A stretch of 63,032 bases of DNA, taken from a virus. Taxonomy: Duplodnaviria; Caudoviricetes. The DNA lies in IMG/VR virus record IMGVR_UViG_3300010373_000009, positions 1 through 63,032 of that record; one strand, given 5' to 3'. The translations under genes were made by a program, and so were the position numbers. Shown here piece by piece: positions 1-63,032 of this stretch. The notes below the pieces were generated by a model. It made no database searches. It saw only the letters and a program-made list of their open reading frames with translations, and was not told the origin of the DNA. Position 1 is the stretch's first letter. Every line of letters starts with the position of its first letter.

Positions 1-123
1 CATACCGGCATCGCGGCCCTCTTCCGTCCCGTACCTGTCTATCTGGGATTGAGGATCGATCAACGCGAGATAACGGTCACCCTGCTGGATAGAGTTAAGA
101 AGTTGTTTCTTTAGTTCCAGCAA
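1..123. repeat. Terminal direct repeat, left copy (circular assembly overlap)
   Basis: 1-123 (CATACCGGCATC...TTCCAGCAA) is identical to 62910-63032 and lies inside a reading frame that continues across the join. Confidence 0.97.
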
Positions 124-1137
124 ACCGTAGTCGGCCGGGTCCTTAAACGGGGTATCGGGAGGTTTTTTGGAAATCTGCTCTAGGCGAGGAATAGCCGAAC
201 GCGGTTGTGAGAAGTCCTGAAGAGCCTGTTCTTCCTCCGGAGTACGATATCCACGGCGCACTTCGACCGTGTGCTCGGCCATACCCGGTTGGTTAAGGAA
301 CGTCTGGTCAGATTGTAACCGCCTCTGCTGCTCGGGAGTAAGGTGAGAGAGAACATCCTGAGGAAACTGTTTGATCTTCTCCGCCGCAGCCTGATGTCTG
401 TCGGATTGAATCTCTTCTACCAATCGGGCTGTCGGACTAGTCGCCTTCTCGGCATCCGAGAGGTAGGCTGCCCCGCTGGCCTGAGTTACGGGATCGACAT
501 AATGCCTGGTCGTCCGAGACCACGAGAGATCGCGTGGAGAGAAGTGAGAGGGAAATGTTCCGAAATCCTTCGAAGTGGTTATATTCTCTTCGTAACTATT
601 CGGTACTCCTGGGGTATGAGCCCAATCGGGATAGAATGCGTCGCCGAATTCGGGTCCTCCGCGCGTCCGCTTGCCTCCTAACTCGGCGAGGGCGCTTATC
701 TCTGGCAGTCGCGCTGATACGGCCTTCGGCGTATTCGATCCCTGCATGCGGGCGTAAATGTTAAATCCGGGGCGATTCCGATGCAGGTGTTCCAGAAGAA
801 CATCCTTCGAGAGTCTCATGTCGGTTGGGTCTATCGGGCTATGCAAGACCGAGGCGAGGTTGTTTCGAGCCTCATCAGTTCCTTCCGACCCGAAGGCATT
901 TAACAGACCTGGCAGACCGGAATAGCGAAGCTCCTCAGCTTTCAGTGGGAACTGATGGCCGTTGCGGGTAACGGTTAGGCCGGGCTTTAGGTAATTCTGC
1001 CACTGCTGTGCCGGGGCCTTCTCGAACGGAGCCGCGCGAACGGCCTCGTCGAGGGTGGAGAAGAACCCAAGCTGGGGGAGCTTGTTCTTTAGGTACTGGA
1101 GTACCGCGTCGAATTCACCTGCGTTTGGCATACTCAT
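1..1137 (-). CDS. N-terminal 379 aa of a large putative internal virion/ejection protein that continues across the circular join into 61221..62909 (about 941 aa in total)
   Basis: Missing from the ORF track. Manual reading from ATG at 1137 (MSMPNAGEFDAVLQYLKNKLPQLGFFSTLDEAV...KAEELRYSGL...LVEEIQSDRHQ...PDTPFKDPADYGLLELKKQ) finds no stop to base 1 and is in frame with 61221..63032. Confidence 0.88.
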   Translation of the reverse strand, partial: MSMPNAGEFDAVLQYLKNKLPQLGFFSTLDEAVRAAPFEKAPAQQWQNYLKPGLTVTRNGHQFPLKAEELRYSGLPGLLNAFGSEGTDEARNNLASVLHSPIDPTDMRLSKDVLLEHLHRNRPGFNIYARMQGSNTPKAVSARLPEISALAELGGKRTRGGPEFGDAFYPDWAHTPGVPNSYEENITTSKDFGTFPSHFSPRDLSWSRTTRHYVDPVTQASGAAYLSDAEKATSPTARLVEEIQSDRHQAAAEKIKQFPQDVLSHLTPEQQRRLQSDQTFLNQPGMAEHTVEVRRGYRTPEEEQALQDFSQPRSAIPRLEQISKKPPDTPFKDPADYGLLELKKQLLNSIQQGDRYLALIDPQSQIDRYGTEEGRDAGM

Positions 1138-1139
1138 CT

Positions 1140-2927
1140 CTACTGGCTAGGAGTAGATACCGCACCCGGCAGCGCGCCGGCTCCCGCTCCCCCGAGAACT
1201 GCACCCGCCGCGCCGACGTTGCGACCTATCGCTTGGCCCGAGTTCATGCGTCGCGAGAGCGCTTCGAGGCTCATCAGCTTATCGGCGCCCTGCCGGCCTT
1301 GCAGGCGCATTATATCAGAGACCGGTCCGCCCGGTATTTTCGGGGCGCCGAGCACGTCGATAAAGCTCCGGATCGCGGCGAGCTTCGGATTGATGCTATG
1401 TGACGCTGACTTAGCGATCGTACCGGCGACGCCGGGGCCTCCTTGTATCGCCATACGCGCGCCTCGCTGTCCCTGGGAGAGCAGCCCGCGTGTCCGAGAG
1501 AACATATCCGCTTCGCGCTGGAGGCCCGCGATAAAGGCTTGGGCTTTCTTCGGGTCATCGAACATCGCAGCGAGCTTCGCCTTCATATCCGAGGTACCCA
1601 TTATCGCGAGCGCCGGGTTTCCCTGCTTGACGTTACCGATCTGCCGAAACAGATATTCGCCAACCCCAGAGCGATAGGCGTCGCGGGCAGAGAAGGACAT
1701 TGCCCCGATCTTCGCCCGGACCTGCTCCGGGGTCAGCTTCTTAAAATCATTCAACCCGTCATTTAGGGCGCCGAGGACTTCCGCATCACTCTGGTATTGC
1801 TGCCTAGCGGCCTGATAGGGAGAGCCGCCGGTCGGCAGGGTAGTTGCCGTATCTAACTCGTTTACGAGTCGATCGCGCATACCACCGAGCAACCGCGCCT
1901 CGTTATTATTCCCGGCACGCCGAGCACCCCCGACCTGATCGTCTAAGGCTCGCTTGACGTAATCGAGGAACTGAAGCGACGGCTTTCTTACCATACCCAT
2001 GACGTCCGGCTTGCCCGGCAGCAGTCCATCCATCTGCATTAGCTGTGCAGCCTTCTTCGCTGCCGCCTTTCCCGGCTTAGTCTTTAGGATGTTTAAGAGT
2101 TCCTGAGATTGGATGGCCGGGAACTGAGCATACGCTTGCTGATAGAGAGGCTTCGCGTTGGTCTTCAGGGCCTGTACGAGCTTCGTCTGCTCCGCTCCAA
2201 ACGGTGTCGACGGCGCGAGCCCTTGGTTTACGGCGTCCTCGACTCGCCCCGCCGTTCCGGCTTGTCGCTGCCCGAGCTGTGTGGCGAAAGCCTGTGACTT
2301 TAGATCCGGCTGGGCGAGCGCCGTCTGCGCGAGTGCCTGACCGCGAGGCCCCATTACGTCTGCGATCGTTTCCTGGTTAGGAACTGGGCCGCGCGCACCC
2401 GCCCGCATCTGTTGGGCAAGAGCCTTTAGCCGGGCGGAAGCCGCGCTAGCGTTCCCCTCGTCCTCTAGTACAGTCCGGGCTACTAGCCTATCGGCCGGCT
2501 TGCTCCCGAGGGTCGCTATACGCTCCGCGAGAGGCCCGGAGAGCCGGCCAAAGACCGCTGCCGGGGCGCCGAGGCCGACCCCCGCCAAAATCTCCTCCGG
2601 ATGCCCGCTAGAGATCGCGTGCGGGGTCGCTGCGGCCCCTCCTGCGACCCCCCCGGCCGTCGCAGAGCCGATTACGGGGTGGTCAGCGATAAAGGACCGT
2701 AGCCGCCCGAGAGCATCGCCAAGGATCGGGTAACGGCGCCCGATTAGAGCCGCAGCCCCAGCCCCTACGGCTCCGGCGCCGAGTAGCTCAGCGGTATGCA
2801 GTGCGGTCGAATCCTTCGTGACTGCCGGGACCGGAGTGGTCGAGGTTGGGGGGGTAACCGCCTGAGCCTGCGCCGGCTCACTCGGATCGCCGTACTTGTT
2901 TACAAAATAGTTGGTAGGATCACCCAT
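1140..2927 (-). CDS. Putative internal virion (ejection/DNA-delivery) protein
   Basis: 595 aa, Ala/Gly-rich and helical, with hydrophobic Gly-Ala stretches. Lies at the distal end of a podovirus-like structural operon. Confidence 0.6.
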   Translation of the reverse strand: MGDPTNYFVNKYGDPSEPAQAQAVTPPTSTTPVPAVTKDSTALHTAELLGAGAVGAGAAALIGRRYPILGDALGRLRSFIADHPVIGSATAGGVAGGAAATPHAISSGHPEEILAGVGLGAPAAVFGRLSGPLAERIATLGSKPADRLVARTVLEDEGNASAASARLKALAQQMRAGARGPVPNQETIADVMGPRGQALAQTALAQPDLKSQAFATQLGQRQAGTAGRVEDAVNQGLAPSTPFGAEQTKLVQALKTNAKPLYQQAYAQFPAIQSQELLNILKTKPGKAAAKKAAQLMQMDGLLPGKPDVMGMVRKPSLQFLDYVKRALDDQVGGARRAGNNNEARLLGGMRDRLVNELDTATTLPTGGSPYQAARQQYQSDAEVLGALNDGLNDFKKLTPEQVRAKIGAMSFSARDAYRSGVGEYLFRQIGNVKQGNPALAIMGTSDMKAKLAAMFDDPKKAQAFIAGLQREADMFSRTRGLLSQGQRGARMAIQGGPGVAGTIAKSASHSINPKLAAIRSFIDVLGAPKIPGGPVSDIMRLQGRQGADKLMSLEALSRRMNSGQAIGRNVGAAGAVLGGAGAGALPGAVSTPSQ

Positions 2928-4366
2928 TACTGAATCTCCGAGGGCAGATACCCATACGCCGCCTTAAACTGTTCCGGTAGGTCGGGGTGTGCCTTTAGCA
3001 GCGCCGGGTTACTAAGATCAGAAACGGCCTGAGCCGGTGCGGGTGTTAGGATCGAGCGAACGTAAGGCTGCTTGATATGCGCATAGAACTCTCTATCGGC
3101 CATCTTCTTGTGACGAGTATAGGCATCGGTGCCTTCATCGAAGTTCGCGAGTCCTACTCCAGCCTCGTACTGGTCCTTAAGCGTATCGAATTGAGCGCTG
3201 AGGAGCTTCCTATACCAGTTTAAGACGTCATGCGTAACGGGCTTCGCAAAGTCGGAATTGATCCGCTGCTCGTTCGCTTGACGTTCCGTTACACCACTCG
3301 TCGCGAGGACCGCGCTTGAGAGTTCGGAAGCGACGATACCTTGAATGGCATGGAATACCGCCGGCGCCGACTGACCGGTTACGTTCAGCCCGAGGTAGTT
3401 CCCGAGCTGATTTAGCTTCGTCACGTCCCCATTATGCAGTGCGTCTACCGCACTGTCGAGCGTATGCATGTGAAGAATTGCTCGCTCCAGGGACCCCATC
3501 TTCGTCGCATCCTTGCCCGCCGAGAAATCATTACGGGTGCGCTGAATCTGAGGATAAATTGTCGCATCGTAATTCGGGTTGTTCTGCATTACAAGGTCCA
3601 TCGTAGCCGGTCCCGTGCTCCCCGGCCGAGTCAGTGCATATCCGGTAATAGGGGGCAACTTGTAATCCGCAATCTGCTGAGCCATTACCGGATCGGCCGC
3701 GCCGAGATCGGAGAACGGCTCTCCCTGGGGGATCGTCTGGTGGCTCTTCGGGTTAAACAGTACATTCTGTTTTCGGTTGCCCGAAAGAGGAATGGTTTTA
3801 AGCTGCCACGAGGCGTTCGCCGCTGCATCGGGGCGCGCGAGCACGCCGAGCGCTCCCTTAGCCAGCGCCCCCTGTTGAGCTTCGTGCAACTCTTGAAGTC
3901 GCAGCTTCGCATTTAAGAGGTTCTGATCAACCCCTTCCTCGCGTTGATCGAGACCGAGACCCGTACCGAACTTCTCCATTTCGAGCTGACGTTGCTTCTC
4001 GGCCATGTCCTTCTCGGCACCCGCCCAATTCGCGAGAGAGTCACCGAAGTTCCCGGTACGTGTCGGCGAGAGAAAGGCTTGGGCGATGGCGAATTGCCGC
4101 TCCTGCGGTGTAATATTCAGTGCCATCAACCGCTGCCGCGCCGCTTGGAGTGCCGCCTTCGCTTGCTCCGCGTTCTGGGAGTAGTCCTTCAGAAGCGACT
4201 GCTCTCCAGAGACATCTTTACCGGAGAGCGTCTGTTTTAGGATCTGGGTAGCGTACTGCCGCCCTTCGGCACTCGATGGGGGATTGGCGAGGGTCGCCAG
4301 TGCGCCGAGAGCTTCAGAGTCGCCAGAGCCCTCGTCTTCGAGCATGCTGGTATCTTCATCACCCAT
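2927..4366 (-). CDS. Putative internal virion/ejection protein
   Basis: 479 aa with a Gln/Ala-rich coiled-coil N-half. Translationally coupled to both neighbours. Confidence 0.55.
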   Translation of the reverse strand: MGDEDTSMLEDEGSGDSEALGALATLANPPSSAEGRQYATQILKQTLSGKDVSGEQSLLKDYSQNAEQAKAALQAARQRLMALNITPQERQFAIAQAFLSPTRTGNFGDSLANWAGAEKDMAEKQRQLEMEKFGTGLGLDQREEGVDQNLLNAKLRLQELHEAQQGALAKGALGVLARPDAAANASWQLKTIPLSGNRKQNVLFNPKSHQTIPQGEPFSDLGAADPVMAQQIADYKLPPITGYALTRPGSTGPATMDLVMQNNPNYDATIYPQIQRTRNDFSAGKDATKMGSLERAILHMHTLDSAVDALHNGDVTKLNQLGNYLGLNVTGQSAPAVFHAIQGIVASELSSAVLATSGVTERQANEQRINSDFAKPVTHDVLNWYRKLLSAQFDTLKDQYEAGVGLANFDEGTDAYTRHKKMADREFYAHIKQPYVRSILTPAPAQAVSDLSNPALLKAHPDLPEQFKAAYGYLPSEIQ

Positions 4367-5391
4367 TAGGCTACTCCTCCGGCCGCGCTAGTCCCGCTTG
4401 GGGCATTAAGCGCCGAGTATATGCCAATCGCTTGCGAGAGCGGCGAAGCCGAGTAAGCCGGTGCATATCCCGTGCCCGCCGTCGTCGAGCTATGAGGCGT
4501 CGTCGCCGGTGTCGCAGTACCCGAAAGCATCTGTTGCAGCCAGGAAAGCTGCTGATACGGCCACTGCTGCTGTTGCTGGAATTGCGTATTCGCCGCGTTA
4601 AGGTTCTGCTGATTAAGCTGTTGCTGTTCGAGCCCGGCCGTATCGAGCGCGCCGTAACCCTGCAAGGCAAGGTTCTGATTAAGCTGTCCGAGCTGACCCA
4701 TCGTGTTCGCGCCTTGCAGCCCGAGGACACCCTGTTCGTATCCGAGACCGCCCGCGATCTGGCCGAGCGCTCCGGTTTCGGACGCCGCCTGGAGGCCCGC
4801 ACCTTGCGCCTGACTATAGCCTTGAGAGAGCGCCGAGTTCGCAGTATTCTGAATATTCTGAGTGATCTCGTTCGCACCCTCGTTCGCGGCCCTCTCGTTC
4901 GCCGACGATCCGAACTGGCCTGCGCGGGTAAACTGGTTATTGATCTGCGGCTGAAGCTGCTGATTCCAATACTGCGTCGCCTGCGTCTTGGCTTGGTTAA
5001 TTACGTTCTGCTCATACGGATTCATCATCGCCGCGGTCGGCGAGAGAGCGCTGGAAACGTAATTCGAGGCTGTCGGCAGATACCCCGTTGCCTGAGAGAG
5101 CGCGGACGGATTCGCCGCACTGCTCGCCATCTGCTGCGCTTGCGTAAGCGCGGGCTGGTATTGCCCGATCGCGCCCGCAATACCCTGCTGGGCCTGTGTC
5201 TGGTACGGAGTAAACCCCGCGACCTGCGGCACCGGCGATGCCTGGTAGGGCTGCGATGCGACTGACGCGGCCGAGGAGAGAATCCCCTGGGCGTAATCCT
5301 GCAACCATTGCGGGGTCTGCGTCGCCGACTCGCCGTACTGGGTTGTCGAACTCGGCGGCTGACCTTGGAACAAGAAGTCGAGCGCGCTCAT
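4366..5391 (-). CDS. Putative pilot/ejection protein (Gln/Ala/Gly-rich)
   Basis: 341 aa with PQW..Y, VAGFTP.Q and NPY..NVI motifs and QQQWPYQQL, typical of podovirus DNA-transfer proteins. Coupled to neighbours. Confidence 0.6.
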   Translation of the reverse strand: MSALDFLFQGQPPSSTTQYGESATQTPQWLQDYAQGILSSAASVASQPYQASPVPQVAGFTPYQTQAQQGIAGAIGQYQPALTQAQQMASSAANPSALSQATGYLPTASNYVSSALSPTAAMMNPYEQNVINQAKTQATQYWNQQLQPQINNQFTRAGQFGSSANERAANEGANEITQNIQNTANSALSQGYSQAQGAGLQAASETGALGQIAGGLGYEQGVLGLQGANTMGQLGQLNQNLALQGYGALDTAGLEQQQLNQQNLNAANTQFQQQQQWPYQQLSWLQQMLSGTATPATTPHSSTTAGTGYAPAYSASPLSQAIGIYSALNAPSGTSAAGGVA

Positions 5392-7640
5392 TTCTGCTCC
5401 TTACCCTTTCCGAGATACGACTCTGGGGGTTTGGCCTTCATGAACTGCTTCCCTCGGACTAACTGCCGGCCGGCATGCTTGCGCAGATTCTCACGGAGCT
5501 GATCGAGCCGCCGCGCACCCGCCTCATTCGATCCGTTGCCGAGCATCGCGACTGTACCGGCGTCCATCACGTATTCCCCATCCGAGAGCCGGGCCGGGAT
5601 GTCGTCGGAGGTACCATCCCCAGGACCCTCGACATAGTGCTGATTCGAGCCTTCCGCGAAATCGAGCGCCCCACCGTGCGACATCACCGTCGGTTGCATC
5701 GGTGCTCCCATCATAGGAGTGCCTGGTGAAGACGGAGAGGCTCCCGGTTCTTGTGAGGCCGGCGAGAAGCCTTCGACGTAAGGGAGCCGGTTATTAGTAA
5801 AGAACTGCTGTTCGGGGTGCTCCCCGTAGGTATACCAGTCATAGTTCGACGGGAACTGAACCTCTTGCCTCTGGTAGGTTGGGGTCGAATACGGGTGACT
5901 AGGCCCCGACGCCATGCCAGCAGGCGGCGCGATCGGCTGTGCCTGCTTCGAGTTCGTCGCGCCGGTTGCGGCCCCGATGAGGGGCAAAAGCCACCCGTAG
6001 CTCTTCGCAAGTTGGCCTAGGGTTTGCCCGATGTTCGACCCTCCGGAACCGCTGCTGCTCCCTAGGAGATGTGAAAGCCACGAGCCGCTTGAGCCGGAAC
6101 CCCCACCCGTTGCTCCCGTGCTATCCATAGCAGTCTGATCGGCTCCGCTCGAATCAAAGCCCGTCGAGAAGTCCGACCCATAAGGATTCGTCGGATCGAG
6201 TGAGTAATCGATCGAGGTTAGATCGGGGTAGGAGTCGCCGCCGTCCCCGCTAAGCGAGAAGTTAAGGTCAGAGCCGTCACCTCCCCCTCCGAGGTCGAAA
6301 TAATCCGACGTATCGCCTCCCGTATCGAAGTGGGGAAGGGCACTCTGCATTCTCTTCTTCATGCTTCCACCTTCAGCGGCGCCTTTCTGCTTCGCCGCGA
6401 GATATGAGGCTACTCCCGCTCCACCCGCAGGGGTAGAGTTCATTGAATCAAAATATCCAACGCTCGCTCCGCCGTAAGGAGTCCCACGGATCAGAGCTTG
6501 CGAGGGACCCGCGTTTAATCCGAGGTAGGGCTGCAATTCTGGGTCGGTCTGACCCGCTATGCCAATCTGGGATTGATTCGTGAGATTCCCAGACATATAG
6601 TCCCCGACGAGACCCTCAAGCGAACCGTTTAGGATACCGGCTTCTCCACTTGCCGCGCCGGTAATCCCCTGACCGCCCGTCTCTTTCGAAAGCCACGGCT
6701 GAACTACACCCGAGTAGACGTCAGCCGCGGACTCGCCGGGAGTGATCTGCCCGGCATTATACGCCTGGTTGATCTGCCCCGCTATCTGTGTAAGGAGATT
6801 CTGTTCTCCCATGCGCCCGAAGGTCGCTTCGATCGGCTGCTCGCTATTCCCGCTGTGATTCTTCGCATCCATCGCCCCCGCTAAGAGCTGGTAATCCTGC
6901 GAGGGAGAGAGAGTGGAGAGAGCCGATTGAGCTTCCTGCGGACTCTGGTTGTAGAGCTGAGAATATTCCCCGCTTAGATTGTGAAGCTCGTCGCTCTCCG
7001 GATCGTGTCGGCCACCCCCGAAGGCCGAAGAGAGCGCGCCAGCCGCGCCACCTACGAGACCTCCAATTAATGTACCGATTCCGGGCAGTACAGATCCTAT
7101 CGCGGCGCCCGTCTCCGCACCTTGCATGGCATCGGAACCGGTATTTCCCGACTGCCAGTTCTTCCCGAAGTTATAGAGATCAAGGGGGATCGCCGCATAG
7201 CCAAGACCCTGCATCCACGGCCCGGCAGTTGCCGCGTCCATAGCTCCGGATTCAACGGCTCCCTGTAAGCCGAGTCTCCCGAGATCGAGCGCGCCCTGAG
7301 CCTCGCCGGTCGGAGTCCCGCTCTCGAAGCCCTGATAAGCACCGAGCGCACTACCCGCCATCCCGGTATAGGGTGAAACGCCGGGTTGGTTTCCAGTAAA
7401 CTGACCATAGAGATTCGCAGCGTTTATTCCAGCCTTACCGTATCCCTCCAAGCCCCCCTGGGTTAACCCAGAGTAGATGCCTCCCGCCTCGTTGATATCT
7501 CCGAGACCCGTATTGATCTGAGAGAGCGCCGAGGGTCGGCCATAGGTATACGGTCGCGGTTGATAGCCGCTCGACGGGTACCCGTTCGACTGATAGGTCG
7601 TCGGCATGCTCAGATCGAGTTGTCCGGCAGGTGTACTCAT
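5388..7640 (-). CDS. Gly-rich putative internal virion protein with C-terminal GPGDGTSDDIPARLSDGEYV module
   Basis: 750 aa with a glycine-zipper segment (GAAIGSVLPGIGTLIGGLVGGAAG). The C-terminal GPG.GTSDxIPAxLSxGEYV motif recurs in phage virion proteins. Confidence 0.65.
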   Translation of the reverse strand: MSTPAGQLDLSMPTTYQSNGYPSSGYQPRPYTYGRPSALSQINTGLGDINEAGGIYSGLTQGGLEGYGKAGINAANLYGQFTGNQPGVSPYTGMAGSALGAYQGFESGTPTGEAQGALDLGRLGLQGAVESGAMDAATAGPWMQGLGYAAIPLDLYNFGKNWQSGNTGSDAMQGAETGAAIGSVLPGIGTLIGGLVGGAAGALSSAFGGGRHDPESDELHNLSGEYSQLYNQSPQEAQSALSTLSPSQDYQLLAGAMDAKNHSGNSEQPIEATFGRMGEQNLLTQIAGQINQAYNAGQITPGESAADVYSGVVQPWLSKETGGQGITGAASGEAGILNGSLEGLVGDYMSGNLTNQSQIGIAGQTDPELQPYLGLNAGPSQALIRGTPYGGASVGYFDSMNSTPAGGAGVASYLAAKQKGAAEGGSMKKRMQSALPHFDTGGDTSDYFDLGGGGDGSDLNFSLSGDGGDSYPDLTSIDYSLDPTNPYGSDFSTGFDSSGADQTAMDSTGATGGGSGSSGSWLSHLLGSSSGSGGSNIGQTLGQLAKSYGWLLPLIGAATGATNSKQAQPIAPPAGMASGPSHPYSTPTYQRQEVQFPSNYDWYTYGEHPEQQFFTNNRLPYVEGFSPASQEPGASPSSPGTPMMGAPMQPTVMSHGGALDFAEGSNQHYVEGPGDGTSDDIPARLSDGEYVMDAGTVAMLGNGSNEAGARRLDQLRENLRKHAGRQLVRGKQFMKAKPPESYLGKGKEQK

Positions 7641-7864
7641 AGAGACATCGCCCGGTTAAAAAGGAAAGCCCACTCTCGCCAATCTGAGAAGACACTCGCA
7701 AGCGGCGGTCGCTTGCGCGCGATCGAGGGGACCCGGAGAATCAGAGCAGCCCATTCCTTCCAGTCCTGGTCCTGAGCGGGAATCGGCACATCATCGACCA
7801 TAGGGAGGCGCCCGCGAGTCAGTTCGGCCCACTCCGTAAACTGCATGTAACGCGGATCGATCAC
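7637..7864 (-). CDS. Small Trp-rich hypothetical protein
   Basis: 75 aa (FTEWA...DWKEWA...FSDWREWA) with 4-bp overlaps to both neighbours. Confidence 0.7.
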   Translation of the reverse strand: MIDPRYMQFTEWAELTRGRLPMVDDVPIPAQDQDWKEWAALILRVPSIARKRPPLASVFSDWREWAFLFNRAMSL

Positions 7865-9384
7865 TGGGTAAATCTCCCGGTCGTCGGTTCGATATGAACC
7901 ATGGCACGTCCGTACTCGTAGTCACCTCCGAGGACGTTAGATTCAAACTTGAAGCGCAGCAGGCGATCTTCAGCCTTAATCTCAATCATCTGATCGTCTT
8001 GCGCAGTAACCGGAGGCTGCGGGAAGTCCTGCTGAGCTAACTGTGTCTCGGCTACGCGCGTATTCGCCCGGCCGAGAAGAGTCATCCGCAATGTCCCCCT
8101 CTGGTTAAAATCGGGTTCTACGATCGAGACACGGAAAGCCTTGTCCTCCGGCTTCGGCGCCGAGAGCGGCGAAATCGTATGAGTGGTAAAAGACGAGCGG
8201 ATCGGGAAGACCTTGCCAGGCCGCACCTTATCGACCCCGATCTCGTGTTGCCAGAGGGTAAAGCCTGTCTGTGTGGCATCGACATCGCACATGAAGGGAC
8301 GCTGAAAGACTTTTGCGAATATCGCAGCCGACCGGCCCCCATCGGGTAGAGGCGTATTGTACCAGATATTTAGTCGAGTGTTATAGATTACAGCATGATT
8401 GCACTCCTGAGAGTTACCGAACGGGAAACACCACCAAATCTCTCCCCAGGCAGGCACTTTGAACGCAAAAACCTTCTGACGTTGAGCAAAATTAAGATTC
8501 TTGAAGAAAAAGTTAATGTTCAGGTTATTCGGCAGCTCCTTGACGATACCGTTATAGAGCATGAACCGATCGACTCCGGCCCAGTAGTAAATCGAGTCAA
8601 ACTCGATAGCCGACCGAGATGAGAGGATCGAGACGCTATCCGAGATCGTCGAGAAATCAAACGGGATACCCTGCGTCAACGAGGCATCGAAGGTCAGTAG
8701 GACTAACGCATCTAAAGACCAGAGCAGTCCAGCGGGACCATTCGAACCCGCAAGGGGGAGGCCGCAGACAATCTTCTGATCCGTAACGAACGCCGAGTCA
8801 TTCGGAAGGGTAGGGTCGTTGACCTTCGAGACATCGACACGTCCGGAGTTAGAGAACGCGATAAAGTACGGCGGTAGAGCTATTACTCCACCACTTACCG
8901 GGTCCATACCACTCGCGACGAGTAAGCCGGCCTCATTCGCTACGCCGTAATAGAAAGGAAGCTCAGCACTGCTCGCGATATCAGTCAGGTTTTTGCCTGG
9001 ATGCGCAATGATATAGGTCGAACCCCCTACCTCGTTGTAGAACTGGTCGAGCATCCAGAGAGTATTGGCATCGGGCACGTAAGCGGCCGGTGTCCGATCT
9101 ACCATATTGCCGGGAGAACCGTTTAGGTCCGTCTGGACCTGGAGGATGTGCCCCTCACTCCCTAGATGCAGGTAATTCGTCGCGTCCGACATATAGGACT
9201 CGATCGCGCGCACCACCTCAGGGAGATCGGCCGTAACCTGGGTAAATCCCGCCATCTTGCGGGGAAGTGCCCGAGCATTAAAACGACACCACTCCCCGTC
9301 TGTATAGTTCTGACCCTCGAATAGGGTCGAGTCCTTCTTGATACCCGGTTGAGAGACGAGCGGTATCGGTTGCGGCGTAGTCAT
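7861..9384 (-). CDS. Tail nozzle / packaged-DNA stabilisation-like protein (probable beta-propeller)
   Basis: 507 aa, beta-rich, with GEIWWCFP...NHAVIYN. Position between fibre and ejection genes matches P22 gp10/T7 gp12-like genes. Confidence 0.6.
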   Translation of the reverse strand: MTTPQPIPLVSQPGIKKDSTLFEGQNYTDGEWCRFNARALPRKMAGFTQVTADLPEVVRAIESYMSDATNYLHLGSEGHILQVQTDLNGSPGNMVDRTPAAYVPDANTLWMLDQFYNEVGGSTYIIAHPGKNLTDIASSAELPFYYGVANEAGLLVASGMDPVSGGVIALPPYFIAFSNSGRVDVSKVNDPTLPNDSAFVTDQKIVCGLPLAGSNGPAGLLWSLDALVLLTFDASLTQGIPFDFSTISDSVSILSSRSAIEFDSIYYWAGVDRFMLYNGIVKELPNNLNINFFFKNLNFAQRQKVFAFKVPAWGEIWWCFPFGNSQECNHAVIYNTRLNIWYNTPLPDGGRSAAIFAKVFQRPFMCDVDATQTGFTLWQHEIGVDKVRPGKVFPIRSSFTTHTISPLSAPKPEDKAFRVSIVEPDFNQRGTLRMTLLGRANTRVAETQLAQQDFPQPPVTAQDDQMIEIKAEDRLLRFKFESNVLGGDYEYGRAMVHIEPTTGRFTQ

Positions 9385-9387
9385 CTC

Positions 9388-11631
9388 TTAATTCCCCACC
9401 GCAATCCACTGCCAGGTAACGGTTGGATCGAAATTCGAATCCGGATCGAGCTTATCACCATTATAGTGAAATCCCGTCTTCGTTACACTAGATACGCGAG
9501 GCACCCAGCTATTATTACCACCCCCGCCGTAAGAAATGGTCACCGCTGTGCAGTTATTCGGAAAGGCGGGAGAGAAGTTAATTGACCCCGAAGCCGAAGC
9601 CGCCGCCGAGAACGTGCCTCCCATCACGATACCGGATGATCCGGAGATCGCCGCGAGCACGTAGGCTGTCGTAGCAATCTGGGTAGTATCCGTGCCCGGG
9701 GCGGCGGTCGGCGCGGTCGGAGTGCCCGTTAGTGCAGCGTCGGTAAGGATGGCCCCCGCATACTGCGTGACCGCCCCCGCAGGCACCTGCGCGGCAGTGA
9801 CCGACCCTGCGAGAGCCGATAGAGTAAGCTGTGCTTCGAAGTTGGCCAGGGATATTTTCTGGAGTTTACCATCGAGAGCGTTATCTTCAACGAACACGGA
9901 CCCGATTGTCGGATTCGTCTGCCCACCCGTCTGCAAGAACGCGCCATTTATTAGTCCATTTAAGTCGATCGAGAGGCGCGTAGCGTTAGCCGTCTCATCG
10001 AAGATGTCGAAGACGCCAGCACCGGCCGCGCCCGATCCGATGCGCCAGACTCGATTACCCGCCTCCGCTCCTTGCAATGCAAGCTCACCAGCCCCCGCAA
10101 GAGCTTGGATTGAGAGACCTACCTGGCTCGTCGGCGAGAGGTCGAGTAGCGAAGCACCGCCGAGCACCATCGTCAGATTGCCATTCGTCCCGAACTTTAG
10201 CGCGGCATTCGCCCTATTTAGGACGTTACCCGTGTTATCCGCGCCATTCTGGAAAATCGAAAGGTCATTCGTACCGGCCGTTCCGTTATTGCCGGTCAAG
10301 GAAAGGAGCGCTACTCCACTCGCTGCGGTCGAAAGGATCTGCAAACCGGGTGATGTCCCTGTCATACTGCTAGCAGAGACGATGCGCTCACCGATGCCGT
10401 TTAGTAACTGGTTGATCGTAACTCCTGGGTTCGTATCCCCCGGAGCATTGATCACCACGTGTCCACCGCCGTCTACGGTTAGGCGCTGCACACCGTCCGT
10501 CGAGAGTCCCATTTGATCTTCTGCGACCTTATAGAAGCCCGTATCGGGGTCGGATGAGAAGGCGATCGACGGAGCCGCCGCGGTTCCATCGGAGAAACCA
10601 GTTGCGCCGAATGTAACCGCCGTATAGACCTCTACCCCATCACAGAAGAGGATGTTCCGCGCTGATTGGTTAATAAGCGGTCCTGTATTGCCTGCGGTCG
10701 CGACCGAGAGGGAGAAGATTCCGGTAGTTTCGTTATCTACCCAATACTGCTGGATGGTGTTCGGGACGATTACGGTCACGTTACCGGCGAGCGCACCGGT
10801 AAACCGATAGGCAATGCGATTTAGCTCTACACCGGAGAGGACATAGTTTCCCGTCTTTCCTCCGAGGTTAATCTGAATGAAGTCGAAGATCGAATTTAGC
10901 TGTTGTCCGAAACCGACCGTAACCCAGTTCTGTCCATCGGTCATGACGATCGCCGAATCATCCGGCGCAAACGTCTTCGAGGTGTTATTATCAATCGTAC
11001 TCGGTGCGGTCGGATCGAGCGTCAGTAACCCCGTACCTCCGTTCTTAATCAGCACGTAGAAGCCGGCACCGACTGCGGACGCGGACGGCAGCGTAAACGT
11101 ACCGACACCCGAGGTCCAAACGACGACGGAGGCCCGATCGGATGCCTGAATATCGTAGTCCGCATTCTGGTCGTTTATTAGGTACTGACCATTTAAGGTC
11201 GTCGTGATTGCCTTTAACCCGTAGCCTGCGAGAGAGGCCGCGTTCGCCGAGGAAACCCCGACTCCGTACTGGAAGGTTCTCCACGTACCTGCGAGCGTCG
11301 AGTTATCCGCTAGGTAAATCTGCCAGACCTGCCCCGGAGCGAGAGTAACGATCAGATTACCAACAGCATCGAGAATCGAGAACGAGAAGGCACCGATGTT
11401 ATTAAATAGTGCCGTATATCCGGTCGAGGTCGATCGGGCATCGGAGAGCTGTACCGTTAGACTCCCCTGAGAGGGCAGAACTTCAACGATATCAGCGACA
11501 ATGTTATTGCCTCCCGGGCTCTGCTCCGTAGGCCAGCTAAGGGTGACATTCTCGTTCAGTGCGAGTGAAACGAACGTCGCATTGGACGGATAGATTAGTG
11601 TCCCGCCAAAGGTCTCGTTAAATTGCGTCAC
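9388..11631 (-). CDS. Tail fibre / tail-associated protein
   Basis: 747 aa with fibre motifs GTAAAPSIAFSSDPDTGFY and ALTGTPTAPTAAPGTDTTQIATTAYV, and a gp53-like C-terminus (FSPAFPNNC...WQWIAVGN). Confidence 0.8.
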   Translation of the reverse strand: MTQFNETFGGTLIYPSNATFVSLALNENVTLSWPTEQSPGGNNIVADIVEVLPSQGSLTVQLSDARSTSTGYTALFNNIGAFSFSILDAVGNLIVTLAPGQVWQIYLADNSTLAGTWRTFQYGVGVSSANAASLAGYGLKAITTTLNGQYLINDQNADYDIQASDRASVVVWTSGVGTFTLPSASAVGAGFYVLIKNGGTGLLTLDPTAPSTIDNNTSKTFAPDDSAIVMTDGQNWVTVGFGQQLNSIFDFIQINLGGKTGNYVLSGVELNRIAYRFTGALAGNVTVIVPNTIQQYWVDNETTGIFSLSVATAGNTGPLINQSARNILFCDGVEVYTAVTFGATGFSDGTAAAPSIAFSSDPDTGFYKVAEDQMGLSTDGVQRLTVDGGGHVVINAPGDTNPGVTINQLLNGIGERIVSASSMTGTSPGLQILSTAASGVALLSLTGNNGTAGTNDLSIFQNGADNTGNVLNRANAALKFGTNGNLTMVLGGASLLDLSPTSQVGLSIQALAGAGELALQGAEAGNRVWRIGSGAAGAGVFDIFDETANATRLSIDLNGLINGAFLQTGGQTNPTIGSVFVEDNALDGKLQKISLANFEAQLTLSALAGSVTAAQVPAGAVTQYAGAILTDAALTGTPTAPTAAPGTDTTQIATTAYVLAAISGSSGIVMGGTFSAAASASGSINFSPAFPNNCTAVTISYGGGGNNSWVPRVSSVTKTGFHYNGDKLDPDSNFDPTVTWQWIAVGN

Positions 11632-12347
11632 GGTTCGTTCCTTACGGCGGCGCGATCGGCCGCACGCTGCAAGTCCTCGGTATTAGTCGCACTAAGCTCA
11701 TCCTGATAATATTGCTGCCAGGTCTGGATGCGTTCATCGTTTTTTAGGAATGGTGTTGCTTCGAGCAGCGCTCTGTAGAGAAGAAGGTTCGGCGCGAACT
11801 GGGTTAGCCAATTCGTCTGGTTAGTGTTATCGAGGAGCGCCGGTAGCTGATAGTAGTTAATCTGCCACGGGTACGGGAGGTCCGGAGTCGGTACGATCAA
11901 CCAATGCAGATAGTCATAGTCCGCGTAGAACTTCGGTGCCCCGGTCAAAGTCAGATCGGGCCAGTAGATCTGGCAGTATTCGAGAGAGCGCGGGAGCATA
12001 GTTGTCCGGAACTCGCCACCGGTCGGCGCAATAACGAGCAACGTGCCGTCCTCGGTTGTTAGATTATTGCGTCGCTCCGTCGCCAGATTGGTAGCGTCAG
12101 AAGCATAACTCATCGACGTTGTCTGACGCCACCGATCTGGTTTCGGGTAGACGGCGAGACTTCCCTGCATCTGCGAGATCACTGATACCAGAAAGCCCTG
12201 GATTTTTAGGCGACGCGCGATAGCACGCTCCGCCAGATTAATCAGAGTCGGCAGGTTCTGGTTTACGATCACATCGGACTTCGTACCCCGTTCCAAGTAC
12301 GATTGAAGCAGAGTTTGCAGGGAGGTAAATGTCATCGCCGCCGGCAT
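11628..12347 (-). CDS. Putative head-tail adaptor protein
   Basis: 239 aa with PTLINLAERAIARRLK...PTPD..Y...YY and TNWLTQFAPNLLLYRALLEA..FLKNDERI, the pattern of podovirus adaptor-like proteins. Confidence 0.7.
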   Translation of the reverse strand: MPAAMTFTSLQTLLQSYLERGTKSDVIVNQNLPTLINLAERAIARRLKIQGFLVSVISQMQGSLAVYPKPDRWRQTTSMSYASDATNLATERRNNLTTEDGTLLVIAPTGGEFRTTMLPRSLEYCQIYWPDLTLTGAPKFYADYDYLHWLIVPTPDLPYPWQINYYQLPALLDNTNQTNWLTQFAPNLLLYRALLEATPFLKNDERIQTWQQYYQDELSATNTEDLQRAADRAAVRNEP

Positions 12348-12351
12348 AGCC

Positions 12352-12579
12352 TTACTCCTCCGTTGCCTCTGCCGTTCCCCCGGGCGGATCGGCGGAAGGG
12401 GTACCTACTTCCTCCAGACTCGACTTCGGAGGCCGCGTCGGCTGAATGCGTGCCGCGTTCTCCTCTCTCTGGAGCGCTGCGAGTAACTGAGATAACTGAG
12501 CTATCTCGTTCCCCTTGTAAGTGATTCGATCGCTAAGGAGCAACGCTCGAATCCCAGCGATCTCGACCTGACTAAGCAT
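12352..12579 (-). CDS. Hypothetical protein
   Basis: 75-aa ORF coupled to flanking genes. Confidence 0.55.
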   Translation of the reverse strand: MLSQVEIAGIRALLLSDRITYKGNEIAQLSQLLAALQREENAARIQPTRPPKSSLEEVGTPSADPPGGTAEATEE

Positions 12580-13078
12580 TTCGGATGGTCACCTTTGCGC
12601 CGAGGGCCGAAAGCACGACTAAGAGAGTATTCGGCGTAACCTGTTGGGGGGGCACGATCAACTTCGGGATGCGCTTGACTTCTTCGAGCGCCCCAGTTTG
12701 GAGTGCCGAGCAAATCCAGTAGCCATCTGTATGATCGGCCTTCCCCGTTAGGAAACCAAGAATCGCCGCCTTATCGTACTTCTGCCCGATTTGAGAGATA
12801 AGCCAGCCCTGCCAGAGACTAAACTCTATCGACGTACAGGCTAGCTCAACGATCGCCCGCCGCTTCCAGCGTTCGTACTCCGGAGGCCGGATCTGGACTC
12901 CGGCGGGCTTACCCCCTACGACGTCATTGCGGGCGCCGAGGAGGGAGCCATTAGGCAGCAGTGCATCAACATGCGAGTAGCCGCCATAGCCTTCCCCGTA
13001 CCAGGCAATCGCCTCGGAGAAGAGGTCATCTCCCAGGACGAATTGCCACCGCATGCGGGCCAACAAAGGCGCGTTCAT
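12572..13078 (-). CDS. Permuted papain-like (NlpC/P60, YiiX/YaeF-type) cysteine amidase/peptidase
   Basis: His before Cys: YSHV near the N-terminus, IGQKYD, then WICSAL and VTP. This is the circularly permuted NlpC/P60 signature. Confidence 0.75.
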   Translation of the reverse strand: MNAPLLARMRWQFVLGDDLFSEAIAWYGEGYGGYSHVDALLPNGSLLGARNDVVGGKPAGVQIRPPEYERWKRRAIVELACTSIEFSLWQGWLISQIGQKYDKAAILGFLTGKADHTDGYWICSALQTGALEEVKRIPKLIVPPQQVTPNTLLVVLSALGAKVTIRNA

Positions 13079-13434
13079 TTCGCCGCCCGTCCTGCGAGGA
13101 AGCTACCTACACTCGGCTTCGCCGCTGTGGCAGGAGCAGGCGCCGGGGCGGGAGCCGCCTGATTTACAGCCTGCTGCTGGTTCTGCTGATTGGCGACTTC
13201 CTGGGCAGCAACCGCGAGATCCGCCGCGATGCTCTTTAGCACATCCTGACCGATCTTCGCCTGGGCCGCAATCGCTTCGCTAAGGAAGAGATTACCCTGT
13301 GCAACGAAATTCGCGGTCGTAGGGTTCAGTGCGACGTTATTGAACATGGCCGCGAGTGGAGGTAACAGTGCCTGCTCCTCCTCGGACTTGACCGCCGCGA
13401 GAAGGCCGGAGAAAACGGAAGAAAGAATACTCAT
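13075..13434 (-). CDS. Hypothetical protein in lysis region
   Basis: 119 aa, Ala/Gln-rich, with 4-bp overlaps. Confidence 0.6.
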   Translation of the reverse strand: MSILSSVFSGLLAAVKSEEEQALLPPLAAMFNNVALNPTTANFVAQGNLFLSEAIAAQAKIGQDVLKSIAADLAVAAQEVANQQNQQQAVNQAAPAPAPAPATAAKPSVGSFLAGRAAK

Positions 13435-13625
13435 TGCTTGACTCCTGGGTTGACGTTTGGGAAAAAACTCTGGTGCGCCGCAGTCGCGATAATGCTCGCG
13501 ATGGTAACGGCGGTAGTCGTGTGCGGAGAGAGCCCATCCACCCCGTTTAGCATCTGGGCAGCGACGGTCACGAAGGTAAAGAAACGGTCACCGTTCTGCG
13601 CAAACCATTTAAGGAACGTACTCAT
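13431..13625 (-). CDS. Putative holin
   Basis: 64 aa with two moderately hydrophobic segments, immediately after the endolysin. Confidence 0.45.
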   Translation of the reverse strand: MSTFLKWFAQNGDRFFTFVTVAAQMLNGVDGLSPHTTTAVTIASIIATAAHQSFFPNVNPGVKQ

Positions 13626-13975
13626 TTGTGGACTCCATCCGGAGTAATCGAGTAGTGATCGAGATCGACGAGGCCGTGGAAGTCGCCCCCCCAGCAGTAG
13701 TTCGGACCGAGACCCTTCCAGAACTCGCCGAGGACGCGGTACGGTTCCGTATCGGTCTGGTAAACCTCCTCCTTAAACAGGTTCAGGTCGATGGCCAGGC
13801 GCTCCTCGTGCAGCGAGTGAACGACTCCCGAGCCGTGGGCGGCATTCCACTTTGCCTGCTCCTCGGTCCTCCATGCCTCGCCGAGCGTTACACCGAAGCC
13901 CTGAGACTTGGCGAACTGGAGTAGCTTCGCGACACTCTGCGCAAACTCTTGCTGAAGGTCGAGTAGATGGCTCAT
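13622..13975 (-). CDS. Endolysin, M15-family (L-Ala-D-Glu-type) zinc peptidase
   Basis: GEAWRT..Q, SLH...LAIDL, WGGDF and DLDHYS motifs. Confidence 0.88.
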   Translation of the reverse strand: MSHLLDLQQEFAQSVAKLLQFAKSQGFGVTLGEAWRTEEQAKWNAAHGSGVVHSLHEERLAIDLNLFKEEVYQTDTEPYRVLGEFWKGLGPNYCWGGDFHGLVDLDHYSITPDGVHK

Positions 13976-14169
13976 GGTCTTGCTCGTGCTCTCCGAAGGT
14001 CACGGATATCTGATTTGATCTCGGCAAATTCTCTTTCGTCGTCCTCTTTATGCTCGCGGCACCACTGCTTTACCCACTTCATATCGACTTTGACGGTAAC
14101 GATAGTAACGACGAAGCCGAGCAGTGTAACCGCAAGCTCTATCCAGTCATGAAGATCCAATGTGTCCAC
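13972..14169 (-). CDS. Small single-TM membrane protein (holin/antiholin-like)
   Basis: N-terminal hydrophobic helix plus charged coiled C-terminus, directly upstream of the endolysin. Confidence 0.5.
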   Translation of the reverse strand: MDTLDLHDWIELAVTLLGFVVTIVTVKVDMKWVKQWCREHKEDDEREFAEIKSDIRDLRRARARP

Positions 14170-14181
14170 GTGTCCCTCTCG

Positions 14182-14823
14182 TCATTCTAGGATGGCTATG
14201 ACACTAAAGTCACCATTGTCCGAGTGCGCCCACGAGGCACCACTCCACTGGTTGTTGGTAAACTCAATTACTCCCGACCCGAGCATAATGGCCCCCGTTG
14301 CGTAGGGGAGTCCCGCCCCGTTATCGGTGGTAGTGATAGAGGCACCGTAACCGCCCTTCGTAACTAAGGACGAAAGATCCCATAACCACTCCCCGGGACT
14401 AAGGTACGTGAATTGTCCCGCGACGATAGCGGGATCAGAAGCCGCTGAGATAAGGGCCCCTCCACCCGAGACAGTAAACGTCCATGAGTACACTTTCGGG
14501 ACGCTTCCACCTCCGGCTACTCCCCAAGTCCCGTCATCTTTAAGGAACTTACCGGATGGAGCCCCTGGAGCCGGGACCGCCCCGGAGGCGTTCGCCGTAA
14601 AGGTAGAGATCAACGCCGTTAGCTCTGCATCCGTTATGGCTCCGAGTAGGCCGTTGGAATTAACCTGAACTTGACCATTAGCCCCTGCGGCCTTTACGGC
14701 TGCGAGGAGAGCGGAGACAGATACGCGAACCGTAGCATTTCCCTGATCGAGAGGAACCTGTTCGATACCTACGAGAGGCACCGCCGCCGCTGGAAGCTGG
14801 GAAATTTTGGATTGCGTAGTCAT
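14182..14823 (-). CDS. Fibre-like structural protein
   Basis: Starts MTTQSKISQLPAA (shared with the upstream gene's TIKQLPQA). Contains the GAVPAP...KFLKDDGTW fibre motif. Confidence 0.65.
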   Translation of the reverse strand: MTTQSKISQLPAAAVPLVGIEQVPLDQGNATVRVSVSALLAAVKAAGANGQVQVNSNGLLGAITDAELTALISTFTANASGAVPAPGAPSGKFLKDDGTWGVAGGGSVPKVYSWTFTVSGGGALISAASDPAIVAGQFTYLSPGEWLWDLSSLVTKGGYGASITTTDNGAGLPYATGAIMLGSGVIEFTNNQWSGASWAHSDNGDFSVIAILE

Positions 14824-15302
14824 GCGAGCACTATCCACTTAGTTGCAACCGTATCGTAGTAGAGCCAAACTCCCCCTTGGTATCCAATCGCGAGGCCGGC
14901 GGGAGGAGAATGCTGGATAAGAAGCTGATTTGCAGCGGCCGATACAGAATGAGCCGCGCTAATTAATGTCATATCGGCTTCTGCCGTATTTGCATTAATC
15001 AGCAATAGGAATTTCGCTCCCGTAGCAGGGGCCTGGATTCCGTCTAAAGAGAATGCGGTATTAGCCGAATTAACACGCAAGATCGACGCAGCGGCGAGAC
15101 CGGGGGGATTCCAATCACTGGTAAGACCTCCGGGCAACGGAGCTGGCGTAATAAATGCTTGTGGATTAATACCCCCCGTTATGCCTGCAATCGCTGAAAG
15201 CTTTGCCTGAACGGTCTGTCCGTTCTGATCGAGTGGAACTAGCTCGTTTCCGGTCAATACCCCGGCTTGCGGTAACTGTTTGATTGTCGACTGTGACGGC
15301 AT
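14820..15302 (-). CDS. Fibre-associated structural protein
   Basis: N-terminal IKQLPQAGVLTGNELVPLDQNGQT is paralogous to the downstream gene. Beta-rich C-terminus. Confidence 0.6.
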   Translation of the reverse strand: MPSQSTIKQLPQAGVLTGNELVPLDQNGQTVQAKLSAIAGITGGINPQAFITPAPLPGGLTSDWNPPGLAAASILRVNSANTAFSLDGIQAPATGAKFLLLINANTAEADMTLISAAHSVSAAANQLLIQHSPPAGLAIGYQGGVWLYYDTVATKWIVLA

Positions 15303-15586
15303 TACGGGTCCTCCGGCCAGACCGGAACGAGATTCGGATTCGGGACGGCCGGCACGTCGATGTTGCGGTCCGGGCGGTTAAAGGGGAGCGCGATCTGCTC
15401 TGTCTCGCGAGCGGGCAGACGGTAGGGGTCGAGTACGTCAATATCGTCCTTGCAGACCATCAGGCCGGGGAAGTTCGGGTCCGGGAACAACTCTTCGAGG
15501 AAGAGCTTATTTCCACATCGACCGCAGACCCCGAGACCATAGGTCGATTTTCCACGAGGATCGAGAAAGACTTTGTTGTGGTGCAT
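15302..15586 (-). CDS. Small Cys-motif protein (CxxC...C)
   Basis: MHHNKVFLDPRG...GVCGRCG...PGLMVC..D.D.LDPY. Start taken at the internal ATG (15586) just after the upstream stop. Confidence 0.7.
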   Translation of the reverse strand: MHHNKVFLDPRGKSTYGLGVCGRCGNKLFLEELFPDPNFPGLMVCKDDIDVLDPYRLPARETEQIALPFNRPDRNIDVPAVPNPNLVPVWPEDP

Positions 15587-15588
15587 AG

Positions 15589-16659
15589 CTACCTCGTATA
15601 GCTCCAGAGCCGAGGCCGTATATAGGTCGGCGACGAATCGGTCTCCGATGCCCACGCGGTCTGAAGCTGCCTCTCCGCTTCCATTGCGAGGGTATCCGCG
15701 ATCCCCGGCTGAACCTCAGGGATAACCCGAGCTAGGTGCATTCCGAGCTGATAGATAACCGCGAGCAGCCATCTCTGGGGGACTGCGAGTTGCTGGGTAA
15801 GTAACCCTACGTCCTGGACATACTGCTGCACGTACAGCACGAACTGGTTAAACTGGAACGCTGCGGACGGCGGAGGCCACATCGTCAGTACCGGTTGGTC
15901 TATCTGCTTATCGTACCAGTAGATAACCGGGCGCCCCGGAAGCTGCCACTTATCTGGGAGGTTCGCGTAATCGTCCCGATTGATCTTAGCGAGGGGAATT
16001 TCCTCAGGCAAGTTCTCTTGAACGAACTCGATCACATCGAGGATCGTGTTATCAGCGGCGAGAAGTCGGCAATATTGAGAGCCCGCCTCCGGGATGCCGT
16101 CGATATCGTACCAGAGCCATTGCCCGTCGATCACGTCCTGGTTAGTTATATCGAGGATCGTAGTCCAGGTGTTACCGTCCGCCGAAGTCTGTATTTGGAA
16201 ATCCCACGTTGCGGTGACGTTCGGCAGTATTCCATATATCTGCGCGGCGGTCGGCGATCCGTAATTGATCTCTATGAAACCGCCTGGGTCCGTTTGCGTA
16301 CAGGCGGTTGTTAGATTGCCATCGAACGCGAGGGCGGCATCCCCCTCCGAAGCACTGTAAGTTCCTTGGAGCCGATTCGAGGTCCGCAGGTTCGCGTTTA
16401 GGATATCAACGGTCCCGATCGGCGCCTCGACGTTCTGGACAGCATCGTAGATCGGCAGAATGATCTTCTTTACCGCCCAAAGAGCTATTCCCTTCGAGGC
16501 GAGTGTCGATAACCACAAGTAAAGGAAGTCCTGCGCGATCTCGCTGTATTCGGCAGTGATCTTTTCGGGCGGGAGTCGAGTTAGACCGAAAGCCCGGTCG
16601 ATGACCTTGCGGGTCTCGAAATACGTTTGTCCTACTGTCCCACTAGAGTTGAGTGCCAT
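15589..16659 (-). CDS. Head completion / tail tubular A-like protein with internal beta-sandwich (discoidin-like) insert
   Basis: MALNSSGT start, INRDDYANLPDK...GRP..YWYD, and AFDGNLTT discoidin-like segment. Sits in the neck region. Confidence 0.6.
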   Translation of the reverse strand: MALNSSGTVGQTYFETRKVIDRAFGLTRLPPEKITAEYSEIAQDFLYLWLSTLASKGIALWAVKKIILPIYDAVQNVEAPIGTVDILNANLRTSNRLQGTYSASEGDAALAFDGNLTTACTQTDPGGFIEINYGSPTAAQIYGILPNVTATWDFQIQTSADGNTWTTILDITNQDVIDGQWLWYDIDGIPEAGSQYCRLLAADNTILDVIEFVQENLPEEIPLAKINRDDYANLPDKWQLPGRPVIYWYDKQIDQPVLTMWPPPSAAFQFNQFVLYVQQYVQDVGLLTQQLAVPQRWLLAVIYQLGMHLARVIPEVQPGIADTLAMEAERQLQTAWASETDSSPTYIRPRLWSYTR

Positions 16660-16749
16660 CGCGAACTGCTCCAGAGAACAGCTCGCAGTCCGCAAGCTCT
16701 GTGGTCGGGTACGGGCCTTGCCGCGCGGATCGTAGCATGCTCCGACCTC

Positions 16750-17685
16750 CTAGCGGGAGCGCATACGACCGCCCCTGGCGGCTAGACCGGGCGGGGGACC
16801 TACCGGGGCCGCTCCCGGGGGCATCGGACCGCCAGGGGCCGGTCCCCGGGGGCCTGCGGCGGCATTCCCGAGGGCCGCGAGCGCTTGCAGGGCGCCCGGT
16901 GGCGGTCCGGACGGCCGGGGCCTATGCCGGGGGGCGGGGTGGTGCTTCCCGTGCCCGCCACGGGCGTAGAGGGCGCCTCCGGCGTTAAAGCGGTTGATTG
17001 TTCCCCCGGTCGCGTAATCCGGCGAGTTCGCCGGGATCGAGGTGTCATCATGGATATGACCTCCCTCGGCATGGTGGAACTTCGTCTTCGCATTGATAGC
17101 GAATACATCCTTCCGCTCGCCCTTGACGTTATGTGTTGCCTTGTCGTGGGCTAACTTCTTCCGAATCGCGCTGACCGGAATCTTCTTTCCCTTCGAAACT
17201 CCCATATCACGGTGGAGGGAACCCTCGTGACCCTTCTTGATATGGATGCCACTCTTCTTGCTGCGACCTCCACTCCGATAGCTCTGGGTCTCGTCCGGGT
17301 CGGACGCCTCGGCCTGCATTTCCATCTTCTTCAGTCCCTTACCCTTCGGAGCCTTTCCCCCGTGGTAGTGATGGTGAACGTGGAAATGCTTCTCCGCCTT
17401 GCCGCCCTTCGAGAAGCCGGGCTTTAAGGGCGAGTGACCGCCCGCTTCCTTAAGCTCTTCGGTCGAAGGTACCTCGCGGTGCTGAAGTGCATTGCCATCA
17501 TCGGTCCGAGCATCCGCATGTTCATCGACTCCGTTAATCCCACGAGGCACTCCGTCACGCGCCTTGCCGCCCTTCGCGAATCGGTTGACGGTGCCTCCGG
17601 TCGCGAAGCCTTGCGGAAACCACTGACTCGGGTGCTTGAACGAGTGACCCGACTGCATCTTCGTAGAGTTACGAAAACCTTTCAT
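16750..17685 (-). CDS. Basic His/Lys/Gly-rich low-complexity virion-region protein with repeated aromatic-x-x-GG motifs
   Basis: 311 aa with FATGG, FAKGG, FSKGG, YRSGG, HAEGG, YATGG, FNAGG, YARGG. GGAG RBS upstream. Confidence 0.75.
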   Translation of the reverse strand: MKGFRNSTKMQSGHSFKHPSQWFPQGFATGGTVNRFAKGGKARDGVPRGINGVDEHADARTDDGNALQHREVPSTEELKEAGGHSPLKPGFSKGGKAEKHFHVHHHYHGGKAPKGKGLKKMEMQAEASDPDETQSYRSGGRSKKSGIHIKKGHEGSLHRDMGVSKGKKIPVSAIRKKLAHDKATHNVKGERKDVFAINAKTKFHHAEGGHIHDDTSIPANSPDYATGGTINRFNAGGALYARGGHGKHHPAPRHRPRPSGPPPGALQALAALGNAAAGPRGPAPGGPMPPGAAPVGPPPGLAARGGRMRSR

Positions 17686-17698
17686 TGAATTTCTCCAG

Positions 17699-19411
17699 TT
17701 AATTAAGCCGAGTCAATATCAGGCTGCTCGCGGTATCTACTACCGTCGCGCTCGCGCTCGAAGTCGTCTGAGCCCAATAGACGCCTACGGTACCGCTGCT
17801 CGTCTTGATCAGTGGTCCTATCTCTGTCCAGAAACCATTAGTTACGCTAGCATTAAGAGTCACGCACGGGCACGGAGTAGCCGTATCGGTGACCAGAGTA
17901 AGCGCGGAGGTTGATGCGCTTAGGTCCGGACCGATCGCGGCCCCGGCCTGGAATCCGTTATTATCGCCTCCGGCTAGCCCCCATGTGATACCGCCGGTCG
18001 TCGCTCCCGTCGATTGCGAGACCTGAACGCGGAGCTCATAGCTCCCGATTGGGACGTTATTGAACTGCAAGTCCGGATCGATCGTCAGGCTCGTTGTGCT
18101 CGTCCTGCTGGTGTTGCTCCCCTTATGAATAATGGCCATCTGTCCGACGGCGATGCTAGATACGTTGCAGGCCGTTGTGCAGGTAATCGGCGATGACCCC
18201 CCACTTCCGTTGCTCGCAGCGGTTACGCGCCCCTTCGTATCGACCGTGATGTTTGCGTTCGTGTATGATCCGGCCGTTACCCCGGTCGTCGCCAGAGTCG
18301 TCGCGATCGATCCCCCGGCCGCAGCCGCCGTAACATCTCCGGTTAAAGTGATCGTCGGCAGATCACCCGAAGCGAGCGCTCCCCAGACTGGCAGCGCCGA
18401 GCCTGTTCCCGTCCCCGTCTGGGTATAGAACTCCTTGGTAGTCGTCGTATTGCCGGAGACCCGCGCGAGGGAAGTGGTCGTGTCAGCCGAGAGCGTATCG
18501 CCGATCGCATATAGGCTCTGGCCAGTGCCCCCGTTCGGCACCGCGAGAATACCGGTGATTCCACCGTTGCCAGATGTCTGCGAGAGATTAATCTGAGGGA
18601 TATCTCCGGGAACGAGCGCCCGTAGACTGATCGCTCCGCTAGTCCCGTCCGGGGTAAAGAGACCTCTGTTAGCTACCTGGCTTCCGGCAGCCGAAACCGC
18701 AAAGGAGCAATTCCCCGATGTGCATGGCGAACCCGAGACGGTAAGCCAAGACGGCACGGTGATTGTTACCCCCGTAATTGTTCCCGTACCTACCGCGATC
18801 GTTTGGCAACTGAACGTATGAGTTCCGGTAGAGTAATTCAGCGCAGAGGTGGAACTGACGCAATTCGGAATCGCAACCGCGTCTGGAGCTGCCACAGTGC
18901 CTTGAAGTAACGTATCGGCACCGAGCGAGAGCGAACCGAAGGCAGAGGAACCATTCCCCAGTAAAACAGCATTTGCTGTAAAGGACGAAGCCCCGCTTCC
19001 CCCATTCGCGACCGGCAGGATACCGGAAACGTCATTCGTCAGGCTAACGAGACCGCACGTTCCGTCCCCGAAAAGGGCGTGGGTAGCATCGCACGTCCCG
19101 GTAAAGAGCCCGAGGATATCCCCGACGACGGCGGCACTGAATGGGCTAGTTCCATTCCCCTTGACGATCCCGGTCAGCGTAGAGTCGCCGCTACCTCCGT
19201 TACCTACCGGCAGCGTTCCGGTGATGAACGAGCCCGAGTCGAGCGCCACGCTTTGGCTGTTCCAGGTGCCCGAGAGCGCTCCGCCCGGCGAGAAGATCGT
19301 ATAAGCCGGAGTCGAGGCCGGCTGGGTTACTGCGCTAGCTACGGAGGCCGCACCCCCGATCAGGATTGCTCCGATGATAGCGGCAATTACTGAGAGAGTG
19401 CGGCGCTTCAT
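17699..19411 (-). CDS. Fibre-like Gly/Thr/Ser-rich protein with N-terminal signal peptide
   Basis: MKRR plus hydrophobic core plus ASA. LPVxNGGxG-type repeats three times and the fibre motif GVTAGSYTNANITVDTKGRVTAASNG. Paired Cys. Confidence 0.75.
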   Translation of the reverse strand: MKRRTLSVIAAIIGAILIGGAASVASAVTQPASTPAYTIFSPGGALSGTWNSQSVALDSGSFITGTLPVGNGGSGDSTLTGIVKGNGTSPFSAAVVGDILGLFTGTCDATHALFGDGTCGLVSLTNDVSGILPVANGGSGASSFTANAVLLGNGSSAFGSLSLGADTLLQGTVAAPDAVAIPNCVSSTSALNYSTGTHTFSCQTIAVGTGTITGVTITVPSWLTVSGSPCTSGNCSFAVSAAGSQVANRGLFTPDGTSGAISLRALVPGDIPQINLSQTSGNGGITGILAVPNGGTGQSLYAIGDTLSADTTTSLARVSGNTTTTKEFYTQTGTGTGSALPVWGALASGDLPTITLTGDVTAAAAGGSIATTLATTGVTAGSYTNANITVDTKGRVTAASNGSGGSSPITCTTACNVSSIAVGQMAIIHKGSNTSRTSTTSLTIDPDLQFNNVPIGSYELRVQVSQSTGATTGGITWGLAGGDNNGFQAGAAIGPDLSASTSALTLVTDTATPCPCVTLNASVTNGFWTEIGPLIKTSSGTVGVYWAQTTSSASATVVDTASSLILTRLN

Positions 19412-19426
19412 AGTAGCTTAGCTCCG

Positions 19427-19738
19427 TTATTGTACCGTGACGCTGACCGAGGTCGGGATCTGTACGGTCAGGGGCTGGACCGTAGGCGCCGAGACGATAA
19501 TACCACTCTGGGAAACCGCCGGCCCGATCGGAGCCGCCGTGGCGTCCTGGGCCTGCACTGTTAGGGTATAGGTGTCGGGAGTTACACTCGAAAACACGGC
19601 GGTGCCCGTCCCCGGATCGAGGAGCTGCGAATACATATTCGAGCCCGTCCCTACCAGACGAACCAGAATTTTGGATACCGCAGTGCCCGCCGGATTCGAG
19701 AAACTACCGTAGCTGATTCCTGCATTGACATTCGACAT
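19427..19738 (-). CDS. Small Ig/Fn3-like beta protein
   Basis: 103 aa, beta-rich, with VFSSVTPDTYTLTVQA. RBS present. Confidence 0.6.
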   Translation of the reverse strand: MSNVNAGISYGSFSNPAGTAVSKILVRLVGTGSNMYSQLLDPGTGTAVFSSVTPDTYTLTVQAQDATAAPIGPAVSQSGIIVSAPTVQPLTVQIPTSVSVTVQ

Positions 19739-19746
19739 GATAGTCC

Positions 19747-20439
19747 TCAGTTGCTCAAGGGGTAAGTGAAGGTAAAGCCCGGCCCGATTCCCTTCGTACC
19801 GCTAGCCGTCCAGTTATTGCCATAGGTAGCCAGCGTCCCGCTAGCTACAACCGCGTAAATCTGCACGTTGGTCCCAACTACCGAGCACACGGCAGCGAAG
19901 CTGAGCGTGCCGTTATCCTCCATGTTATAACAGGGTATGATTCGGGAAGTGGCCGGCTGTATCGCTACCGGTAGACCACTAAAGGAGGTGCTGGCAGCGT
20001 TCGAGGTACACGTTATCCCGGCACCGGAATAGGAAACGGTAGCCAGGTTTCCGATGATACTATAGCTCATCGTCCCCGTAGGGGACGTGGTGCAGCCGCC
20101 ATTTAAAGTGGCGGTAAAGGTACCGCTACTACCGCTACTGCCGCTGACGGTCTGGCAACCGAAGGCGTGCGTAGTGGTAGAATAGCTCAGTGCTTGAGTA
20201 GCACTTCCACAATTCGGTACGCTCGCCGCTTGCGGTGCGCCGGCCGTTCCCTGCAATACCTGATCACTCGATAGCAGGACACCGCCGAGAGACCCTCCGG
20301 TGTTATACTGCACGGAATTTGTGCTACCGCCCGGCGATGCCCCGCCTCCGCCGTTCGGTCCGCCTCCGTTGATCCCGGACGATTGGGCAAGGGCTACCGT
20401 CGCGACGAGTGATAGCAAAAAAGTCAACAGCTTCTTCAT
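19747..20439 (-). CDS. Fibre-like protein with signal peptide
   Basis: MKKLLTFLLSLVATVALA|Q. PGGSTNSVQYN..G.LGG motif. Shares a Cys-pair module with 17699..19411. Confidence 0.72.
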   Translation of the reverse strand: MKKLLTFLLSLVATVALAQSSGINGGGPNGGGGASPGGSTNSVQYNTGGSLGGVLLSSDQVLQGTAGAPQAASVPNCGSATQALSYSTTTHAFGCQTVSGSSGSSGTFTATLNGGCTTSPTGTMSYSIIGNLATVSYSGAGITCTSNAASTSFSGLPVAIQPATSRIIPCYNMEDNGTLSFAAVCSVVGTNVQIYAVVASGTLATYGNNWTASGTKGIGPGFTFTYPLSN

Positions 20440-20765
20440 CTCGCAGCTCCCGACTGAGTTACGGTCATCGTTACGCTACCCGCACCAGCTGTCTGTCGAC
20501 ACCGAACGGCTGCGACGGGAGCGTCAAGGGAGCCTGCCTCGTTATCGACGGCGCCGACTAGATTTGCGGCTGCTTGAAACCAGTTCGCGGTATTGGGATT
20601 GAACGCGGGGTCCCAAATGTTATCATTCGTCCATTCGACCGTATAGGTCGCTACTCCGGTTACGATGCAGGACATCGTTACAGAGAACGGATTTAGGTAC
20701 TGATCGAGGGGAACGGGAGCCGTAGCCGTCCCGGTCCCCGCAGTGGAAACTCGTACTGGGCGCAT
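20436..20765 (-). CDS. Small beta-rich structural protein
   Basis: 109 aa with GGAGG RBS, in the capsid operon. Confidence 0.7.
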   Translation of the reverse strand: MRPVRVSTAGTGTATAPVPLDQYLNPFSVTMSCIVTGVATYTVEWTNDNIWDPAFNPNTANWFQAAANLVGAVDNEAGSLDAPVAAVRCRQTAGAGSVTMTVTQSGAAR

Positions 20766-20811
20766 AGCGACCTCCTAGCCGCAAGCCGTCCTTGGCTTTG
20801 CGAGACTGTAG

Positions 20812-21570
20812 TTAGGCTTGAGTGACGCCGAGAGCCCCGGCCCGAGTCGCCTGGGGGCCTACCGCCGTCGAAGGTAGCAGAATACCCATAACGAGTCGCC
20901 TTGCCCCATTCGAGGCCGAAGACGGCTTGTAAGTACCCCGCACGTCCCCGGTAGCCGAAGTCGCCGGAGTCGTCGCGTCCGCCGCTACGAAGGTTCCGGC
21001 ATCGGCGGCGAGCGCTCCGGCCCAGCCCGCGCGATCTACATACCCTGCATCCGAACAGATCACCGGCAGACCGAGAACATCGGAGCTGCCCGCACTGGTG
21101 TTCGTCGCGACCGCAGCGCTGACCGCGATCTGAGTAACCTGGTAGAATGCCTTTAGGGTATTGACCGTGTTCGCGTTCGGACCGTTTAGAGTCGCGGACA
21201 TCGCTTGTCCGTAGACGTCATAGCCCGAAACGGTAAAGACTACCGCCGAGATATTACCCGCCGAGGTCAGACTGACCGCCCGAGGAACATCGAACTGGTA
21301 AGCCGCTGTGCCGTCCGGTCGGACGACTTTCGTTACTCCAGCCGCCGCCGCCAGGGCCAGGTTGCCGGCTCCCGCCGTTGTCTGGAGGGCCGCGAGATTC
21401 GCGGTTGCCGCCGTAACCGGAACGATATCATAGACGTACTCGCGACCGAGGGGGCCGATACCCCGCGTCTGTTCGGATGAGCCCGCCGTATCGTTCGCAG
21501 CCTGGAGGCCCGGAATCGCGGGGCCACCCGCGACGACCGGACCGATCATCAGGTTATCATCGAATTGCAT
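20812..21570 (-). CDS. Putative capsid decoration/auxiliary structural protein
   Basis: 252 aa, Ala/Thr-rich, with FDVPRAV and VSGYDVYGQ. Directly after the major capsid gene with a strong RBS. Confidence 0.6.
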   Translation of the reverse strand: MQFDDNLMIGPVVAGGPAIPGLQAANDTAGSSEQTRGIGPLGREYVYDIVPVTAATANLAALQTTAGAGNLALAAAAGVTKVVRPDGTAAYQFDVPRAVSLTSAGNISAVVFTVSGYDVYGQAMSATLNGPNANTVNTLKAFYQVTQIAVSAAVATNTSAGSSDVLGLPVICSDAGYVDRAGWAGALAADAGTFVAADATTPATSATGDVRGTYKPSSASNGARRLVMGILLPSTAVGPQATRAGALGVTQA

Positions 21571-21625
21571 GCTGATCTCCTACGCTGTGAAGGGAGAGGC
21601 CCCCGAGAGCCAGGAGCCTTCCGCC

Positions 21626-22546
21626 TTACATGCCCGGCGTGCCGTAGAGGCAGCGGGGATCGGTCCAGCCCGGAATGTACCGCTCCGTGCTCTTATAGCG
21701 CATGGAGTCCGTCTCGAAGTCGCCTTCCATCGACTTCTCCAGAGGCCGGCGCATCGCGAGCTTCAGACCCTGCTTGACATCGGTCTGGATGAACCAGGCC
21801 GTCTGCGAGGTCATGCGCGTGATATTCGCCTGCCCCTTCGACAAGAGCCCCATGCTCTTGACCGGGTTGATGTCGTTGTTCGCGGTCCCGGCACGGAGCA
21901 CGCTCTTCAGCAGTACCTCGGCCTGGAAGACGAGCGACGGACCATCCACGATCTGAAGAGGCACCAGCCGGATGCGCTTACCGTTGTTATCGACGGCGTT
22001 GCGAATCTGGATGAGCATCTGCTCCAGACTGGTCTGCGAGAGAGCGGCGGCGGTGGTCAGCTGATTGCTGAAGCTCCCGGCCGGCGGCGCGAGCGGATGA
22101 TTCGGAGAGATCAGCGGAACGCCGTCGCCACCGGGGAACGACGCATTGAACGCCGTATTCAGGACGTTGGCGCAGAGCGTTTCCTTGGTCTCAATCAGGG
22201 ACTGCGCCAGATGCTCGGCGTAGATGTTCCCGATCCGGATATGGTCTCCATCCTCGACGAGCACCTTCGTCAGTGCGAACGCCAGGCCATACACCTGGTA
22301 GACGTAACGCATGATGAAGAGCACGCCACCCGAGTCGTAGGTCACGGGCGTACCGTCCGGCAGAGCCGGCGCGGCGCCCATGCCGAAGAGGACGGGTTCC
22401 TCGTGATAGTTGCGGGGAGTGCCACGGAACTCGCGGAAGATCATCTTCCACTCGTCGGCACGTTGGTCGTAGATTCCATCGAACGTCTCGTTCAGGATCG
22501 GTTCGACGATTGACCGAAAGTCGGTACTTCTCATCGGAACGGCCAT
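21626..22546 (-). CDS. Major capsid protein
   Basis: 306 aa with AGGAG RBS and high-GC3 codon usage. Motifs GGDGVPL....HP, LSQTSLEQ, AWFIQTD, DFETDSMRYK..ERY..GWTDPR..YG. Confidence 0.85.
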   Translation of the reverse strand: MAVPMRSTDFRSIVEPILNETFDGIYDQRADEWKMIFREFRGTPRNYHEEPVLFGMGAAPALPDGTPVTYDSGGVLFIMRYVYQVYGLAFALTKVLVEDGDHIRIGNIYAEHLAQSLIETKETLCANVLNTAFNASFPGGDGVPLISPNHPLAPPAGSFSNQLTTAAALSQTSLEQMLIQIRNAVDNNGKRIRLVPLQIVDGPSLVFQAEVLLKSVLRAGTANNDINPVKSMGLLSKGQANITRMTSQTAWFIQTDVKQGLKLAMRRPLEKSMEGDFETDSMRYKSTERYIPGWTDPRCLYGTPGM

Positions 22547-22583
22547 GTAATTCTCCTAACGCTAAAGTTGTGGGAAACCCAGA

Positions 22584-23246
22584 TCAGTAGGACGACTGCT
22601 GTACCCGATCCGGGTGAGCGGCAATCCGAACCTGGACGATCGTGAAAGCATCGCCCGGTGCGTTATCCGCTCGCTGGGAGAATCCCACGATGGAGAGCTG
22701 GTTGAACTTGCCGGTCTGATCGAGAGAGTTCGCGGTCGTGACGTCGAGCCCAACGGACGAGAACCCGGTGGTTGCGTTACCCGAGTTCGTGTTGTTGGCC
22801 GTAATCGATGCCTGGGCCCCGATGTTAGCCGCCGCGACTGGCCCATTGGCCTGAATCTCGTAGACCATCTCCGGATCGCGAGTAAACCAGGCGACGATGT
22901 TCGTCGCGACGGTGCCCGCAGGCCAGTAGTTCGATACGGTACGCCGGCCGGTCGCGGTCAGCGTAAATTCGACTCCTTGGAACGAACCGATGATCTGCTG
23001 GGCTTTGGTGGAAGCCGCCGCGCCCGCAGCGCCCTGAGCCGGAACGATGATCAGATTCCCCGAGGGGGTCTGAGAATCGATCTGAACGGGGCCGTTCGCG
23101 AAGATGTTGGTGTTGTAGCCCGATGCAATCGTGCCACCGCCTCCGAAGAGGCCACCGCCTGAAGAGTAGGCATTCGCCGCCGGGCGCAGGATGCCAGACG
23201 GCGAATACAGGGGCCGCATCCCAAAAGGACTGTAGTTAAGAGACAT
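22584..23246 (-). CDS. Putative capsid cement/minor capsid protein
   Basis: 220 aa with PFGMRP...DPEMVYEIQA..GN..TGFS. Immediately upstream of the major capsid gene. Confidence 0.6.
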   Translation of the reverse strand: MSLNYSPFGMRPLYSPSGILRPAANAYSSGGGLFGGGGTIASGYNTNIFANGPVQIDSQTPSGNLIIVPAQGAAGAAASTKAQQIIGSFQGVEFTLTATGRRTVSNYWPAGTVATNIVAWFTRDPEMVYEIQANGPVAAANIGAQASITANNTNSGNATTGFSSVGLDVTTANSLDQTGKFNQLSIVGFSQRADNAPGDAFTIVQVRIAAHPDRVQQSSY

Positions 23247-23276
23247 GGAGGACTCCGATTAAGGAATTGACCTCCG

Positions 23277-23858
23277 CTAATCCCCCCACTGCTCGTCTTG
23301 CGAGAAGGTGGGGACTTCGCGGGCCTTCCCCAGTTCTTCCATCCCAGACTCGATAACGGGAGCTTTGATGCCCCCTCCGCGTTTGGCGGACTGCCCGGCC
23401 TGCTCGGTCGCTTCTGTCATCGCCCGTGCGTAGATAGCTTCCTCCTCGCGCTGCGGAGCGTCGTGATGATTCTCACGCATATACGCTTCGTAGAGGTGAA
23501 GGGGTATCTTCATCGCGATCATCTCGTTTACGGAGATCGCGCCGGGGAAGTCCCCCGACTTCGCCCCGAGATGTTCCCAACCGGGAATATCCGTGGCCTT
23601 GATGATCTCGTATCCGAGACGGACGCGCCGGTGAACCGGGTCGCGCGGGTTCTGAGTTGTCGCCCAGAAGGTATGATATCCGGGAATCTTCGGTAGGTCC
23701 GGAAGTGAGGACTGGAAGAATGAACGACGGAACTCATCAACGCGCTCGTCGTCGGTCAGTTCCCGATTTTCGGTGATCTCGCGACTTTCTGCCGCGCGAT
23801 CTCGTCGGGATTCGGCCATCTCTCTCGCACGTTTTACGGGTTTACGAATTGCTGCCAT
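23277..23858 (-). CDS. Conserved head-region hypothetical protein
   Basis: 193 aa with LP..PGYH.FW...R.RLGYE and AMKIP. Lies between scaffold and capsid genes. Confidence 0.7.
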   Translation of the reverse strand: MAAIRKPVKRAREMAESRRDRAAESREITENRELTDDERVDEFRRSFFQSSLPDLPKIPGYHTFWATTQNPRDPVHRRVRLGYEIIKATDIPGWEHLGAKSGDFPGAISVNEMIAMKIPLHLYEAYMRENHHDAPQREEEAIYARAMTEATEQAGQSAKRGGGIKAPVIESGMEELGKAREVPTFSQDEQWGD

Positions 23859-23884
23859 TTTCAGCTCCTAACTGAAGCTACTGA

Positions 23885-25024
23885 TTAAGACTGCCGCCGG
23901 CGCTTCGCTTCGTCATCGTAACGAGCGAAGGACCGAAGGTACCTGTTTCGCAGAACGGGGTCTTCCCAAACTCCCATCTCTTCCATAGCCTGTCGACGCT
24001 CTGCGGAAACGTAAACTTCACCCTTCTTCAGGGTACGCTCGCGACCGCCTGTACGGAACGCGGGGCCTCCTTTTCCATTGCGCTTCTGTTCCTTGCTTTC
24101 CTTGCCGGCTTGACGACGATCGACCTCGCGGTCGCGATCATCCTCGCTATCGTCGTCGAAATCACCGTCATCCTCGTCGTCGCGATCGGCACTCCCGCCC
24201 GACTCGAAGCGATGAGGGAGGTACTTCGCGAGACGCTTCTTGTACTCTTCCCAGTACGCATCGGAGCGTGGATCGAGCCGCCGTTCCTGGTAGAGTCCTT
24301 CCTCGATGGTCTTCGCGATGCGCGAATCCGGGTCACGAAGCTGGGGATCGTACCAGGAATTGTCCGTAATCCATTCCCGGGCGCGCTCGGCAATGATCGG
24401 GTCTGGTCGCGGGGCATCACGGCGGGTCGCCGTTGCTGCCGCACGGCGCTTGGCCTCTTCGAGCTGGGCCTTGCCGCGAACGAGGTCATCTCGGATACGG
24501 AGCGCTTCCGTCGCACTGTTGCCGTCGCCCTTCTCAACCGCCTGGCCGTGAATCTGCTCCGCGAGCCTGATCTGGTCATCGACCTGCGCAATGCGCGAAT
24601 CGATCGTCAGTTGCTCGGTGGCCGCGACTCGTTGATCTACTCCGGAGAACCGACGCTCCAGGTCTTCATTGCGGCGCCGGAGGAAATTCAGCTCTGTCTG
24701 ATCCCTGCGATACTGTTCCTTGCGCTGCTTGCGTTCGGCTCGGCGCCGCTCGCGCTTGGCGCGAACCTCTGGTGTAAGGTCCTCGTCACTCTCTTCATCG
24801 TCGGCGTGACCGGCGCGGCGATCATCTCCTTTGACAAACCCCTCCTCGTCGTCCTGCTGGCCTCCCTTCGATCGAATGTCTCCTTTGTCATCGATCTCGA
24901 CCTCGCGGTCGGCTTCGGAGGCCACTCCGTCTTTGGCTCCCGGGCCTACGGCCGTAAACTGTTCCTCCTGATTCTCGTCGGCTTGCTGGCCGTTTGCCTG
25001 TTGCTGTGCTTGCTGCTTCGCCAT
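23885..25024 (-). CDS. Putative scaffolding protein
   Basis: 379 aa, highly charged coiled coil, W...N.WY motif and a C-terminal helix. Upstream of capsid genes. Confidence 0.65.
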   Translation of the reverse strand: MAKQQAQQQANGQQADENQEEQFTAVGPGAKDGVASEADREVEIDDKGDIRSKGGQQDDEEGFVKGDDRRAGHADDEESDEDLTPEVRAKRERRRAERKQRKEQYRRDQTELNFLRRRNEDLERRFSGVDQRVAATEQLTIDSRIAQVDDQIRLAEQIHGQAVEKGDGNSATEALRIRDDLVRGKAQLEEAKRRAAATATRRDAPRPDPIIAERAREWITDNSWYDPQLRDPDSRIAKTIEEGLYQERRLDPRSDAYWEEYKKRLAKYLPHRFESGGSADRDDEDDGDFDDDSEDDRDREVDRRQAGKESKEQKRNGKGGPAFRTGGRERTLKKGEVYVSAERRQAMEEMGVWEDPVLRNRYLRSFARYDDEAKRRRQS

Positions 25025-25044
25025 TTGTCAACTCCGATCTGAAG

Positions 25045-25506
25045 TTAGTAGATATAGGCGACGATGTCGAGGACCTTGGACTCGGGCACTTCGCCCTTGA
25101 GGTCCGTATCCTTAAAGAGACAGAAGAGCGCCTTGCCATCGGGATGGCCGGGAACGTCTACCCACCAGCGATCTCCGCCGTACTTCGGAACCCGACAGAA
25201 CATGCCGGGATGAGCCCAGGCCCCCTCGGGCCACGGCTCTAACGTATCTCGATTGCGGAACGCAACCGGTCCGACCGCAATGACCTTCGCGACCTGCGTA
25301 TTCCACATATCGGTCTCGCGCGCTTCATCGGGGACATAGATGCCCCCTTTCGATCGAGTGCGAGGGGTACGCATTTGAACGAGAACGTCAGAGCCAAAGG
25401 GGCGAAGGGAAGGGTCAGCTTTCGGGAAAGCTTGATCGAGCGAATCGTAATCGGCCGCGACTGTGCGCGGTCTCTCAGCGGCTACGATTCTTGTTTCGGC
25501 TTTCAT
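25045..25506 (-). CDS. GroES-like co-chaperonin
   Basis: LRPFGSDVLV...RSKGGIYVPD...AKVIAVGP...KYGG matches the Cpn10 pattern. Confidence 0.85.
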   Translation of the reverse strand: MKAETRIVAAERPRTVAADYDSLDQAFPKADPSLRPFGSDVLVQMRTPRTRSKGGIYVPDEARETDMWNTQVAKVIAVGPVAFRNRDTLEPWPEGAWAHPGMFCRVPKYGGDRWWVDVPGHPDGKALFCLFKDTDLKGEVPESKVLDIVAYIY

Positions 25507-25693
25507 TATCTTGGTCGGACTCCGATAGTACGGCTTCGATGGCTTCTCTGGCTATCTGAAGGCCAAGCTGGATACCGCAGGCTCGCCCATACCCGAACTC
25601 GGTTTTCTCTGAGTCTTTCGGGTCGAGTGATTCTAATGCGGCCTTAGCTTTCGCCTCCTCCAGCCGTTCGAGACACCGTTGCACGGCGGACAT
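25475..25693 (-). CDS. Small conserved hypothetical protein
   Basis: About 72 aa from MSAVQR, with FGYGRACG...GL..A. Start uncertain. Confidence 0.55.
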   Translation of the reverse strand: MSAVQRCLERLEEAKAKAALESLDPKDSEKTEFGYGRACGIQLGLQIAREAIEAVLSESDQDNESRNKNRSR

Positions 25694-25746
25694 ACTAGCC
25701 TTAGCGGACAAGGCTTGCAAGTTTCTCTCCGGGTGGATAGGGTAGG

Positions 25747-26136
25747 TTAGTATCGGTTACGGGTACCTCCCGTAGAACCTCCACCGCCGAATCCATGCTT
25801 CGCACTGCGGTCGTGACCGCCGTCCGTTCCGACATTCTCATGCCGGTGCGAAGTATGTTCGACTGTGTTGTGGCCCTTCGTATGGTGAACCGACTTTCCG
25901 CCGTGATCTCCGCCACGCGGAAAGCCCCGCGTATCGTCGTGGCTATGACCGCCTCGATGATCCTGGGGGTGGTGTGAGTTGACGTCCTTATGTCCGTGAT
26001 GATCCGCATGCTCGTGCATATGGGCATGACCGCCCTTCGAATAGCGGTTGCGCGTGCCGCCCGTGCCCGAGTGAGACTCGTTCCCGGTGGACTCTCCCTG
26101 AGCGAGCTTATAGTGTTGCCGAGTGGCTTCCGTCAT
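25747..26136 (-). CDS. His/Gly-rich low-complexity protein
   Basis: 129 aa with AGGAG RBS. GGTRNRY occurs twice, plus YSKGG and FPRGG. Confidence 0.7.
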   Translation of the reverse strand: MTEATRQHYKLAQGESTGNESHSGTGGTRNRYSKGGHAHMHEHADHHGHKDVNSHHPQDHRGGHSHDDTRGFPRGGDHGGKSVHHTKGHNTVEHTSHRHENVGTDGGHDRSAKHGFGGGGSTGGTRNRY

Positions 26137-26199
26137 TTTAATGAACTCCTAGTTTGAGCAGTAGGGCTACCAGTGCTAGTATGACTCCCAACAGCCAGC

Positions 26200-26580
26200 C
26201 TACTTGACTGTGAGAGTTGCCGGAGGGTTTGGCGTACCGAAGCTCTTGCAAGCCTCGTTCGATTTTGCCGACTCTATTCCATTAACCACAGCGGTAATCT
26301 TACCGCATACCGTCTCGCCATCCGTATAGCCCGAGGTCGTAACGGTCAGCGCCGTTACGCCGGTCTGTACCGGTGTGCTCGATTCGCTGCCGGGACCTCC
26401 AGAGCCAACGTAGAGATTGTATGTAATAGACGACGTGCTCGGGATCGCGGTACCGTCTGTAAAGGTAGTCGGCGCCCCCCACGCCCAGGTACTGGTATTC
26501 GTGCTCGCTGTCTGTGCGAGCGCAACCGCGGAAAGTACCGCGATGGCCGTTGCGGCTAGGATGCCGATAAGATTCTTCAT
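26200..26580 (-). CDS. Secreted Fn3-like protein
   Basis: Signal peptide MKNLIGILAATAIAVLSAVALA|Q. W.AP...DGT.I...YNLY...ESAKSNEAC Fn3-like pattern. Confidence 0.7.
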   Translation of the reverse strand: MKNLIGILAATAIAVLSAVALAQTASTNTSTWAWGAPTTFTDGTAIPSTSSITYNLYVGSGGPGSESSTPVQTGVTALTVTTSGYTDGETVCGKITAVVNGIESAKSNEACKSFGTPNPPATLTVK

Positions 26581-26789
26581 ACGACGATTGCTCCTATGTG
26601 TTTCAGTGCCCAGAACGACGCCTCTTCCGCCTTAGTTATCGCGAGAGAAAGTTCACGCGAGTTACCGAGACGGCGGAGACAAGAGATTAGATTATCGGTC
26701 AGCTCCGCGACCTCCGCGGCCTGGAGCTGTTGTTCGATCGAGAGCGGCTTATCCTTATTGCGTCCCGACTCATCGCGTTCGATTTTCAC
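26577..26789 (-). CDS. Small helical protein with an Acb2/Tad1-like RELSLAITKxEEAxFW motif
   Basis: SRELSLAITKAEEASFWA resembles the helical hairpin of Acb2-like nucleotide-sponge proteins. Coupled to the portal stop. Confidence 0.5.
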   Translation of the reverse strand: MKIERDESGRNKDKPLSIEQQLQAAEVAELTDNLISCLRRLGNSRELSLAITKAEEASFWALKHIGAIVV

Positions 26790-29404
26790 TTGCTACCTCC
26801 GAAGGCGCCGGCGCCCGGACCGGAATGGCCTTCGAGGCCGGTACCTGTCGAGATGTTCGTTGACCGTCCCTCTTCGATCTTTGCCGCCGCGATCTCCAGA
26901 GCGGTAGAGTTATCATCCTGGTTGATCTGCTGACGCGCGGCGATCTCCGCTTGCGTTCTCTGGTTTTGTCCCTGCTCTTGCAGGATCGTCTGGTGAAGCT
27001 CCGTCTGCTGCTGAGACTGTGAAATAGCCTGCTTGGTCTGATTCTCCTGCTGACTCTGCTGCGTCTGCGCTTGGGTCTTCTGCGCATCCGAACTCGCCTT
27101 GATCTGTGCCGTCTGCAACGCCGCGTGTGCGGGGTCCATCGGAGCCGGAGGCGCGAACTGCTGCAAGACCTGCTGTGCCTGCTGGATAACCGGAGGTAGC
27201 TGTTGCAGAGCGCGCATGGCCGTCTTGACCGCTACCGAGGACGCCGCAGCAAGTGTCTGGTCCATCTCTCTCTGGACTTCCTCGTCCGGCATGCCGGCAA
27301 GCTTTCCGATGTCCGTTCCAGCCATCCGCGAAGTTGTCGACTCGATAAACGAGACGTACCAGTAAACTATATGTTCCTTTAGGTGCTGGAGCATCTTCGG
27401 GATAAACGTCGGGGCGATGATCGAAAGGAAACCGAAATACGGGCTCGTAAGGAAGTCGAGGTGGACCTGAATATGCGCGAGATGGTCCTGCTGAGGGAAT
27501 GCGACGATAGGCTGACCGAGGGTCGCGGCGACGTTCTCGTTAACGGCATTGAGTTGCTTCGGTTCCGGTCGTGGCAGCAGCAGGTCTGTTGCGTTCGGGA
27601 GCTTCGAGCGCTCCAGGATCAGCTCTTCGACTTTGCGTAGATCGTAGAGCTGAGGCAATAGCTGAGCGCGCTGCGCAACTACCTGAATTTGGGCAAATCT
27701 CTGAACATCGGAGAAGACCTGCGGATCGGAGACCGGTATAACATCGGTCGGTCCCTCGTAATCCGAATGGTAAGCGAGCATTTCGCCGGTATCATCGAGA
27801 ATCTCATTATCCGTAATGTAGAGTCGATTGATACGATGCAGGACGCCGATTAGCCGGTCCATCGCCGAGTGCAACCGACCGTGAATGGCGGAGAGCACCT
27901 TTAGGCCCTGCTCTATCAGAGCGAGGGTTGTGCCTACTGGCATATCCGGACGGCCGTCCTCTTGCAAGTTCTCGAATGTCGTGCGGACAAGAGCCTCGCC
28001 CTGCTCGGTTAGGAAGCCGAGAAGCTCAAAGAGCATTGTCGACGGCGGGTTAAACGGAATCGGCATCATCAGCTTGCGGATGTCCGCATCGCCGGTCACA
28101 CTCCCCTCGATCTCCGTAACCTGACAGACGTTCAGGTCGAGGGTCTGGCCCGCCGCATTCGCGCCTTTTAGGCGCAACAGAGTTGGCAGGTTATTGACAT
28201 GCGCGGAATCGAGCAGCGCCCGCAGTGCCCCACTCGCCGATCCGGCAAGCGAGCCGGCGAGATGGATTAAGCCTACCGACTGCGCACCACGCCAGGGGAT
28301 AAACTCGAAGTCTACCATCCAGCACATGTTCGAACATTCCTTGTCCCCCTCTTCCCAATTGCGAATCAGGCGAACGATCTTGCGCGCATTCGGATCAATC
28401 TCGATCAGGTACGGCTTCGGCCCCTCCTCCGAGGGATCATTATTCGAAGTGTGCGAGAGTTCACCGGCAACTCGTATGTCCTCGTCATCGGTATTCTCGA
28501 TCTCTGCGAGAGCTTCGATAACGTAGATGATGCGAAGCCCATCCTCATTCTGGGGGGTTGGGTCCTTCCCCTCCACTTTGTCGGCAGCCTCCTTTGCCCC
28601 AGTCCTCTCTGGTTTCTGGGGAGGTGGCGTGCTATCGATCTTGCGGTAGTAACCCGACCGAACACGTGACTCGAACTCGGCTTGAGTGATGCGTTCGACG
28701 TAAGTGCGGCGCTCAGCGCTGTAAAAGTCACCCGCTGCCTCAGGGATGTAGACATCGTCAAGCGGGACGAAAGTTGGAACAGGACGACGTTTAGTAGAGT
28801 CATAGACGAGTCTCATGTACTGGCTGCCGCCGAGAGGCTGCTGAGATAACAGCTTCTCCAGTTGCGAGCGGAACTCCGGCATCTGAGTCCGGAATTGCCA
28901 GTTCATGTGCGCTACTTTCCGCTTCGCCTTCTCCGTTCGCCCGGGCGTGACCGTACCGACGATATCATCGCGAACGACACCGGTCGGAGGCATCAGCTCG
29001 CCGATCGTATGCGACTGATAGTAGACCGTCGCTTTTGTTAGCATCGGGTGGACGGCGGTCGAAGCGCCGACGAACGCCTCGCCCCCTGGGGCCTCGTCGC
29101 CTAGCCCCGTGCGTTTGATTCCCTCTTCGTACTTCTTATCACGCTCGGCGCGAGCCTGCTTATCCGCATCGATGCGCCGCAGGAGCTCGGTACAGAGCTT
29201 GTCGAGGTCTTCCTCGGGGATCGTCTCGGCGAGGTTGTCATAGAAGTCCTCTTCGCCGGGCGCCTCGTCGTCGGATTCCTCATCCTCCATCTGAACGATC
29301 GCTCCTCCGTCATCTGTATCAGTTACAGGCGAGTCGTCCTCGTCGTAATTCTCGATCGTATCCGCACCGACATCATCAGCATTAGCGGCCATGCTTTTCT
29401 CCAT
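26786..29404 (-). CDS. Portal protein
   Basis: 872 aa downstream of TerL, with acidic N-terminus, HPML..A, GLIHL.G, PVGTTLALIEQG, PVSDP and a Gln-rich C-terminal barrel. Confidence 0.85.
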   Translation of the reverse strand: MEKSMAANADDVGADTIENYDEDDSPVTDTDDGGAIVQMEDEESDDEAPGEEDFYDNLAETIPEEDLDKLCTELLRRIDADKQARAERDKKYEEGIKRTGLGDEAPGGEAFVGASTAVHPMLTKATVYYQSHTIGELMPPTGVVRDDIVGTVTPGRTEKAKRKVAHMNWQFRTQMPEFRSQLEKLLSQQPLGGSQYMRLVYDSTKRRPVPTFVPLDDVYIPEAAGDFYSAERRTYVERITQAEFESRVRSGYYRKIDSTPPPQKPERTGAKEAADKVEGKDPTPQNEDGLRIIYVIEALAEIENTDDEDIRVAGELSHTSNNDPSEEGPKPYLIEIDPNARKIVRLIRNWEEGDKECSNMCWMVDFEFIPWRGAQSVGLIHLAGSLAGSASGALRALLDSAHVNNLPTLLRLKGANAAGQTLDLNVCQVTEIEGSVTGDADIRKLMMPIPFNPPSTMLFELLGFLTEQGEALVRTTFENLQEDGRPDMPVGTTLALIEQGLKVLSAIHGRLHSAMDRLIGVLHRINRLYITDNEILDDTGEMLAYHSDYEGPTDVIPVSDPQVFSDVQRFAQIQVVAQRAQLLPQLYDLRKVEELILERSKLPNATDLLLPRPEPKQLNAVNENVAATLGQPIVAFPQQDHLAHIQVHLDFLTSPYFGFLSIIAPTFIPKMLQHLKEHIVYWYVSFIESTTSRMAGTDIGKLAGMPDEEVQREMDQTLAAASSVAVKTAMRALQQLPPVIQQAQQVLQQFAPPAPMDPAHAALQTAQIKASSDAQKTQAQTQQSQQENQTKQAISQSQQQTELHQTILQEQGQNQRTQAEIAARQQINQDDNSTALEIAAAKIEEGRSTNISTGTGLEGHSGPGAGAFGGSK

Positions 29405-29924
29405 AGAGCAGAGTTAGCCAACGCGAAAGCAACACTTCGGCCTGACCGCGATTAAACGCATACTCGCCTAGTCGGTAGATATCGTCCTTCGGCAAGTGCT
29501 CGACGGCGATATGGTGATGCGATCCGTTCCCGGCGTCGGTAAAACCAATCGTCTGCATCGGGACGAGGTTCCGAGTCGAGTTAAGGGTAACGAATACCAC
29601 TCTTCCATCAGGCAACTTGATGGCCACTTTAACCTCAGGCACGGTTGCGTCTCCGAGACTTCCTCGCAACAGCGTTCCTGGCTCGTGTTCGACGGCGCAG
29701 GTTAGCGAAGGCCCGAGTTTCAAACATTGCGACATTAGGATGGTACCCCTTTGCCGGCTGTCTCTTCCCATTGACGTCTGAATTCTTTCTGTGCATAGGC
29801 ATGTCGAATCTCCGATCGGACGAGATAGTCAAGGAATCGGCGCCTCTGATCTACGGTAGGCCCAGGCGGGTAAGTCACCTCGATATAAGGTGATGGACCT
29901 TTGCCTGTGTAACGAAAATGTTCT

Positions 29925-31535
29925 CTAGCCGTCATATGGGTTTCTGCGCCGCTCGGAGCGTAAGCGTTCGAGATGTTTATTAACCTGATCCTGCGGATTG
30001 ACCTTTGCGGTAAACCGGAACCCGAACCTATCCATCAGAAACCGAATCGCCTGTGTCCCTGTGTCGAGAAGATCGTCATGCTCTAGCGACCCCTCGCCGA
30101 CGTAGGAGCAGAACTGGGTAATGACCGGATCAGCCCAGCTCTTCGGCGTCCCCTCCCTACCCTTACGCTCCGACTCTAGTGCCCATACCCTACGCGCTGC
30201 GAAGCATGGGGATGCGGCATGCAGCCGGGACAGCTTATCCATCGCGCCCGGATTATAGCTCTCGGTAAGGATGTTCTCTACTGCGAGCATCTGGCGTAGG
30301 GAAATGCCTGATCCTTTCTCTTCGATCAGTAAGATATCAGCCTTCCGTCCCTGGTGAGAGGCTCTCTGGTGTTTCGGTATAACTACGGGGCGAAGGATCG
30401 GCTCGTCAGCGTCTCCGTAAGTGTAGTGTCGCTCGGTCCGGACGCGCGAGATCAGCGCCGGGAAGCCTAGATGCTCTTCCCAAGCATCGAGGAGCATCAC
30501 GTTATCTACTCTGTTATGTTCGAAGAGTCCCCAGACAGTGCAGGCTGTCGGGTCGCCGGTCTGTTCTTTCTTATCCCAAGTCTTTTCCGTGAACGCAGTA
30601 TCGAGCGAGTAGACGATAAAACGAAACTTTGGAAGAGACTTTCCCGCAGGCCAGAGCCGCCACTGCGATCGCTTGATAAATCCCGACTCCTCGGGGTCGA
30701 GGACTTCTCCCCACAGTTCTTGGCGTCCGATCGATGTGCCTTCGTACTTCGCAACGTTTTCATAGAAGGTCGTCGGCAGGTTATCCCGGTTTTCATACGT
30801 ACTACCTGTTATAACGATCGATCGTGGCAGCTTAACGAGTGTGCGGACGAAGGGCTTTGGCTTCGGCGTACCGGTCCAGAATAACTGGGGGTGGGGGCCG
30901 AGGCGCATGCCCATTATCAGGTTATCCCAAGCCTTCTCGGGATACCTCCACGATGCTACCTCGTCGCACCAGGCGCCCCAGCTCTGCGGGCCGCGCAAGC
31001 GCTCCGGCGTATCGGCCGAAAATCCGATTATCTGGGAGGGTTCCGATCCCGTATCAAGCTCGATCATCGGGTACGGAGATATCTTCTTCTGCCGTATCAA
31101 GTTAGTTGGGATGATCGAATAGAACTTCCCTTTCGGCCCGATCGTCCCGTGTCGATCCTCGTATGAGCCGTGGAGCCCCGTCGGCCCGTAGAAGCAGACT
31201 TTGATTAGATCCTCGTGAGTGGGAGCGATCACGAACCAAATAGAGCCAGGGTTATTCCAGGCTCTGCGCCAAATCCAGTTCGCGGCACAGAGTGTCTTGC
31301 CGAACCCACGACCCGACTTAACACCATAGAAGTCCCACGATAGATCGTCGGGCGGGAGCTGCTTCGCGCGGGCGAGCCTCTTCCACCTTAGCGCCGAGGC
31401 GAGCGCCGAGAGATCGTTTAGGGAGAGTGACTCTAACTTCTCGCGGTCAATTTGGACGGATGGCGATGTCGTCCGGGAGTGGAGCGTATTCCCAGACGGC
31501 GCGAGCGAAGTCGAGGTCTTCGAAGCCTTGGTCAC
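29925..31535 (-). CDS. terL: Terminase large subunit
   Basis: Walker A GRGFGKT, LRGPQ..GAWCDE Walker B, TGTP coupling motif. Nuclease SLDTA...D and HDDLLD. Confidence 0.95.
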   Translation of the reverse strand: MTKASKTSTSLAPSGNTLHSRTTSPSVQIDREKLESLSLNDLSALASALRWKRLARAKQLPPDDLSWDFYGVKSGRGFGKTLCAANWIWRRAWNNPGSIWFVIAPTHEDLIKVCFYGPTGLHGSYEDRHGTIGPKGKFYSIIPTNLIRQKKISPYPMIELDTGSEPSQIIGFSADTPERLRGPQSWGAWCDEVASWRYPEKAWDNLIMGMRLGPHPQLFWTGTPKPKPFVRTLVKLPRSIVITGSTYENRDNLPTTFYENVAKYEGTSIGRQELWGEVLDPEESGFIKRSQWRLWPAGKSLPKFRFIVYSLDTAFTEKTWDKKEQTGDPTACTVWGLFEHNRVDNVMLLDAWEEHLGFPALISRVRTERHYTYGDADEPILRPVVIPKHQRASHQGRKADILLIEEKGSGISLRQMLAVENILTESYNPGAMDKLSRLHAASPCFAARRVWALESERKGREGTPKSWADPVITQFCSYVGEGSLEHDDLLDTGTQAIRFLMDRFGFRFTAKVNPQDQVNKHLERLRSERRRNPYDG

Positions 31536-31767
31536 GGAACGCCTGCCGTGTTAGTTCGCAAGTCTCGGGATCGAGCACCGTTGTCGGATGCCCGATCTCG
31601 CGCGCATGTGGCTCGCAGAGATAGAGAAAGATGCTTATACGCGCGATCTGGTGTGGCTTGCCGCACTCGGCACAGACCGGACTCGGAGCGATGATTGTCA
31701 TATCGATCCGTGCGAGGCATTCGCAGCCGATGCGGTCGCAGGTAGCAGCGTGGGGGTCTTTGTACAT
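31447..31767 (-). CDS. Cys-rich hypothetical protein
   Basis: 106 aa with CxxxxCxC, CxxC and CxxH. Confidence 0.5.
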   Translation of the reverse strand: MYKDPHAATCDRIGCECLARIDMTIIAPSPVCAECGKPHQIARISIFLYLCEPHAREIGHPTTVLDPETCELTRQAFRDQGFEDLDFARAVWEYAPLPDDIAIRPN

Positions 31768-31936
31768 TCGAGGTCTCGCGAGTGCGAGGGGGCGCGGACG
31801 CTCGAGGATTTACGTCAGCGCCCCCTCTACCGTGCCGGACCGGGGGAGCGGTCGAGAGGCCGGGAGAGAGTAGCTTACTGTTTTCTTGGCAGCAACTTTT
31901 CACGGCTTCGTACCAACAGCCAAACCTCTCGGGCCT

Positions 31937-32563
31937 TTACTGGGTTGATCCTGCGGACGTGCCGCCACGCTTTCGCGCGGAGTTTCCTTTCTTGCGCGAC
32001 GAGCCAGTCATCTCTTTCTCCGGTGTAACGCATGGCTGGTAAGCGATCTTATAGTTATCGACGAGCTGTTGCAAAAGACCAAGCATGCGCTCCCAGTTAT
32101 CAGACGCCGGCTCTCTTGATAGCGTCATCATCGGGTTAGCGTCCTTCTCTGCTAGCTCTAACACCGCCCCAGTTAACATCTCGACACGGGTCGCGATCTT
32201 CTCTAGTGCAGCGGCGATCCGCTCGGCGACTTCCTCATACGCCGGTGTTAGCTTCGGAATGTCTGCCCCGTTAGGCTTGACAGCCGCGTTTCCTGCGGGC
32301 GGTTTCGGCTTGTCATCGTAGACGGCGCGACGGGTCGCGAGGTCCCAGCGGTCGGCAATCTCCTCCTCTGTGCGGTTAACCGGCACATACGCCGGCCCCT
32401 TCGGCTGCGGTCTACACGCCGGACAAGGGACACTACACCATTGCATCTTAACACCGGGCCTTGCACCGTCATGCGTGCCGTGTCCGGCGACGCGCAGCCC
32501 GGGAACTAAGCCATTGCGGCATTCTGGGTTGATACAATTAGCCATTTTACGGACACTCCCCAT
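31937..32563 (-). CDS. Hypothetical protein with N-terminal Zn-finger-like Cys pairs
   Basis: CINPEC...PCPAC followed by a coiled coil. Confidence 0.55.
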   Translation of the reverse strand: MGSVRKMANCINPECRNGLVPGLRVAGHGTHDGARPGVKMQWCSVPCPACRPQPKGPAYVPVNRTEEEIADRWDLATRRAVYDDKPKPPAGNAAVKPNGADIPKLTPAYEEVAERIAAALEKIATRVEMLTGAVLELAEKDANPMMTLSREPASDNWERMLGLLQQLVDNYKIAYQPCVTPEKEMTGSSRKKGNSARKRGGTSAGSTQ

Positions 32564-32689
32564 TTCGAGTTAGAAACAAAGCGGCCTCGGCGCGAGTCGG
32601 CATACAAAGCTGATCGACCTCGCAGAGCCAAATCGCCCAAGCGTCTCGGATAAGCGCCCGCCAGTATATCTCTCTGAGGTTAATGTCCA

Positions 32690-33199
32690 TCAGTCGATTC
32701 TCGGCACGGGAGCGCATTCGGTTTTGTGAGGCACACGGGACCAGTCGCAATCTGGGACTGCTACTCGCGTTCGAATATCGCAGAAGACCCAGCGACCGTT
32801 CTTGACGCGCTCCTCGCTAATGCGGGAGCCGGGAGCGAACCGCCAATATAACACCGGCTTGGCCCGTTCGAGGACACCACCGCACTTCTCGATATGCTCG
32901 CGATCGGGGAACTGACACCAGATCGTGTAGAAGGAACCCCAGAGCGCGGTGCGCAGGAGCCCTGGAGTATCCTGCTTGCCGTCGAGCTTCGCACGCCACA
33001 TCAGAGTAATGTAACGGTACGGCTCGTGTAGCTCCTCCCAAGCCTGCCTCTGTGCGGGTGTCATACGCATGCCGAGACGTTCGGGACTCGGCCGCGCGAA
33101 CGGGCCGTAATGACCCTCTCGACAATCGAACACCGATTCGATGCGTTCTAACAGATCGGCCATCGTCATCGGACTTAGATCGGCAAACTCTTTCTTCAT
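32690..33199 (-). CDS. Hypothetical protein
   Basis: 169-aa ORF with GAGG RBS, on the operon strand. Confidence 0.6.
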   Translation of the reverse strand: MKKEFADLSPMTMADLLERIESVFDCREGHYGPFARPSPERLGMRMTPAQRQAWEELHEPYRYITLMWRAKLDGKQDTPGLLRTALWGSFYTIWCQFPDREHIEKCGGVLERAKPVLYWRFAPGSRISEERVKNGRWVFCDIRTRVAVPDCDWSRVPHKTECAPVPRID

Positions 33200-33806
33200 T
33201 CGAAGAACCTCAGGCGATCGTACTTAACAACGCGCGGGGTTAGTCCTAAACCATCGTCAACTAAGACTTTCCACTTGCGCGTATCGACTTCGCCAAATTG
33301 ATAGACGTGTAGGACTCGTGCATGAAAGATGCGGTCTTTATAGCCCTTGCTCTCGAATATCACCCGATCGCCGCGCATTATCAGGTTGTTGCTGCTGTAT
33401 CTTAATGGCATCGATGAGCTCTCGTAACAGTACATTCGTCTGGCGTAACTCTTCCCATAGTCCGGGACGCGATCTCGGCTCGTATAACATACGCGCCTCG
33501 TACTCGGAGAGGAAGGTTGTTAGATCGTCGCCCACCGCTTAGACATATCGGCCGGTTACCAGTACATAGAAAGAGTACAGCATCGCGCCGACGGAGATGA
33601 TCTCGCCGATCGTTACGGCGATCTCGGTATAACGTTTCATAGGCGCCTGCCGCCGTCACGCTTGCAGACATACTCATCGAGATGTCGTTCGTGTCGTGCT
33701 ATCGGGTCATACGCTTGACGACGTGCCGCATTAATCCTCTCGCGGTGTCGCTCCCGATACCGACGTGAGCGCTCTGCGGCTGCCCGTCGCTTCTGTTGCC
33801 TGCGAG

Positions 33807-34193
33807 TCATCGACCGGACTTCCCACGCTCATGCGCTTCGAGTTCGCGCAAGTCATTCGCCGCGTCACTAACACCGTGCCAGTCGCTTAGCGCGACCTTT
33901 GCCTGTAGGTATTCGATCAGCCGGCGCCGATGCTCCGCGTATGTTAGCGGTTGATTTATGGCCTCGCTCGGCTGCGGATGAAAGCTAACTTCGTCAGGCG
34001 TTGGGTGATAGTAATTCTTAACGCTCATCGTAGCGGTGTCGAAGTCGGCTGGTGCGTGTTCTTGCTGCTTGCGCGCCTGATCGGCGCTGCAAACTTCACA
34101 GAGCCCAGGTCCGCCGCACCGCGCTTTTACTCCGTCAGCACGTGGGTAAACGTGCCCGTGGCCGGTGTTAGACTGCTCATCGCTCGTTGTCAT
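33807..34193 (-). CDS. Hypothetical protein with GHGHV..R.DG..ARCGGP..C..C motif
   Basis: His/Cys putative metal-binding motif. Overlaps the TerS stop. Confidence 0.65.
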   Translation of the reverse strand: MTTSDEQSNTGHGHVYPRADGVKARCGGPGLCEVCSADQARKQQEHAPADFDTATMSVKNYYHPTPDEVSFHPQPSEAINQPLTYAEHRRRLIEYLQAKVALSDWHGVSDAANDLRELEAHERGKSGR

Positions 34194-34743
34194 CTTTGCG
34201 TTCTACCTCGTTATCTGGTTTCGGAGTAACAAGACTTAGGATCGAGTCTATCAACTCCTTTCGGACCGAATGCTCAAGCGTTACGGGCTTGTCTTTATCC
34301 CCTGCGACGGTCGCGCGCTCGCCCCACTCCTCGCGCTTGCGGTTATAGATCCAAGCCTTCTGCGCGGCTGTATCTGGGAGTCGCTGACGTTTGACTACTC
34401 TAACGATAGCGTCTTTGCCGGCGACCTGCTCTTCTTCATATTCGAAGCCAACGGCATTCTTATACATTGCGAAGAGAACATCACCATCAACCTTCAGTCG
34501 GCCTTTCTCTATCCATTCATCGAGCGAGGGATAAGCCTTTCGCCATTTCTCCATTGTGCCTTTCGGCACTCCGCATAACAGTTCCATCTCCGCATCGCTC
34601 GCGCCTTTCGCGGCTAACATGCGGACCAGATGCTCTTCGTTCGGGAGAAAAACGGCTGTCGACTTCGCACCGATTGGCATGCGACCCGCCGTATATGGAA
34701 TACGGATCTTTCTCTGGGGTTTCCGTGTCCGGCGAGCAGGCAT
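34177..34743 (-). CDS. terS: Terminase small subunit (HTH type)
   Basis: HTH (GASDAEMELLCGVPKGTMEKWRK), A.GFEYEE and PDTAAQKAWIYNRK..EW. First gene of the late arm, with AGGAG RBS. Confidence 0.75.
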   Translation of the reverse strand: MPARRTRKPQRKIRIPYTAGRMPIGAKSTAVFLPNEEHLVRMLAAKGASDAEMELLCGVPKGTMEKWRKAYPSLDEWIEKGRLKVDGDVLFAMYKNAVGFEYEEEQVAGKDAIVRVVKRQRLPDTAAQKAWIYNRKREEWGERATVAGDKDKPVTLEHSVRKELIDSILSLVTPKPDNEVERKDDNER

Positions 34744-34749
34744 GAAAAC

Positions 34750-35820
34750 TAACTCCTAACTGGAATTGGAGTGCCCGCTCGGTCGTTCCCGATCGCCTAC
34801 TATGCGCTGTGCCTTCGGCGAGCTTACACGGGCACGGTCGCACTCTAGCGCCGTCTCGCCGCGTAATGCAACAAGTCAGTACACATCCCCTACGGTACTG
34901 TCCCTTCCGGTATAGACCTTCTCTGGGTGTTCGATCACGGTCAAGGTATATATACCTGCGACGAAGCAACAATCATTCGATGGGAACTAACACCTAACAA
35001 TTTCATACGCTATAAGCCAACCGCGGAAATGAACACTTGCCGAACACTGGGCGCAATCGCGATGAAACTTGATAAAAATAGCCTGAATACTTGATTCGTG
35101 TACTGAAACCACGAGTACACCACCCCTCTGATTGCGTAAGTCCTTAATTTTCTTATATATATATAATAGTGGAGTGGAGTGGACTTCTCTCTCTTATATA
35201 AGAAGGCAGGCGCGCGAAGAGATCAAATATAGTTCTAGTTTTCAAACTCTATCCCCCCTTAATGCGTACACGGGTACACTTTTCAGTAAATTTCCCTGCA
35301 AAATCCGAGAGTTACGCGCGCTGGACTTGATTTACCACGTTAGACACTTGCCTATTTCAAGTCCGGATTTTCCTAATAGAATCCGAGGCTTACGCGATGT
35401 CCTGCATATGAGGTGGCTGCAAGTCCTTCAAATCCTTAGATTATTTCTCATTATCAGCGGTTAGATCGGCCCTCTCGGGATATATCCCTCAGCTGATAGT
35501 AGGATATATCCCTCAGTCATTATGTGAAATAAAGCCCCCCGCGCGGCTACTCTAGTCAAGCATTTCCAGCAAGTGTCGGATTATTTTACAGCGAGATCAG
35601 GCGTTTTCGGACTATATCCCGCAAAACCGTCCTTTTAGCGTCGGATTCCTTTACATTTTCACCCGGCTCGCGGGAGCGTTACGCAGCAAATTCAGAGACT
35701 TAGCACTTTGGCACGCTATTCGCAGTATCCCTAGCGAGGCCGGCGCAGTAGTAGGGCCGGATACTTCAGAGTAGTCTAGCTCGCGGGGATAGCCCGCAGC
35801 ATTACGTAAAATCGAGGAGA
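34750..35820. promoter_or_regulatory. AT-rich divergent control region (candidate promoters, origin or packaging site)
   Basis: About 1 kb without a convincing gene, between divergent arms. TATATATATA tracts, direct and inverted repeats. Confidence 0.65.
35478..35516. repeat. Direct repeat GGATATATCCCTCAG x2 containing the palindrome GGATATATCC
   Basis: Copies at 35478-35492 and 35502-35516, and a degenerate GGACTATATCCC at about 35609. Confidence 0.85.
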
Positions 35821-35827
35821 ATCGAGT

Positions 35828-36325
35828 ATGCCGAAGACCAAGCAGGCCGCGCCCGTCGCCGGCCTTACCAGCGAACAGACGGCCCGCATGGCCTCCCTTA
35901 AGGCCAAGCAGGCGAAGGAAAAGCTCTCCGCCGACGAGACCGGGGAGCTTGCCGACCTCGGCCGTATCGCCTACGTCGCGGAGAAGCAGGCTCAGAGGTC
36001 AGCGACTCCGAAGGCCGCGCCTGCAAAGAAAGCCCCCCGCCGGATCGCGAAGGCGAGCAACAAAGCTCCCGCGAAGAAGGGCGCGAAGGAAGGTAGCCGG
36101 GGCAGCGCAAACGAGGCAGCGGATGGTCGCATTCCGCTTAAGGCGATCTGCCAGAAGCTTGATATCGACCCGAAGCGTGCGCGCGTCGTCCTTCGTCGGC
36201 GGCTGCGGGCCGGCGAGCTTGCCGGGGGTACACACGAGATAGGCGGCGGGCGCTGGAATCTAACTCCCGCGAAGGCCGAACTCGTCCGCGAGACGCTTAA
36301 GACGTTCCTCCGCGAGCAGGCGTAG
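35828..36325 (+). CDS. Basic Ala/Lys-rich protein with C-terminal HTH-like domain
   Basis: First early gene, GAGGAG RBS. PAKKAP repeats and LKAICQKLDIDPKRARVVLRR. Confidence 0.75.
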   Translation: MPKTKQAAPVAGLTSEQTARMASLKAKQAKEKLSADETGELADLGRIAYVAEKQAQRSATPKAAPAKKAPRRIAKASNKAPAKKGAKEGSRGSANEAADGRIPLKAICQKLDIDPKRARVVLRRRLRAGELAGGTHEIGGGRWNLTPAKAELVRETLKTFLREQA

Positions 36326-36621
36326 GACGCACCGCACTGCATCTCCTCCGCGCACGGAAGCGCGGGGCAGGTGCAGGACCGTGCGCCTTACGCGCCTATC
36401 GGGAGGTTTTCCATGCATATCCGAGACCGGGTCACTTATATAATGAAACTCCGCGCCGAAGTAGAACGCCAGCTGCGGGGTATCTACCTAACTTATACGA
36501 TACCGACCGAAAGCCCTACGGAATCCGACCTAGCCGCCTACGTGCAAGCTGCGATGCTCTCCGAGCAGGCAGACGCGGTCCGAGAGTCGGGGCCGGCTTA
36601 GCCGTCGCGCGCAACCGAGGG

Positions 36622-36652
36622 GCCCGGCAAGCTTCCGTGCTGCCGGGCTTTT
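36622..36652 (+). terminator. Rho-independent terminator
   Basis: GCCCGGCA-loop-TGCCGGGC followed by TTTT. Confidence 0.65.
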
Positions 36653-36676
36653 CACCTTTCCGGGGTTTCACTTAAT

Positions 36677-37123
36677 ATGACAGCTTCTAAACGTACCCGC
36701 GCACGCATGCGCGGACCCTACCTTCTGACCGAGCCGGGGCTGATATCCCCCGGAGCGCGTATAACGTCCGCAGTCCTTGCTCCTAGCCCGGGCAGGGGAG
36801 CGAAGGCGGGTAACCGTCCGAAATGGCCAACAGGCCCGCTGGAGGAAGCTCTCCAGCTTATCTCTGACGCACGGCTGCGCATGCGCGACGCGCTCCCCTC
36901 CGCCCGCCGTCGCGCACGCGGGGAGCTATGCGCCGCCGTTGCGATCCTCTCCGAGGTAATCGCCTCTATCGATCCGGCGCCGAAGCGTCGCACGAAAAAA
37001 CCGAAAACCACGCGCAGTGCCCAACCGGTGCGCCGCCTAACTGCCCGCGAGCTAGAGTTAAATGGCGTTCCCGAAGGTGACGAAGCGCTCGAAGCCTTCG
37101 CACGGGAGATTGCTGATGAATAA
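36677..37123 (+). CDS. Hypothetical early protein
   Basis: 148-aa ORF in the plus-strand early run. Confidence 0.55.
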   Translation: MTASKRTRARMRGPYLLTEPGLISPGARITSAVLAPSPGRGAKAGNRPKWPTGPLEEALQLISDARLRMRDALPSARRRARGELCAAVAILSEVIASIDPAPKRRTKKPKTTRSAQPVRRLTARELELNGVPEGDEALEAFAREIADE

Positions 37124-37307
37124 CCTATTTACCCTTGCACAGCTCCGCGAGATGGATCACGAGTACCAAGGCGGCTGCCTCTACTGCGGTGCGGTACGCG
37201 ACTGCTGCGAGCCGGACGCACGCGCCTACGATTGCGAGGAGTGCGGGCGCAAGGGTGTTTACGGAGCGGCGGAGATTATACTGATGGGGAGAGTAAAAGA
37301 TGGCTAG
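37116..37307 (+). CDS. Small Zn-finger protein
   Basis: MNNLF...GCLYCG...EPDA..YDCEECG..GVYG. GGGAG RBS before the internal ATG. Confidence 0.7.
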   Translation: MNNLFTLAQLREMDHEYQGGCLYCGAVRDCCEPDARAYDCEECGRKGVYGAAEIILMGRVKDG

Positions 37308-37774
37308 AGGTCGTTATGTTAGGAGAATCGGTAATGAATAGCAATGGTTATGATAGCCGCCGCACTTGGCGGCAACAGCTGCGCCGCAAGCTCTATCGGC
37401 TTAAGCAGCGCGCGAAGAGTCGCGGCCGGGCGCCCGATCCGTCGCGCGTCGCGTTTCTCGAAAACCGCATCCGGGAGACCCGCCGTGTCTAATCGGCGCA
37501 CGAAAGCCACCGAGGCGCGCCGGCTCGCAGACGTTGCAATGCAGCGCATGCGCGAGCGTGCGAAGCAATCACGCGCCGAAGAGACGGACCCGGTAGAGGC
37601 CGCAGCCTACGCCTTGATAGAGCGGCTAGGGTGGGATTGGTTTGATACGGAATCTAGCGCGCGAGCGGTCGCACGGGCGGCAGCGCGCGACATACTAGCC
37701 CTACGGAAAGAGCTAGAGGAATTACGCCAAGGTGGCTTTCGAGTTCGCACGCAACTAACTAACACGAAGGGTGA

Positions 37775-38179
37775 ATGACAATGTTAAAGCTGATGTACGC
37801 GCATATCCGCACCTGCCACGATGGTAGCTATGATACGTATGCGCATGAGATAGAGCGCCGCTTCCCCGGCGATGGGGTCGAGCTGAATGAGGAATGCGCG
37901 GCATTCTTTAACGAGCAGGGTTACTGTCTCTACGGCGGTGGGTCAGTAATCCTCTCTTCGGTCCTCGGCGAGGGCGATGAGTTTAGGGCCGCTTTGGATG
38001 CTTGGGATTCCGAGGATATCTGCACCGAACGCACGGACTACGTTCGCAGGTGGCTTGCGCTCTTCGCCTGCGCCGAGGGGCACGCGGCGAAGCAAGCCGC
38101 CGCACGGGCCGAGGCTATCGCCGAAACCCAGAGGGTAGCGGCGGGCGCGTGCGGCCCGCAGGAGGCAATCGCCGAGTAA
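37775..38179 (+). CDS. Hypothetical early protein
   Basis: 134-aa ORF with ATGA overlap to the upstream ORF. Confidence 0.55.
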   Translation: MTMLKLMYAHIRTCHDGSYDTYAHEIERRFPGDGVELNEECAAFFNEQGYCLYGGGSVILSSVLGEGDEFRAALDAWDSEDICTERTDYVRRWLALFACAEGHAAKQAAARAEAIAETQRVAAGACGPQEAIAE

Positions 38180-38224
38180 TCCTGCTGGCGACGGGAATAA
38201 GCTAACACTAAGAATTTGGAGTTT

Positions 38225-38452
38225 ATGAAAATGCAGAATGTTACGTTTCGGGTCGAGGGCGAGAAGAAGGCGAAGAAACTGGTCATCGAGGTTGACCTCT
38301 CACAGCGCCTTGGGCCCTCCGGCAGCGGCAAAACAACAATAGTCGCGACGACGGGCGGCAATGCCGATATCGGGTACGAGGGGATCAAGTTCGGACTGAA
38401 CGTCTTCGTCAAGGCGAACGGAGCAGATACAGCCGGCAAGGGGGGAAAGTAA
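38225..38452 (+). CDS. Small conserved beta protein (DLS...GPSGSGKT..VATTGGN)
   Basis: GGAG RBS. Compact protein of about 75 aa. Confidence 0.7.
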   Translation: MKMQNVTFRVEGEKKAKKLVIEVDLSQRLGPSGSGKTTIVATTGGNADIGYEGIKFGLNVFVKANGADTAGKGGK

Positions 38453-41108
38453 CGTGGCCGGGCGCTGGGGTCCGATGCATAAGTGCGGTGTTAAGTCCTG
38501 CAATAACCAGACGGTTAATGTGATTTGCCCGCAATGCAAGCAATACGATAAACAGGTTACGAGCCGCGATCATACGTGGAGGCTGGCGATGCGATCGCGT
38601 TACCAGAGACTCGATGAGCGCCTAGAGCGCGTCGACAGCCACAAGAACGTGGTCGATTTTCGCGCGCCGAAACGTAGGAGGGCCTAACCGTGCCAACCGG
38701 GGTCTACCGACGCAAGAAGAAGGGGAAGACGCGCAGACGCCCGAGTCTCCCGACTCGTGGTAACGGGGCCATCCTCTTGCACCTGCGACGCGCGATGACG
38801 CTTATCAACAAGGACCTGCGAGACGGCGCGGAGCTGCGCGAATCGGACTGTGAGGTCCGCTTCGCTCTCGCGGTAGCGGAACGCAACGAGAGGATCGAAC
38901 GAGAACCAAGCACGGACGACAAGTAATCCACCAACCGCCAATGATCGGGCAAGGAAGCCCGGTCACGGCATAGTAGGAGTGCAGAAGTAATGAGAATCGA
39001 ACCGACAAAGTGGCAAGTTAGATTGCCAATCCGCGTCGAGGAGATCAGCGCGGCTTCCGTGCGCGAGCCGGGCAAGCTCGCTACGCATGGGCTCGCGCTT
39101 ACGACGTGCGACGATATCGCGCGGCGCCGACGCGAGTCCCCTGCCGAGGGATTGCCAACGCATATCGCGCTCTCTGGGGGCGGGTACTGGGCTTTCCTCT
39201 ACCCGACGCCGACGAAGGCGTATGACCTAACTATAACCGAGTTCGCGACGCTCCTGCCGCCGCGAAGGGCTGGAGGCTGCTAGCATGATGATACGTGGAA
39301 TAACGATAATGCTGATGATAGCACTTCTCTCGGGCTGCGCGACCTGCGAGCGGCATAAGACCGTGTGTACGGTCGGGATGATGCTGCTTATCGGATCGAT
39401 CGCGATAGCGGCAAACAGTCACGGATCGCGCAGCCATCAACCCGATCACGAAGTGTGCAACTCGCCTCTCGTTCCAAACTTTAACTCTCCGACCGCGACG
39501 AACGGTGTTATATGTCCGAATTAACTTGCCTAGGTCCGCGCAAGCCGCCATTGCGGGTTACTCCCGATATCGTCGCGGTTCGGCGCGTGATCCGTCTCTT
39601 AAACGCTCGCGAAGCGCGCGGCGAGGTCTATAAGCAATCGAAGCGCGCATTGCGGGAGCTACTCTTAAAACTACTCCGGGAGGCAAACCCGTGAATTGCA
39701 CTCCTACTACTGGGTGGAGGCTTCCGCCTCCGCCATTCGACGAGGATGACGCCGAGGACGAGGAGGAAGACGATGGCCGTTAGACTACCAAAACCGAATG
39801 ACTGGGAATCGTTAGGCCCGAGACATGCCCGCTATAAGGCCCGCGACTTCTACGGCGAGCACGCTGCCGATATGGCAGAGTTGAATTACCTTCGCGATTG
39901 GAAGCGCTGGGCAGAGCAACAGCTCGCGAGCTTAGAGGCTTTCGGCCGTAGCGTAAACGAGGCGATCAATTCCGGAGACGGGAGCTACCGACCGTGAAAA
40001 CCGATCCTAACAAAGATACGACAGGCGCACCGCTGCCCTGGGTCTTCGATGGCGACTTCGTCGTCGTAGATTGCCCACGCGGTCAATACCCCGTCGTCTG
40101 CCGCCCGCTCTGCGAGGCGGATGGTAATCTGATTGCCGCATCCGGCGAGCAGAATGCGCTATTAGACGAGATTTACACTTTCCTCTCGGGCCGGGCTGAG
40201 GCGACTGGGATTCGTCCCGCATGGTTCGAAGAGACGAAAGAGGCATTAGCAAAAGCACGAGGAGAACTGGGAAATGGTTAAGAAAAAAGATAGCACCAAG
40301 CTCTATGGCACACGTCCGCGTAGCGCTGATAAGACTGCCGAAGAGATCGGCGACGAGTTACGGGCCGATATCCGGCGCGCACTCGTGGAGATCGAAACAG
40401 AAACAGGGTATAGAGTTCACCTCCTATGTGCGTTCTTCGTCCATCCCTCTAACCCGAAACCTCCAGGAGAGGAGCCCGTCTGTGTCTTCGGGATGCATAC
40501 GACCTATAGCAGCTCTCTAAGCCTGTATCGGTTAGTAAATGGAATCGAAACGACCCTTCAGGACCGGATGGCAGCGGAGATCGCAGGCGTACTGCCGAGG
40601 GAGCCACGCTCATGTTAACTCTCGCCGAACGCACGTTAATCACAGAGCGCCTGATCGAGCAGTGGAAGGAGCTGGTCGAGGACTTCGAAGTTCAACTTAG
40701 CCTACGAGTCGATACATTACTCGTCCTCTCGGTCTCCGATCGGAGCGCCACCCGTGATCCCGGGACCTGCGGATGCGCCGTAACGGAAGGCATCCCTCCC
40801 GAGGCCCGCTATACGCTGCTGCGGAGCCTTATAGCGGCCTCGGACGGTACCGGCCCCGTAGCAGCGGGACGCGCCGGAAACGGCTCTAGCGGCTCCGTAT
40901 GCAGCGGGAAAGGGGGGTAAACCCGTGCTAGAGGTCCTATTTATCGTCGCTCTAGGGGTCGCTGCCGGCCTCGGCCTCGCGGCCTACCCCCGCCTAGCGG
41001 CCTTACTCGCCCTGGCCGGCTGCGGGGCTGCTATTGCGGCAGGCGTCGCGTATCTCGCCCCCCGCACGGCGCTAGACCTCGGCGCCTGCTTCGTCGGATT
41101 CGTGCTCG

Positions 41109-43358
41109 TTACCGTTCGGCTCCGCCCGCGCTAGGGGCGGAGTCGGCGGACCCTTTAGGCCAGTAGCACTCGCGCCCATCTACCTCGCCGACTGCGATTA
41201 GGTCGGCTTCGACCAAAGCCCCAATCGTCTCGTCTAACTCGCGGCCCCGCATGTGACGGGCGAGCCGATAGAGCATTGGCTTCGGCATAATCCCCCGACT
41301 CGTGCTGTGCTTCTCGTGCTCCGATCGCGCCCGATGGAAATAGTCGCGCGCTCTGCGGATAACCATCTCTACATACTTCGATGCGCGTTCGTTTATAGTG
41401 CGGGCGCCGGTCTGCTCGACGCGGCCTCCCCACGATTGGGTAGAGTACGTTAGAAACTCCACTGCCCAATCGGCGATCTCTTTTGTAATGATCGGTCGCT
41501 TCGCCGAAAGCCCGACCGAGACGATGCCGGAACAGATAATAGCGTTTTGGGCAGTGCGTCCCCAAATCTCCGCGTTACCCCCTCGGGCTGCTTCGGTCCG
41601 ACAAACGTCAACGAAGTCGGCGAGCCGCCGGTAAACCGCTGTGTTCTCGAATCGGATCGGGATAAATGGCTTAGTCGTGCTCGCAGGGCGAGCAATCGAG
41701 GCAAACTCCTTAAGCCGCTTCTCTAGAACCGATGGAAAAGTATCATCCCGGTTTTCATTTACCTCCGGGACTTTATCCCCCGCATCGAGGAGGATAAATC
41801 TGTTAACGAGACCTAACTGGAGGTCGGCGTCGGAGAGCACTTCGAGAAGTTGCGAAGGTTGTGCGGCTGCGAAGATCAAGAAGAAGGGATGTTTTAAGGT
41901 AGAGATTGTTTGCTTGCGACCCGGTGTCCCGGCAACGATCTTCGCCCCCTTGCCATAGAGCTGCAAGAAATACGTGATCATCTGGTAGTCCATCCCCCCT
42001 TGGGAGCGCGAAGCGGAACGGAGCTTGCGGGCGCATTCGTCCCACAGCAGAAGTCCGAGACTCGGCTCGTCGGCGAGGCGATCGAGCATCGCGTGATAGC
42101 TTTGAAATCCTTGGAATACGTGTTGTCCGAGGCCCGCTCGATAGGCGATCTCGAAGAGCGAGTCTTGGGAAGACCCCTTCCCCGCTGCGGTCGGCGCCGA
42201 GAGCAGGAAGTAAGGTTGTAGCGGTGTATCCCAGGCGTCGACAAGGTAGAGATTCCGCGAGCAGAAGGCGACCGCGGCTAATCCTGTAGCGAGATCGAAG
42301 AGCGGCTGACGGAGAAATGATTGTCGAGCCTGCCACTTCGCAATATCGCCGACGAGCCCCGGCACGCTAAGGAGACGCGGCGGAATCGGTTTCCGTAACA
42401 GTGTAGTCTCTTCGATAGAATCGGGCGCCCCGGTAATCGCTACTTCGAGCTTTAGCCAATCCCGGAGCTTTTTTACTACCTCGCCCGGGAGCCACTGCGA
42501 GAGGGAGGGCCAGCCGGGGACGTGAGATTTAGCCTTGTAATTCTTAATCACATTCCGCACCGTTCTCTGGTGCTTTGCTAGTGCCTCCCCGCTGCTGCGC
42601 GTAGCGACGAGCACACCGGAGAGAAGCTTCTCGATTGCATCTGGCTGCCAATTAGACCAGAGCAGCGAGCCGCTAACGGCGACGATATAGTCATGCCGCG
42701 AGCCCTCCTCTGGCCAAAACCGAGCAAAGACCGCCGCTGCCGCAACCATTCGACAAAGCAGAAGGAGCTTCGCCCGGTTAATCGGGGCGAAATCAATGTC
42801 GTGGTAGATCTTGTAACGTTCGCCACTTGGATGGATCGATGGCGGCAATACCGACTGACTACCCGTGCTCCGGATCTCGACTAGCATCCCGATCTCCGGG
42901 ATTTGAAATTTACGGGTCTCCGCACCCTCCGACCGGAAGAGATAATGCGAGCCGGGTGCGGAATTGCGACCGTAGATAAATGTTTCTGGGAATATCTTCG
43001 CTGCGGCGCGACAAGACTCTTCGGTATCGAGATCGATATCAACTACCCAATCAGACGGCAGTCCCCAAAGTCCCCCAACATTATAACCACGGTGAAAAAA
43101 GCGGTCAATTGTATCTTCCTTGACTCGCATCGTATTCCATTTCTTGCCGCCGGTCGGCTTCTTCGATCGAGCCCGCAGCGGCACCGGCATTATGCCGCGC
43201 TTTAACCAATTCCGAGCAGCACCAGCGGAATCAAGTTGCGGTTTGGGGCCCTTTTCGCTAAGCTCCTCCCTCGTTATTGATTCCCCTTCAGCAACACTTC
43301 GCACTTTACGGCGCGGCGAGCTTCGAACTCCCGCGCCGTTTTCTTTGGCGGTCCGCAT
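41109..43358 (-). CDS. Bifunctional primase-polymerase (Prim-Pol) fused to a helicase-like (DUF3987-type) domain
   Basis: PVPL...SKKP, VVDIDLD, GSHYLF and QSVLPPSIHPSG (Prim-Pol). APTAAGKG Walker A and LLWDE Walker B. GGAGG RBS. Confidence 0.85.
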   Translation of the reverse strand: MRTAKENGAGVRSSPRRKVRSVAEGESITREELSEKGPKPQLDSAGAARNWLKRGIMPVPLRARSKKPTGGKKWNTMRVKEDTIDRFFHRGYNVGGLWGLPSDWVVDIDLDTEESCRAAAKIFPETFIYGRNSAPGSHYLFRSEGAETRKFQIPEIGMLVEIRSTGSQSVLPPSIHPSGERYKIYHDIDFAPINRAKLLLLCRMVAAAAVFARFWPEEGSRHDYIVAVSGSLLWSNWQPDAIEKLLSGVLVATRSSGEALAKHQRTVRNVIKNYKAKSHVPGWPSLSQWLPGEVVKKLRDWLKLEVAITGAPDSIEETTLLRKPIPPRLLSVPGLVGDIAKWQARQSFLRQPLFDLATGLAAVAFCSRNLYLVDAWDTPLQPYFLLSAPTAAGKGSSQDSLFEIAYRAGLGQHVFQGFQSYHAMLDRLADEPSLGLLLWDECARKLRSASRSQGGMDYQMITYFLQLYGKGAKIVAGTPGRKQTISTLKHPFFLIFAAAQPSQLLEVLSDADLQLGLVNRFILLDAGDKVPEVNENRDDTFPSVLEKRLKEFASIARPASTTKPFIPIRFENTAVYRRLADFVDVCRTEAARGGNAEIWGRTAQNAIICSGIVSVGLSAKRPIITKEIADWAVEFLTYSTQSWGGRVEQTGARTINERASKYVEMVIRRARDYFHRARSEHEKHSTSRGIMPKPMLYRLARHMRGRELDETIGALVEADLIAVGEVDGRECYWPKGSADSAPSAGGAER

Positions 43359-43495
43359 CCGAATTAACCTCCAATATCAATTGTCACTTTCAGCTTTACT
43401 TCGTCGCCAAGCGGCGTAAGATCGACGCTTGTCCGCCAACGGCTTCGCGGTAGGCGGATCGGGGAATCTAGTCGGTAATCTTTCGGGGAGCAAGC

Positions 43496-44044
43496 ATGAC
43501 GATCGTTGTGGTAGAGGGCGTAGATGGCGCCGGGAAAACTACGCTCATCAATAACCTGCGTGACGTATCCCGAGAGTATTTCTGGGTACTGCGCGCTTCC
43601 GGTCCTGCTAATAGTTCGGATCAACTCCAGCGTGCGGTAGACGAGCTATCGACCCTTATCGATGGTTCCCCTACTAACTGGGTATTCGATCGACACCCTC
43701 TGGTCTCCGAACCGATCTACGGGCATATCCTGCGCGGTAAGAGTCACCTTGAGGGGATGAGTGCCTGGGGGTATAAAGCAAGGATTCAGGAGTTTAGCAA
43801 GATCATTTATTGCCGCCCTCCGTTCGATATCGTCCAGGAGGAGTCGAAGCACGAACGGCAGTTAGAGGGCGTTCACGATAAGTTGCGGGGGCTATACGAC
43901 GCCTACGACGAAGCGATGGATTTTCTCCGAGTTCATCTACGAGTTCCCGTCATTACCTATGATTGGACGGCAGGCAAACTAACTCAAGCCTATAAGGGGA
44001 CGACCTGCGATATAAACCAGCTCTTCTGGGAGAGGGTAGTCTGA
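43496..44044 (+). CDS. dNMP kinase (thymidylate-kinase-like P-loop)
   Basis: IVVVEGVDGAGKTT and FDRH..SE.IYG. Confidence 0.82.
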   Translation: MTIVVVEGVDGAGKTTLINNLRDVSREYFWVLRASGPANSSDQLQRAVDELSTLIDGSPTNWVFDRHPLVSEPIYGHILRGKSHLEGMSAWGYKARIQEFSKIIYCRPPFDIVQEESKHERQLEGVHDKLRGLYDAYDEAMDFLRVHLRVPVITYDWTAGKLTQAYKGTTCDINQLFWERVV

Positions 44045-44652
44045 TGGATAAGCTCGTAGAGATATTCGATCGCCAGCGGAAGTACCTTGAGTCTCTTCGG
44101 ACTATCTATTATCTGAATGGATACGAACTTCACGCTCACGCTCCACCGTGGGACTTGCAGGGTCGCGATGAGCAGGAGGAGTTCCGCCTGTTAGCCTGGC
44201 GGTTTACCGAAGAGTTGATCGAAGCCGCGGCCGAGGCCGATCCACAGAAGTACATCACCGAGCTAGCCGACGCGCTGCATTTCCTGATAGAGATTGCGCT
44301 CTATGCGGGGATCACGGTTAAGGATGTCTACGACGGGGGTGAAGGCTGGTCGTGGGAAGAGTTATTCGCCGAGGCGCAGCGCGCCCAATTCCACGGAGCA
44401 CGCAAGGGGTACGGCGATCTCTGCAACCTATCGATCGAACATCTCGGCAACGCAATGTGCCTGCTAAAGCAACGGCCTTGGCGAACGGACGACCGGCGCA
44501 CCGATCCGGAAGCCTTCCGCACCAGATATCGTGTTGCGTTCCTCGCTTTCATTACCGATTGCGTCGCACGAGGGGTTGGCGCTCAAGCCCTCTATGACGC
44601 CTTCTTCGCGAAGGCTAAGGTCAACGATCAGAGAACACGAGAACAGAAATGA
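44044..44652 (+). CDS. All-alpha NTP pyrophosphatase (dimeric dUTPase/dCTPase, MazG superfamily)
   Basis: EELIEA...ELADALHF, KQRPW and C-terminal K..VN..R. Confidence 0.78.
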   Translation: MDKLVEIFDRQRKYLESLRTIYYLNGYELHAHAPPWDLQGRDEQEEFRLLAWRFTEELIEAAAEADPQKYITELADALHFLIEIALYAGITVKDVYDGGEGWSWEELFAEAQRAQFHGARKGYGDLCNLSIEHLGNAMCLLKQRPWRTDDRRTDPEAFRTRYRVAFLAFITDCVARGVGAQALYDAFFAKAKVNDQRTREQK

Positions 44653-44770
44653 GTCGATCCGAAGCGATTGTTACGGTTGGGGTCTGCATCGCTGTCGGGG
44701 CTGCTTGCCTCGCCACGCATAGCGCCGATCCACTCTGGGTTCTGCTCCTTCTAGCCTTCTGGGGAATCTA

Positions 44771-45601
44771 ATGGAAATCGCAGCGGGCAGGAAAGTCTGG
44801 CCAGCTCCTCTTTACTACGCGATCGCTGAAGGAGAGATCGCAGGTTGGCAGGCTATCGGTAAGGTAGTTCAGGATATAACTCTAACAGCGAATATCCTTC
44901 CGAGATGGACCTTCGAGGATTGGGGCTACGGAAGGAACAAGATAACTCAGCTGATGAGGAACTACGTCAATGAAGAAGAGTTTGAGCGCGTCCGTTCTGT
45001 GCTTAAGCGGCGGAGCGAGAAGAAGTACACCTCGGTGGCGCTCTCTCTGCGCGGCAAGCCGAAAGACTCACGATCGCAAGGGTGGTGCATGCTCTCGCTC
45101 GTCGTCTCCCGCAACGGGCCTGACCAGAGCATCGAAGTGCAGTACCGCACCACCGAAGCCATACTCAAGTTTGCGGCCGATGTCATCTTCCTGCGGACGT
45201 ACCTACTACCGCAACTGAATCTAAGTCCCAATACCTTCCGCTTCCGGTTTGCAAACTGTGCGCTCTCGGGAGCCTATTTTCCATACCTCGTCGACAAGCT
45301 CGATCTGATTTTCTTTCTCAAGCAGATTCGCATGCATGACGAGGCATTCTTTCTGCGGACGACACGCTTTCTGCTAAAAGCCTCGTACCGCAAGGATCAA
45401 TATCATCCGTTCTCGCCGGAACGGGTATCGCACAAGTTCCTTTGGCAGCGGGCGACGACAGCTCAGATTAAGGCCATACGCGCCTATCTCGAACCGCTGC
45501 ACGCGGCTACCGGTCGCCCGCTCCCAAAGGACTTCCACGACGAGTCGTATATACCGAAGGGCCAGCGCGCCCGCCAAATCGAGGAGCAAGACGATGACTG
45601 A
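44771..45601 (+). CDS. Divergent thymidylate-synthase-fold protein (TS-like 1)
   Basis: GWCMLSL...IEVQYRTTEAILKFAAD aligns with the TS motif PC...YxRSxD..G..FN. Cys retained, Asp at the Asn177-equivalent position. Confidence 0.6.
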   Translation: MEIAAGRKVWPAPLYYAIAEGEIAGWQAIGKVVQDITLTANILPRWTFEDWGYGRNKITQLMRNYVNEEEFERVRSVLKRRSEKKYTSVALSLRGKPKDSRSQGWCMLSLVVSRNGPDQSIEVQYRTTEAILKFAADVIFLRTYLLPQLNLSPNTFRFRFANCALSGAYFPYLVDKLDLIFFLKQIRMHDEAFFLRTTRFLLKASYRKDQYHPFSPERVSHKFLWQRATTAQIKAIRAYLEPLHAATGRPLPKDFHDESYIPKGQRARQIEEQDDD

Positions 45602-45908
45602 TAGAGAACAAGGCGATACCGCCGAGGCGTCTCCCACGAGAAATATGAGCTTCTCCGAGGCTCTATTCTTGATCAAACGAGGAAAACGCCTACAACGTGC
45701 AGGCTGGAACGGTAAAGGGATGTTCGTCTTTCTCGTACCGGGCAGCGTCTTTAAGGTCAGTAGGCCGCCACTTCTCGGTATCTATCCGGGGGGGACGGAG
45801 ATTCGATACCACGGTCACGTCGATATGAGGACCGCCGACGGCATGGTAGTTCCCTGGCTCTGTTCACAGACGGACCTTCTCGCCGAGGACTGGCAGGTCG
45901 TGGAGTAA
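45594..45908 (+). CDS. DUF2829 / Tad2-family protein (putative cyclic-nucleotide sponge)
   Basis: MSFSEAL..IK.GK...RAGWNGKGMFV...VPW..SQTDLLAEDW is the DUF2829 signature. Confidence 0.85.
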   Translation: MTDREQGDTAEASPTRNMSFSEALFLIKRGKRLQRAGWNGKGMFVFLVPGSVFKVSRPPLLGIYPGGTEIRYHGHVDMRTADGMVVPWLCSQTDLLAEDWQVVE

Positions 45909-45913
45909 CAGCA

Positions 45914-46252
45914 ATGGGAACCGAGAAACGAGGTTTCGCTTCGATGGACCCGGAGCGACAGAGAGAGATCGCAAGGATGGGAGGCAAGGCAGTCAGGGAC
46001 GAGAAGAGATCGTTCAGTCAGAACCGTCAGCTCGCGGCCGAGGCCGGGCGCAAAGGCGGGAAGTCGGTACCCGGGGCTAAACGATCGTTTAGTCAAGACC
46101 GGGAGCTTGCCTCTACGGCGGGACGTAAGGGCGGTCAGAGTGTTCCGGACGAGAAGCGCAGCTTCTCACAGGACCCGGAGTTAGCGGCCAGGGCGGGTGC
46201 GATAGGGGGGACAAATTCTCAACGCAATCAGCGAGAGGCAAAGCAGTCATGA
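45914..46252 (+). CDS. KGG-repeat stress-induced protein (YciG/GsiB/Con-10-like)
   Basis: RGFASMDPERQREIARMGG plus three 25-aa RSFSQxxxLAxxAGxxGG repeats. Confidence 0.9.
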   Translation: MGTEKRGFASMDPERQREIARMGGKAVRDEKRSFSQNRQLAAEAGRKGGKSVPGAKRSFSQDRELASTAGRKGGQSVPDEKRSFSQDPELAARAGAIGGTNSQRNQREAKQS

Positions 46253-46626
46253 AGCTCTGTTTAATTGGTAGCAGTCGATTTAAGGACCAGTACGACGAGC
46301 TGAACAGAAGGCTGACCCTTGCGGGTCACGTCGTCTACTCGATCGCGCAAGTCTCGACGAGTGCCGGCACGGAGCTGGACCCCGATGATAAGATGGTCCT
46401 CGATCTCGTCCATCTTCGGAAGATTCAGGAATCAGAGGGAGTAGTCCTGGTTACTGACGAGAGTCGGTACATCGGCTTCTCTACTCGCCGCGAGATGATC
46501 TGGGCTCGGATGCTCTCCAAGCCCATCTATGGGCCGGTTGCCGAGGTCGAGGAGAACTATGGGGATATCGGAATCCCCTGGTACGATCTGGGGCCCATCA
46601 TGGACTCGCATTTCATTCGAGGCTAG
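46249..46626 (+). CDS. Nucleoside deoxyribosyltransferase-fold protein (putative nucleotide N-glycosidase)
   Basis: LIGSSRF...GH.V...HLRKI..SEGV.....YIGFST.REM..A....KPI Rossmannoid pattern with conserved Glu. Confidence 0.6.
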   Translation: MKLCLIGSSRFKDQYDELNRRLTLAGHVVYSIAQVSTSAGTELDPDDKMVLDLVHLRKIQESEGVVLVTDESRYIGFSTRREMIWARMLSKPIYGPVAEVEENYGDIGIPWYDLGPIMDSHFIRG

Positions 46627-46628
46627 TC

Positions 46629-47495
46629 ATGCAGACGTTCGCGACATTCGATGCGGCAAGAGCACTCTTCGAAAACAAGTTCTACAGCAGGAGCTACGAG
46701 GTCAAGGCCCCGCACTGGCAAGGAGTAGACGTTTCGAGGAAGCCGGATATGGCCATGCGGGAACTCTTCGCAGAGTCTTTCCAGGTCCCGCTGCGAGGGA
46801 TTGAAGACTTAGAGCACTGGAAGGCAGATATCAAGCCTAACTTGCCATTCGCGGACGTTACCTTCGCGGAGCGAATCGGCGGAGAACCCCTAAACCCGGG
46901 CGAGAGCTGGAAAGTCTGGCCTTGGGGTCACTCCGCCGACAAGTTCCGAAACGCAAATGGTCAGTTCGATCATACCTACCAGGAGCGCTTCTGGCCGAAG
47001 TTTGCCGGAGTACATTATTCCCCGGAGGGGCGGACGGCACTAACGGACCGGAACGACCCGAATACCGGAATCAGATTCGAGTATGGTGATCTCGATAATC
47101 TTATCGACCATCTACTGAAGGACCCTCTCTCTCGTCAAGCCTATCTGCCGATCTGGTTTCCGGAGGACCTTCACCCGGAAGCGAAGCGCAAACCTTGCAC
47201 CCTCGGCTATCATTTTCTGATGCGGCATGGGTATCTGCATCTTACGTATCATATCCGATCCTGTGACTTCGTTCGGCATTGGGCGGACGATTGTTACCTC
47301 GCTGTGCGGCTGCTGCTGCACGTCCTCGATGAGCTTCGAGGTCGCGATAAGTACGGAGACTGGAGACCGGTAAAGCCGGGCATGTACGTCATGCATATCG
47401 CGAGCTTCCATATGTTCGTAAACGACTGGATCGCGTTGAAGGTAAAGCATGATCATAAAGTTAAGAGGCTTCAAGCAAGTACACAGCAATCCTAG
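46629..47495 (+). CDS. Thymidylate synthase / dCMP hydroxymethylase-family enzyme (TS-like 2)
   Basis: TYQER, SRQAYLPIW..ED, KPCTLGYHF, IRSCDFVRHWADD and IASFH. Asp replaces the dUMP-specifying Asn. Confidence 0.88.
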   Translation: MQTFATFDAARALFENKFYSRSYEVKAPHWQGVDVSRKPDMAMRELFAESFQVPLRGIEDLEHWKADIKPNLPFADVTFAERIGGEPLNPGESWKVWPWGHSADKFRNANGQFDHTYQERFWPKFAGVHYSPEGRTALTDRNDPNTGIRFEYGDLDNLIDHLLKDPLSRQAYLPIWFPEDLHPEAKRKPCTLGYHFLMRHGYLHLTYHIRSCDFVRHWADDCYLAVRLLLHVLDELRGRDKYGDWRPVKPGMYVMHIASFHMFVNDWIALKVKHDHKVKRLQASTQQS

Positions 47496-47512
47496 GCTCG
47501 GCTCTACTACCT

Positions 47513-48130
47513 ATGAGAAATACCGTAATGGCCAGCTTGAAGTTCGGGTCTCGACACACAAAGGCTCCCGCGAAAGCCACGTCTGCTTCCTCTTTGGAAT
47601 CAGGGAAGACATTTCTGTTGAATTGCTCGGGAACGATTCCTCAATTCTTCTCGACGTATGTCCCGAGGTACGAAAGCATCAATTACGGTCCCCTCGTCGT
47701 AAAGTTAAGTTGGTCCGATCGGTACGCGCCGGCGATCCGAGCAATCAGCCCGAAGCGATCCGCAAACCGCCAAGACGCCTATCTCGACGCCGATGAGTTA
47801 GGGCGAGTCTATATGAAGCTCGCGGAGAAGAGGGAAGCCTCGATCCGGTTCGGCGTCGAGAAGAAGGGCCACGGCTATACAGGCAAGCGCGGTGACTTCT
47901 GTCTCGTCGGCGGCGTAGTGCGGCGCAAAGAGCTGACTGTTTTTTACCGGTCTCTCGAATTGATCGGAGGTTTTGGTTACGATTTGACTCTGTTCGACTA
48001 CCTTGCTGATTACTTCGAGACTCGTTGGGAGCACGTTCACATCCTAGCAACCAAGGCATTCGTCTTCGCTCTGAAAGGCAACTCGAATGAGAAACTCTAC
48101 CCCCGACTCCGAGAAATTTTCCATGTCTGA
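47513..48130 (+). CDS. Divergent thymidylate-synthase-fold protein (TS-like 3); true start may be TTG at 47618
   Basis: DFCLVGG...LTVFYRSLELIGGFGYD. Upstream YLDADELGRV matches YVNEEEFERV of TS-like 1. Confidence 0.62.
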   Translation: MRNTVMASLKFGSRHTKAPAKATSASSLESGKTFLLNCSGTIPQFFSTYVPRYESINYGPLVVKLSWSDRYAPAIRAISPKRSANRQDAYLDADELGRVYMKLAEKREASIRFGVEKKGHGYTGKRGDFCLVGGVVRRKELTVFYRSLELIGGFGYDLTLFDYLADYFETRWEHVHILATKAFVFALKGNSNEKLYPRLREIFHV

Positions 48131-48581
48131 GCGGGCTCGCATCACGAGGCACCAGCTTTTGATGGACGTGGCTATCGCGGCTGCGAAACGCTCGACCTGT
48201 CTGCGCCTGCAAGTGGGAGCGGTCATCGGCGTTAACGGTCGCGTTATTTCCGTTGGCTATAACGGCGCACCCTCCGGGGTATCTCATTGCACGCCGGAGA
48301 TATGCGGCCCGGATAAGCCGTGCACACGGGCGGTACATGCCGAGGCGAACGCAATCGCTTGGGCAGCGCGGCAGGGGCTTGCGACCGGCCAGCACTATCT
48401 TTACACGACGGTCTCTCCATGCCTCGATTGCTCAAAGCTAATTCTTAGCGCCGGGATCGCGGTCGTGATATTTAAGGACGAGTATCGGGACCTGACACCG
48501 CTGATCTATCTGGAAAATGCGGGCTGCATAACCTACCGCATCGATGTCAACGGAAATATCTACCGCTCATGCGAAGAGTAG
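48123..48581 (+). CDS. dCMP deaminase
   Basis: RSTC.R.QVGAV, GYNG, HAEANA and SPCLDC zinc motifs. Confidence 0.93.
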   Translation: MSERARITRHQLLMDVAIAAAKRSTCLRLQVGAVIGVNGRVISVGYNGAPSGVSHCTPEICGPDKPCTRAVHAEANAIAWAARQGLATGQHYLYTTVSPCLDCSKLILSAGIAVVIFKDEYRDLTPLIYLENAGCITYRIDVNGNIYRSCEE

Positions 48582-51061
48582 CTTGTACCCGCTGCCCGCT
48601 CTACAAGACGGCGAAGTCCGTCTGTGTTCCTCGTGAGCAGGTCGGCGCCGATCCGAAAGTCTTAGTCATAGGCGAGGCTCCGGGCCGCGAGGAGGATCAA
48701 CGTAATCGGCCGTTCGTCGGCCGATCTGGCCGATTGCTGCGCGAGGCATTGCAGAAGGCAGGCATTCACCAGTACATCCTGACGAACCTGGTACGGTGTC
48801 GACCTCCGGATAACCGCGCGCCTACTCGCGAAGAGATCAAAGCCTGTAACGTTCATCTCATGCAGGAGCTGGCCGAACTGCACCCCGAGTTTATTGTTAC
48901 AGCGGGCGGTCCGGCTTCGAAGGCGGTAGCCAAGCAATCGAAAATCACAGAGGCTCATGGGAAACTCGTGCCGTTGCCGGCGGGTGCGCAGGGCTACCCG
49001 ATCCTTCACCCCGCTTACATTCTGCGCGATCCGTCGAAACAGGCTATCTTCGATCACGACCTGGAGCGACTCGCACGGATAATGCGGGGAGAGAAGCGCG
49101 GCGACTTGCCGAAGTGGGAGGTAGTTACCCGAGAGAACTGGTCAGAGTTCCTTGCCGAATTCCGCGCCGCCGAGGCATTCTCTTTCGACCTAGAGACCCC
49201 CGGACTCTTCCCCTATGACCGGAAGGGCTTTATCCGTTGCGTAGGAGTGGGGTTACCGAGCCGTTCTTGGGTAATTCGAGGCGAAATGCCGGGCTCGCCT
49301 TTCTCTGGTAAGCCTGAACTTCTCGCCGCAATGGTCAATCTCCTAATCAGAGAACAGCGGAAACTGGGTAAGATCGGTGTAGCCCAAAACGGCAAATTCG
49401 ACGCGAAGTGGCTTGCGATCTACTGTGGTGACTCGTTCGATTTACACTTCGATACGATGCTCGCTCATTATATCATCGATGAGAATCAACCGCATGATCT
49501 TAAGTATCTCGCTCGCGCTTACCTCGACGCTCCGGAATATGACCTTACTACCAAGGAGAAGCAGGGGTTCACCACCCCAGCGAAGCTCTACGAGTACAAC
49601 GGTTTTGACTGTGGATATACGCTTCGTCTATACACAATCTTTGATCGAGTCTTTAAGCGTGATCCCCGTCTACGTCGGCTCTTTTACCGGCTGATGATGC
49701 CCGCTTCCCGGGCTATGCAATTGATAGAGCTGGAAGGTCTCTATCTGAATATGCCGAAGTACGCCGAGACTGAGGTTCAAGTTACGAAGGAACGTGATGA
49801 AATGCTCGGCAAGCTAAACAAGCTTGCGGCGAAATACGGTCAACCCGTTAACTGGAATGCTCCCGCGCAGGTCGCCAAGCTCTTCTATGAGCGGTTAAAG
49901 CTCAAGTGTACAGTTAGGACCGCGAAAGGCGCTCCGTCTACTGGGGAAGCTGCTCTGGCCGACCTGCGCGGGAAGCATGAGGTAGTAGATCAGCTCATCA
50001 AGTTCCGCGAACTGGAGAAATTCCTTGGCACCTACATCAAAGGATGGAAAGAATACATCGTCGAAAATCGTCTCTTCATGGATTACAAGCTGCATGGGAC
50101 CGTTACAGGACGATATTCTAGCCGCCTACACCAAGTGCCTCGCGACGGGACAATCCGTAATCTTGTGGAGGCACCACCGGGATGGAAATTCGTTCAAGCT
50201 GACTTGTCGCAGGCTGAACTTCGAATCGCCGCCGAATTCTCAAGGGACCTCGAACTGGTAGCATGCTTCCAGCCCGGAGGCGAGGACGTTCACTGGAGGA
50301 CGTTGCTCTTTATGATCGAGAGCGGCCGATCGGATGAGTATACCAAGCCCGCTCTAGAGACTGCCTCGAAACTCCGTTCATTCCGGATAGGCCAGTTATC
50401 GAGTGCGATCGAGATACTACGCAAGGCGGGTCACGATCGGGCAATCGGTCTCTGGAAACCGTGGAAAGAGGCACGGAAGAAAGCGAAGGCGATCAACTTC
50501 GGATTCGTCTTTGGAATGTTCGAGAATAAGTTCATCGAGCAGGCGAAGACGAAATACCAGTGGGACTGCACTTGGGAAGAAGCCCATTCGATGCGTCAAG
50601 CCTACTTTGAGCTCTACCAAGGTGTTCCTCGCTGGCACGAGCGGCAGAAGGCTCTGTTAAAGGTCAACGGTTATGTAACTAACCTCTTCGGCCGCGTGCG
50701 TCGGCTGCCCGGTGTCTTCTCGCAGGACCGCGAGCTACGCGGCGAGGCCGAGCGCCAGGCGATTAACTCTCCGGTCCAGGGGACGATTGGTGATTGGAAG
50801 GCTGCGGCCATGGTGGAAATACACGAGACGATCGATCGTCAAGCGCTTAGGATTGTCGGCGAGCATCACGACGCGCTTCTGATGATCGTGCGCGACGGTG
50901 CCGAGGACGAGGTATTGCCGAAGGTCCGGTCTATCATGCGCCGCCCGAAGCTCCTCGATGACTTTAAGATTCGTATGTCCGTCCCGATGGAATCCGAAAT
51001 CGAGATCGGTCCGTGGGGCGCCGGTAAGAAGTGGGAGCAAAAATGCCTAGCGAAGTCATAA
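48569..51061 (+). CDS. Family A DNA polymerase with N-terminal family-4 uracil-DNA glycosylase domain and 3'-5' exonuclease
   Basis: UDG: CxxC, GEAPG..ED, PFVG, CRPP.NR.P, HPAY. Exo: FDLET, NGKFD, YNGFD. Pol: TGRYSS, DLSQAELR, KAINFG, HD. Confidence 0.95.
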   Translation: MRRVACTRCPLYKTAKSVCVPREQVGADPKVLVIGEAPGREEDQRNRPFVGRSGRLLREALQKAGIHQYILTNLVRCRPPDNRAPTREEIKACNVHLMQELAELHPEFIVTAGGPASKAVAKQSKITEAHGKLVPLPAGAQGYPILHPAYILRDPSKQAIFDHDLERLARIMRGEKRGDLPKWEVVTRENWSEFLAEFRAAEAFSFDLETPGLFPYDRKGFIRCVGVGLPSRSWVIRGEMPGSPFSGKPELLAAMVNLLIREQRKLGKIGVAQNGKFDAKWLAIYCGDSFDLHFDTMLAHYIIDENQPHDLKYLARAYLDAPEYDLTTKEKQGFTTPAKLYEYNGFDCGYTLRLYTIFDRVFKRDPRLRRLFYRLMMPASRAMQLIELEGLYLNMPKYAETEVQVTKERDEMLGKLNKLAAKYGQPVNWNAPAQVAKLFYERLKLKCTVRTAKGAPSTGEAALADLRGKHEVVDQLIKFRELEKFLGTYIKGWKEYIVENRLFMDYKLHGTVTGRYSSRLHQVPRDGTIRNLVEAPPGWKFVQADLSQAELRIAAEFSRDLELVACFQPGGEDVHWRTLLFMIESGRSDEYTKPALETASKLRSFRIGQLSSAIEILRKAGHDRAIGLWKPWKEARKKAKAINFGFVFGMFENKFIEQAKTKYQWDCTWEEAHSMRQAYFELYQGVPRWHERQKALLKVNGYVTNLFGRVRRLPGVFSQDRELRGEAERQAINSPVQGTIGDWKAAAMVEIHETIDRQALRIVGEHHDALLMIVRDGAEDEVLPKVRSIMRRPKLLDDFKIRMSVPMESEIEIGPWGAGKKWEQKCLAKS

Positions 51062-51211
51062 TCAGATTATCCGGGGATCAAGCAACCGACCTGAAGCTCT
51101 TGTTGCTCTCGGAAGCCAGAACGCCTAAACAGCGTAGCGAGATGAATTTCCACGATCGTCTCGACGAGGGGGTCAGAAACGTCGTACTCAAGCAGATTAA
51201 GGAGCAGCTGA

Positions 51212-52231
51212 ATGGTTAGAACTACCCGCTATTCGGAGATCAAGGCTTTTCGGCGCTGCCCGAAATTGCATGAGTACGCTTATATCCAGCGCATTCAGAA
51301 GGTAAGGCCGGCGGCGGCTCCGCATCGCGGCACCATCCTGCATGAAATGCTCGACGCGCGAGCACGGCGCATGATGGGGGATAAGACTTCCGTGCCTTTG
51401 ATGATTCTCTCCGGTTACGAGAAGAAACACCGCAGTCTCTTCGCCGAGGAACGCGAACTGTACGGAGAGAATTTCATACCGGATATCCGGCGCGTATTCG
51501 AAGGCTACGAACGGACTTGGGCACAGGACGGCTGGGAGTATGAGTATTCCGAGCAGGAGATCGAGACCGATCTTGGCGACGCGAAGGACAAGGAGCTTCG
51601 GGGAGTTGTTTACCACGGTACTCTCGATAAGATCGTCGTTACGCGAGACGACCGGCGCTGGCTCGTCGATCATAAGACTCACAAATCGATTCCGACCGAG
51701 GAACAGCGTTTTCAGGACTACCAGATGCTGCTTTATGTCTGGGCCTGGAATCGTGAGAACCCCGAGGAACCTATCGATGGCATCATCTGGGATTACCTGC
51801 GCACGAAAGCCCCGACGATTCCCGAGACTCTGGTAAGAGGGGGGTTGACGCAACGCGCGAACCTTGATACAGATTATTACACATATATGACCGAGCTGAA
51901 ACGCTTAAAGCTCGACCCGAAGCCTTACTCAGAGTTCTTAGCGGGACTGCGGCAGCGATCAGCGGACAAATTCTTCCTGCGTGTGCCTCTGCCGAAGCCG
52001 AGCAAGGCAATGACCACCACCGTCGTTGAAGACTTCCGCGCGACGACGACCGCAATGCTGCAATGCTCGCGCCCGACTCGCACAATGACGAAGGACTGTT
52101 CGTGGTGCGAGTTCTATCGGCTCTGCACGGCGGAGCTGCGAGGTCTAGACTCGAATTACATCCTAAAGTCCGAATATGAGGAACGGAAAGATGAAGAAGA
52201 CGTTGAAGAAGACGAACCCGAAACCCGCTAG
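51212..52231 (+). CDS. PD-(D/E)XK exonuclease (Cas4/RecB-like, Cys-liganded)
   Basis: CP...GTILH, GTLD, VDHKT, QMLLY and C-terminal CSWCEFYRLC. Confidence 0.88.
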   Translation: MVRTTRYSEIKAFRRCPKLHEYAYIQRIQKVRPAAAPHRGTILHEMLDARARRMMGDKTSVPLMILSGYEKKHRSLFAEERELYGENFIPDIRRVFEGYERTWAQDGWEYEYSEQEIETDLGDAKDKELRGVVYHGTLDKIVVTRDDRRWLVDHKTHKSIPTEEQRFQDYQMLLYVWAWNRENPEEPIDGIIWDYLRTKAPTIPETLVRGGLTQRANLDTDYYTYMTELKRLKLDPKPYSEFLAGLRQRSADKFFLRVPLPKPSKAMTTTVVEDFRATTTAMLQCSRPTRTMTKDCSWCEFYRLCTAELRGLDSNYILKSEYEERKDEEDVEEDEPETR

Positions 52232-53000
52232 CTCGATTCTAACTCGTGCTAAGCCGATAGAGGATATCGACTCACACGTCGTAATGCTTTGCTACGGTCA
52301 GGCGGGGAAAGGCAAGACAGTATTCGCCTGCACGTTCCCGAAGCCTTTGCTACTGATCGATATTAAGGAGAAGGGGTTTGAATCCGTTATCGATGTCCCC
52401 GGCGTCGATTTGTTGGAGGTTAACGATTGGGACGAGGTAGAGGACGTTTATTGGGAACTAGAGAAAGGAACGAAATACCAGTCCATTGTTATAGATCAGC
52501 TAACAGCGATGCAGGCTCTTGCCATTGGGAAGATCCGCAAGGATAATGATATGGACCCCGACGAGGTCATCTCCCAGAGGAGCTGGGGCAGAGTCTCCGG
52601 GTTGATGGTTACTTGGATCGATAACTTCCGGAACCTCGTCGGGAAATACCATATCTGCTTTAATGCCCATGAGAAACTAACAGAGCCGCAAGAGGAAGAC
52701 GACGACCGGATAGCCCCCTCGGTTGGCAGCAATCTAATGAAGTCCGTGGCTTCGTTCGTTAACGGGGCCGTCTCAGTTATCGGTAATGCATATGTGCGGG
52801 AGGTTAAGCTAGAAGATAAATCAACCCAAATCCAGTTTTGCATGCGGGTAGGTCCCCATGCGTACTATGCAGCGAAGATCAGACGGCCGGTATCGGCGGG
52901 ACCTGCGCCGGGGGTTATCGTAAACCCGACATTCGAGAAGGTTCTAAAGGTATCGAAAGGTGAGAGCCTTTCGGTGAAGAAAACAGTCAAGCGTAAGTAG
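52191..53000 (+). CDS. AAA-family ATPase (Sak4-like recombinase)
   Basis: YGQAGKGKT, SIVIDQL and AHEK. Lies between the exonuclease and the SSB-like gene. Confidence 0.8.
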   Translation: MKKTLKKTNPKPASSILTRAKPIEDIDSHVVMLCYGQAGKGKTVFACTFPKPLLLIDIKEKGFESVIDVPGVDLLEVNDWDEVEDVYWELEKGTKYQSIVIDQLTAMQALAIGKIRKDNDMDPDEVISQRSWGRVSGLMVTWIDNFRNLVGKYHICFNAHEKLTEPQEEDDDRIAPSVGSNLMKSVASFVNGAVSVIGNAYVREVKLEDKSTQIQFCMRVGPHAYYAAKIRRPVSAGPAPGVIVNPTFEKVLKVSKGESLSVKKTVKRK

Positions 53001-53011
53001 GAGTTAATTTA

Positions 53012-53752
53012 ATGGCATCGAAGGCAAAGCGGTCGCGGAAGTCACGTGCAGTCAGTATTGACTTCGAGGGCGTCGAGTCCGGTGGTTTTAATCTCGCGGA
53101 CGGAACGTATGTTGCGGAAATTAGCTCCGCCGAGGAGAAGGAATCATCGGAGGGCAATCCGATGATCCTTCTGAAGTGGAAGGTCAAGGGCAAGAACGTC
53201 ACGCTCTTCGACAATCTCTCGCTGCTGCCCCAGGCTCTCTGGCGTCTGAAGACGATGTTAGAGGCAATCGGCGTCGAGGTTCCGGACTCTGCGATGGAGG
53301 TAGACCTCGATGATCTCGAGGGTCAGAGCTGCAAGCTAGAAGTGACCAACGAGACCTACGAGGGGAAGGAGCGGCCGAAGGTCACCAACTACCTCTCCCT
53401 AGAGGATAAGGGCGGTGATGACGGCGAGGAGGAGGAGGAAGAAGAAGCCGAGGAGGAAGAGGAGGCTGAGGAGGAGGAGGACAGCAAGCCCGCCAAGAAG
53501 CCCGGCAAGAAAACTGCCGCCGCGAAGAAGTCGTCCAAGTCGAAGGACGATGAAGATGAGGAAGAGGAGGAGACCGAAGAGGAGGATGAGGACGATGAGC
53601 GCCTGAAGGCCGGTGCGAAGGTCAAGTTCAAGGATGAGAACAACAAGGTGATCAAGGGCAAGATCACCGCTATCGAGGATGATACGGCGACCGTAAAGGA
53701 CACGGACGGCGACGAGTGGGAACTCGACCTCTCGGATCTCGAAGCTCTCTAG
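53012..53752 (+). CDS. ssDNA-binding protein (DUF669-like) with long acidic tail
   Basis: GTYVAEI...SSEGNPM...ALWRLK..L OB-like N-terminus and Glu/Asp tracts. Confidence 0.75.
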   Translation: MASKAKRSRKSRAVSIDFEGVESGGFNLADGTYVAEISSAEEKESSEGNPMILLKWKVKGKNVTLFDNLSLLPQALWRLKTMLEAIGVEVPDSAMEVDLDDLEGQSCKLEVTNETYEGKERPKVTNYLSLEDKGGDDGEEEEEEEAEEEEEAEEEEDSKPAKKPGKKTAAAKKSSKSKDDEDEEEEETEEEDEDDERLKAGAKVKFKDENNKVIKGKITAIEDDTATVKDTDGDEWELDLSDLEAL

Positions 53753-53753
53753 T

Positions 53754-55115
53754 ATGCTCCTGACCGACCTCCGAAACTACCAGGAATCAGCGGTCAAGGC
53801 TGCCGTCCCCATCCTTACGGGTGGGGGCGGTTTCGCCTTCTTCCCCGACCCTCGGACCGGCAAGACGGTAACTAGTCTGGCTGTTGTCGATCATTTTAGA
53901 CCATCCTGGTTAGTAGTCGTCTGCCCGAAGGCTGCCATTGCGGAGTGGCAGAGGCAGATACCGCAGCACCTACAGATCGACTGGAAGATGGAGGTGACGA
54001 TAGTTAACTATGAGCAGCTAGTTAACTGGAGAAAGAAGTGGTATAAGTTCATGCGCAACGGTCCAGATGATATCTTTATCATCTGCGACGAGTCGCATTA
54101 TATTAAGCGGCGGGGGACGTCACGTTCGCGAGTCGTTCGAAAGATGGGGCACTATGCGAAATATCGGCTTGCCCTAACAGGTACGCCGATCGCTCAGGGG
54201 ATTATCGATGCTTGGGCGCAATTTGACTTTCTCGATCCTGGGATTTTCGGCAAGTACGATAGTACGGTCGAGCGGCAGGGCAACAAGATCATTCGAGTTA
54301 TCGAGGAAGGTTTCGATGAACACTATATTCGATGGGGAGGTTTTAAGAAGCACGAGATCATCGGATACCGGAACGAGGATGAGTTTTACGAGAAGTTCCA
54401 TAAATACTCGTACCGAATCACGCTCCGGGAAGCCCAGCGAGAGGAGGGGGGGACATCCGTTAAGCTCCGTCGGCGACTGATCGACATAGAGCTATCGAGT
54501 AAGACTCGTTCCGTCTATAACGAACTGATGGAAGAATTGCAGGTCGAGGTAGACCGCAAGCGCGTAAAGGCTAAGAACGTCCTCGCGCTGGTTACGAAAC
54601 TTCAACAGATTACGGGTGGTTACGTCCAGAGCGAAGATGGGCCGGTAGCGATCGGGCATGAGAAGACCGAGGCACTTTACAAAGTCGTGCGGTCACTCCC
54701 GAGTCGCACGCGCTTTATCGTGATCTGTAGATTTATCTGGGAGATTGAGAACGTCGCCTATATGCTCCGTCGTCTGAACTACCGGGTAGCGATCGTCCGA
54801 GGAGGCCAGCCGTATGATGGTAAGTTCCAAGAGGATTGTCTCGTACTGCAAGTACAGTCCGGTATTGCGGTTGATATGGCCGCAGCCGATGCGGCGATAC
54901 TTTATTCAACAGACTATTCGTACCTGAACTTTACCCAAGCCCGGTTCCGGATACTCTCCTACGGGAAACGGGAGGCCCAATACTTTTTCCTGCTTGCCAA
55001 CAATACCGTCGATGGGCTAATCTATCAAGCGATCACCAGAAAGCAGAATCTAGCCAAGCTAGTCTGCGATACTTACCGCAACAGAAAAGAGGTACACCGT
55101 GGGAACCGAAGATAG
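53754..55115 (+). CDS. SF2 (SNF2-like) helicase
   Basis: LRNYQ, PRTGKT, CDESH, LTGTP and Q...RI. Confidence 0.88.
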   Translation: MLLTDLRNYQESAVKAAVPILTGGGGFAFFPDPRTGKTVTSLAVVDHFRPSWLVVVCPKAAIAEWQRQIPQHLQIDWKMEVTIVNYEQLVNWRKKWYKFMRNGPDDIFIICDESHYIKRRGTSRSRVVRKMGHYAKYRLALTGTPIAQGIIDAWAQFDFLDPGIFGKYDSTVERQGNKIIRVIEEGFDEHYIRWGGFKKHEIIGYRNEDEFYEKFHKYSYRITLREAQREEGGTSVKLRRRLIDIELSSKTRSVYNELMEELQVEVDRKRVKAKNVLALVTKLQQITGGYVQSEDGPVAIGHEKTEALYKVVRSLPSRTRFIVICRFIWEIENVAYMLRRLNYRVAIVRGGQPYDGKFQEDCLVLQVQSGIAVDMAAADAAILYSTDYSYLNFTQARFRILSYGKREAQYFFLLANNTVDGLIYQAITRKQNLAKLVCDTYRNRKEVHRGNRR

Positions 55116-55422
55116 CACTCAGGTCGAAGAGTCTCTGAAGGAACCGAAGGCCCCGAAGAAGAAGGCCGTCAAGAAGGCAATGAAGAAAGTCGCCAAGAAG
55201 GCGGAGAAGAAAGGGAATGGAAATGGCGCGAAGCGTCAGGCGGTCAAGGAGGAGGGAATCGTCTCCATCGTAGATCTCGCTGGCGAAGCCGGTATCACCG
55301 CTCAGGCCGTGCGGATCAAGCTGCGCGGATCGGACATCGAGCGCGGCGAAGGTCGCTGGAAATTCGAGGAGGGCTCGAAGCGCCTGAAGGAAGCGCGTAA
55401 GCTTCTCGGCATCGGGGCCTGA
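55099..55422 (+). CDS. Basic HTH-like protein
   Basis: Lys-rich N-terminus and IVDLAGEAGITAQAVRIKLR...GRW. Confidence 0.7.
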   Translation: MGTEDSTQVEESLKEPKAPKKKAVKKAMKKVAKKAEKKGNGNGAKRQAVKEEGIVSIVDLAGEAGITAQAVRIKLRGSDIERGEGRWKFEEGSKRLKEARKLLGIGA

Positions 55423-55426
55423 TTCA

Positions 55427-55939
55427 ATGAGAGGCCGGCTCTGTCAGGGCTCTTCCGGTAAAGGAGTCTGCGTAGTAGCTCAGTTGGTAGAGCGGGGGAA
55501 CGAGAACCTTACCAGTTCACACTCCCCGGGTCGCGGGTTCAAGTCCCGCCACGCCAGAGCCGGCCTTTCTCCCTTACTCCTCGCAATCTGCGCACTCGCG
55601 CAGGCTCAAACTCCTACCCAGCTACCGCTGACTTGGTCGGCTCCGGCGATCGAGTTCACGAATGGAACTCCGATCCCGGGCGGTAGACTCTACGGTTACG
55701 AGATTGACTGGTTTGGTGCAACGTCGAACCCGTGGTATTCGTATGACTCCCTGTTCGTAGATCCGGCCGCGACTTCGGCGAGCATCCCCGTTATCTGCGG
55801 TAGCTATAGCATTACGATTAGCTCCGTCTTCTTCGACGGGAGCGGGGATCTCCTTATTAGTCAGCCCGCTGGCCCAATAACCTATAACACGGGCGTTGCT
55901 TGCCCTCCGTCGTTCTGGCCTACGCTGACCGTAAAATGA
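55427..55939 (+). CDS. Fn3-like protein with hydrophobic signal-like segment (start uncertain)
   Basis: LLLAICALAQA|Q then LTWSAP..FTNGTPI...YEI and C-terminal TLTVK, paralogous to 26200..26580. Confidence 0.55.
   Translation: MRGRLCQGSSGKGVCVVAQLVERGNENLTSSHSPGRGFKSRHARAGLSPLLLAICALAQAQTPTQLPLTWSAPAIEFTNGTPIPGGRLYGYEIDWFGATSNPWYSYDSLFVDPAATSASIPVICGSYSITISSVFFDGSGDLLISQPAGPITYNTGVACPPSFWPTLTVK
55469..55556 (+). ncRNA. tRNA-like element with elongated anticodon arm and imperfect acceptor stem
   Basis: Canonical D arm TAGCTCAGTTGGTAGAGC and T arm GCGGGTTCAAGTCCCGC. GGGGA/TCCCC stem encloses 23 nt. Ends in CCA. Confidence 0.6.
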
Positions 55940-56385
55940 GCGAACAACAGCTCTGGAACTATCTCTCCCGGCTCTTGCCGGTAGATGGCCAGTATACACG
56001 GATCGAATCTCACGAAACGGCGACCGGCTTCCCGGACGTGCATTACATGCTCGCTGGGGTAGAGGGTACGATCGAGCTAAAAGACTCGCGGCATCCAACC
56101 GCTACTTACCCATTCGCCGAGGGCGGTCTGCGCGATGCGCAAAAGAACTGGCTCCGCGATTACCTCTACTCTGGGGGGCGTCCCCTCGTCTGCGCGCGGA
56201 TCGGAGACCCGATTTACTTTATCGAGGGTCGAAACGCTCTGAGAATAAACGGCTTTAAGCAAGAAGAATTTTCACTTTTCGCGACTCTGGTACTTTTGCC
56301 TAGGCAGCGTGCTCGATCGTGTGAAAAATTGCACGATTTGCTGGTGAAAAAGCTTACTTTTGTGAACCGAGCTGAATTAGACTAG
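55936..56385 (+). CDS. VRR-NUC / Holliday-junction-resolvase-like nuclease
   Basis: MSE..L, RIES...GFPD, IELK and LR.AQ..W. Confidence 0.8.
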   Translation: MSEQQLWNYLSRLLPVDGQYTRIESHETATGFPDVHYMLAGVEGTIELKDSRHPTATYPFAEGGLRDAQKNWLRDYLYSGGRPLVCARIGDPIYFIEGRNALRINGFKQEEFSLFATLVLLPRQRARSCEKLHDLLVKKLTFVNRAELD

Positions 56386-56391
56386 CCTTCG

Positions 56392-56700
56392 TTCGCAGCA
56401 AACCTGCGCGGGTCGCACTGCGATGGGGGAGGAGTAGGTATTCATTCCGTCGATCCCCCCCGCTGCGAATATCTCCCGCTCCGGCGTCAAACGGAGCGTG
56501 GGAAGGGTAAGCGGCGTCTCCGCCTCCACCACCGAGTGAGAAGACGCACTAACCCACTTTATCGCCCGAGCCGGGGCGTTAGCTAAGTTCCGGCCACCGT
56601 GCGAGCCGTGAAAGCTCGCCGTCTTGGGTAGGCCATCGGGCTGACGTTAAATGCGCGGTGCCCCTGGCCGGCGGCAGGTCCCGACCGCCGGTGCATTTTT
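56392..56700 (+). ncRNA. Candidate structured non-coding RNA
   Basis: ORF-free interval tiled by complementary segments (see findings). Strand inferred from flanking genes and the terminal T-run. Confidence 0.5.
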
Positions 56701-56743
56701 CTGAGGTTTGAGTTCTTTATCGTGCGAGGTTTCAGGGGGGTTT

Positions 56744-57322
56744 ATGGAGCAATCCGTCCGTAATATTTATGTTGAGTCTGGCGCTGGAGAAGAGTCCTAT
56801 AAGGGCTATAAACCAGCGCTCTGCTTCCGAGGTCGCAAGCATGTGCATTGCGTTATCAACGACGAGACCCGGGTCAGGGTCATTACGATCGAGATTAAAG
56901 ACTACGACAGGGCGAGTCTCGTTCCTTTCCACGGTTCCGAGTATCCTATCGAACGTTTCAAGAGAACTATGCTATCTGTGGGCGCCCGCAAGGGGATTAC
57001 TGCCCGCGCCGCCCTGCTCCTGCGCCTGCCAAACGGTGCCGAGGAGCCGGAAGAGCTACCCCCGGACGACCCGGTAAACCCCGCGCCGGCCTTAGCCTCC
57101 GCTCCGGAGCCGGCCAAGGCGCGGCGGACCCTTACCCTACCGCCCCCCGACCCGGCGAAAGCCGCCAAGGCGGTCGGTGCTGCCGCCGATCGGGGGACCC
57201 TAGTCGCTCGCATTGCTGCCGAGCTAAGGATCACCCCCCAGCAGCTTAGGGTTAAGCTTCGGGCCAATGGGTTACGCGCTCCCTATACCGATGAGCAGAA
57301 GCTTCGGACTGCTCTGAAATGA
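56744..57322 (+). CDS. Hypothetical protein with C-terminal HTH-like domain
   Basis: Start MEQSV after a GGGGG RBS. Pro/Ala linker, then ARIAAELRITPQQLRVKLR. Confidence 0.7.
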   Translation: MEQSVRNIYVESGAGEESYKGYKPALCFRGRKHVHCVINDETRVRVITIEIKDYDRASLVPFHGSEYPIERFKRTMLSVGARKGITARAALLLRLPNGAEEPEELPPDDPVNPAPALASAPEPAKARRTLTLPPPDPAKAAKAVGAAADRGTLVARIAAELRITPQQLRVKLRANGLRAPYTDEQKLRTALK

Positions 57323-57507
57323 CCAACTTTGAAGCGGCTCTCGCAACGGTAGAGCGCTGGCGTTGTCCCGAGTGCCGAGGTCGAGGCAAGAAGGATGATG
57401 GGGAACCTGGTGACTCGTACTACCATGAGTGGAACTGCGATACCTGTCGGGGTACTGGTATACTGAATGCCTCTGTAATAACCGTAACCGTAGAAGCGGG
57501 GGCGTAA
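57319..57507 (+). CDS. Small CxxCxGxG zinc-finger protein
   Basis: CPECRGRG and CDTCRGTG. Confidence 0.7.
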   Translation: MTNFEAALATVERWRCPECRGRGKKDDGEPGDSYYHEWNCDTCRGTGILNASVITVTVEAGA

Positions 57508-57562
57508 TCATTTCTTGAGGACTCTTCGCCTACGGATCGGGCATAACTGTTGAGGTGTTAAT

Positions 57563-58210
57563 ATGGGTTTGGAATTAAAGAAGGGTGATCAGGTAATCTT
57601 CCTGGTTGATCGTTCCGGGTCGATGGCGACCTCGGACTGCAATGGGGATACTCGTTACAACTACGTCCGAGAGACCATCAAGGCTTTCGTGCGTGGGGCG
57701 GCGAAGTACGATCCGGATGGAGTCTCGATTCACTTCTTCAACAATCGAGTCGAGAGCCACGAGGACGTAGCGACTCCGGAGGCTGTCGACCAGCTGATCG
57801 ATACGCATGGCACGGGCGGCGGTACGATGACGGACCTCGCTCTTGCCGCCGCATGGAAGGAGCATCGCCGGAAAGGAAGCTCCGCGAGCTTCGTGGTTTG
57901 CTTTACCGATGGTGACCCGTCCGATCGGGATGCGGTCGAGAAGCAGATCATCAATATCACGAACGCGATGCAATCACCGGAGGAATTCCGCATCATGTTC
58001 CTGACCGTCGGGCAGCGCTCGCCGGAACTCGAAGCATGGTTGGAGCATATCGACTCGTCCCTGACCGGAGCGAAGTACGATATCATCGGCCACGAGGCAG
58101 CCGAGAAGGTGGACTTCGAGGGGGCCATCGCCGATCTGATCGGAAGCTCGACGACGACGGCGGAGGCCGCAGCCGGCGATACGAAAGGCAAATCAACCAG
58201 CCACATCTGA
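57563..58210 (+). CDS. von Willebrand factor A domain protein
   Basis: MIDAS DRSGS, T (GGTMT) and FTDG. GAGGT RBS. Confidence 0.88.
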   Translation: MGLELKKGDQVIFLVDRSGSMATSDCNGDTRYNYVRETIKAFVRGAAKYDPDGVSIHFFNNRVESHEDVATPEAVDQLIDTHGTGGGTMTDLALAAAWKEHRRKGSSASFVVCFTDGDPSDRDAVEKQIINITNAMQSPEEFRIMFLTVGQRSPELEAWLEHIDSSLTGAKYDIIGHEAAEKVDFEGAIADLIGSSTTTAEAAAGDTKGKSTSHI

Positions 58211-58217
58211 CCGTGCC

Positions 58218-58250
58218 GACCCGGGGGTGGCCTTCGCCCCCGGTCTTTTT
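58218..58250 (+). terminator. Rho-independent terminator
   Basis: CCGGGGG/CCCCCGG-type GC stem followed by TCTTTTT. Confidence 0.7.
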
Positions 58251-58269
58251 CAACGGGGGAATCTAAGTC

Positions 58270-58860
58270 ATGCTACTCTTTCCACTTATTCTGCTCGGGT
58301 CTGTGATTTTCCTCGACATCTGTCTATCGGGGGATAATGCCGTCGTCGTAGCGATGGCAGCGAACGCTCTGCCGAAGGAGAGTCGTGATAACGCCATCTT
58401 CCTCGGAATGTCTCTTGCTTGTCTCCTGCGAATCGTTCTCGCGATTGCGGCTACCGCGCTTCTACGCTCTCATATCCTCGCCTTCGTCGGGGGTCTCGCC
58501 CTGCTCTGGGTAGCCTATAGGCTTGGGAAGGACCTCCTAAATAAGGCCGAGGACGAGCCCGGCAAGGTCAAGCCCTGCGGTAGCCTCGGCGGCGCGCTAG
58601 CGACGATTGTCATTGCCGATGCGTCGATGTCTCTCGATAACGTGCTAGCCGTTGCGGCTCTCGCCCGAAACCATCCGTTTATTATGATCCTCGGGATCGC
58701 GGCCTCGATCGCAATGCTGGCCTTCGTCGCACGCAAGATTGCTACACTCCTCGATCGTTACCCCTGGATTAACTGGGTAGGACTAGTCCTGATAGTTTGG
58801 GTAGCCCTCGATATGATCTTCGGGACCTACGATTCCACGCTGATGATGATACGGTCATGA
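58270..58860 (+). CDS. TerC-family (YjbE-like) integral membrane protein
   Basis: DICLSGDNAVVVA, LRI, IADASMSLDNVLAVA and multiple TM helices. Confidence 0.92.
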   Translation: MLLFPLILLGSVIFLDICLSGDNAVVVAMAANALPKESRDNAIFLGMSLACLLRIVLAIAATALLRSHILAFVGGLALLWVAYRLGKDLLNKAEDEPGKVKPCGSLGGALATIVIADASMSLDNVLAVAALARNHPFIMILGIAASIAMLAFVARKIATLLDRYPWINWVGLVLIVWVALDMIFGTYDSTLMMIRS

Positions 58861-58997
58861 GGATTAGCCCCGGACAGTTCATGGGCTTCTAGCTATGGTA
58901 ACCTTCGGCTGCCAGATCGTTACTCCTACCGTCCTAGAGGGCTTCGGGCTTACCTTGATAGCCGATGCATTTCTGATCGCTATAGTGGTTAAGTAAT

Positions 58998-59294
58998 ATG
59001 AGCGCCGAAGACTGGATAGGGGACAGCCACTGGACGGACGAGGACGAAGCCTATGCGGCTGAGTATTTCCGCACCCCTAAACCGAGGAAACTGAAAATGC
59101 ACCGCTACAAGATTCTCGTCGTCATTAGCACGACGGCGGGAGGACTTACTAGCCAGCTCCTGCACTACATCTCCTATGACGACGCCGAGACCGCTTACGA
59201 GGCTCTGAATAAGAGCGAGAAACCTGTCGGTTTGACCGTTAGCTACATCCGACTGTACGAGCGCGAAGAGCGCGGCTGGAGAGAGAAGAGATGA
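58998..59294 (+). CDS. Hypothetical protein
   Basis: 98-aa ORF coupled to the next gene. Confidence 0.55.
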   Translation: MSAEDWIGDSHWTDEDEAYAAEYFRTPKPRKLKMHRYKILVVISTTAGGLTSQLLHYISYDDAETAYEALNKSEKPVGLTVSYIRLYEREERGWREKR

Positions 59295-59530
59295 CCTCCC
59301 GTTCGAAGATAGTCTCTGTTTTCGTTCCCTTCGAAGTCTTACCAGAAGGGGGAGAGAAAAAGCGCGATGATCTTCCACGGTTCTTGACTTCTACAGAGAT
59401 CAGGAACTATATCATAGCCAATCGTAACGAACTCGCGAACTGGTTAATCCAATGGAGGGAGCATACGGAGAAGGAGCTGATCGATGAATATTTCGCTGGG
59501 GTGGGTACTCCCGGCTTTCGGAGGCAATAA
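59291..59530 (+). CDS. Hypothetical protein
   Basis: 79-aa ORF with ATGA overlap. Confidence 0.55.
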   Translation: MTSRSKIVSVFVPFEVLPEGGEKKRDDLPRFLTSTEIRNYIIANRNELANWLIQWREHTEKELIDEYFAGVGTPGFRRQ

Positions 59531-59763
59531 CTATGGTAGTCTGGGTCGTCTACGGTTTGGTATTCGGATTCCTGCTCTCGGTCATTGCGATCGTCTGCCG
59601 TGCGCAGCGCCGGCAGCGCCCGAACTACTGGCCTACGCGGGAGACTCGTTCGAGCTTCGCGAGTAGTGATCGCGTCCCGGACTGGAGAGTCCACACCCAG
59701 AAGAAAAGCTGATGTGCGGTCTCGGCCTGCCGTGCGGTAAACCTAGCTGCGAGTGGTATTGTA

Positions 59764-60561
59764 ATGTCGGATATCAGTCTGGATCGAGTAATAGAGGCAC
59801 TGGAGACGTTCCTCCACGCGAATATAGATGTACCTCTCGTCCACCTGAACCGAATCGAAGCGGCGTTCCTACTCGACCACCTGCGCCGCTTACAGCTCTT
59901 TGACGAGCGGGAGACTCGCTTCGCGCAGAGCCGGCACGGCGCGAGCGTTACCGACTGTATAGGGTGGCTATACCTTCAGAAGCGGCACGCCGAGACCGCT
60001 CGCGATACTGCGAGCAATATGGAAGCTCGCATGTTCCAAGCCGTTATCGATCACCTCCAGGAGTTGCATGGCCGACGAGAGAGCGCCGATCGAGCAGCCG
60101 AGGCTAAGCGCCGGGAACAGGAGGAAGCCGCCCGGCGCGCGGAGGCCGAACGGAAAGAGCGCCGGAAGAAGTATGAGGAGGCGAAGTCGAAAACTCAGCA
60201 GGAGTGGGAGGGATTCTTCCGCGACCAATTCGGGTCGGCCTACGCCGACGAGATGTACCGGGCCTTCTATGGTGCAGGCTTTAACTTCAGTGATTTCGCC
60301 ACTGGTCGTCGATCGGGGAGAACTAATAGCTCGGAGGAGTTCCGCTGGAAGCAGGACTCGAAAACTCAAACCCCTCCCCCGCCTATGGGCAAGCTGACGT
60401 GGTACGAGATTCTAGGGGTTAGTGCAAACGCGACGAAGGACCAGATCAGAAGGGCTTATCGTAAGCTCGCCGCGCTACACCACCCGGACCGGCCCGGTGG
60501 CTCGCATGAGAAGATGCGCGATATCAACGCCGCCCGCGACGAGGGTCTAGCCGGCGTGTAG
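59764..60561 (+). CDS. J-domain (DnaJ-like) protein with C-terminal J domain
   Basis: WYEILGV..NAT...IRRAYRKLA..HHPDR.GGS...M..IN.A. Confidence 0.9.
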   Translation: MSDISLDRVIEALETFLHANIDVPLVHLNRIEAAFLLDHLRRLQLFDERETRFAQSRHGASVTDCIGWLYLQKRHAETARDTASNMEARMFQAVIDHLQELHGRRESADRAAEAKRREQEEAARRAEAERKERRKKYEEAKSKTQQEWEGFFRDQFGSAYADEMYRAFYGAGFNFSDFATGRRSGRTNSSEEFRWKQDSKTQTPPPPMGKLTWYEILGVSANATKDQIRRAYRKLAALHHPDRPGGSHEKMRDINAARDEGLAGV

Positions 60562-61213
60562 AGCCGCCCCGCGCTTGGCCGCTTACCAGAGGCATTACCG
60601 TCCGGTCGGTATCAGCATTGACTAGCCCGGTCAGGGTCTGCGATGCTTGCGCGATCCCCTGCCCCCTTCGGAGCTGTTGTGCCGCCTGCTGGACGAGAGG
60701 ATGCTGCATAGCGGTGCGCGAGGAGGTAAGCGCACCGGCCGCGCTCGAAGCATCCCGATTCGCCAGGTGTGTGATTGCGTCCTTGATTGCCGCGATCGCA
60801 TCAGCCCCTAGTCGGACCTCGCCACCGACATCAAATTTCATGCGATAGTTCGGAGCCTTCGCGAGCTTCGCCTGCATCTTCGGTAGCTTCTCCATCGGCC
60901 CCTTTAAGTGGGCGAAGACGTTGCGTGTTACTCCGGCCATCGGAATGTACGGCATCTTCATATGCGTCATATACCCGATGCTTGGCGTATGCATCATCGC
61001 GCGGCCGGCATGCGCCGGGGAGCCGGTAAACTGCTCCAAAGCCGATTCGATCTCGCCACCTTCGGCGTGCATGTACTTACCCTCTGCCTTATCAGCTTCG
61101 TGGAACTCGTGCGCTACGGCGCGCGACGGGAGCTGGTGATTCGGATGCGACGGATGCCATCCGTGATCGATCGCGGACATCAGCATCGCCTGCTTCTTCG
61201 TGGTTGATGGCAT
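60524..61213 (-). CDS. Virion-region protein, last gene of the late arm
   Basis: N-terminal MPS..KKQ..LM.A..H...VA.EF..AD motif, plus HAEGG and FDVGG. Converges on the J-domain gene. Confidence 0.7.
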   Translation of the reverse strand: MPSTTKKQAMLMSAIDHGWHPSHPNHQLPSRAVAHEFHEADKAEGKYMHAEGGEIESALEQFTGSPAHAGRAMMHTPSIGYMTHMKMPYIPMAGVTRNVFAHLKGPMEKLPKMQAKLAKAPNYRMKFDVGGEVRLGADAIAAIKDAITHLANRDASSAAGALTSSRTAMQHPLVQQAAQQLRRGQGIAQASQTLTGLVNADTDRTVMPLVSGQARGGSTRRLDPRRGRR

Positions 61214-61220
61214 AGATCAC

Positions 61221-63032
61221 CTAATGGGATTCGGCTTCCTCGATTACCGGTTCAGAATCGGAGGGCTCCGAGAGCCAGGCCAGGGGTGCCTTCGTCGTCG
61301 GCTGCGATCCGGCCCCCGCCCACCCGGCGAACTGATCGAGAGCTTTGCGAGCCAGGGTACCCTCCTCGGCGAGCCGCGAAGCTGCCATCAGGGGACCGAC
61401 CTGGCCGGCGAGGTCTTCGGCATCTTCCGCGAGGCCCTGTGGCTCGCCGATCCCCGTGTCTTTCTTGACCGCCTGATTAAGCCTACCGAGTCGCGCACTC
61501 GCGTTCCTCGACCACTGGGGATCGAGAGCGTGAATAAGGTCGTGATCGTTCCCGTTCGGCCCGGGCGTGATCTTCATCAGCAATTCTTCGAGCCCGGCCA
61601 TCGAGTCCGGGATCGAGAGCGCTTCGTCTACGATCCCCGGAGGAGTCGCCCCGCTATGAGCGATACCGCCTAAGAAAACGGGGTTTCCGTTCTTATCCGT
61701 TCCATAGAGCTGTTGGGCGCCACGTACCGCAATCCGGGCCTCTGCATCTGGAGATATCTTGATGAGGTCGAGCCCCGGTAGCGGGATGTGATTCCCGTAG
61801 TAGCCGAGACGCTTCGTGTTCTCGATTGCCTGCTTTAGCCAAGCGAGCGCGGAGTGGGTTGATCCTCCGCCCGCGAATGCCTGACGCTTCGAGAGGAAGC
61901 CGGGAGTCAGCGGGTTCCGGATCGGCGCCGGCTGCGCCGTTGCGGCCTTATACAGCGGGTCCTCGGTCGGCTGCTGCAACGGTGACCGCGGTGCATCCGG
62001 ATGACGAGCACCGGCCTCGGCTGCCTGGGCCGCATGTTCGTCTGCAATCTTGTTTAGGTACTTATCTATCAGCTCGCCGATATCCTCGACGACGCCGCCC
62101 GCGCCGTAGGCCGGCATCTGCATTGCGGGCTGATAGAGACGAGCCATCCGATCGAGAGTCATCTCTTGAAGCATTTCAGGGGGCATCTCTTGAAACATCA
62201 TCATCTCGCCTTCCGGTATACCCGGTATCTCCGGCTGTGGAGCGAGGAGGTTCTGTTGCTGCTCCGAGTCGTCGACACTTCCACCATCATCGAAACGTAT
62301 TTCGGCCTCTCCGCCTCTCTTAAAAAAAGGAATGCCCGTTGACTTAATCTTCTCTGCCAGCTCCGGTGTAATCTCCAGTGCGGGGAAGGTCTTCGTTTCC
62401 TGGCCCGTAACGTCGTGAGAGTGTAAACCTTGCCAGATAGAGTGAGCTTGATCTAAGTGCTCTGATAACCTCTGTGCTTCCGTATTCCACTCCCGAGGCG
62501 ACATGTAGTCATTCGGATTCATCGCCGAAATTTCATCCCCGTACTCATCTACATACGGTTCATCTCCGTGCAAACTATGTTCATGGGCTATAGAGTCGTA
62601 ATTATTTAGCGTATCCAGTGCCTTTTGTGCATTAGTAAGATGATGTCGTAGAGAAGCCGTTTCTGCATTAGGACCTCCCATCTGGGTAATCATCCTTTCA
62701 AAAGCACTTCCGTGCCATTCCCCTCCCATCTGATAATGGGAAAGTAGCTCAGAGGGCGTATCATAGCCTAGCTCTTCGAGAAGGGGTATGCGTGGAGCTT
62801 GCACCTCCTCTCGTGAGGCTATCTGCAACGGCAAATCCTTAATGTCTGTCCCGTACATACGAGCGAGCTTGCGGAGTGCCGAAGGGTAGACATTCCCATA
62901 GACATGCTGCATACCGGCATCGCGGCCCTCTTCCGTCCCGTACCTGTCTATCTGGGATTGAGGATCGATCAACGCGAGATAACGGTCACCCTGCTGGATA
63001 GAGTTAAGAAGTTGTTTCTTTAGTTCCAGCAA
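61221..63032 (-). CDS. C-terminal part of the junction-spanning large virion protein (see 1..1137)
   Basis: Frame open to the window end and continuous through the terminal repeat. Contains FKRGG, FDDGG, YGAGG and FAGGG. Confidence 0.85.
   Translation of the reverse strand: MLELKKQLLNSIQQGDRYLALIDPQSQIDRYGTEEGRDAGMQHVYGNVYPSALRKLARMYGTDIKDLPLQIASREEVQAPRIPLLEELGYDTPSELLSHYQMGGEWHGSAFERMITQMGGPNAETASLRHHLTNAQKALDTLNNYDSIAHEHSLHGDEPYVDEYGDEISAMNPNDYMSPREWNTEAQRLSEHLDQAHSIWQGLHSHDVTGQETKTFPALEITPELAEKIKSTGIPFFKRGGEAEIRFDDGGSVDDSEQQQNLLAPQPEIPGIPEGEMMMFQEMPPEMLQEMTLDRMARLYQPAMQMPAYGAGGVVEDIGELIDKYLNKIADEHAAQAAEAGARHPDAPRSPLQQPTEDPLYKAATAQPAPIRNPLTPGFLSKRQAFAGGGSTHSALAWLKQAIENTKRLGYYGNHIPLPGLDLIKISPDAEARIAVRGAQQLYGTDKNGNPVFLGGIAHSGATPPGIVDEALSIPDSMAGLEELLMKITPGPNGNDHDLIHALDPQWSRNASARLGRLNQAVKKDTGIGEPQGLAEDAEDLAGQVGPLMAASRLAEEGTLARKALDQFAGWAGAGSQPTTKAPLAWLSEPSDSEPVIEEAESH
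62910..63032. repeat. Terminal direct repeat, right copy
   Basis: Identical to 1-123. Confidence 0.97.

Follow-up and report, generated by a model that had tools for sequence, protein, structure and literature searches.

Five virion-region proteins of a podovirus related to Caulobacter phage RW carry repeated copies of a short linear motif, an aromatic residue followed by two residues and Gly-Gly, and this motif is real and selected rather than a by-product of composition. Its enrichment, its fixed register, selection on it at the peptide level, its conservation in orthologues and its identity with a joint of tape measure proteins are directly supported by the data below. We interpret the recurrences as copies of one short linear joint between protein modules, which may serve as a processing or hinge site; the probability of this reading is put at roughly 0.4.

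Joint carriers and motif statistics

The window, i.e. the whole stretch of 63,032 nucleotides that was analysed, holds a complete 62.9-kb podovirus genome. Because a 123-bp repeat is present at both ends, the record is a closed circle of 62,909 bp. The podovirus assignment follows gene content: an SU10-type adaptor is present, and PHROG and Pfam scans of the window ORFs revealed neither a tail tube gene nor one for a sheath. Joints are carried by protein C (a tape-measure-like ejection protein), by D and E (with which the ejection operon ends), and by A and B (two His/Gly-rich proteins of low complexity). Judging from gene position, A, B, D, and E are most probably carried inside the particle and ejected via the tail channel. 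The relevant features are:

62910..63032, no strand: direct terminal repeat, 123 bp, identical to 1-123
16750..17685, minus strand: protein A, 311 aa, basic (net +26), 24 His, 16% Gly, low complexity
17593-17607, 17566-17580, 17401-17415, 17356-17370, 17266-17280, 17059-17073, 17002-17016, 16975-16989, and 16954-16968, minus strand: the nine joints of A
17578-17601 and 16987-17010, minus strand: TGGT-x-NRF in A
25747..26136, minus strand: protein B, 129 aa, 23 His, 20% Gly
26029-26043, 25909-25923, and 25783-25797/25777-25791, minus strand: joints of B
26041-26064 and 25750-25773, minus strand: TGGTRNRY in B, the second copy being its final eight residues
5388..7640, minus strand: protein C, 750 aa, tape-measure-like ejection protein
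6315-6329 (FDTGG), 6285-6299 (FDLGG), and 5670-5684 (MSHGG), minus strand: joints of C
5550..5684, minus strand: joint and conserved module of C, residues 653-697, MSHGG ... GDGTSDDIPARLSDGEYV, common to tape measure proteins
61221..62909, minus strand: C-terminal 562 aa of protein D (941-aa ORF), with five joints
1..1137, minus strand: N-terminal 379 aa of D, in frame across the circle junction, with no joint
62721-62735, 62310-62324, 62280-62294, 62094-62108, and 61863-61877, minus strand: joints of D
60524..61213, minus strand: protein E, 229 aa, with HAEGG at 61055-61069 and FDVGG at 60821-60835
23885..25024, minus strand: scaffold-like acidic coiled-coil protein, 379 aa, with FESGG at 24194-24208 and FRTGG at 24044-24058
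22584..23246, minus strand: Gly-rich protein just upstream of the capsid gene, 220 aa, with YSSGG at 23154-23168 and FGGGG at 23133-23147

Protein D had initially been annotated as an open-ended ORF starting at 61221; it is not cut by the window end, since its 941 codons run from 1137 to 1 and then from 62909 to 61221.

All 19 motifs listed in the initial annotation were found in the genes named there. The recurrence therefore stands, but the count of about 19 was too low: by the same residue class, the five proteins hold 23 [FYHM]xxGG. Protein A has FATGG, FAKGG, FSKGG, YRSGG, HAEGG, YATGG, FNAGG, and YARGG plus HYHGG; B has YSKGG, FPRGG, and FGGGG plus HGFGG; C has FDTGG, MSHGG, and FDLGG, and also AAEGG; D has FKRGG, FDDGG, YGAGG, and FAGGG plus YQMGG; and E also contains QARGG. 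Two further late proteins have two motifs each, namely the scaffold-like and the Gly-rich protein listed above. In a profile search against PDB sequences, the former gave coiled-coil matches only, and its two joints, partly conserved in a 34-sequence alignment, are probably incidental; the latter has homologues in 77 of 80 related loci. Three ejection-operon proteins (4366..5391, 2927..4366, and 1140..2927) contain no joint, nor do the portal, nozzle-like, and adaptor proteins.

In the five carriers, 18 [FY]xxGG were observed against 2.4 expected, a number reached in none of 5000 within-protein shuffles; for [FYHM]xxGG, the values were 23 and 5.5. As the five carriers had been chosen post hoc, unbiased tests were run. 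Among about 40,000 gapped three-residue patterns in the 85 called ORFs, F..GG ranked second (19 versus 4.8, Poisson p = 8e-7). Enrichment was confined to late proteins, with 27 [FY]xxGG versus 7.0 expected in late and 4 versus 2.5 in early proteins. The register is strict: with two residues between [FY] and GG, late proteins give 27 matches, and with spacings of 0, 1, 3, 4, 5, and 6 they give 9, 9, 8, 8, 9, and 9. Shuffling in blocks of 10, 15, or 30 residues never reached 27 (0/2000 each). After removal of A and B, late proteins still held 17 versus 6.8 expected (1/2000 shuffles).

The carriers had been described as otherwise non-homologous, but A and B are weakly similar (BLASTP E 0.002, 37% identity over 68 aa); all other pairs have E of at least 0.14. 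These two also have TGGT-x-NR-[FY] in common, and both contain internal repeats, which inflate motif counts. No Pfam, PHROG, or NCBIfam domain or family was found in A, B, D, or E, and neither A nor B matched the KGG stress-protein repeat (PF10685) or any other Pfam model up to E 1. The PF10685 model does match an unrelated early protein (45914..46252).

The consensus of the joint is [F/Y/M/H]-[A/S/D/K]-x-G-G-x-[V/I/L/M], of which the small-x-G-G core is most conserved. Copies are internal or C-terminal, 2-9 per protein, with varied residues following G-G. They lie in Gly-rich stretches that are disordered or of low confidence in models, and their reported placement at boundaries between compositionally different segments holds, judged by eye, for D, E, and A. 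FATGGTVNRF and YATGGTINRF in A, like the two TGGTRNRY copies, differ at synonymous positions, and Gly codons within the motif are mixed, like the background. Selection therefore acts at the peptide and not the DNA level, and the synonymous divergence between copies argues against DNA-level recombination sites.

Joints in relatives and in tape measure proteins

Enrichment and conservation both extend to relatives. On the virion strand of 80 related loci, we counted 336 [FY]xxGG versus 166 expected, and within orthologues the joints form conserved islands in drifting linkers. In 120 orthologues of C, four sites are conserved (AxGGxM, HFDDGGxVxY, AxGGAL, and a C-terminal YLxGG a few residues from the chain end), with the A/S and G-G columns at about 90% and the surrounding stretches at 0-20%. 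The sites of D and E align across three orthologues of 28-50% overall identity. In D, FAGGG corresponds to MAEGG/MADGG/MAGGG, YGAGG to YAGGG/LAGGG, and FDDGG to YADGG; in E, the orthologue of G002 retains both sites (HAAGG, FADGG) and that of G003 the first (MQLGG). Orthologues of A in L002, L003, and L004 each keep four [FY]xxGG, and the B orthologue of L004 (139 aa, 21% His) retains YAKGG and HSRGG and ends in TGGTRNRI.

A strongly basic protein (+15 to +48) of less than 520 aa with at least three joints lies within 7 kb after the capsid gene in 28 of the 41 loci with enough sequence. The domain DUF6496 was found in four of five such A-like proteins tested; its position varies between proteins, from close to the N terminus through the middle to the C-terminal end, and in 4/4 of those with a match Y-x-x-G-G stands at or within five residues of the domain start. 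Relatives also encode giant proteins of 948-1441 aa between terminase and portal, with a PcfJ domain in three of four tested. They contain 1 to 7 [FY]xxGG: 3 to 7 in those counted, and one in L044, along with three more of the class [FYHMW]. The capsid protein is 77-89% identical among relatives, whereas the joint carriers are hypervariable. In this phage group, the joint strings together hypervariable basic modules beside a highly conserved capsid gene, which points to cargo content that changes fast under fixed punctuation. Caulobacter phage RW, the closest cultured relative, has no homologue of A or B. Its 33 late proteins hold nine [FYHMW]xxGG (three [FY]xxGG) distributed over eight proteins, at most two each, with no cluster resembling A or B; its orthologue of C has MARGG and YMDGG.

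Protein C provides the link to tape measure proteins. It gave tape-measure PHROG matches at residues 164-210 and 654-707, and its last 111 aa are matched by 863 database proteins. By tblastn, the C-terminal module matched 57 phage records, mostly annotated as tape measure, and among PDB sequences it matched the tape measure proteins of Douge and JBD30 (E 1.7e-7); matches of C further include those of MP22, Rhodococcus, Arthrobacter, and other phages. On the podovirus relatives GB2A, DSL-LC04, and Henu15, the "tape measure" label was given by similarity only. Within the window, the tape-measure type of module, defined by A-x-G-G and, no more than about 25 residues further on, G-x-G-x-x-S-D-x-I-P-A-x-L-S-x-G-E-[FY]-V, is found in C alone (residues 653-697), and a module HMM run over the window proteins found none besides C (the next best scored E 1.1, with E 57 for A and 85 for B). 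Gene C comes after the adaptor, fibre, and nozzle-like genes, and its product has a hydrophobic Gly-rich stretch and the module near its C terminus. Since the phage is a podovirus by gene content, C presumably measures no tail.

Of the 57 phage records matching the C module, 12 were picked to spread hosts. In 11 of these 12, A-x-G-G stands ahead of a G-x-G-T-x-x-S-D-x-I-P-A-x-L-S-x-G-E-[FYH]-V module, directly before it in nine, and 9 and 21 residues ahead of GPG in MinM2 and DSL-LC04. F or Y lies three residues before GG in nine, and a second joint within about 60 residues in six. Judged from sequence, the C-terminal module of tape measure proteins opens with the same peptide as the joint of this phage.

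In lambda gpH, FATGG (at 733) and YATGG (at 778) lie on either side of AGIVHRGEFVF. Cutting of gpH has reportedly been known for decades, with Tsui and Hendrix 1983 credited in later papers. For the cut that yields gpH* and gpHC, the enzyme is stated as unknown and the site is given only as ~690-730, and according to a 2025 structural paper it is still unknown how the cut is catalysed. A cut before A734 would yield computed fragments of 79.8 and 12.5 kDa. In T5, as described in PMC10038345, the tape measure protein pb2 is matured by a cut after R1127 that was mapped by mass spectrometry, and once ejection has taken place, the 42-43 residues ending at the cut site are anchored in a crevice of the hub protein. 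In the pb2 sequence, R1127 is followed by A-E-G-G-M-M, with A-E-G-G at residues 1128-1131; this is the sole GG in the C-terminal 730 residues, out of five GG dipeptides in all 1219.

We found no description of the motif in print, the search covering motif spellings, tape-measure motif terms, and the polyvalent-protein paper discussed below, with subscription journals and supplements outside its scope.

Candidate roles of the joint

In the preferred reading, joints would lie at the module edges of proteins that are carried in the particle and sent out through the tail channel, each joint being an exposed, sequence-specific processing or hinge point. The chain may be cut just ahead of the small-x-G-G core, as in T5 pb2, possibly by an enzyme of the host or by an activity yet to be recognised. 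In a minimum version, the chain would flex at the joint, and modules would be freed or repositioned after assembly or ejection.

Several observations speak against cutting. These are (i) that the link to cleavage is one mapped site (T5), with Arg and not an aromatic residue before the cut, while the mass estimates for lambda agree equally well with residues 710 and 733; (ii) that A, if cut at each of its nine joints, would fall into peptides of 2-64 residues and a 67-residue tail; (iii) that the C-terminal YLxGG of C orthologues is so near the end that a cut would achieve little; and (iv) that the conserved hydrophobic residue two after GG suits a binding or strand-forming element equally well as a protease subsite. 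The joint-free ejection-operon proteins, the failure to find a protease (see below), and the lack of an A/B-type cluster in RW count against the preferred reading as a whole.

A wider claim seems rather improbable, i.e. that the joint is a general "cut-here" code of tailed phages, marking where channel-exiting proteins are severed by a conserved host activity or by self-cleavage. If true, the code would apply to tape measures, to the ejection proteins of podoviruses, and to internal cargo modules arranged in strings, and A-like proteins would be polyproteins releasing small basic modules into head or host. It would also name the site at which lambda gpH is converted to gpH*, predicted before A734.

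Rather doubtful, and ranking next to the preferred reading, is a docking or anchoring element that is not cut: a strand or turn binding the lumen of nozzle or portal, another ejected protein next to it, or the inner face of the procapsid, where binding would load cargo or keep the ejected conduit in register. Low model confidence around the joints (AF2 monomer model of the C module, coil, pLDDT 55; ESM Atlas model of A, pLDDT 0.47) and the conserved hydrophobic positions flanking G-G, as in binding motifs, would fit such an element, and several copies per protein would supply avidity. In PMC11445458, residues 1022-1066 of the JBD30 tape measure are predicted to form a "hook", speculated to be a baseplate anchor; by alignment to the PDB chain, this region begins at a FASGG joint. 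The T5 segment that anchors in the hub might be read likewise, but it lies upstream of the joint and not at it. Moreover, no partner was identified, neither of the two solved tape measure structures resolves the module, their built parts being confined to the final 33 and 42 residues, and the motif is absent from three ejection-operon proteins. Siphovirus tape measure proteins sit in the tail and never enter the head, so that the presence of the motif in them argues against a purely capsid-targeting role and is hard to reconcile with procapsid docking.

It is also unlikely that the joint is passive, i.e. that a small residue, G-G, and hydrophobic anchors form a favoured flexible turn or helix stop which persists because such linkers are where modules come, go, and are exchanged, and which is read by nothing. 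This would account for DUF6496 taking different positions in A-like proteins but always right after a joint, and for hypervariable carriers next to a conserved capsid protein; hydrophobic-x-x-G-G-hydrophobic also fits a helix C-cap. However, both the conservation of A/S and G-G among the C orthologues and the strict two-residue register exceed what a generic flexible linker needs. Inter-domain linkers of early proteins lack the pattern, and the synonymous divergence between copies speaks against DNA-level recombination sites.

The interpretation first offered for the motif survives in part. A selected, conserved motif in virion-module proteins is confirmed, and the T5 cut does adjoin A-E-G-G, but cutting after GG is not supported. 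That these are polyproteins cut after G-G in the manner of ubiquitin, adenovirus, or ASFV substrates, by a phage cysteine protease or the product of 12572..13078, is very improbable, even though G-G is nearly invariant, some carriers resemble strings of modules, and basic A-like proteins recall the adenovirus core precursors trimmed by adenain. Ubiquitin- and adenain-type proteases that cut downstream of GG have their hydrophobic residue at P4, one place nearer to GG, and [FY]-x-G-G is at background in late proteins (9, versus 27 for [FY]-x-x-G-G). The residues after G-G are varied, and the sole mapped cut at such a joint, in T5, precedes the core. No peptidase family, including papain-like and clan CE/C39 proteases, was found in 67 of the 85 ORFs by Pfam (18 small ORFs being outside the scan) or in 14 ORFs by NCBIfam. 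The AF2 model of a conserved 193-aa head protein showed no peptidase family either, and no prohead protease was recognised in that model or in the Pfam scan. The supposed peptidase 12572..13078 has a lone PHROG match to a crotonase/ClpP-like family (E 6e-6), with no Pfam match up to E 1 and no NCBIfam match up to E 0.01. It has no BLASTP match in the 80 related loci, including two with A orthologues that reach the adaptor gene, yet those loci carry the motif. Wrong register, no protease among the ORFs scanned, and a lineage-specific ClpP-like gene thus led us to reject a ubiquitin/adenain-type site.

Chance, whereby Gly-rich, aromatic-containing proteins yield such pentapeptides without selection, might gain from the post hoc choice of carriers and of the class [FYHM] and from the repeats of A and B, but is refuted for practical purposes by the pattern scan, the block shuffles, the register, the excess left without A and B, and joint positions conserved in orthologues.

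Tape measure and ejection proteins are the conduit for phage DNA across the cell envelope, and their processing is poorly known. The joint is conserved from siphoviruses of E. coli, Pseudomonas, and actinobacteria to freshwater podoviruses and coincides with the one precisely mapped cut (T5). A seven-residue joint could make the question of the gpH cut directly testable by mutation and mass spectrometry. It could also be used in annotating "hypothetical" low-complexity virion proteins in metagenomes and in engineering cargo.

Comparison with known systems

Adenain, ubiquitin-like proteases, ASFV pS273R, and C39 bacteriocin leaders represent double-glycine sites. The joint resembles these in its invariant G-G, the upstream hydrophobic residue, and substrates that are basic and look DNA-associated, like those of the adenovirus core. 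In this phage, however, an extra residue separates the hydrophobic position from G-G.

The T4 capsid targeting sequence consists of one peptide at the N terminus, which the prohead protease cleaves off at L/I-x-E. Like the joint, it is a short peptide common to otherwise unrelated proteins, those of T4 being bound for the head interior. The joint differs in being internal and present in many copies, also in tail-resident tape measures, and no prohead protease is recognisable here. A T4-type sequence was rejected on these grounds: motifs are internal or C-terminal, 2-9 per protein, and no such protease was recognised.

Polyvalent proteins are large or modular products of late genes that are considered to be packaged with the DNA and delivered along with it; processing into pieces has been proposed for some members, with embedded metallopeptidase domains as the agents of autoproteolysis (Iyer, Burroughs, Anand, de Souza, Aravind 2017, PMC5512222). 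Relatives of this phage encode the joint-bearing giant PcfJ proteins described above, whereas D and E of this phage have no recognised effector domain. The words "linker" and "glycine" each occur 0 times in the main text of PMC5512222, so that paper does not describe the joint.

C also resembles tape measure proteins such as gpH and pb2. Both C and true tape measures are long and Gly-rich, include a hydrophobic stretch, have the module close to their C terminus, and are encoded next to tail-tip genes; no motif at the cut is named in the tape-measure papers referred to above. Unlike in gpH and pb2, the joint of this phage is additionally found apart from the module, as multiple copies in four other proteins.

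Distribution of the motif among the late genes

The motif under study, here termed the joint, consists of an aromatic residue, Met or His, followed by two residues and Gly-Gly. Every occurrence listed in the initial annotation was found, and the class [FYHM]xxGG was counted 23 times in the five proteins it had named (A to E in the table). The window, one IMG/VR virus record of 63,032 bases, has the same 123 bp at both ends as a direct repeat (1-123 = 62910-63032), so that the genome closes into a circle of 62,909 bp. The minus strand encodes the late genes, which start near 34.7 kb, descend to position 1 and continue through the junction to 60.5 kb. Protein D, previously taken to end at the window end, is encoded by an in-frame ORF of 941 aa across this junction, and its five motifs are all located in the C-terminal part. 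Gene calls were longest-ORF picks, giving 85 called ORFs.

Late genes of the window and motif carriers
34177..34743, minus strand, small terminase
29925..31535, minus strand, large terminase
26786..29404, minus strand, portal
25747..26136, minus strand, B, 129 aa, His/Gly-rich
25045..25506, minus strand, GroES/Cpn10-like protein between portal and scaffold; retained by 68 of the 80 related loci and labelled co-chaperonin in the annotation of Caulobacter phage RW
23885..25024, minus strand, acidic coiled-coil, scaffold-like protein
21626..22546, minus strand, major capsid protein
16750..17685, minus strand, A, 311 aa, His/Gly-rich
13622..13975, minus strand, M15 peptidoglycan peptidase
11628..12347, minus strand, SU10-type adaptor
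9388..11631, minus strand, tail fibre
7861..9384, minus strand, nozzle-like structural protein, followed by a run of ejection-type proteins
5388..7640, minus strand, C, 750 aa, tape-measure-like ejection protein
1137..1 plus 62909..61221, D, 941 aa
60524..61213, minus strand, E, 229 aa

From gene order alone, we infer a virion or ejected status for A, B, D and E. The motif was absent from three ejection-operon proteins and from the portal, nozzle-like and adaptor proteins of the window. The carriers had been described as unrelated; this held for all pairs (no detectable homology) except A and B, which are weakly similar (E 0.002). Both contain TGGT-x-NR-[FY], a peptide with which B also ends; the B orthologue of the related locus L004 ends in NRI. 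His makes up 18% of B and Gly 20%, and among the 24 His of A are runs such as HFHVHHHYH. The pair might bind metal or use the C-terminal peptide as a recognition signal.

In the five carriers, [FY]xxGG occurred 18 times compared with 2.4 in within-protein shuffles. Since these carriers were picked post hoc, unbiased tests on all ORFs or on the late proteins were added. A scan of patterns made of one residue plus a dipeptide (gaps 0-4) over the 85 called ORFs ranked F..GG second among about 40,000 patterns (19 versus 4.8 expected, p 8e-7). Late proteins contained 27 [FY]xxGG against 7.0 expected, and early proteins 4 against 2.5, an excess in late and not in early proteins; this comparison had been named as a check in the initial annotation. 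At the third position before Gly-Gly, enrichment over background was 3.8-fold for F, 3.0-fold for Y and 2.2-fold for H. The spacing was specific: [FY] and GG separated by two residues gave the 27 occurrences, and separation by 0, 1, 3, 4, 5 or 6 residues gave 8-9. Block shuffles of 10, 15 and 30 residues (2000 trials each) never attained 27, and without the repetitive A and B, 17 occurrences remained versus 6.8 expected (1/2000). A DNA-level motif or recent duplication was ruled out, since repeated peptides diverge synonymously and the Gly codons of the motif are mixed.

Several features were noted in the early region and the plus-strand block. A protein with a Tad2-like Thoeris anti-defence domain (45594-45908; PF11195, E 1e-23) adjoins a three-repeat homologue of KGG stress proteins (45914-46252; PF10685, E 1e-29). 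The plus-strand block closes with genes for a VWA-domain protein (57563-58210), a TerC-family membrane protein (58270-58860; E 7e-44) and a DnaJ-domain protein (59764-60561), which form a tellurite-resistance-like set in a phage. An 830-aa protein (48569-51061) combines an N-terminal uracil-DNA-glycosylase-superfamily domain with a 3'-5' exonuclease and a family A DNA polymerase. Together with the nearby dCMP deaminase (48087-48581), a weak thymidylate-synthase-like protein (46629-47495) and a dUTPase_2 protein (44044-44652), it may point to a modified base.

Conservation in orthologues and in the related phage group

The nearest cultured relatives are the Caulobacter phages RW, GB2A, RLK and KcrB (77% capsid protein identity), and a related capsid protein is encoded on at least 599 IMG/VR stretches. 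Capsid protein identity in the 80 best loci is 77-89%, compared with only about 30-55% for their portal, scaffold-like and other virion proteins, and genes beyond the capsid gene are often wholly replaced. The closest relatives with long loci are L002 and L004 (capsid 88-89%); their A orthologues have four [FY]xxGG each, and L004 also encodes a B orthologue. A locus search with 4366..5391 alone returned one locus, and the records behind L002, L004 and L090 supplied the C, D and E orthologues.

Absence of conservation in homologues, which the initial annotation had listed among the refuting outcomes, was not observed: sites are kept in orthologues of C, D and E. In the comparison of three related genomes (G001-G003), retained sites comprise (i) two in E, namely HAEGG/HAAGG/MQLGG and FDVGG/FADGG; and (ii) three in D, namely FAGGG/MAEGG/MADGG/MAGGG, YGAGG/YAGGG/LAGGG and FDDGG/YADGG. 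These sites persist despite just 28-50% overall identity. For C, the last 111 residues matched 863 database proteins. Full-length alignment of the best 120 of these showed about 90% conservation in the A/S and G-G columns and 0-20% in the surrounding stretches. The consensus of C orthologues at the four sites is AxGGxM, HFDDGGxVxY, AxGGAL and a C-terminal YLxGG. Loosest was the aromatic position, where C orthologues mostly have Met and sometimes R, K, N or Q. We therefore take small-x-G-G as the core, commonly with F/Y/M/H three residues before G-G and V/I/L/M two residues after.

Across the virion strand of the 80 related loci, 336 [FY]xxGG were found versus 166 expected. A strongly basic protein (+15 to +48) of less than 520 aa with at least three joints is encoded within 7 kb after the capsid gene in 28 of the 41 loci that extend at least 5 kb beyond this gene. 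These proteins are unalignable with A and resemble strings of small units. DUF6496 was detected in four of five tested, and in all four Y-x-x-G-G lies at, or within 5 residues of, the domain start, with the domain located near the N terminus, in mid-protein or at the C-terminal end. Several relatives also encode PcfJ-domain proteins of 948 to 1441 aa with 1 to 7 [FY]xxGG between terminase and portal, a position without such a gene in the window. Examples are encoded at L005:1137-4106, L044:1631-4477 and L048:49-4374, and the motif of the PcfJ-like domain is HCVGGYCPD.

In Caulobacter phage RW, a homologue of A or B was not found. Its 33 late proteins contain nine [FYHMW]xxGG, of which three are [FY]xxGG, distributed over eight proteins, at most two per protein, without a cluster like that of A or B; the C orthologue (gp066c) has MARGG and YMDGG. 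The sparse motifs of RW, the missing A/B homologue and the joint-free late proteins of the window argue against generality.

Candidate proteases and capsid targeting

The initial annotation had proposed cutting at G-G by analogy with the proteases of ubiquitin-like systems, adenovirus and ASFV. These enzymes cut downstream of G-G, and their sites do not fit the joint, where one residue too many separates G-G from the hydrophobic position. No peptidase family that would account for G-G cutting was found among 67 of the 85 ORFs (all but 18 small ones) scanned against Pfam, nor among 14 scanned against NCBIfam. The product of 12572..13078, previously regarded as a peptidase, gave one weak PHROG match (crotonase/ClpP-like), no Pfam match to E 1 and no NCBIfam match to E 0.01, and no homologue was detected in the 80 related loci that carry the motif.

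Two head-module proteins were considered as further candidates. The 193-aa product of 23277..23858 has 27 invariant residues in 31 sequences, including H62, W65, D73 and H131. As a hidden prohead protease it found no support: no fold in the PDB matched its AF2 model of fair confidence (pLDDT 76.6) at E <= 0.001 (best 0.42), and its profile had no hit among PDB sequences. The protein might conceivably have a new fold. The product of 23885..25024 was rejected as a protease and looks like an acidic coiled-coil scaffold instead. Its two motifs are partly conserved in orthologues, which keep the F of LPxxF and not the first G-G. Around one joint, a longer peptide is shared between C (6315-6329, ALPHFDTGG) and this scaffold-like protein (24194-24208, YLPHRFESGG), whose orthologues retain its LPxxF part.

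A purely capsid-targeting role for the joint is hard to reconcile with its presence in tape measure proteins, since these stay in the tail.

The joint in tape measure proteins

By tblastn, 57 phage records matched the last 111 residues of C; the majority are annotated as tape measure proteins of sipho- and myoviruses. Twelve of these records, hand-picked for host spread rather than at random, were inspected. In eleven, A-x-G-G precedes the conserved module G-x-G-T-x-x-S-D-x-I-P-A-x-L-S-x-G-E-[FYH]-V; in C, joint and module together span residues 653-697. A-x-G-G precedes it immediately in nine, and in MinM2 and DSL-LC04 stands 9 and 21 residues ahead of its GPG. F or Y is found three residues before G-G in nine of the eleven, V and R in the other two, and in six of the sampled records another joint lies within about 60 residues. 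The joint is missing from pelagiphage HTVC103P, where the module is present. In lambda gpH, FATGG (733) and YATGG (778) flank AGIVHRGEFVF. With a module HMM, C was the sole match in the window genome; thus, what A, B, D and E have in common with C is the joint and not the module. A reading of A as a degenerate whole module (HAEGGHIHDDTSIPA appears similar by eye) was discarded, as the HMM gave E 57 and aligned only the A-x-G-G stretch.

A search of PDB sequences also matched the tape measure proteins of JBD30 and Douge. According to the available text on these structures, the built models cover only the final 33 and 42 residues, so that the module is without a solved structure. An AF2 model of the last 136 aa of C (50 sequences) was of low confidence (pLDDT 55): joint and module came out as coil, helices were confined to residues 80-86, 91-115 and 125-129, and the model gave no structural reading of the joint.

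For the T5 tape measure protein pb2, the available text of PMC10038345 reports a cut during tail morphogenesis, mapped by mass spectrometry after R1127; after ejection, the 42-43 residues ending at the cut are anchored within a hub-protein crevice. The T5 record reads A-E-G-G at residues 1128-1131, then M-M and next M-G-E-H-G-T-E-V-V, i.e. joint plus module. With just five G-G in the 1219 residues of pb2, the chance of a site falling within 3 residues of one is, by rough estimate, a few per cent. For lambda gpH, a cut before A734 would yield computed masses of 79.8 and 12.5 kDa, and a cut at 710 would yield 77.7 and 14.6 kDa, alternatives that gel masses cannot separate. The accessible portions of the P1 literature and of the Douge and JBD30 structure papers gave no further mapped tape measure cut.

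We consider it possible, with a probability of about 0.4, that the joint is a processing or hinge point; the value is held to this level by there being one mapped site, with Arg preceding the cut. The main rival is docking, which the initial annotation had proposed for cargo. In the available text of PMC11445458, the authors predict a 'hook' at residues 1022-1066 of JBD30's tape measure protein and speculate that it serves as a baseplate anchor. This predicted 'hook' starts at an FASGG joint.
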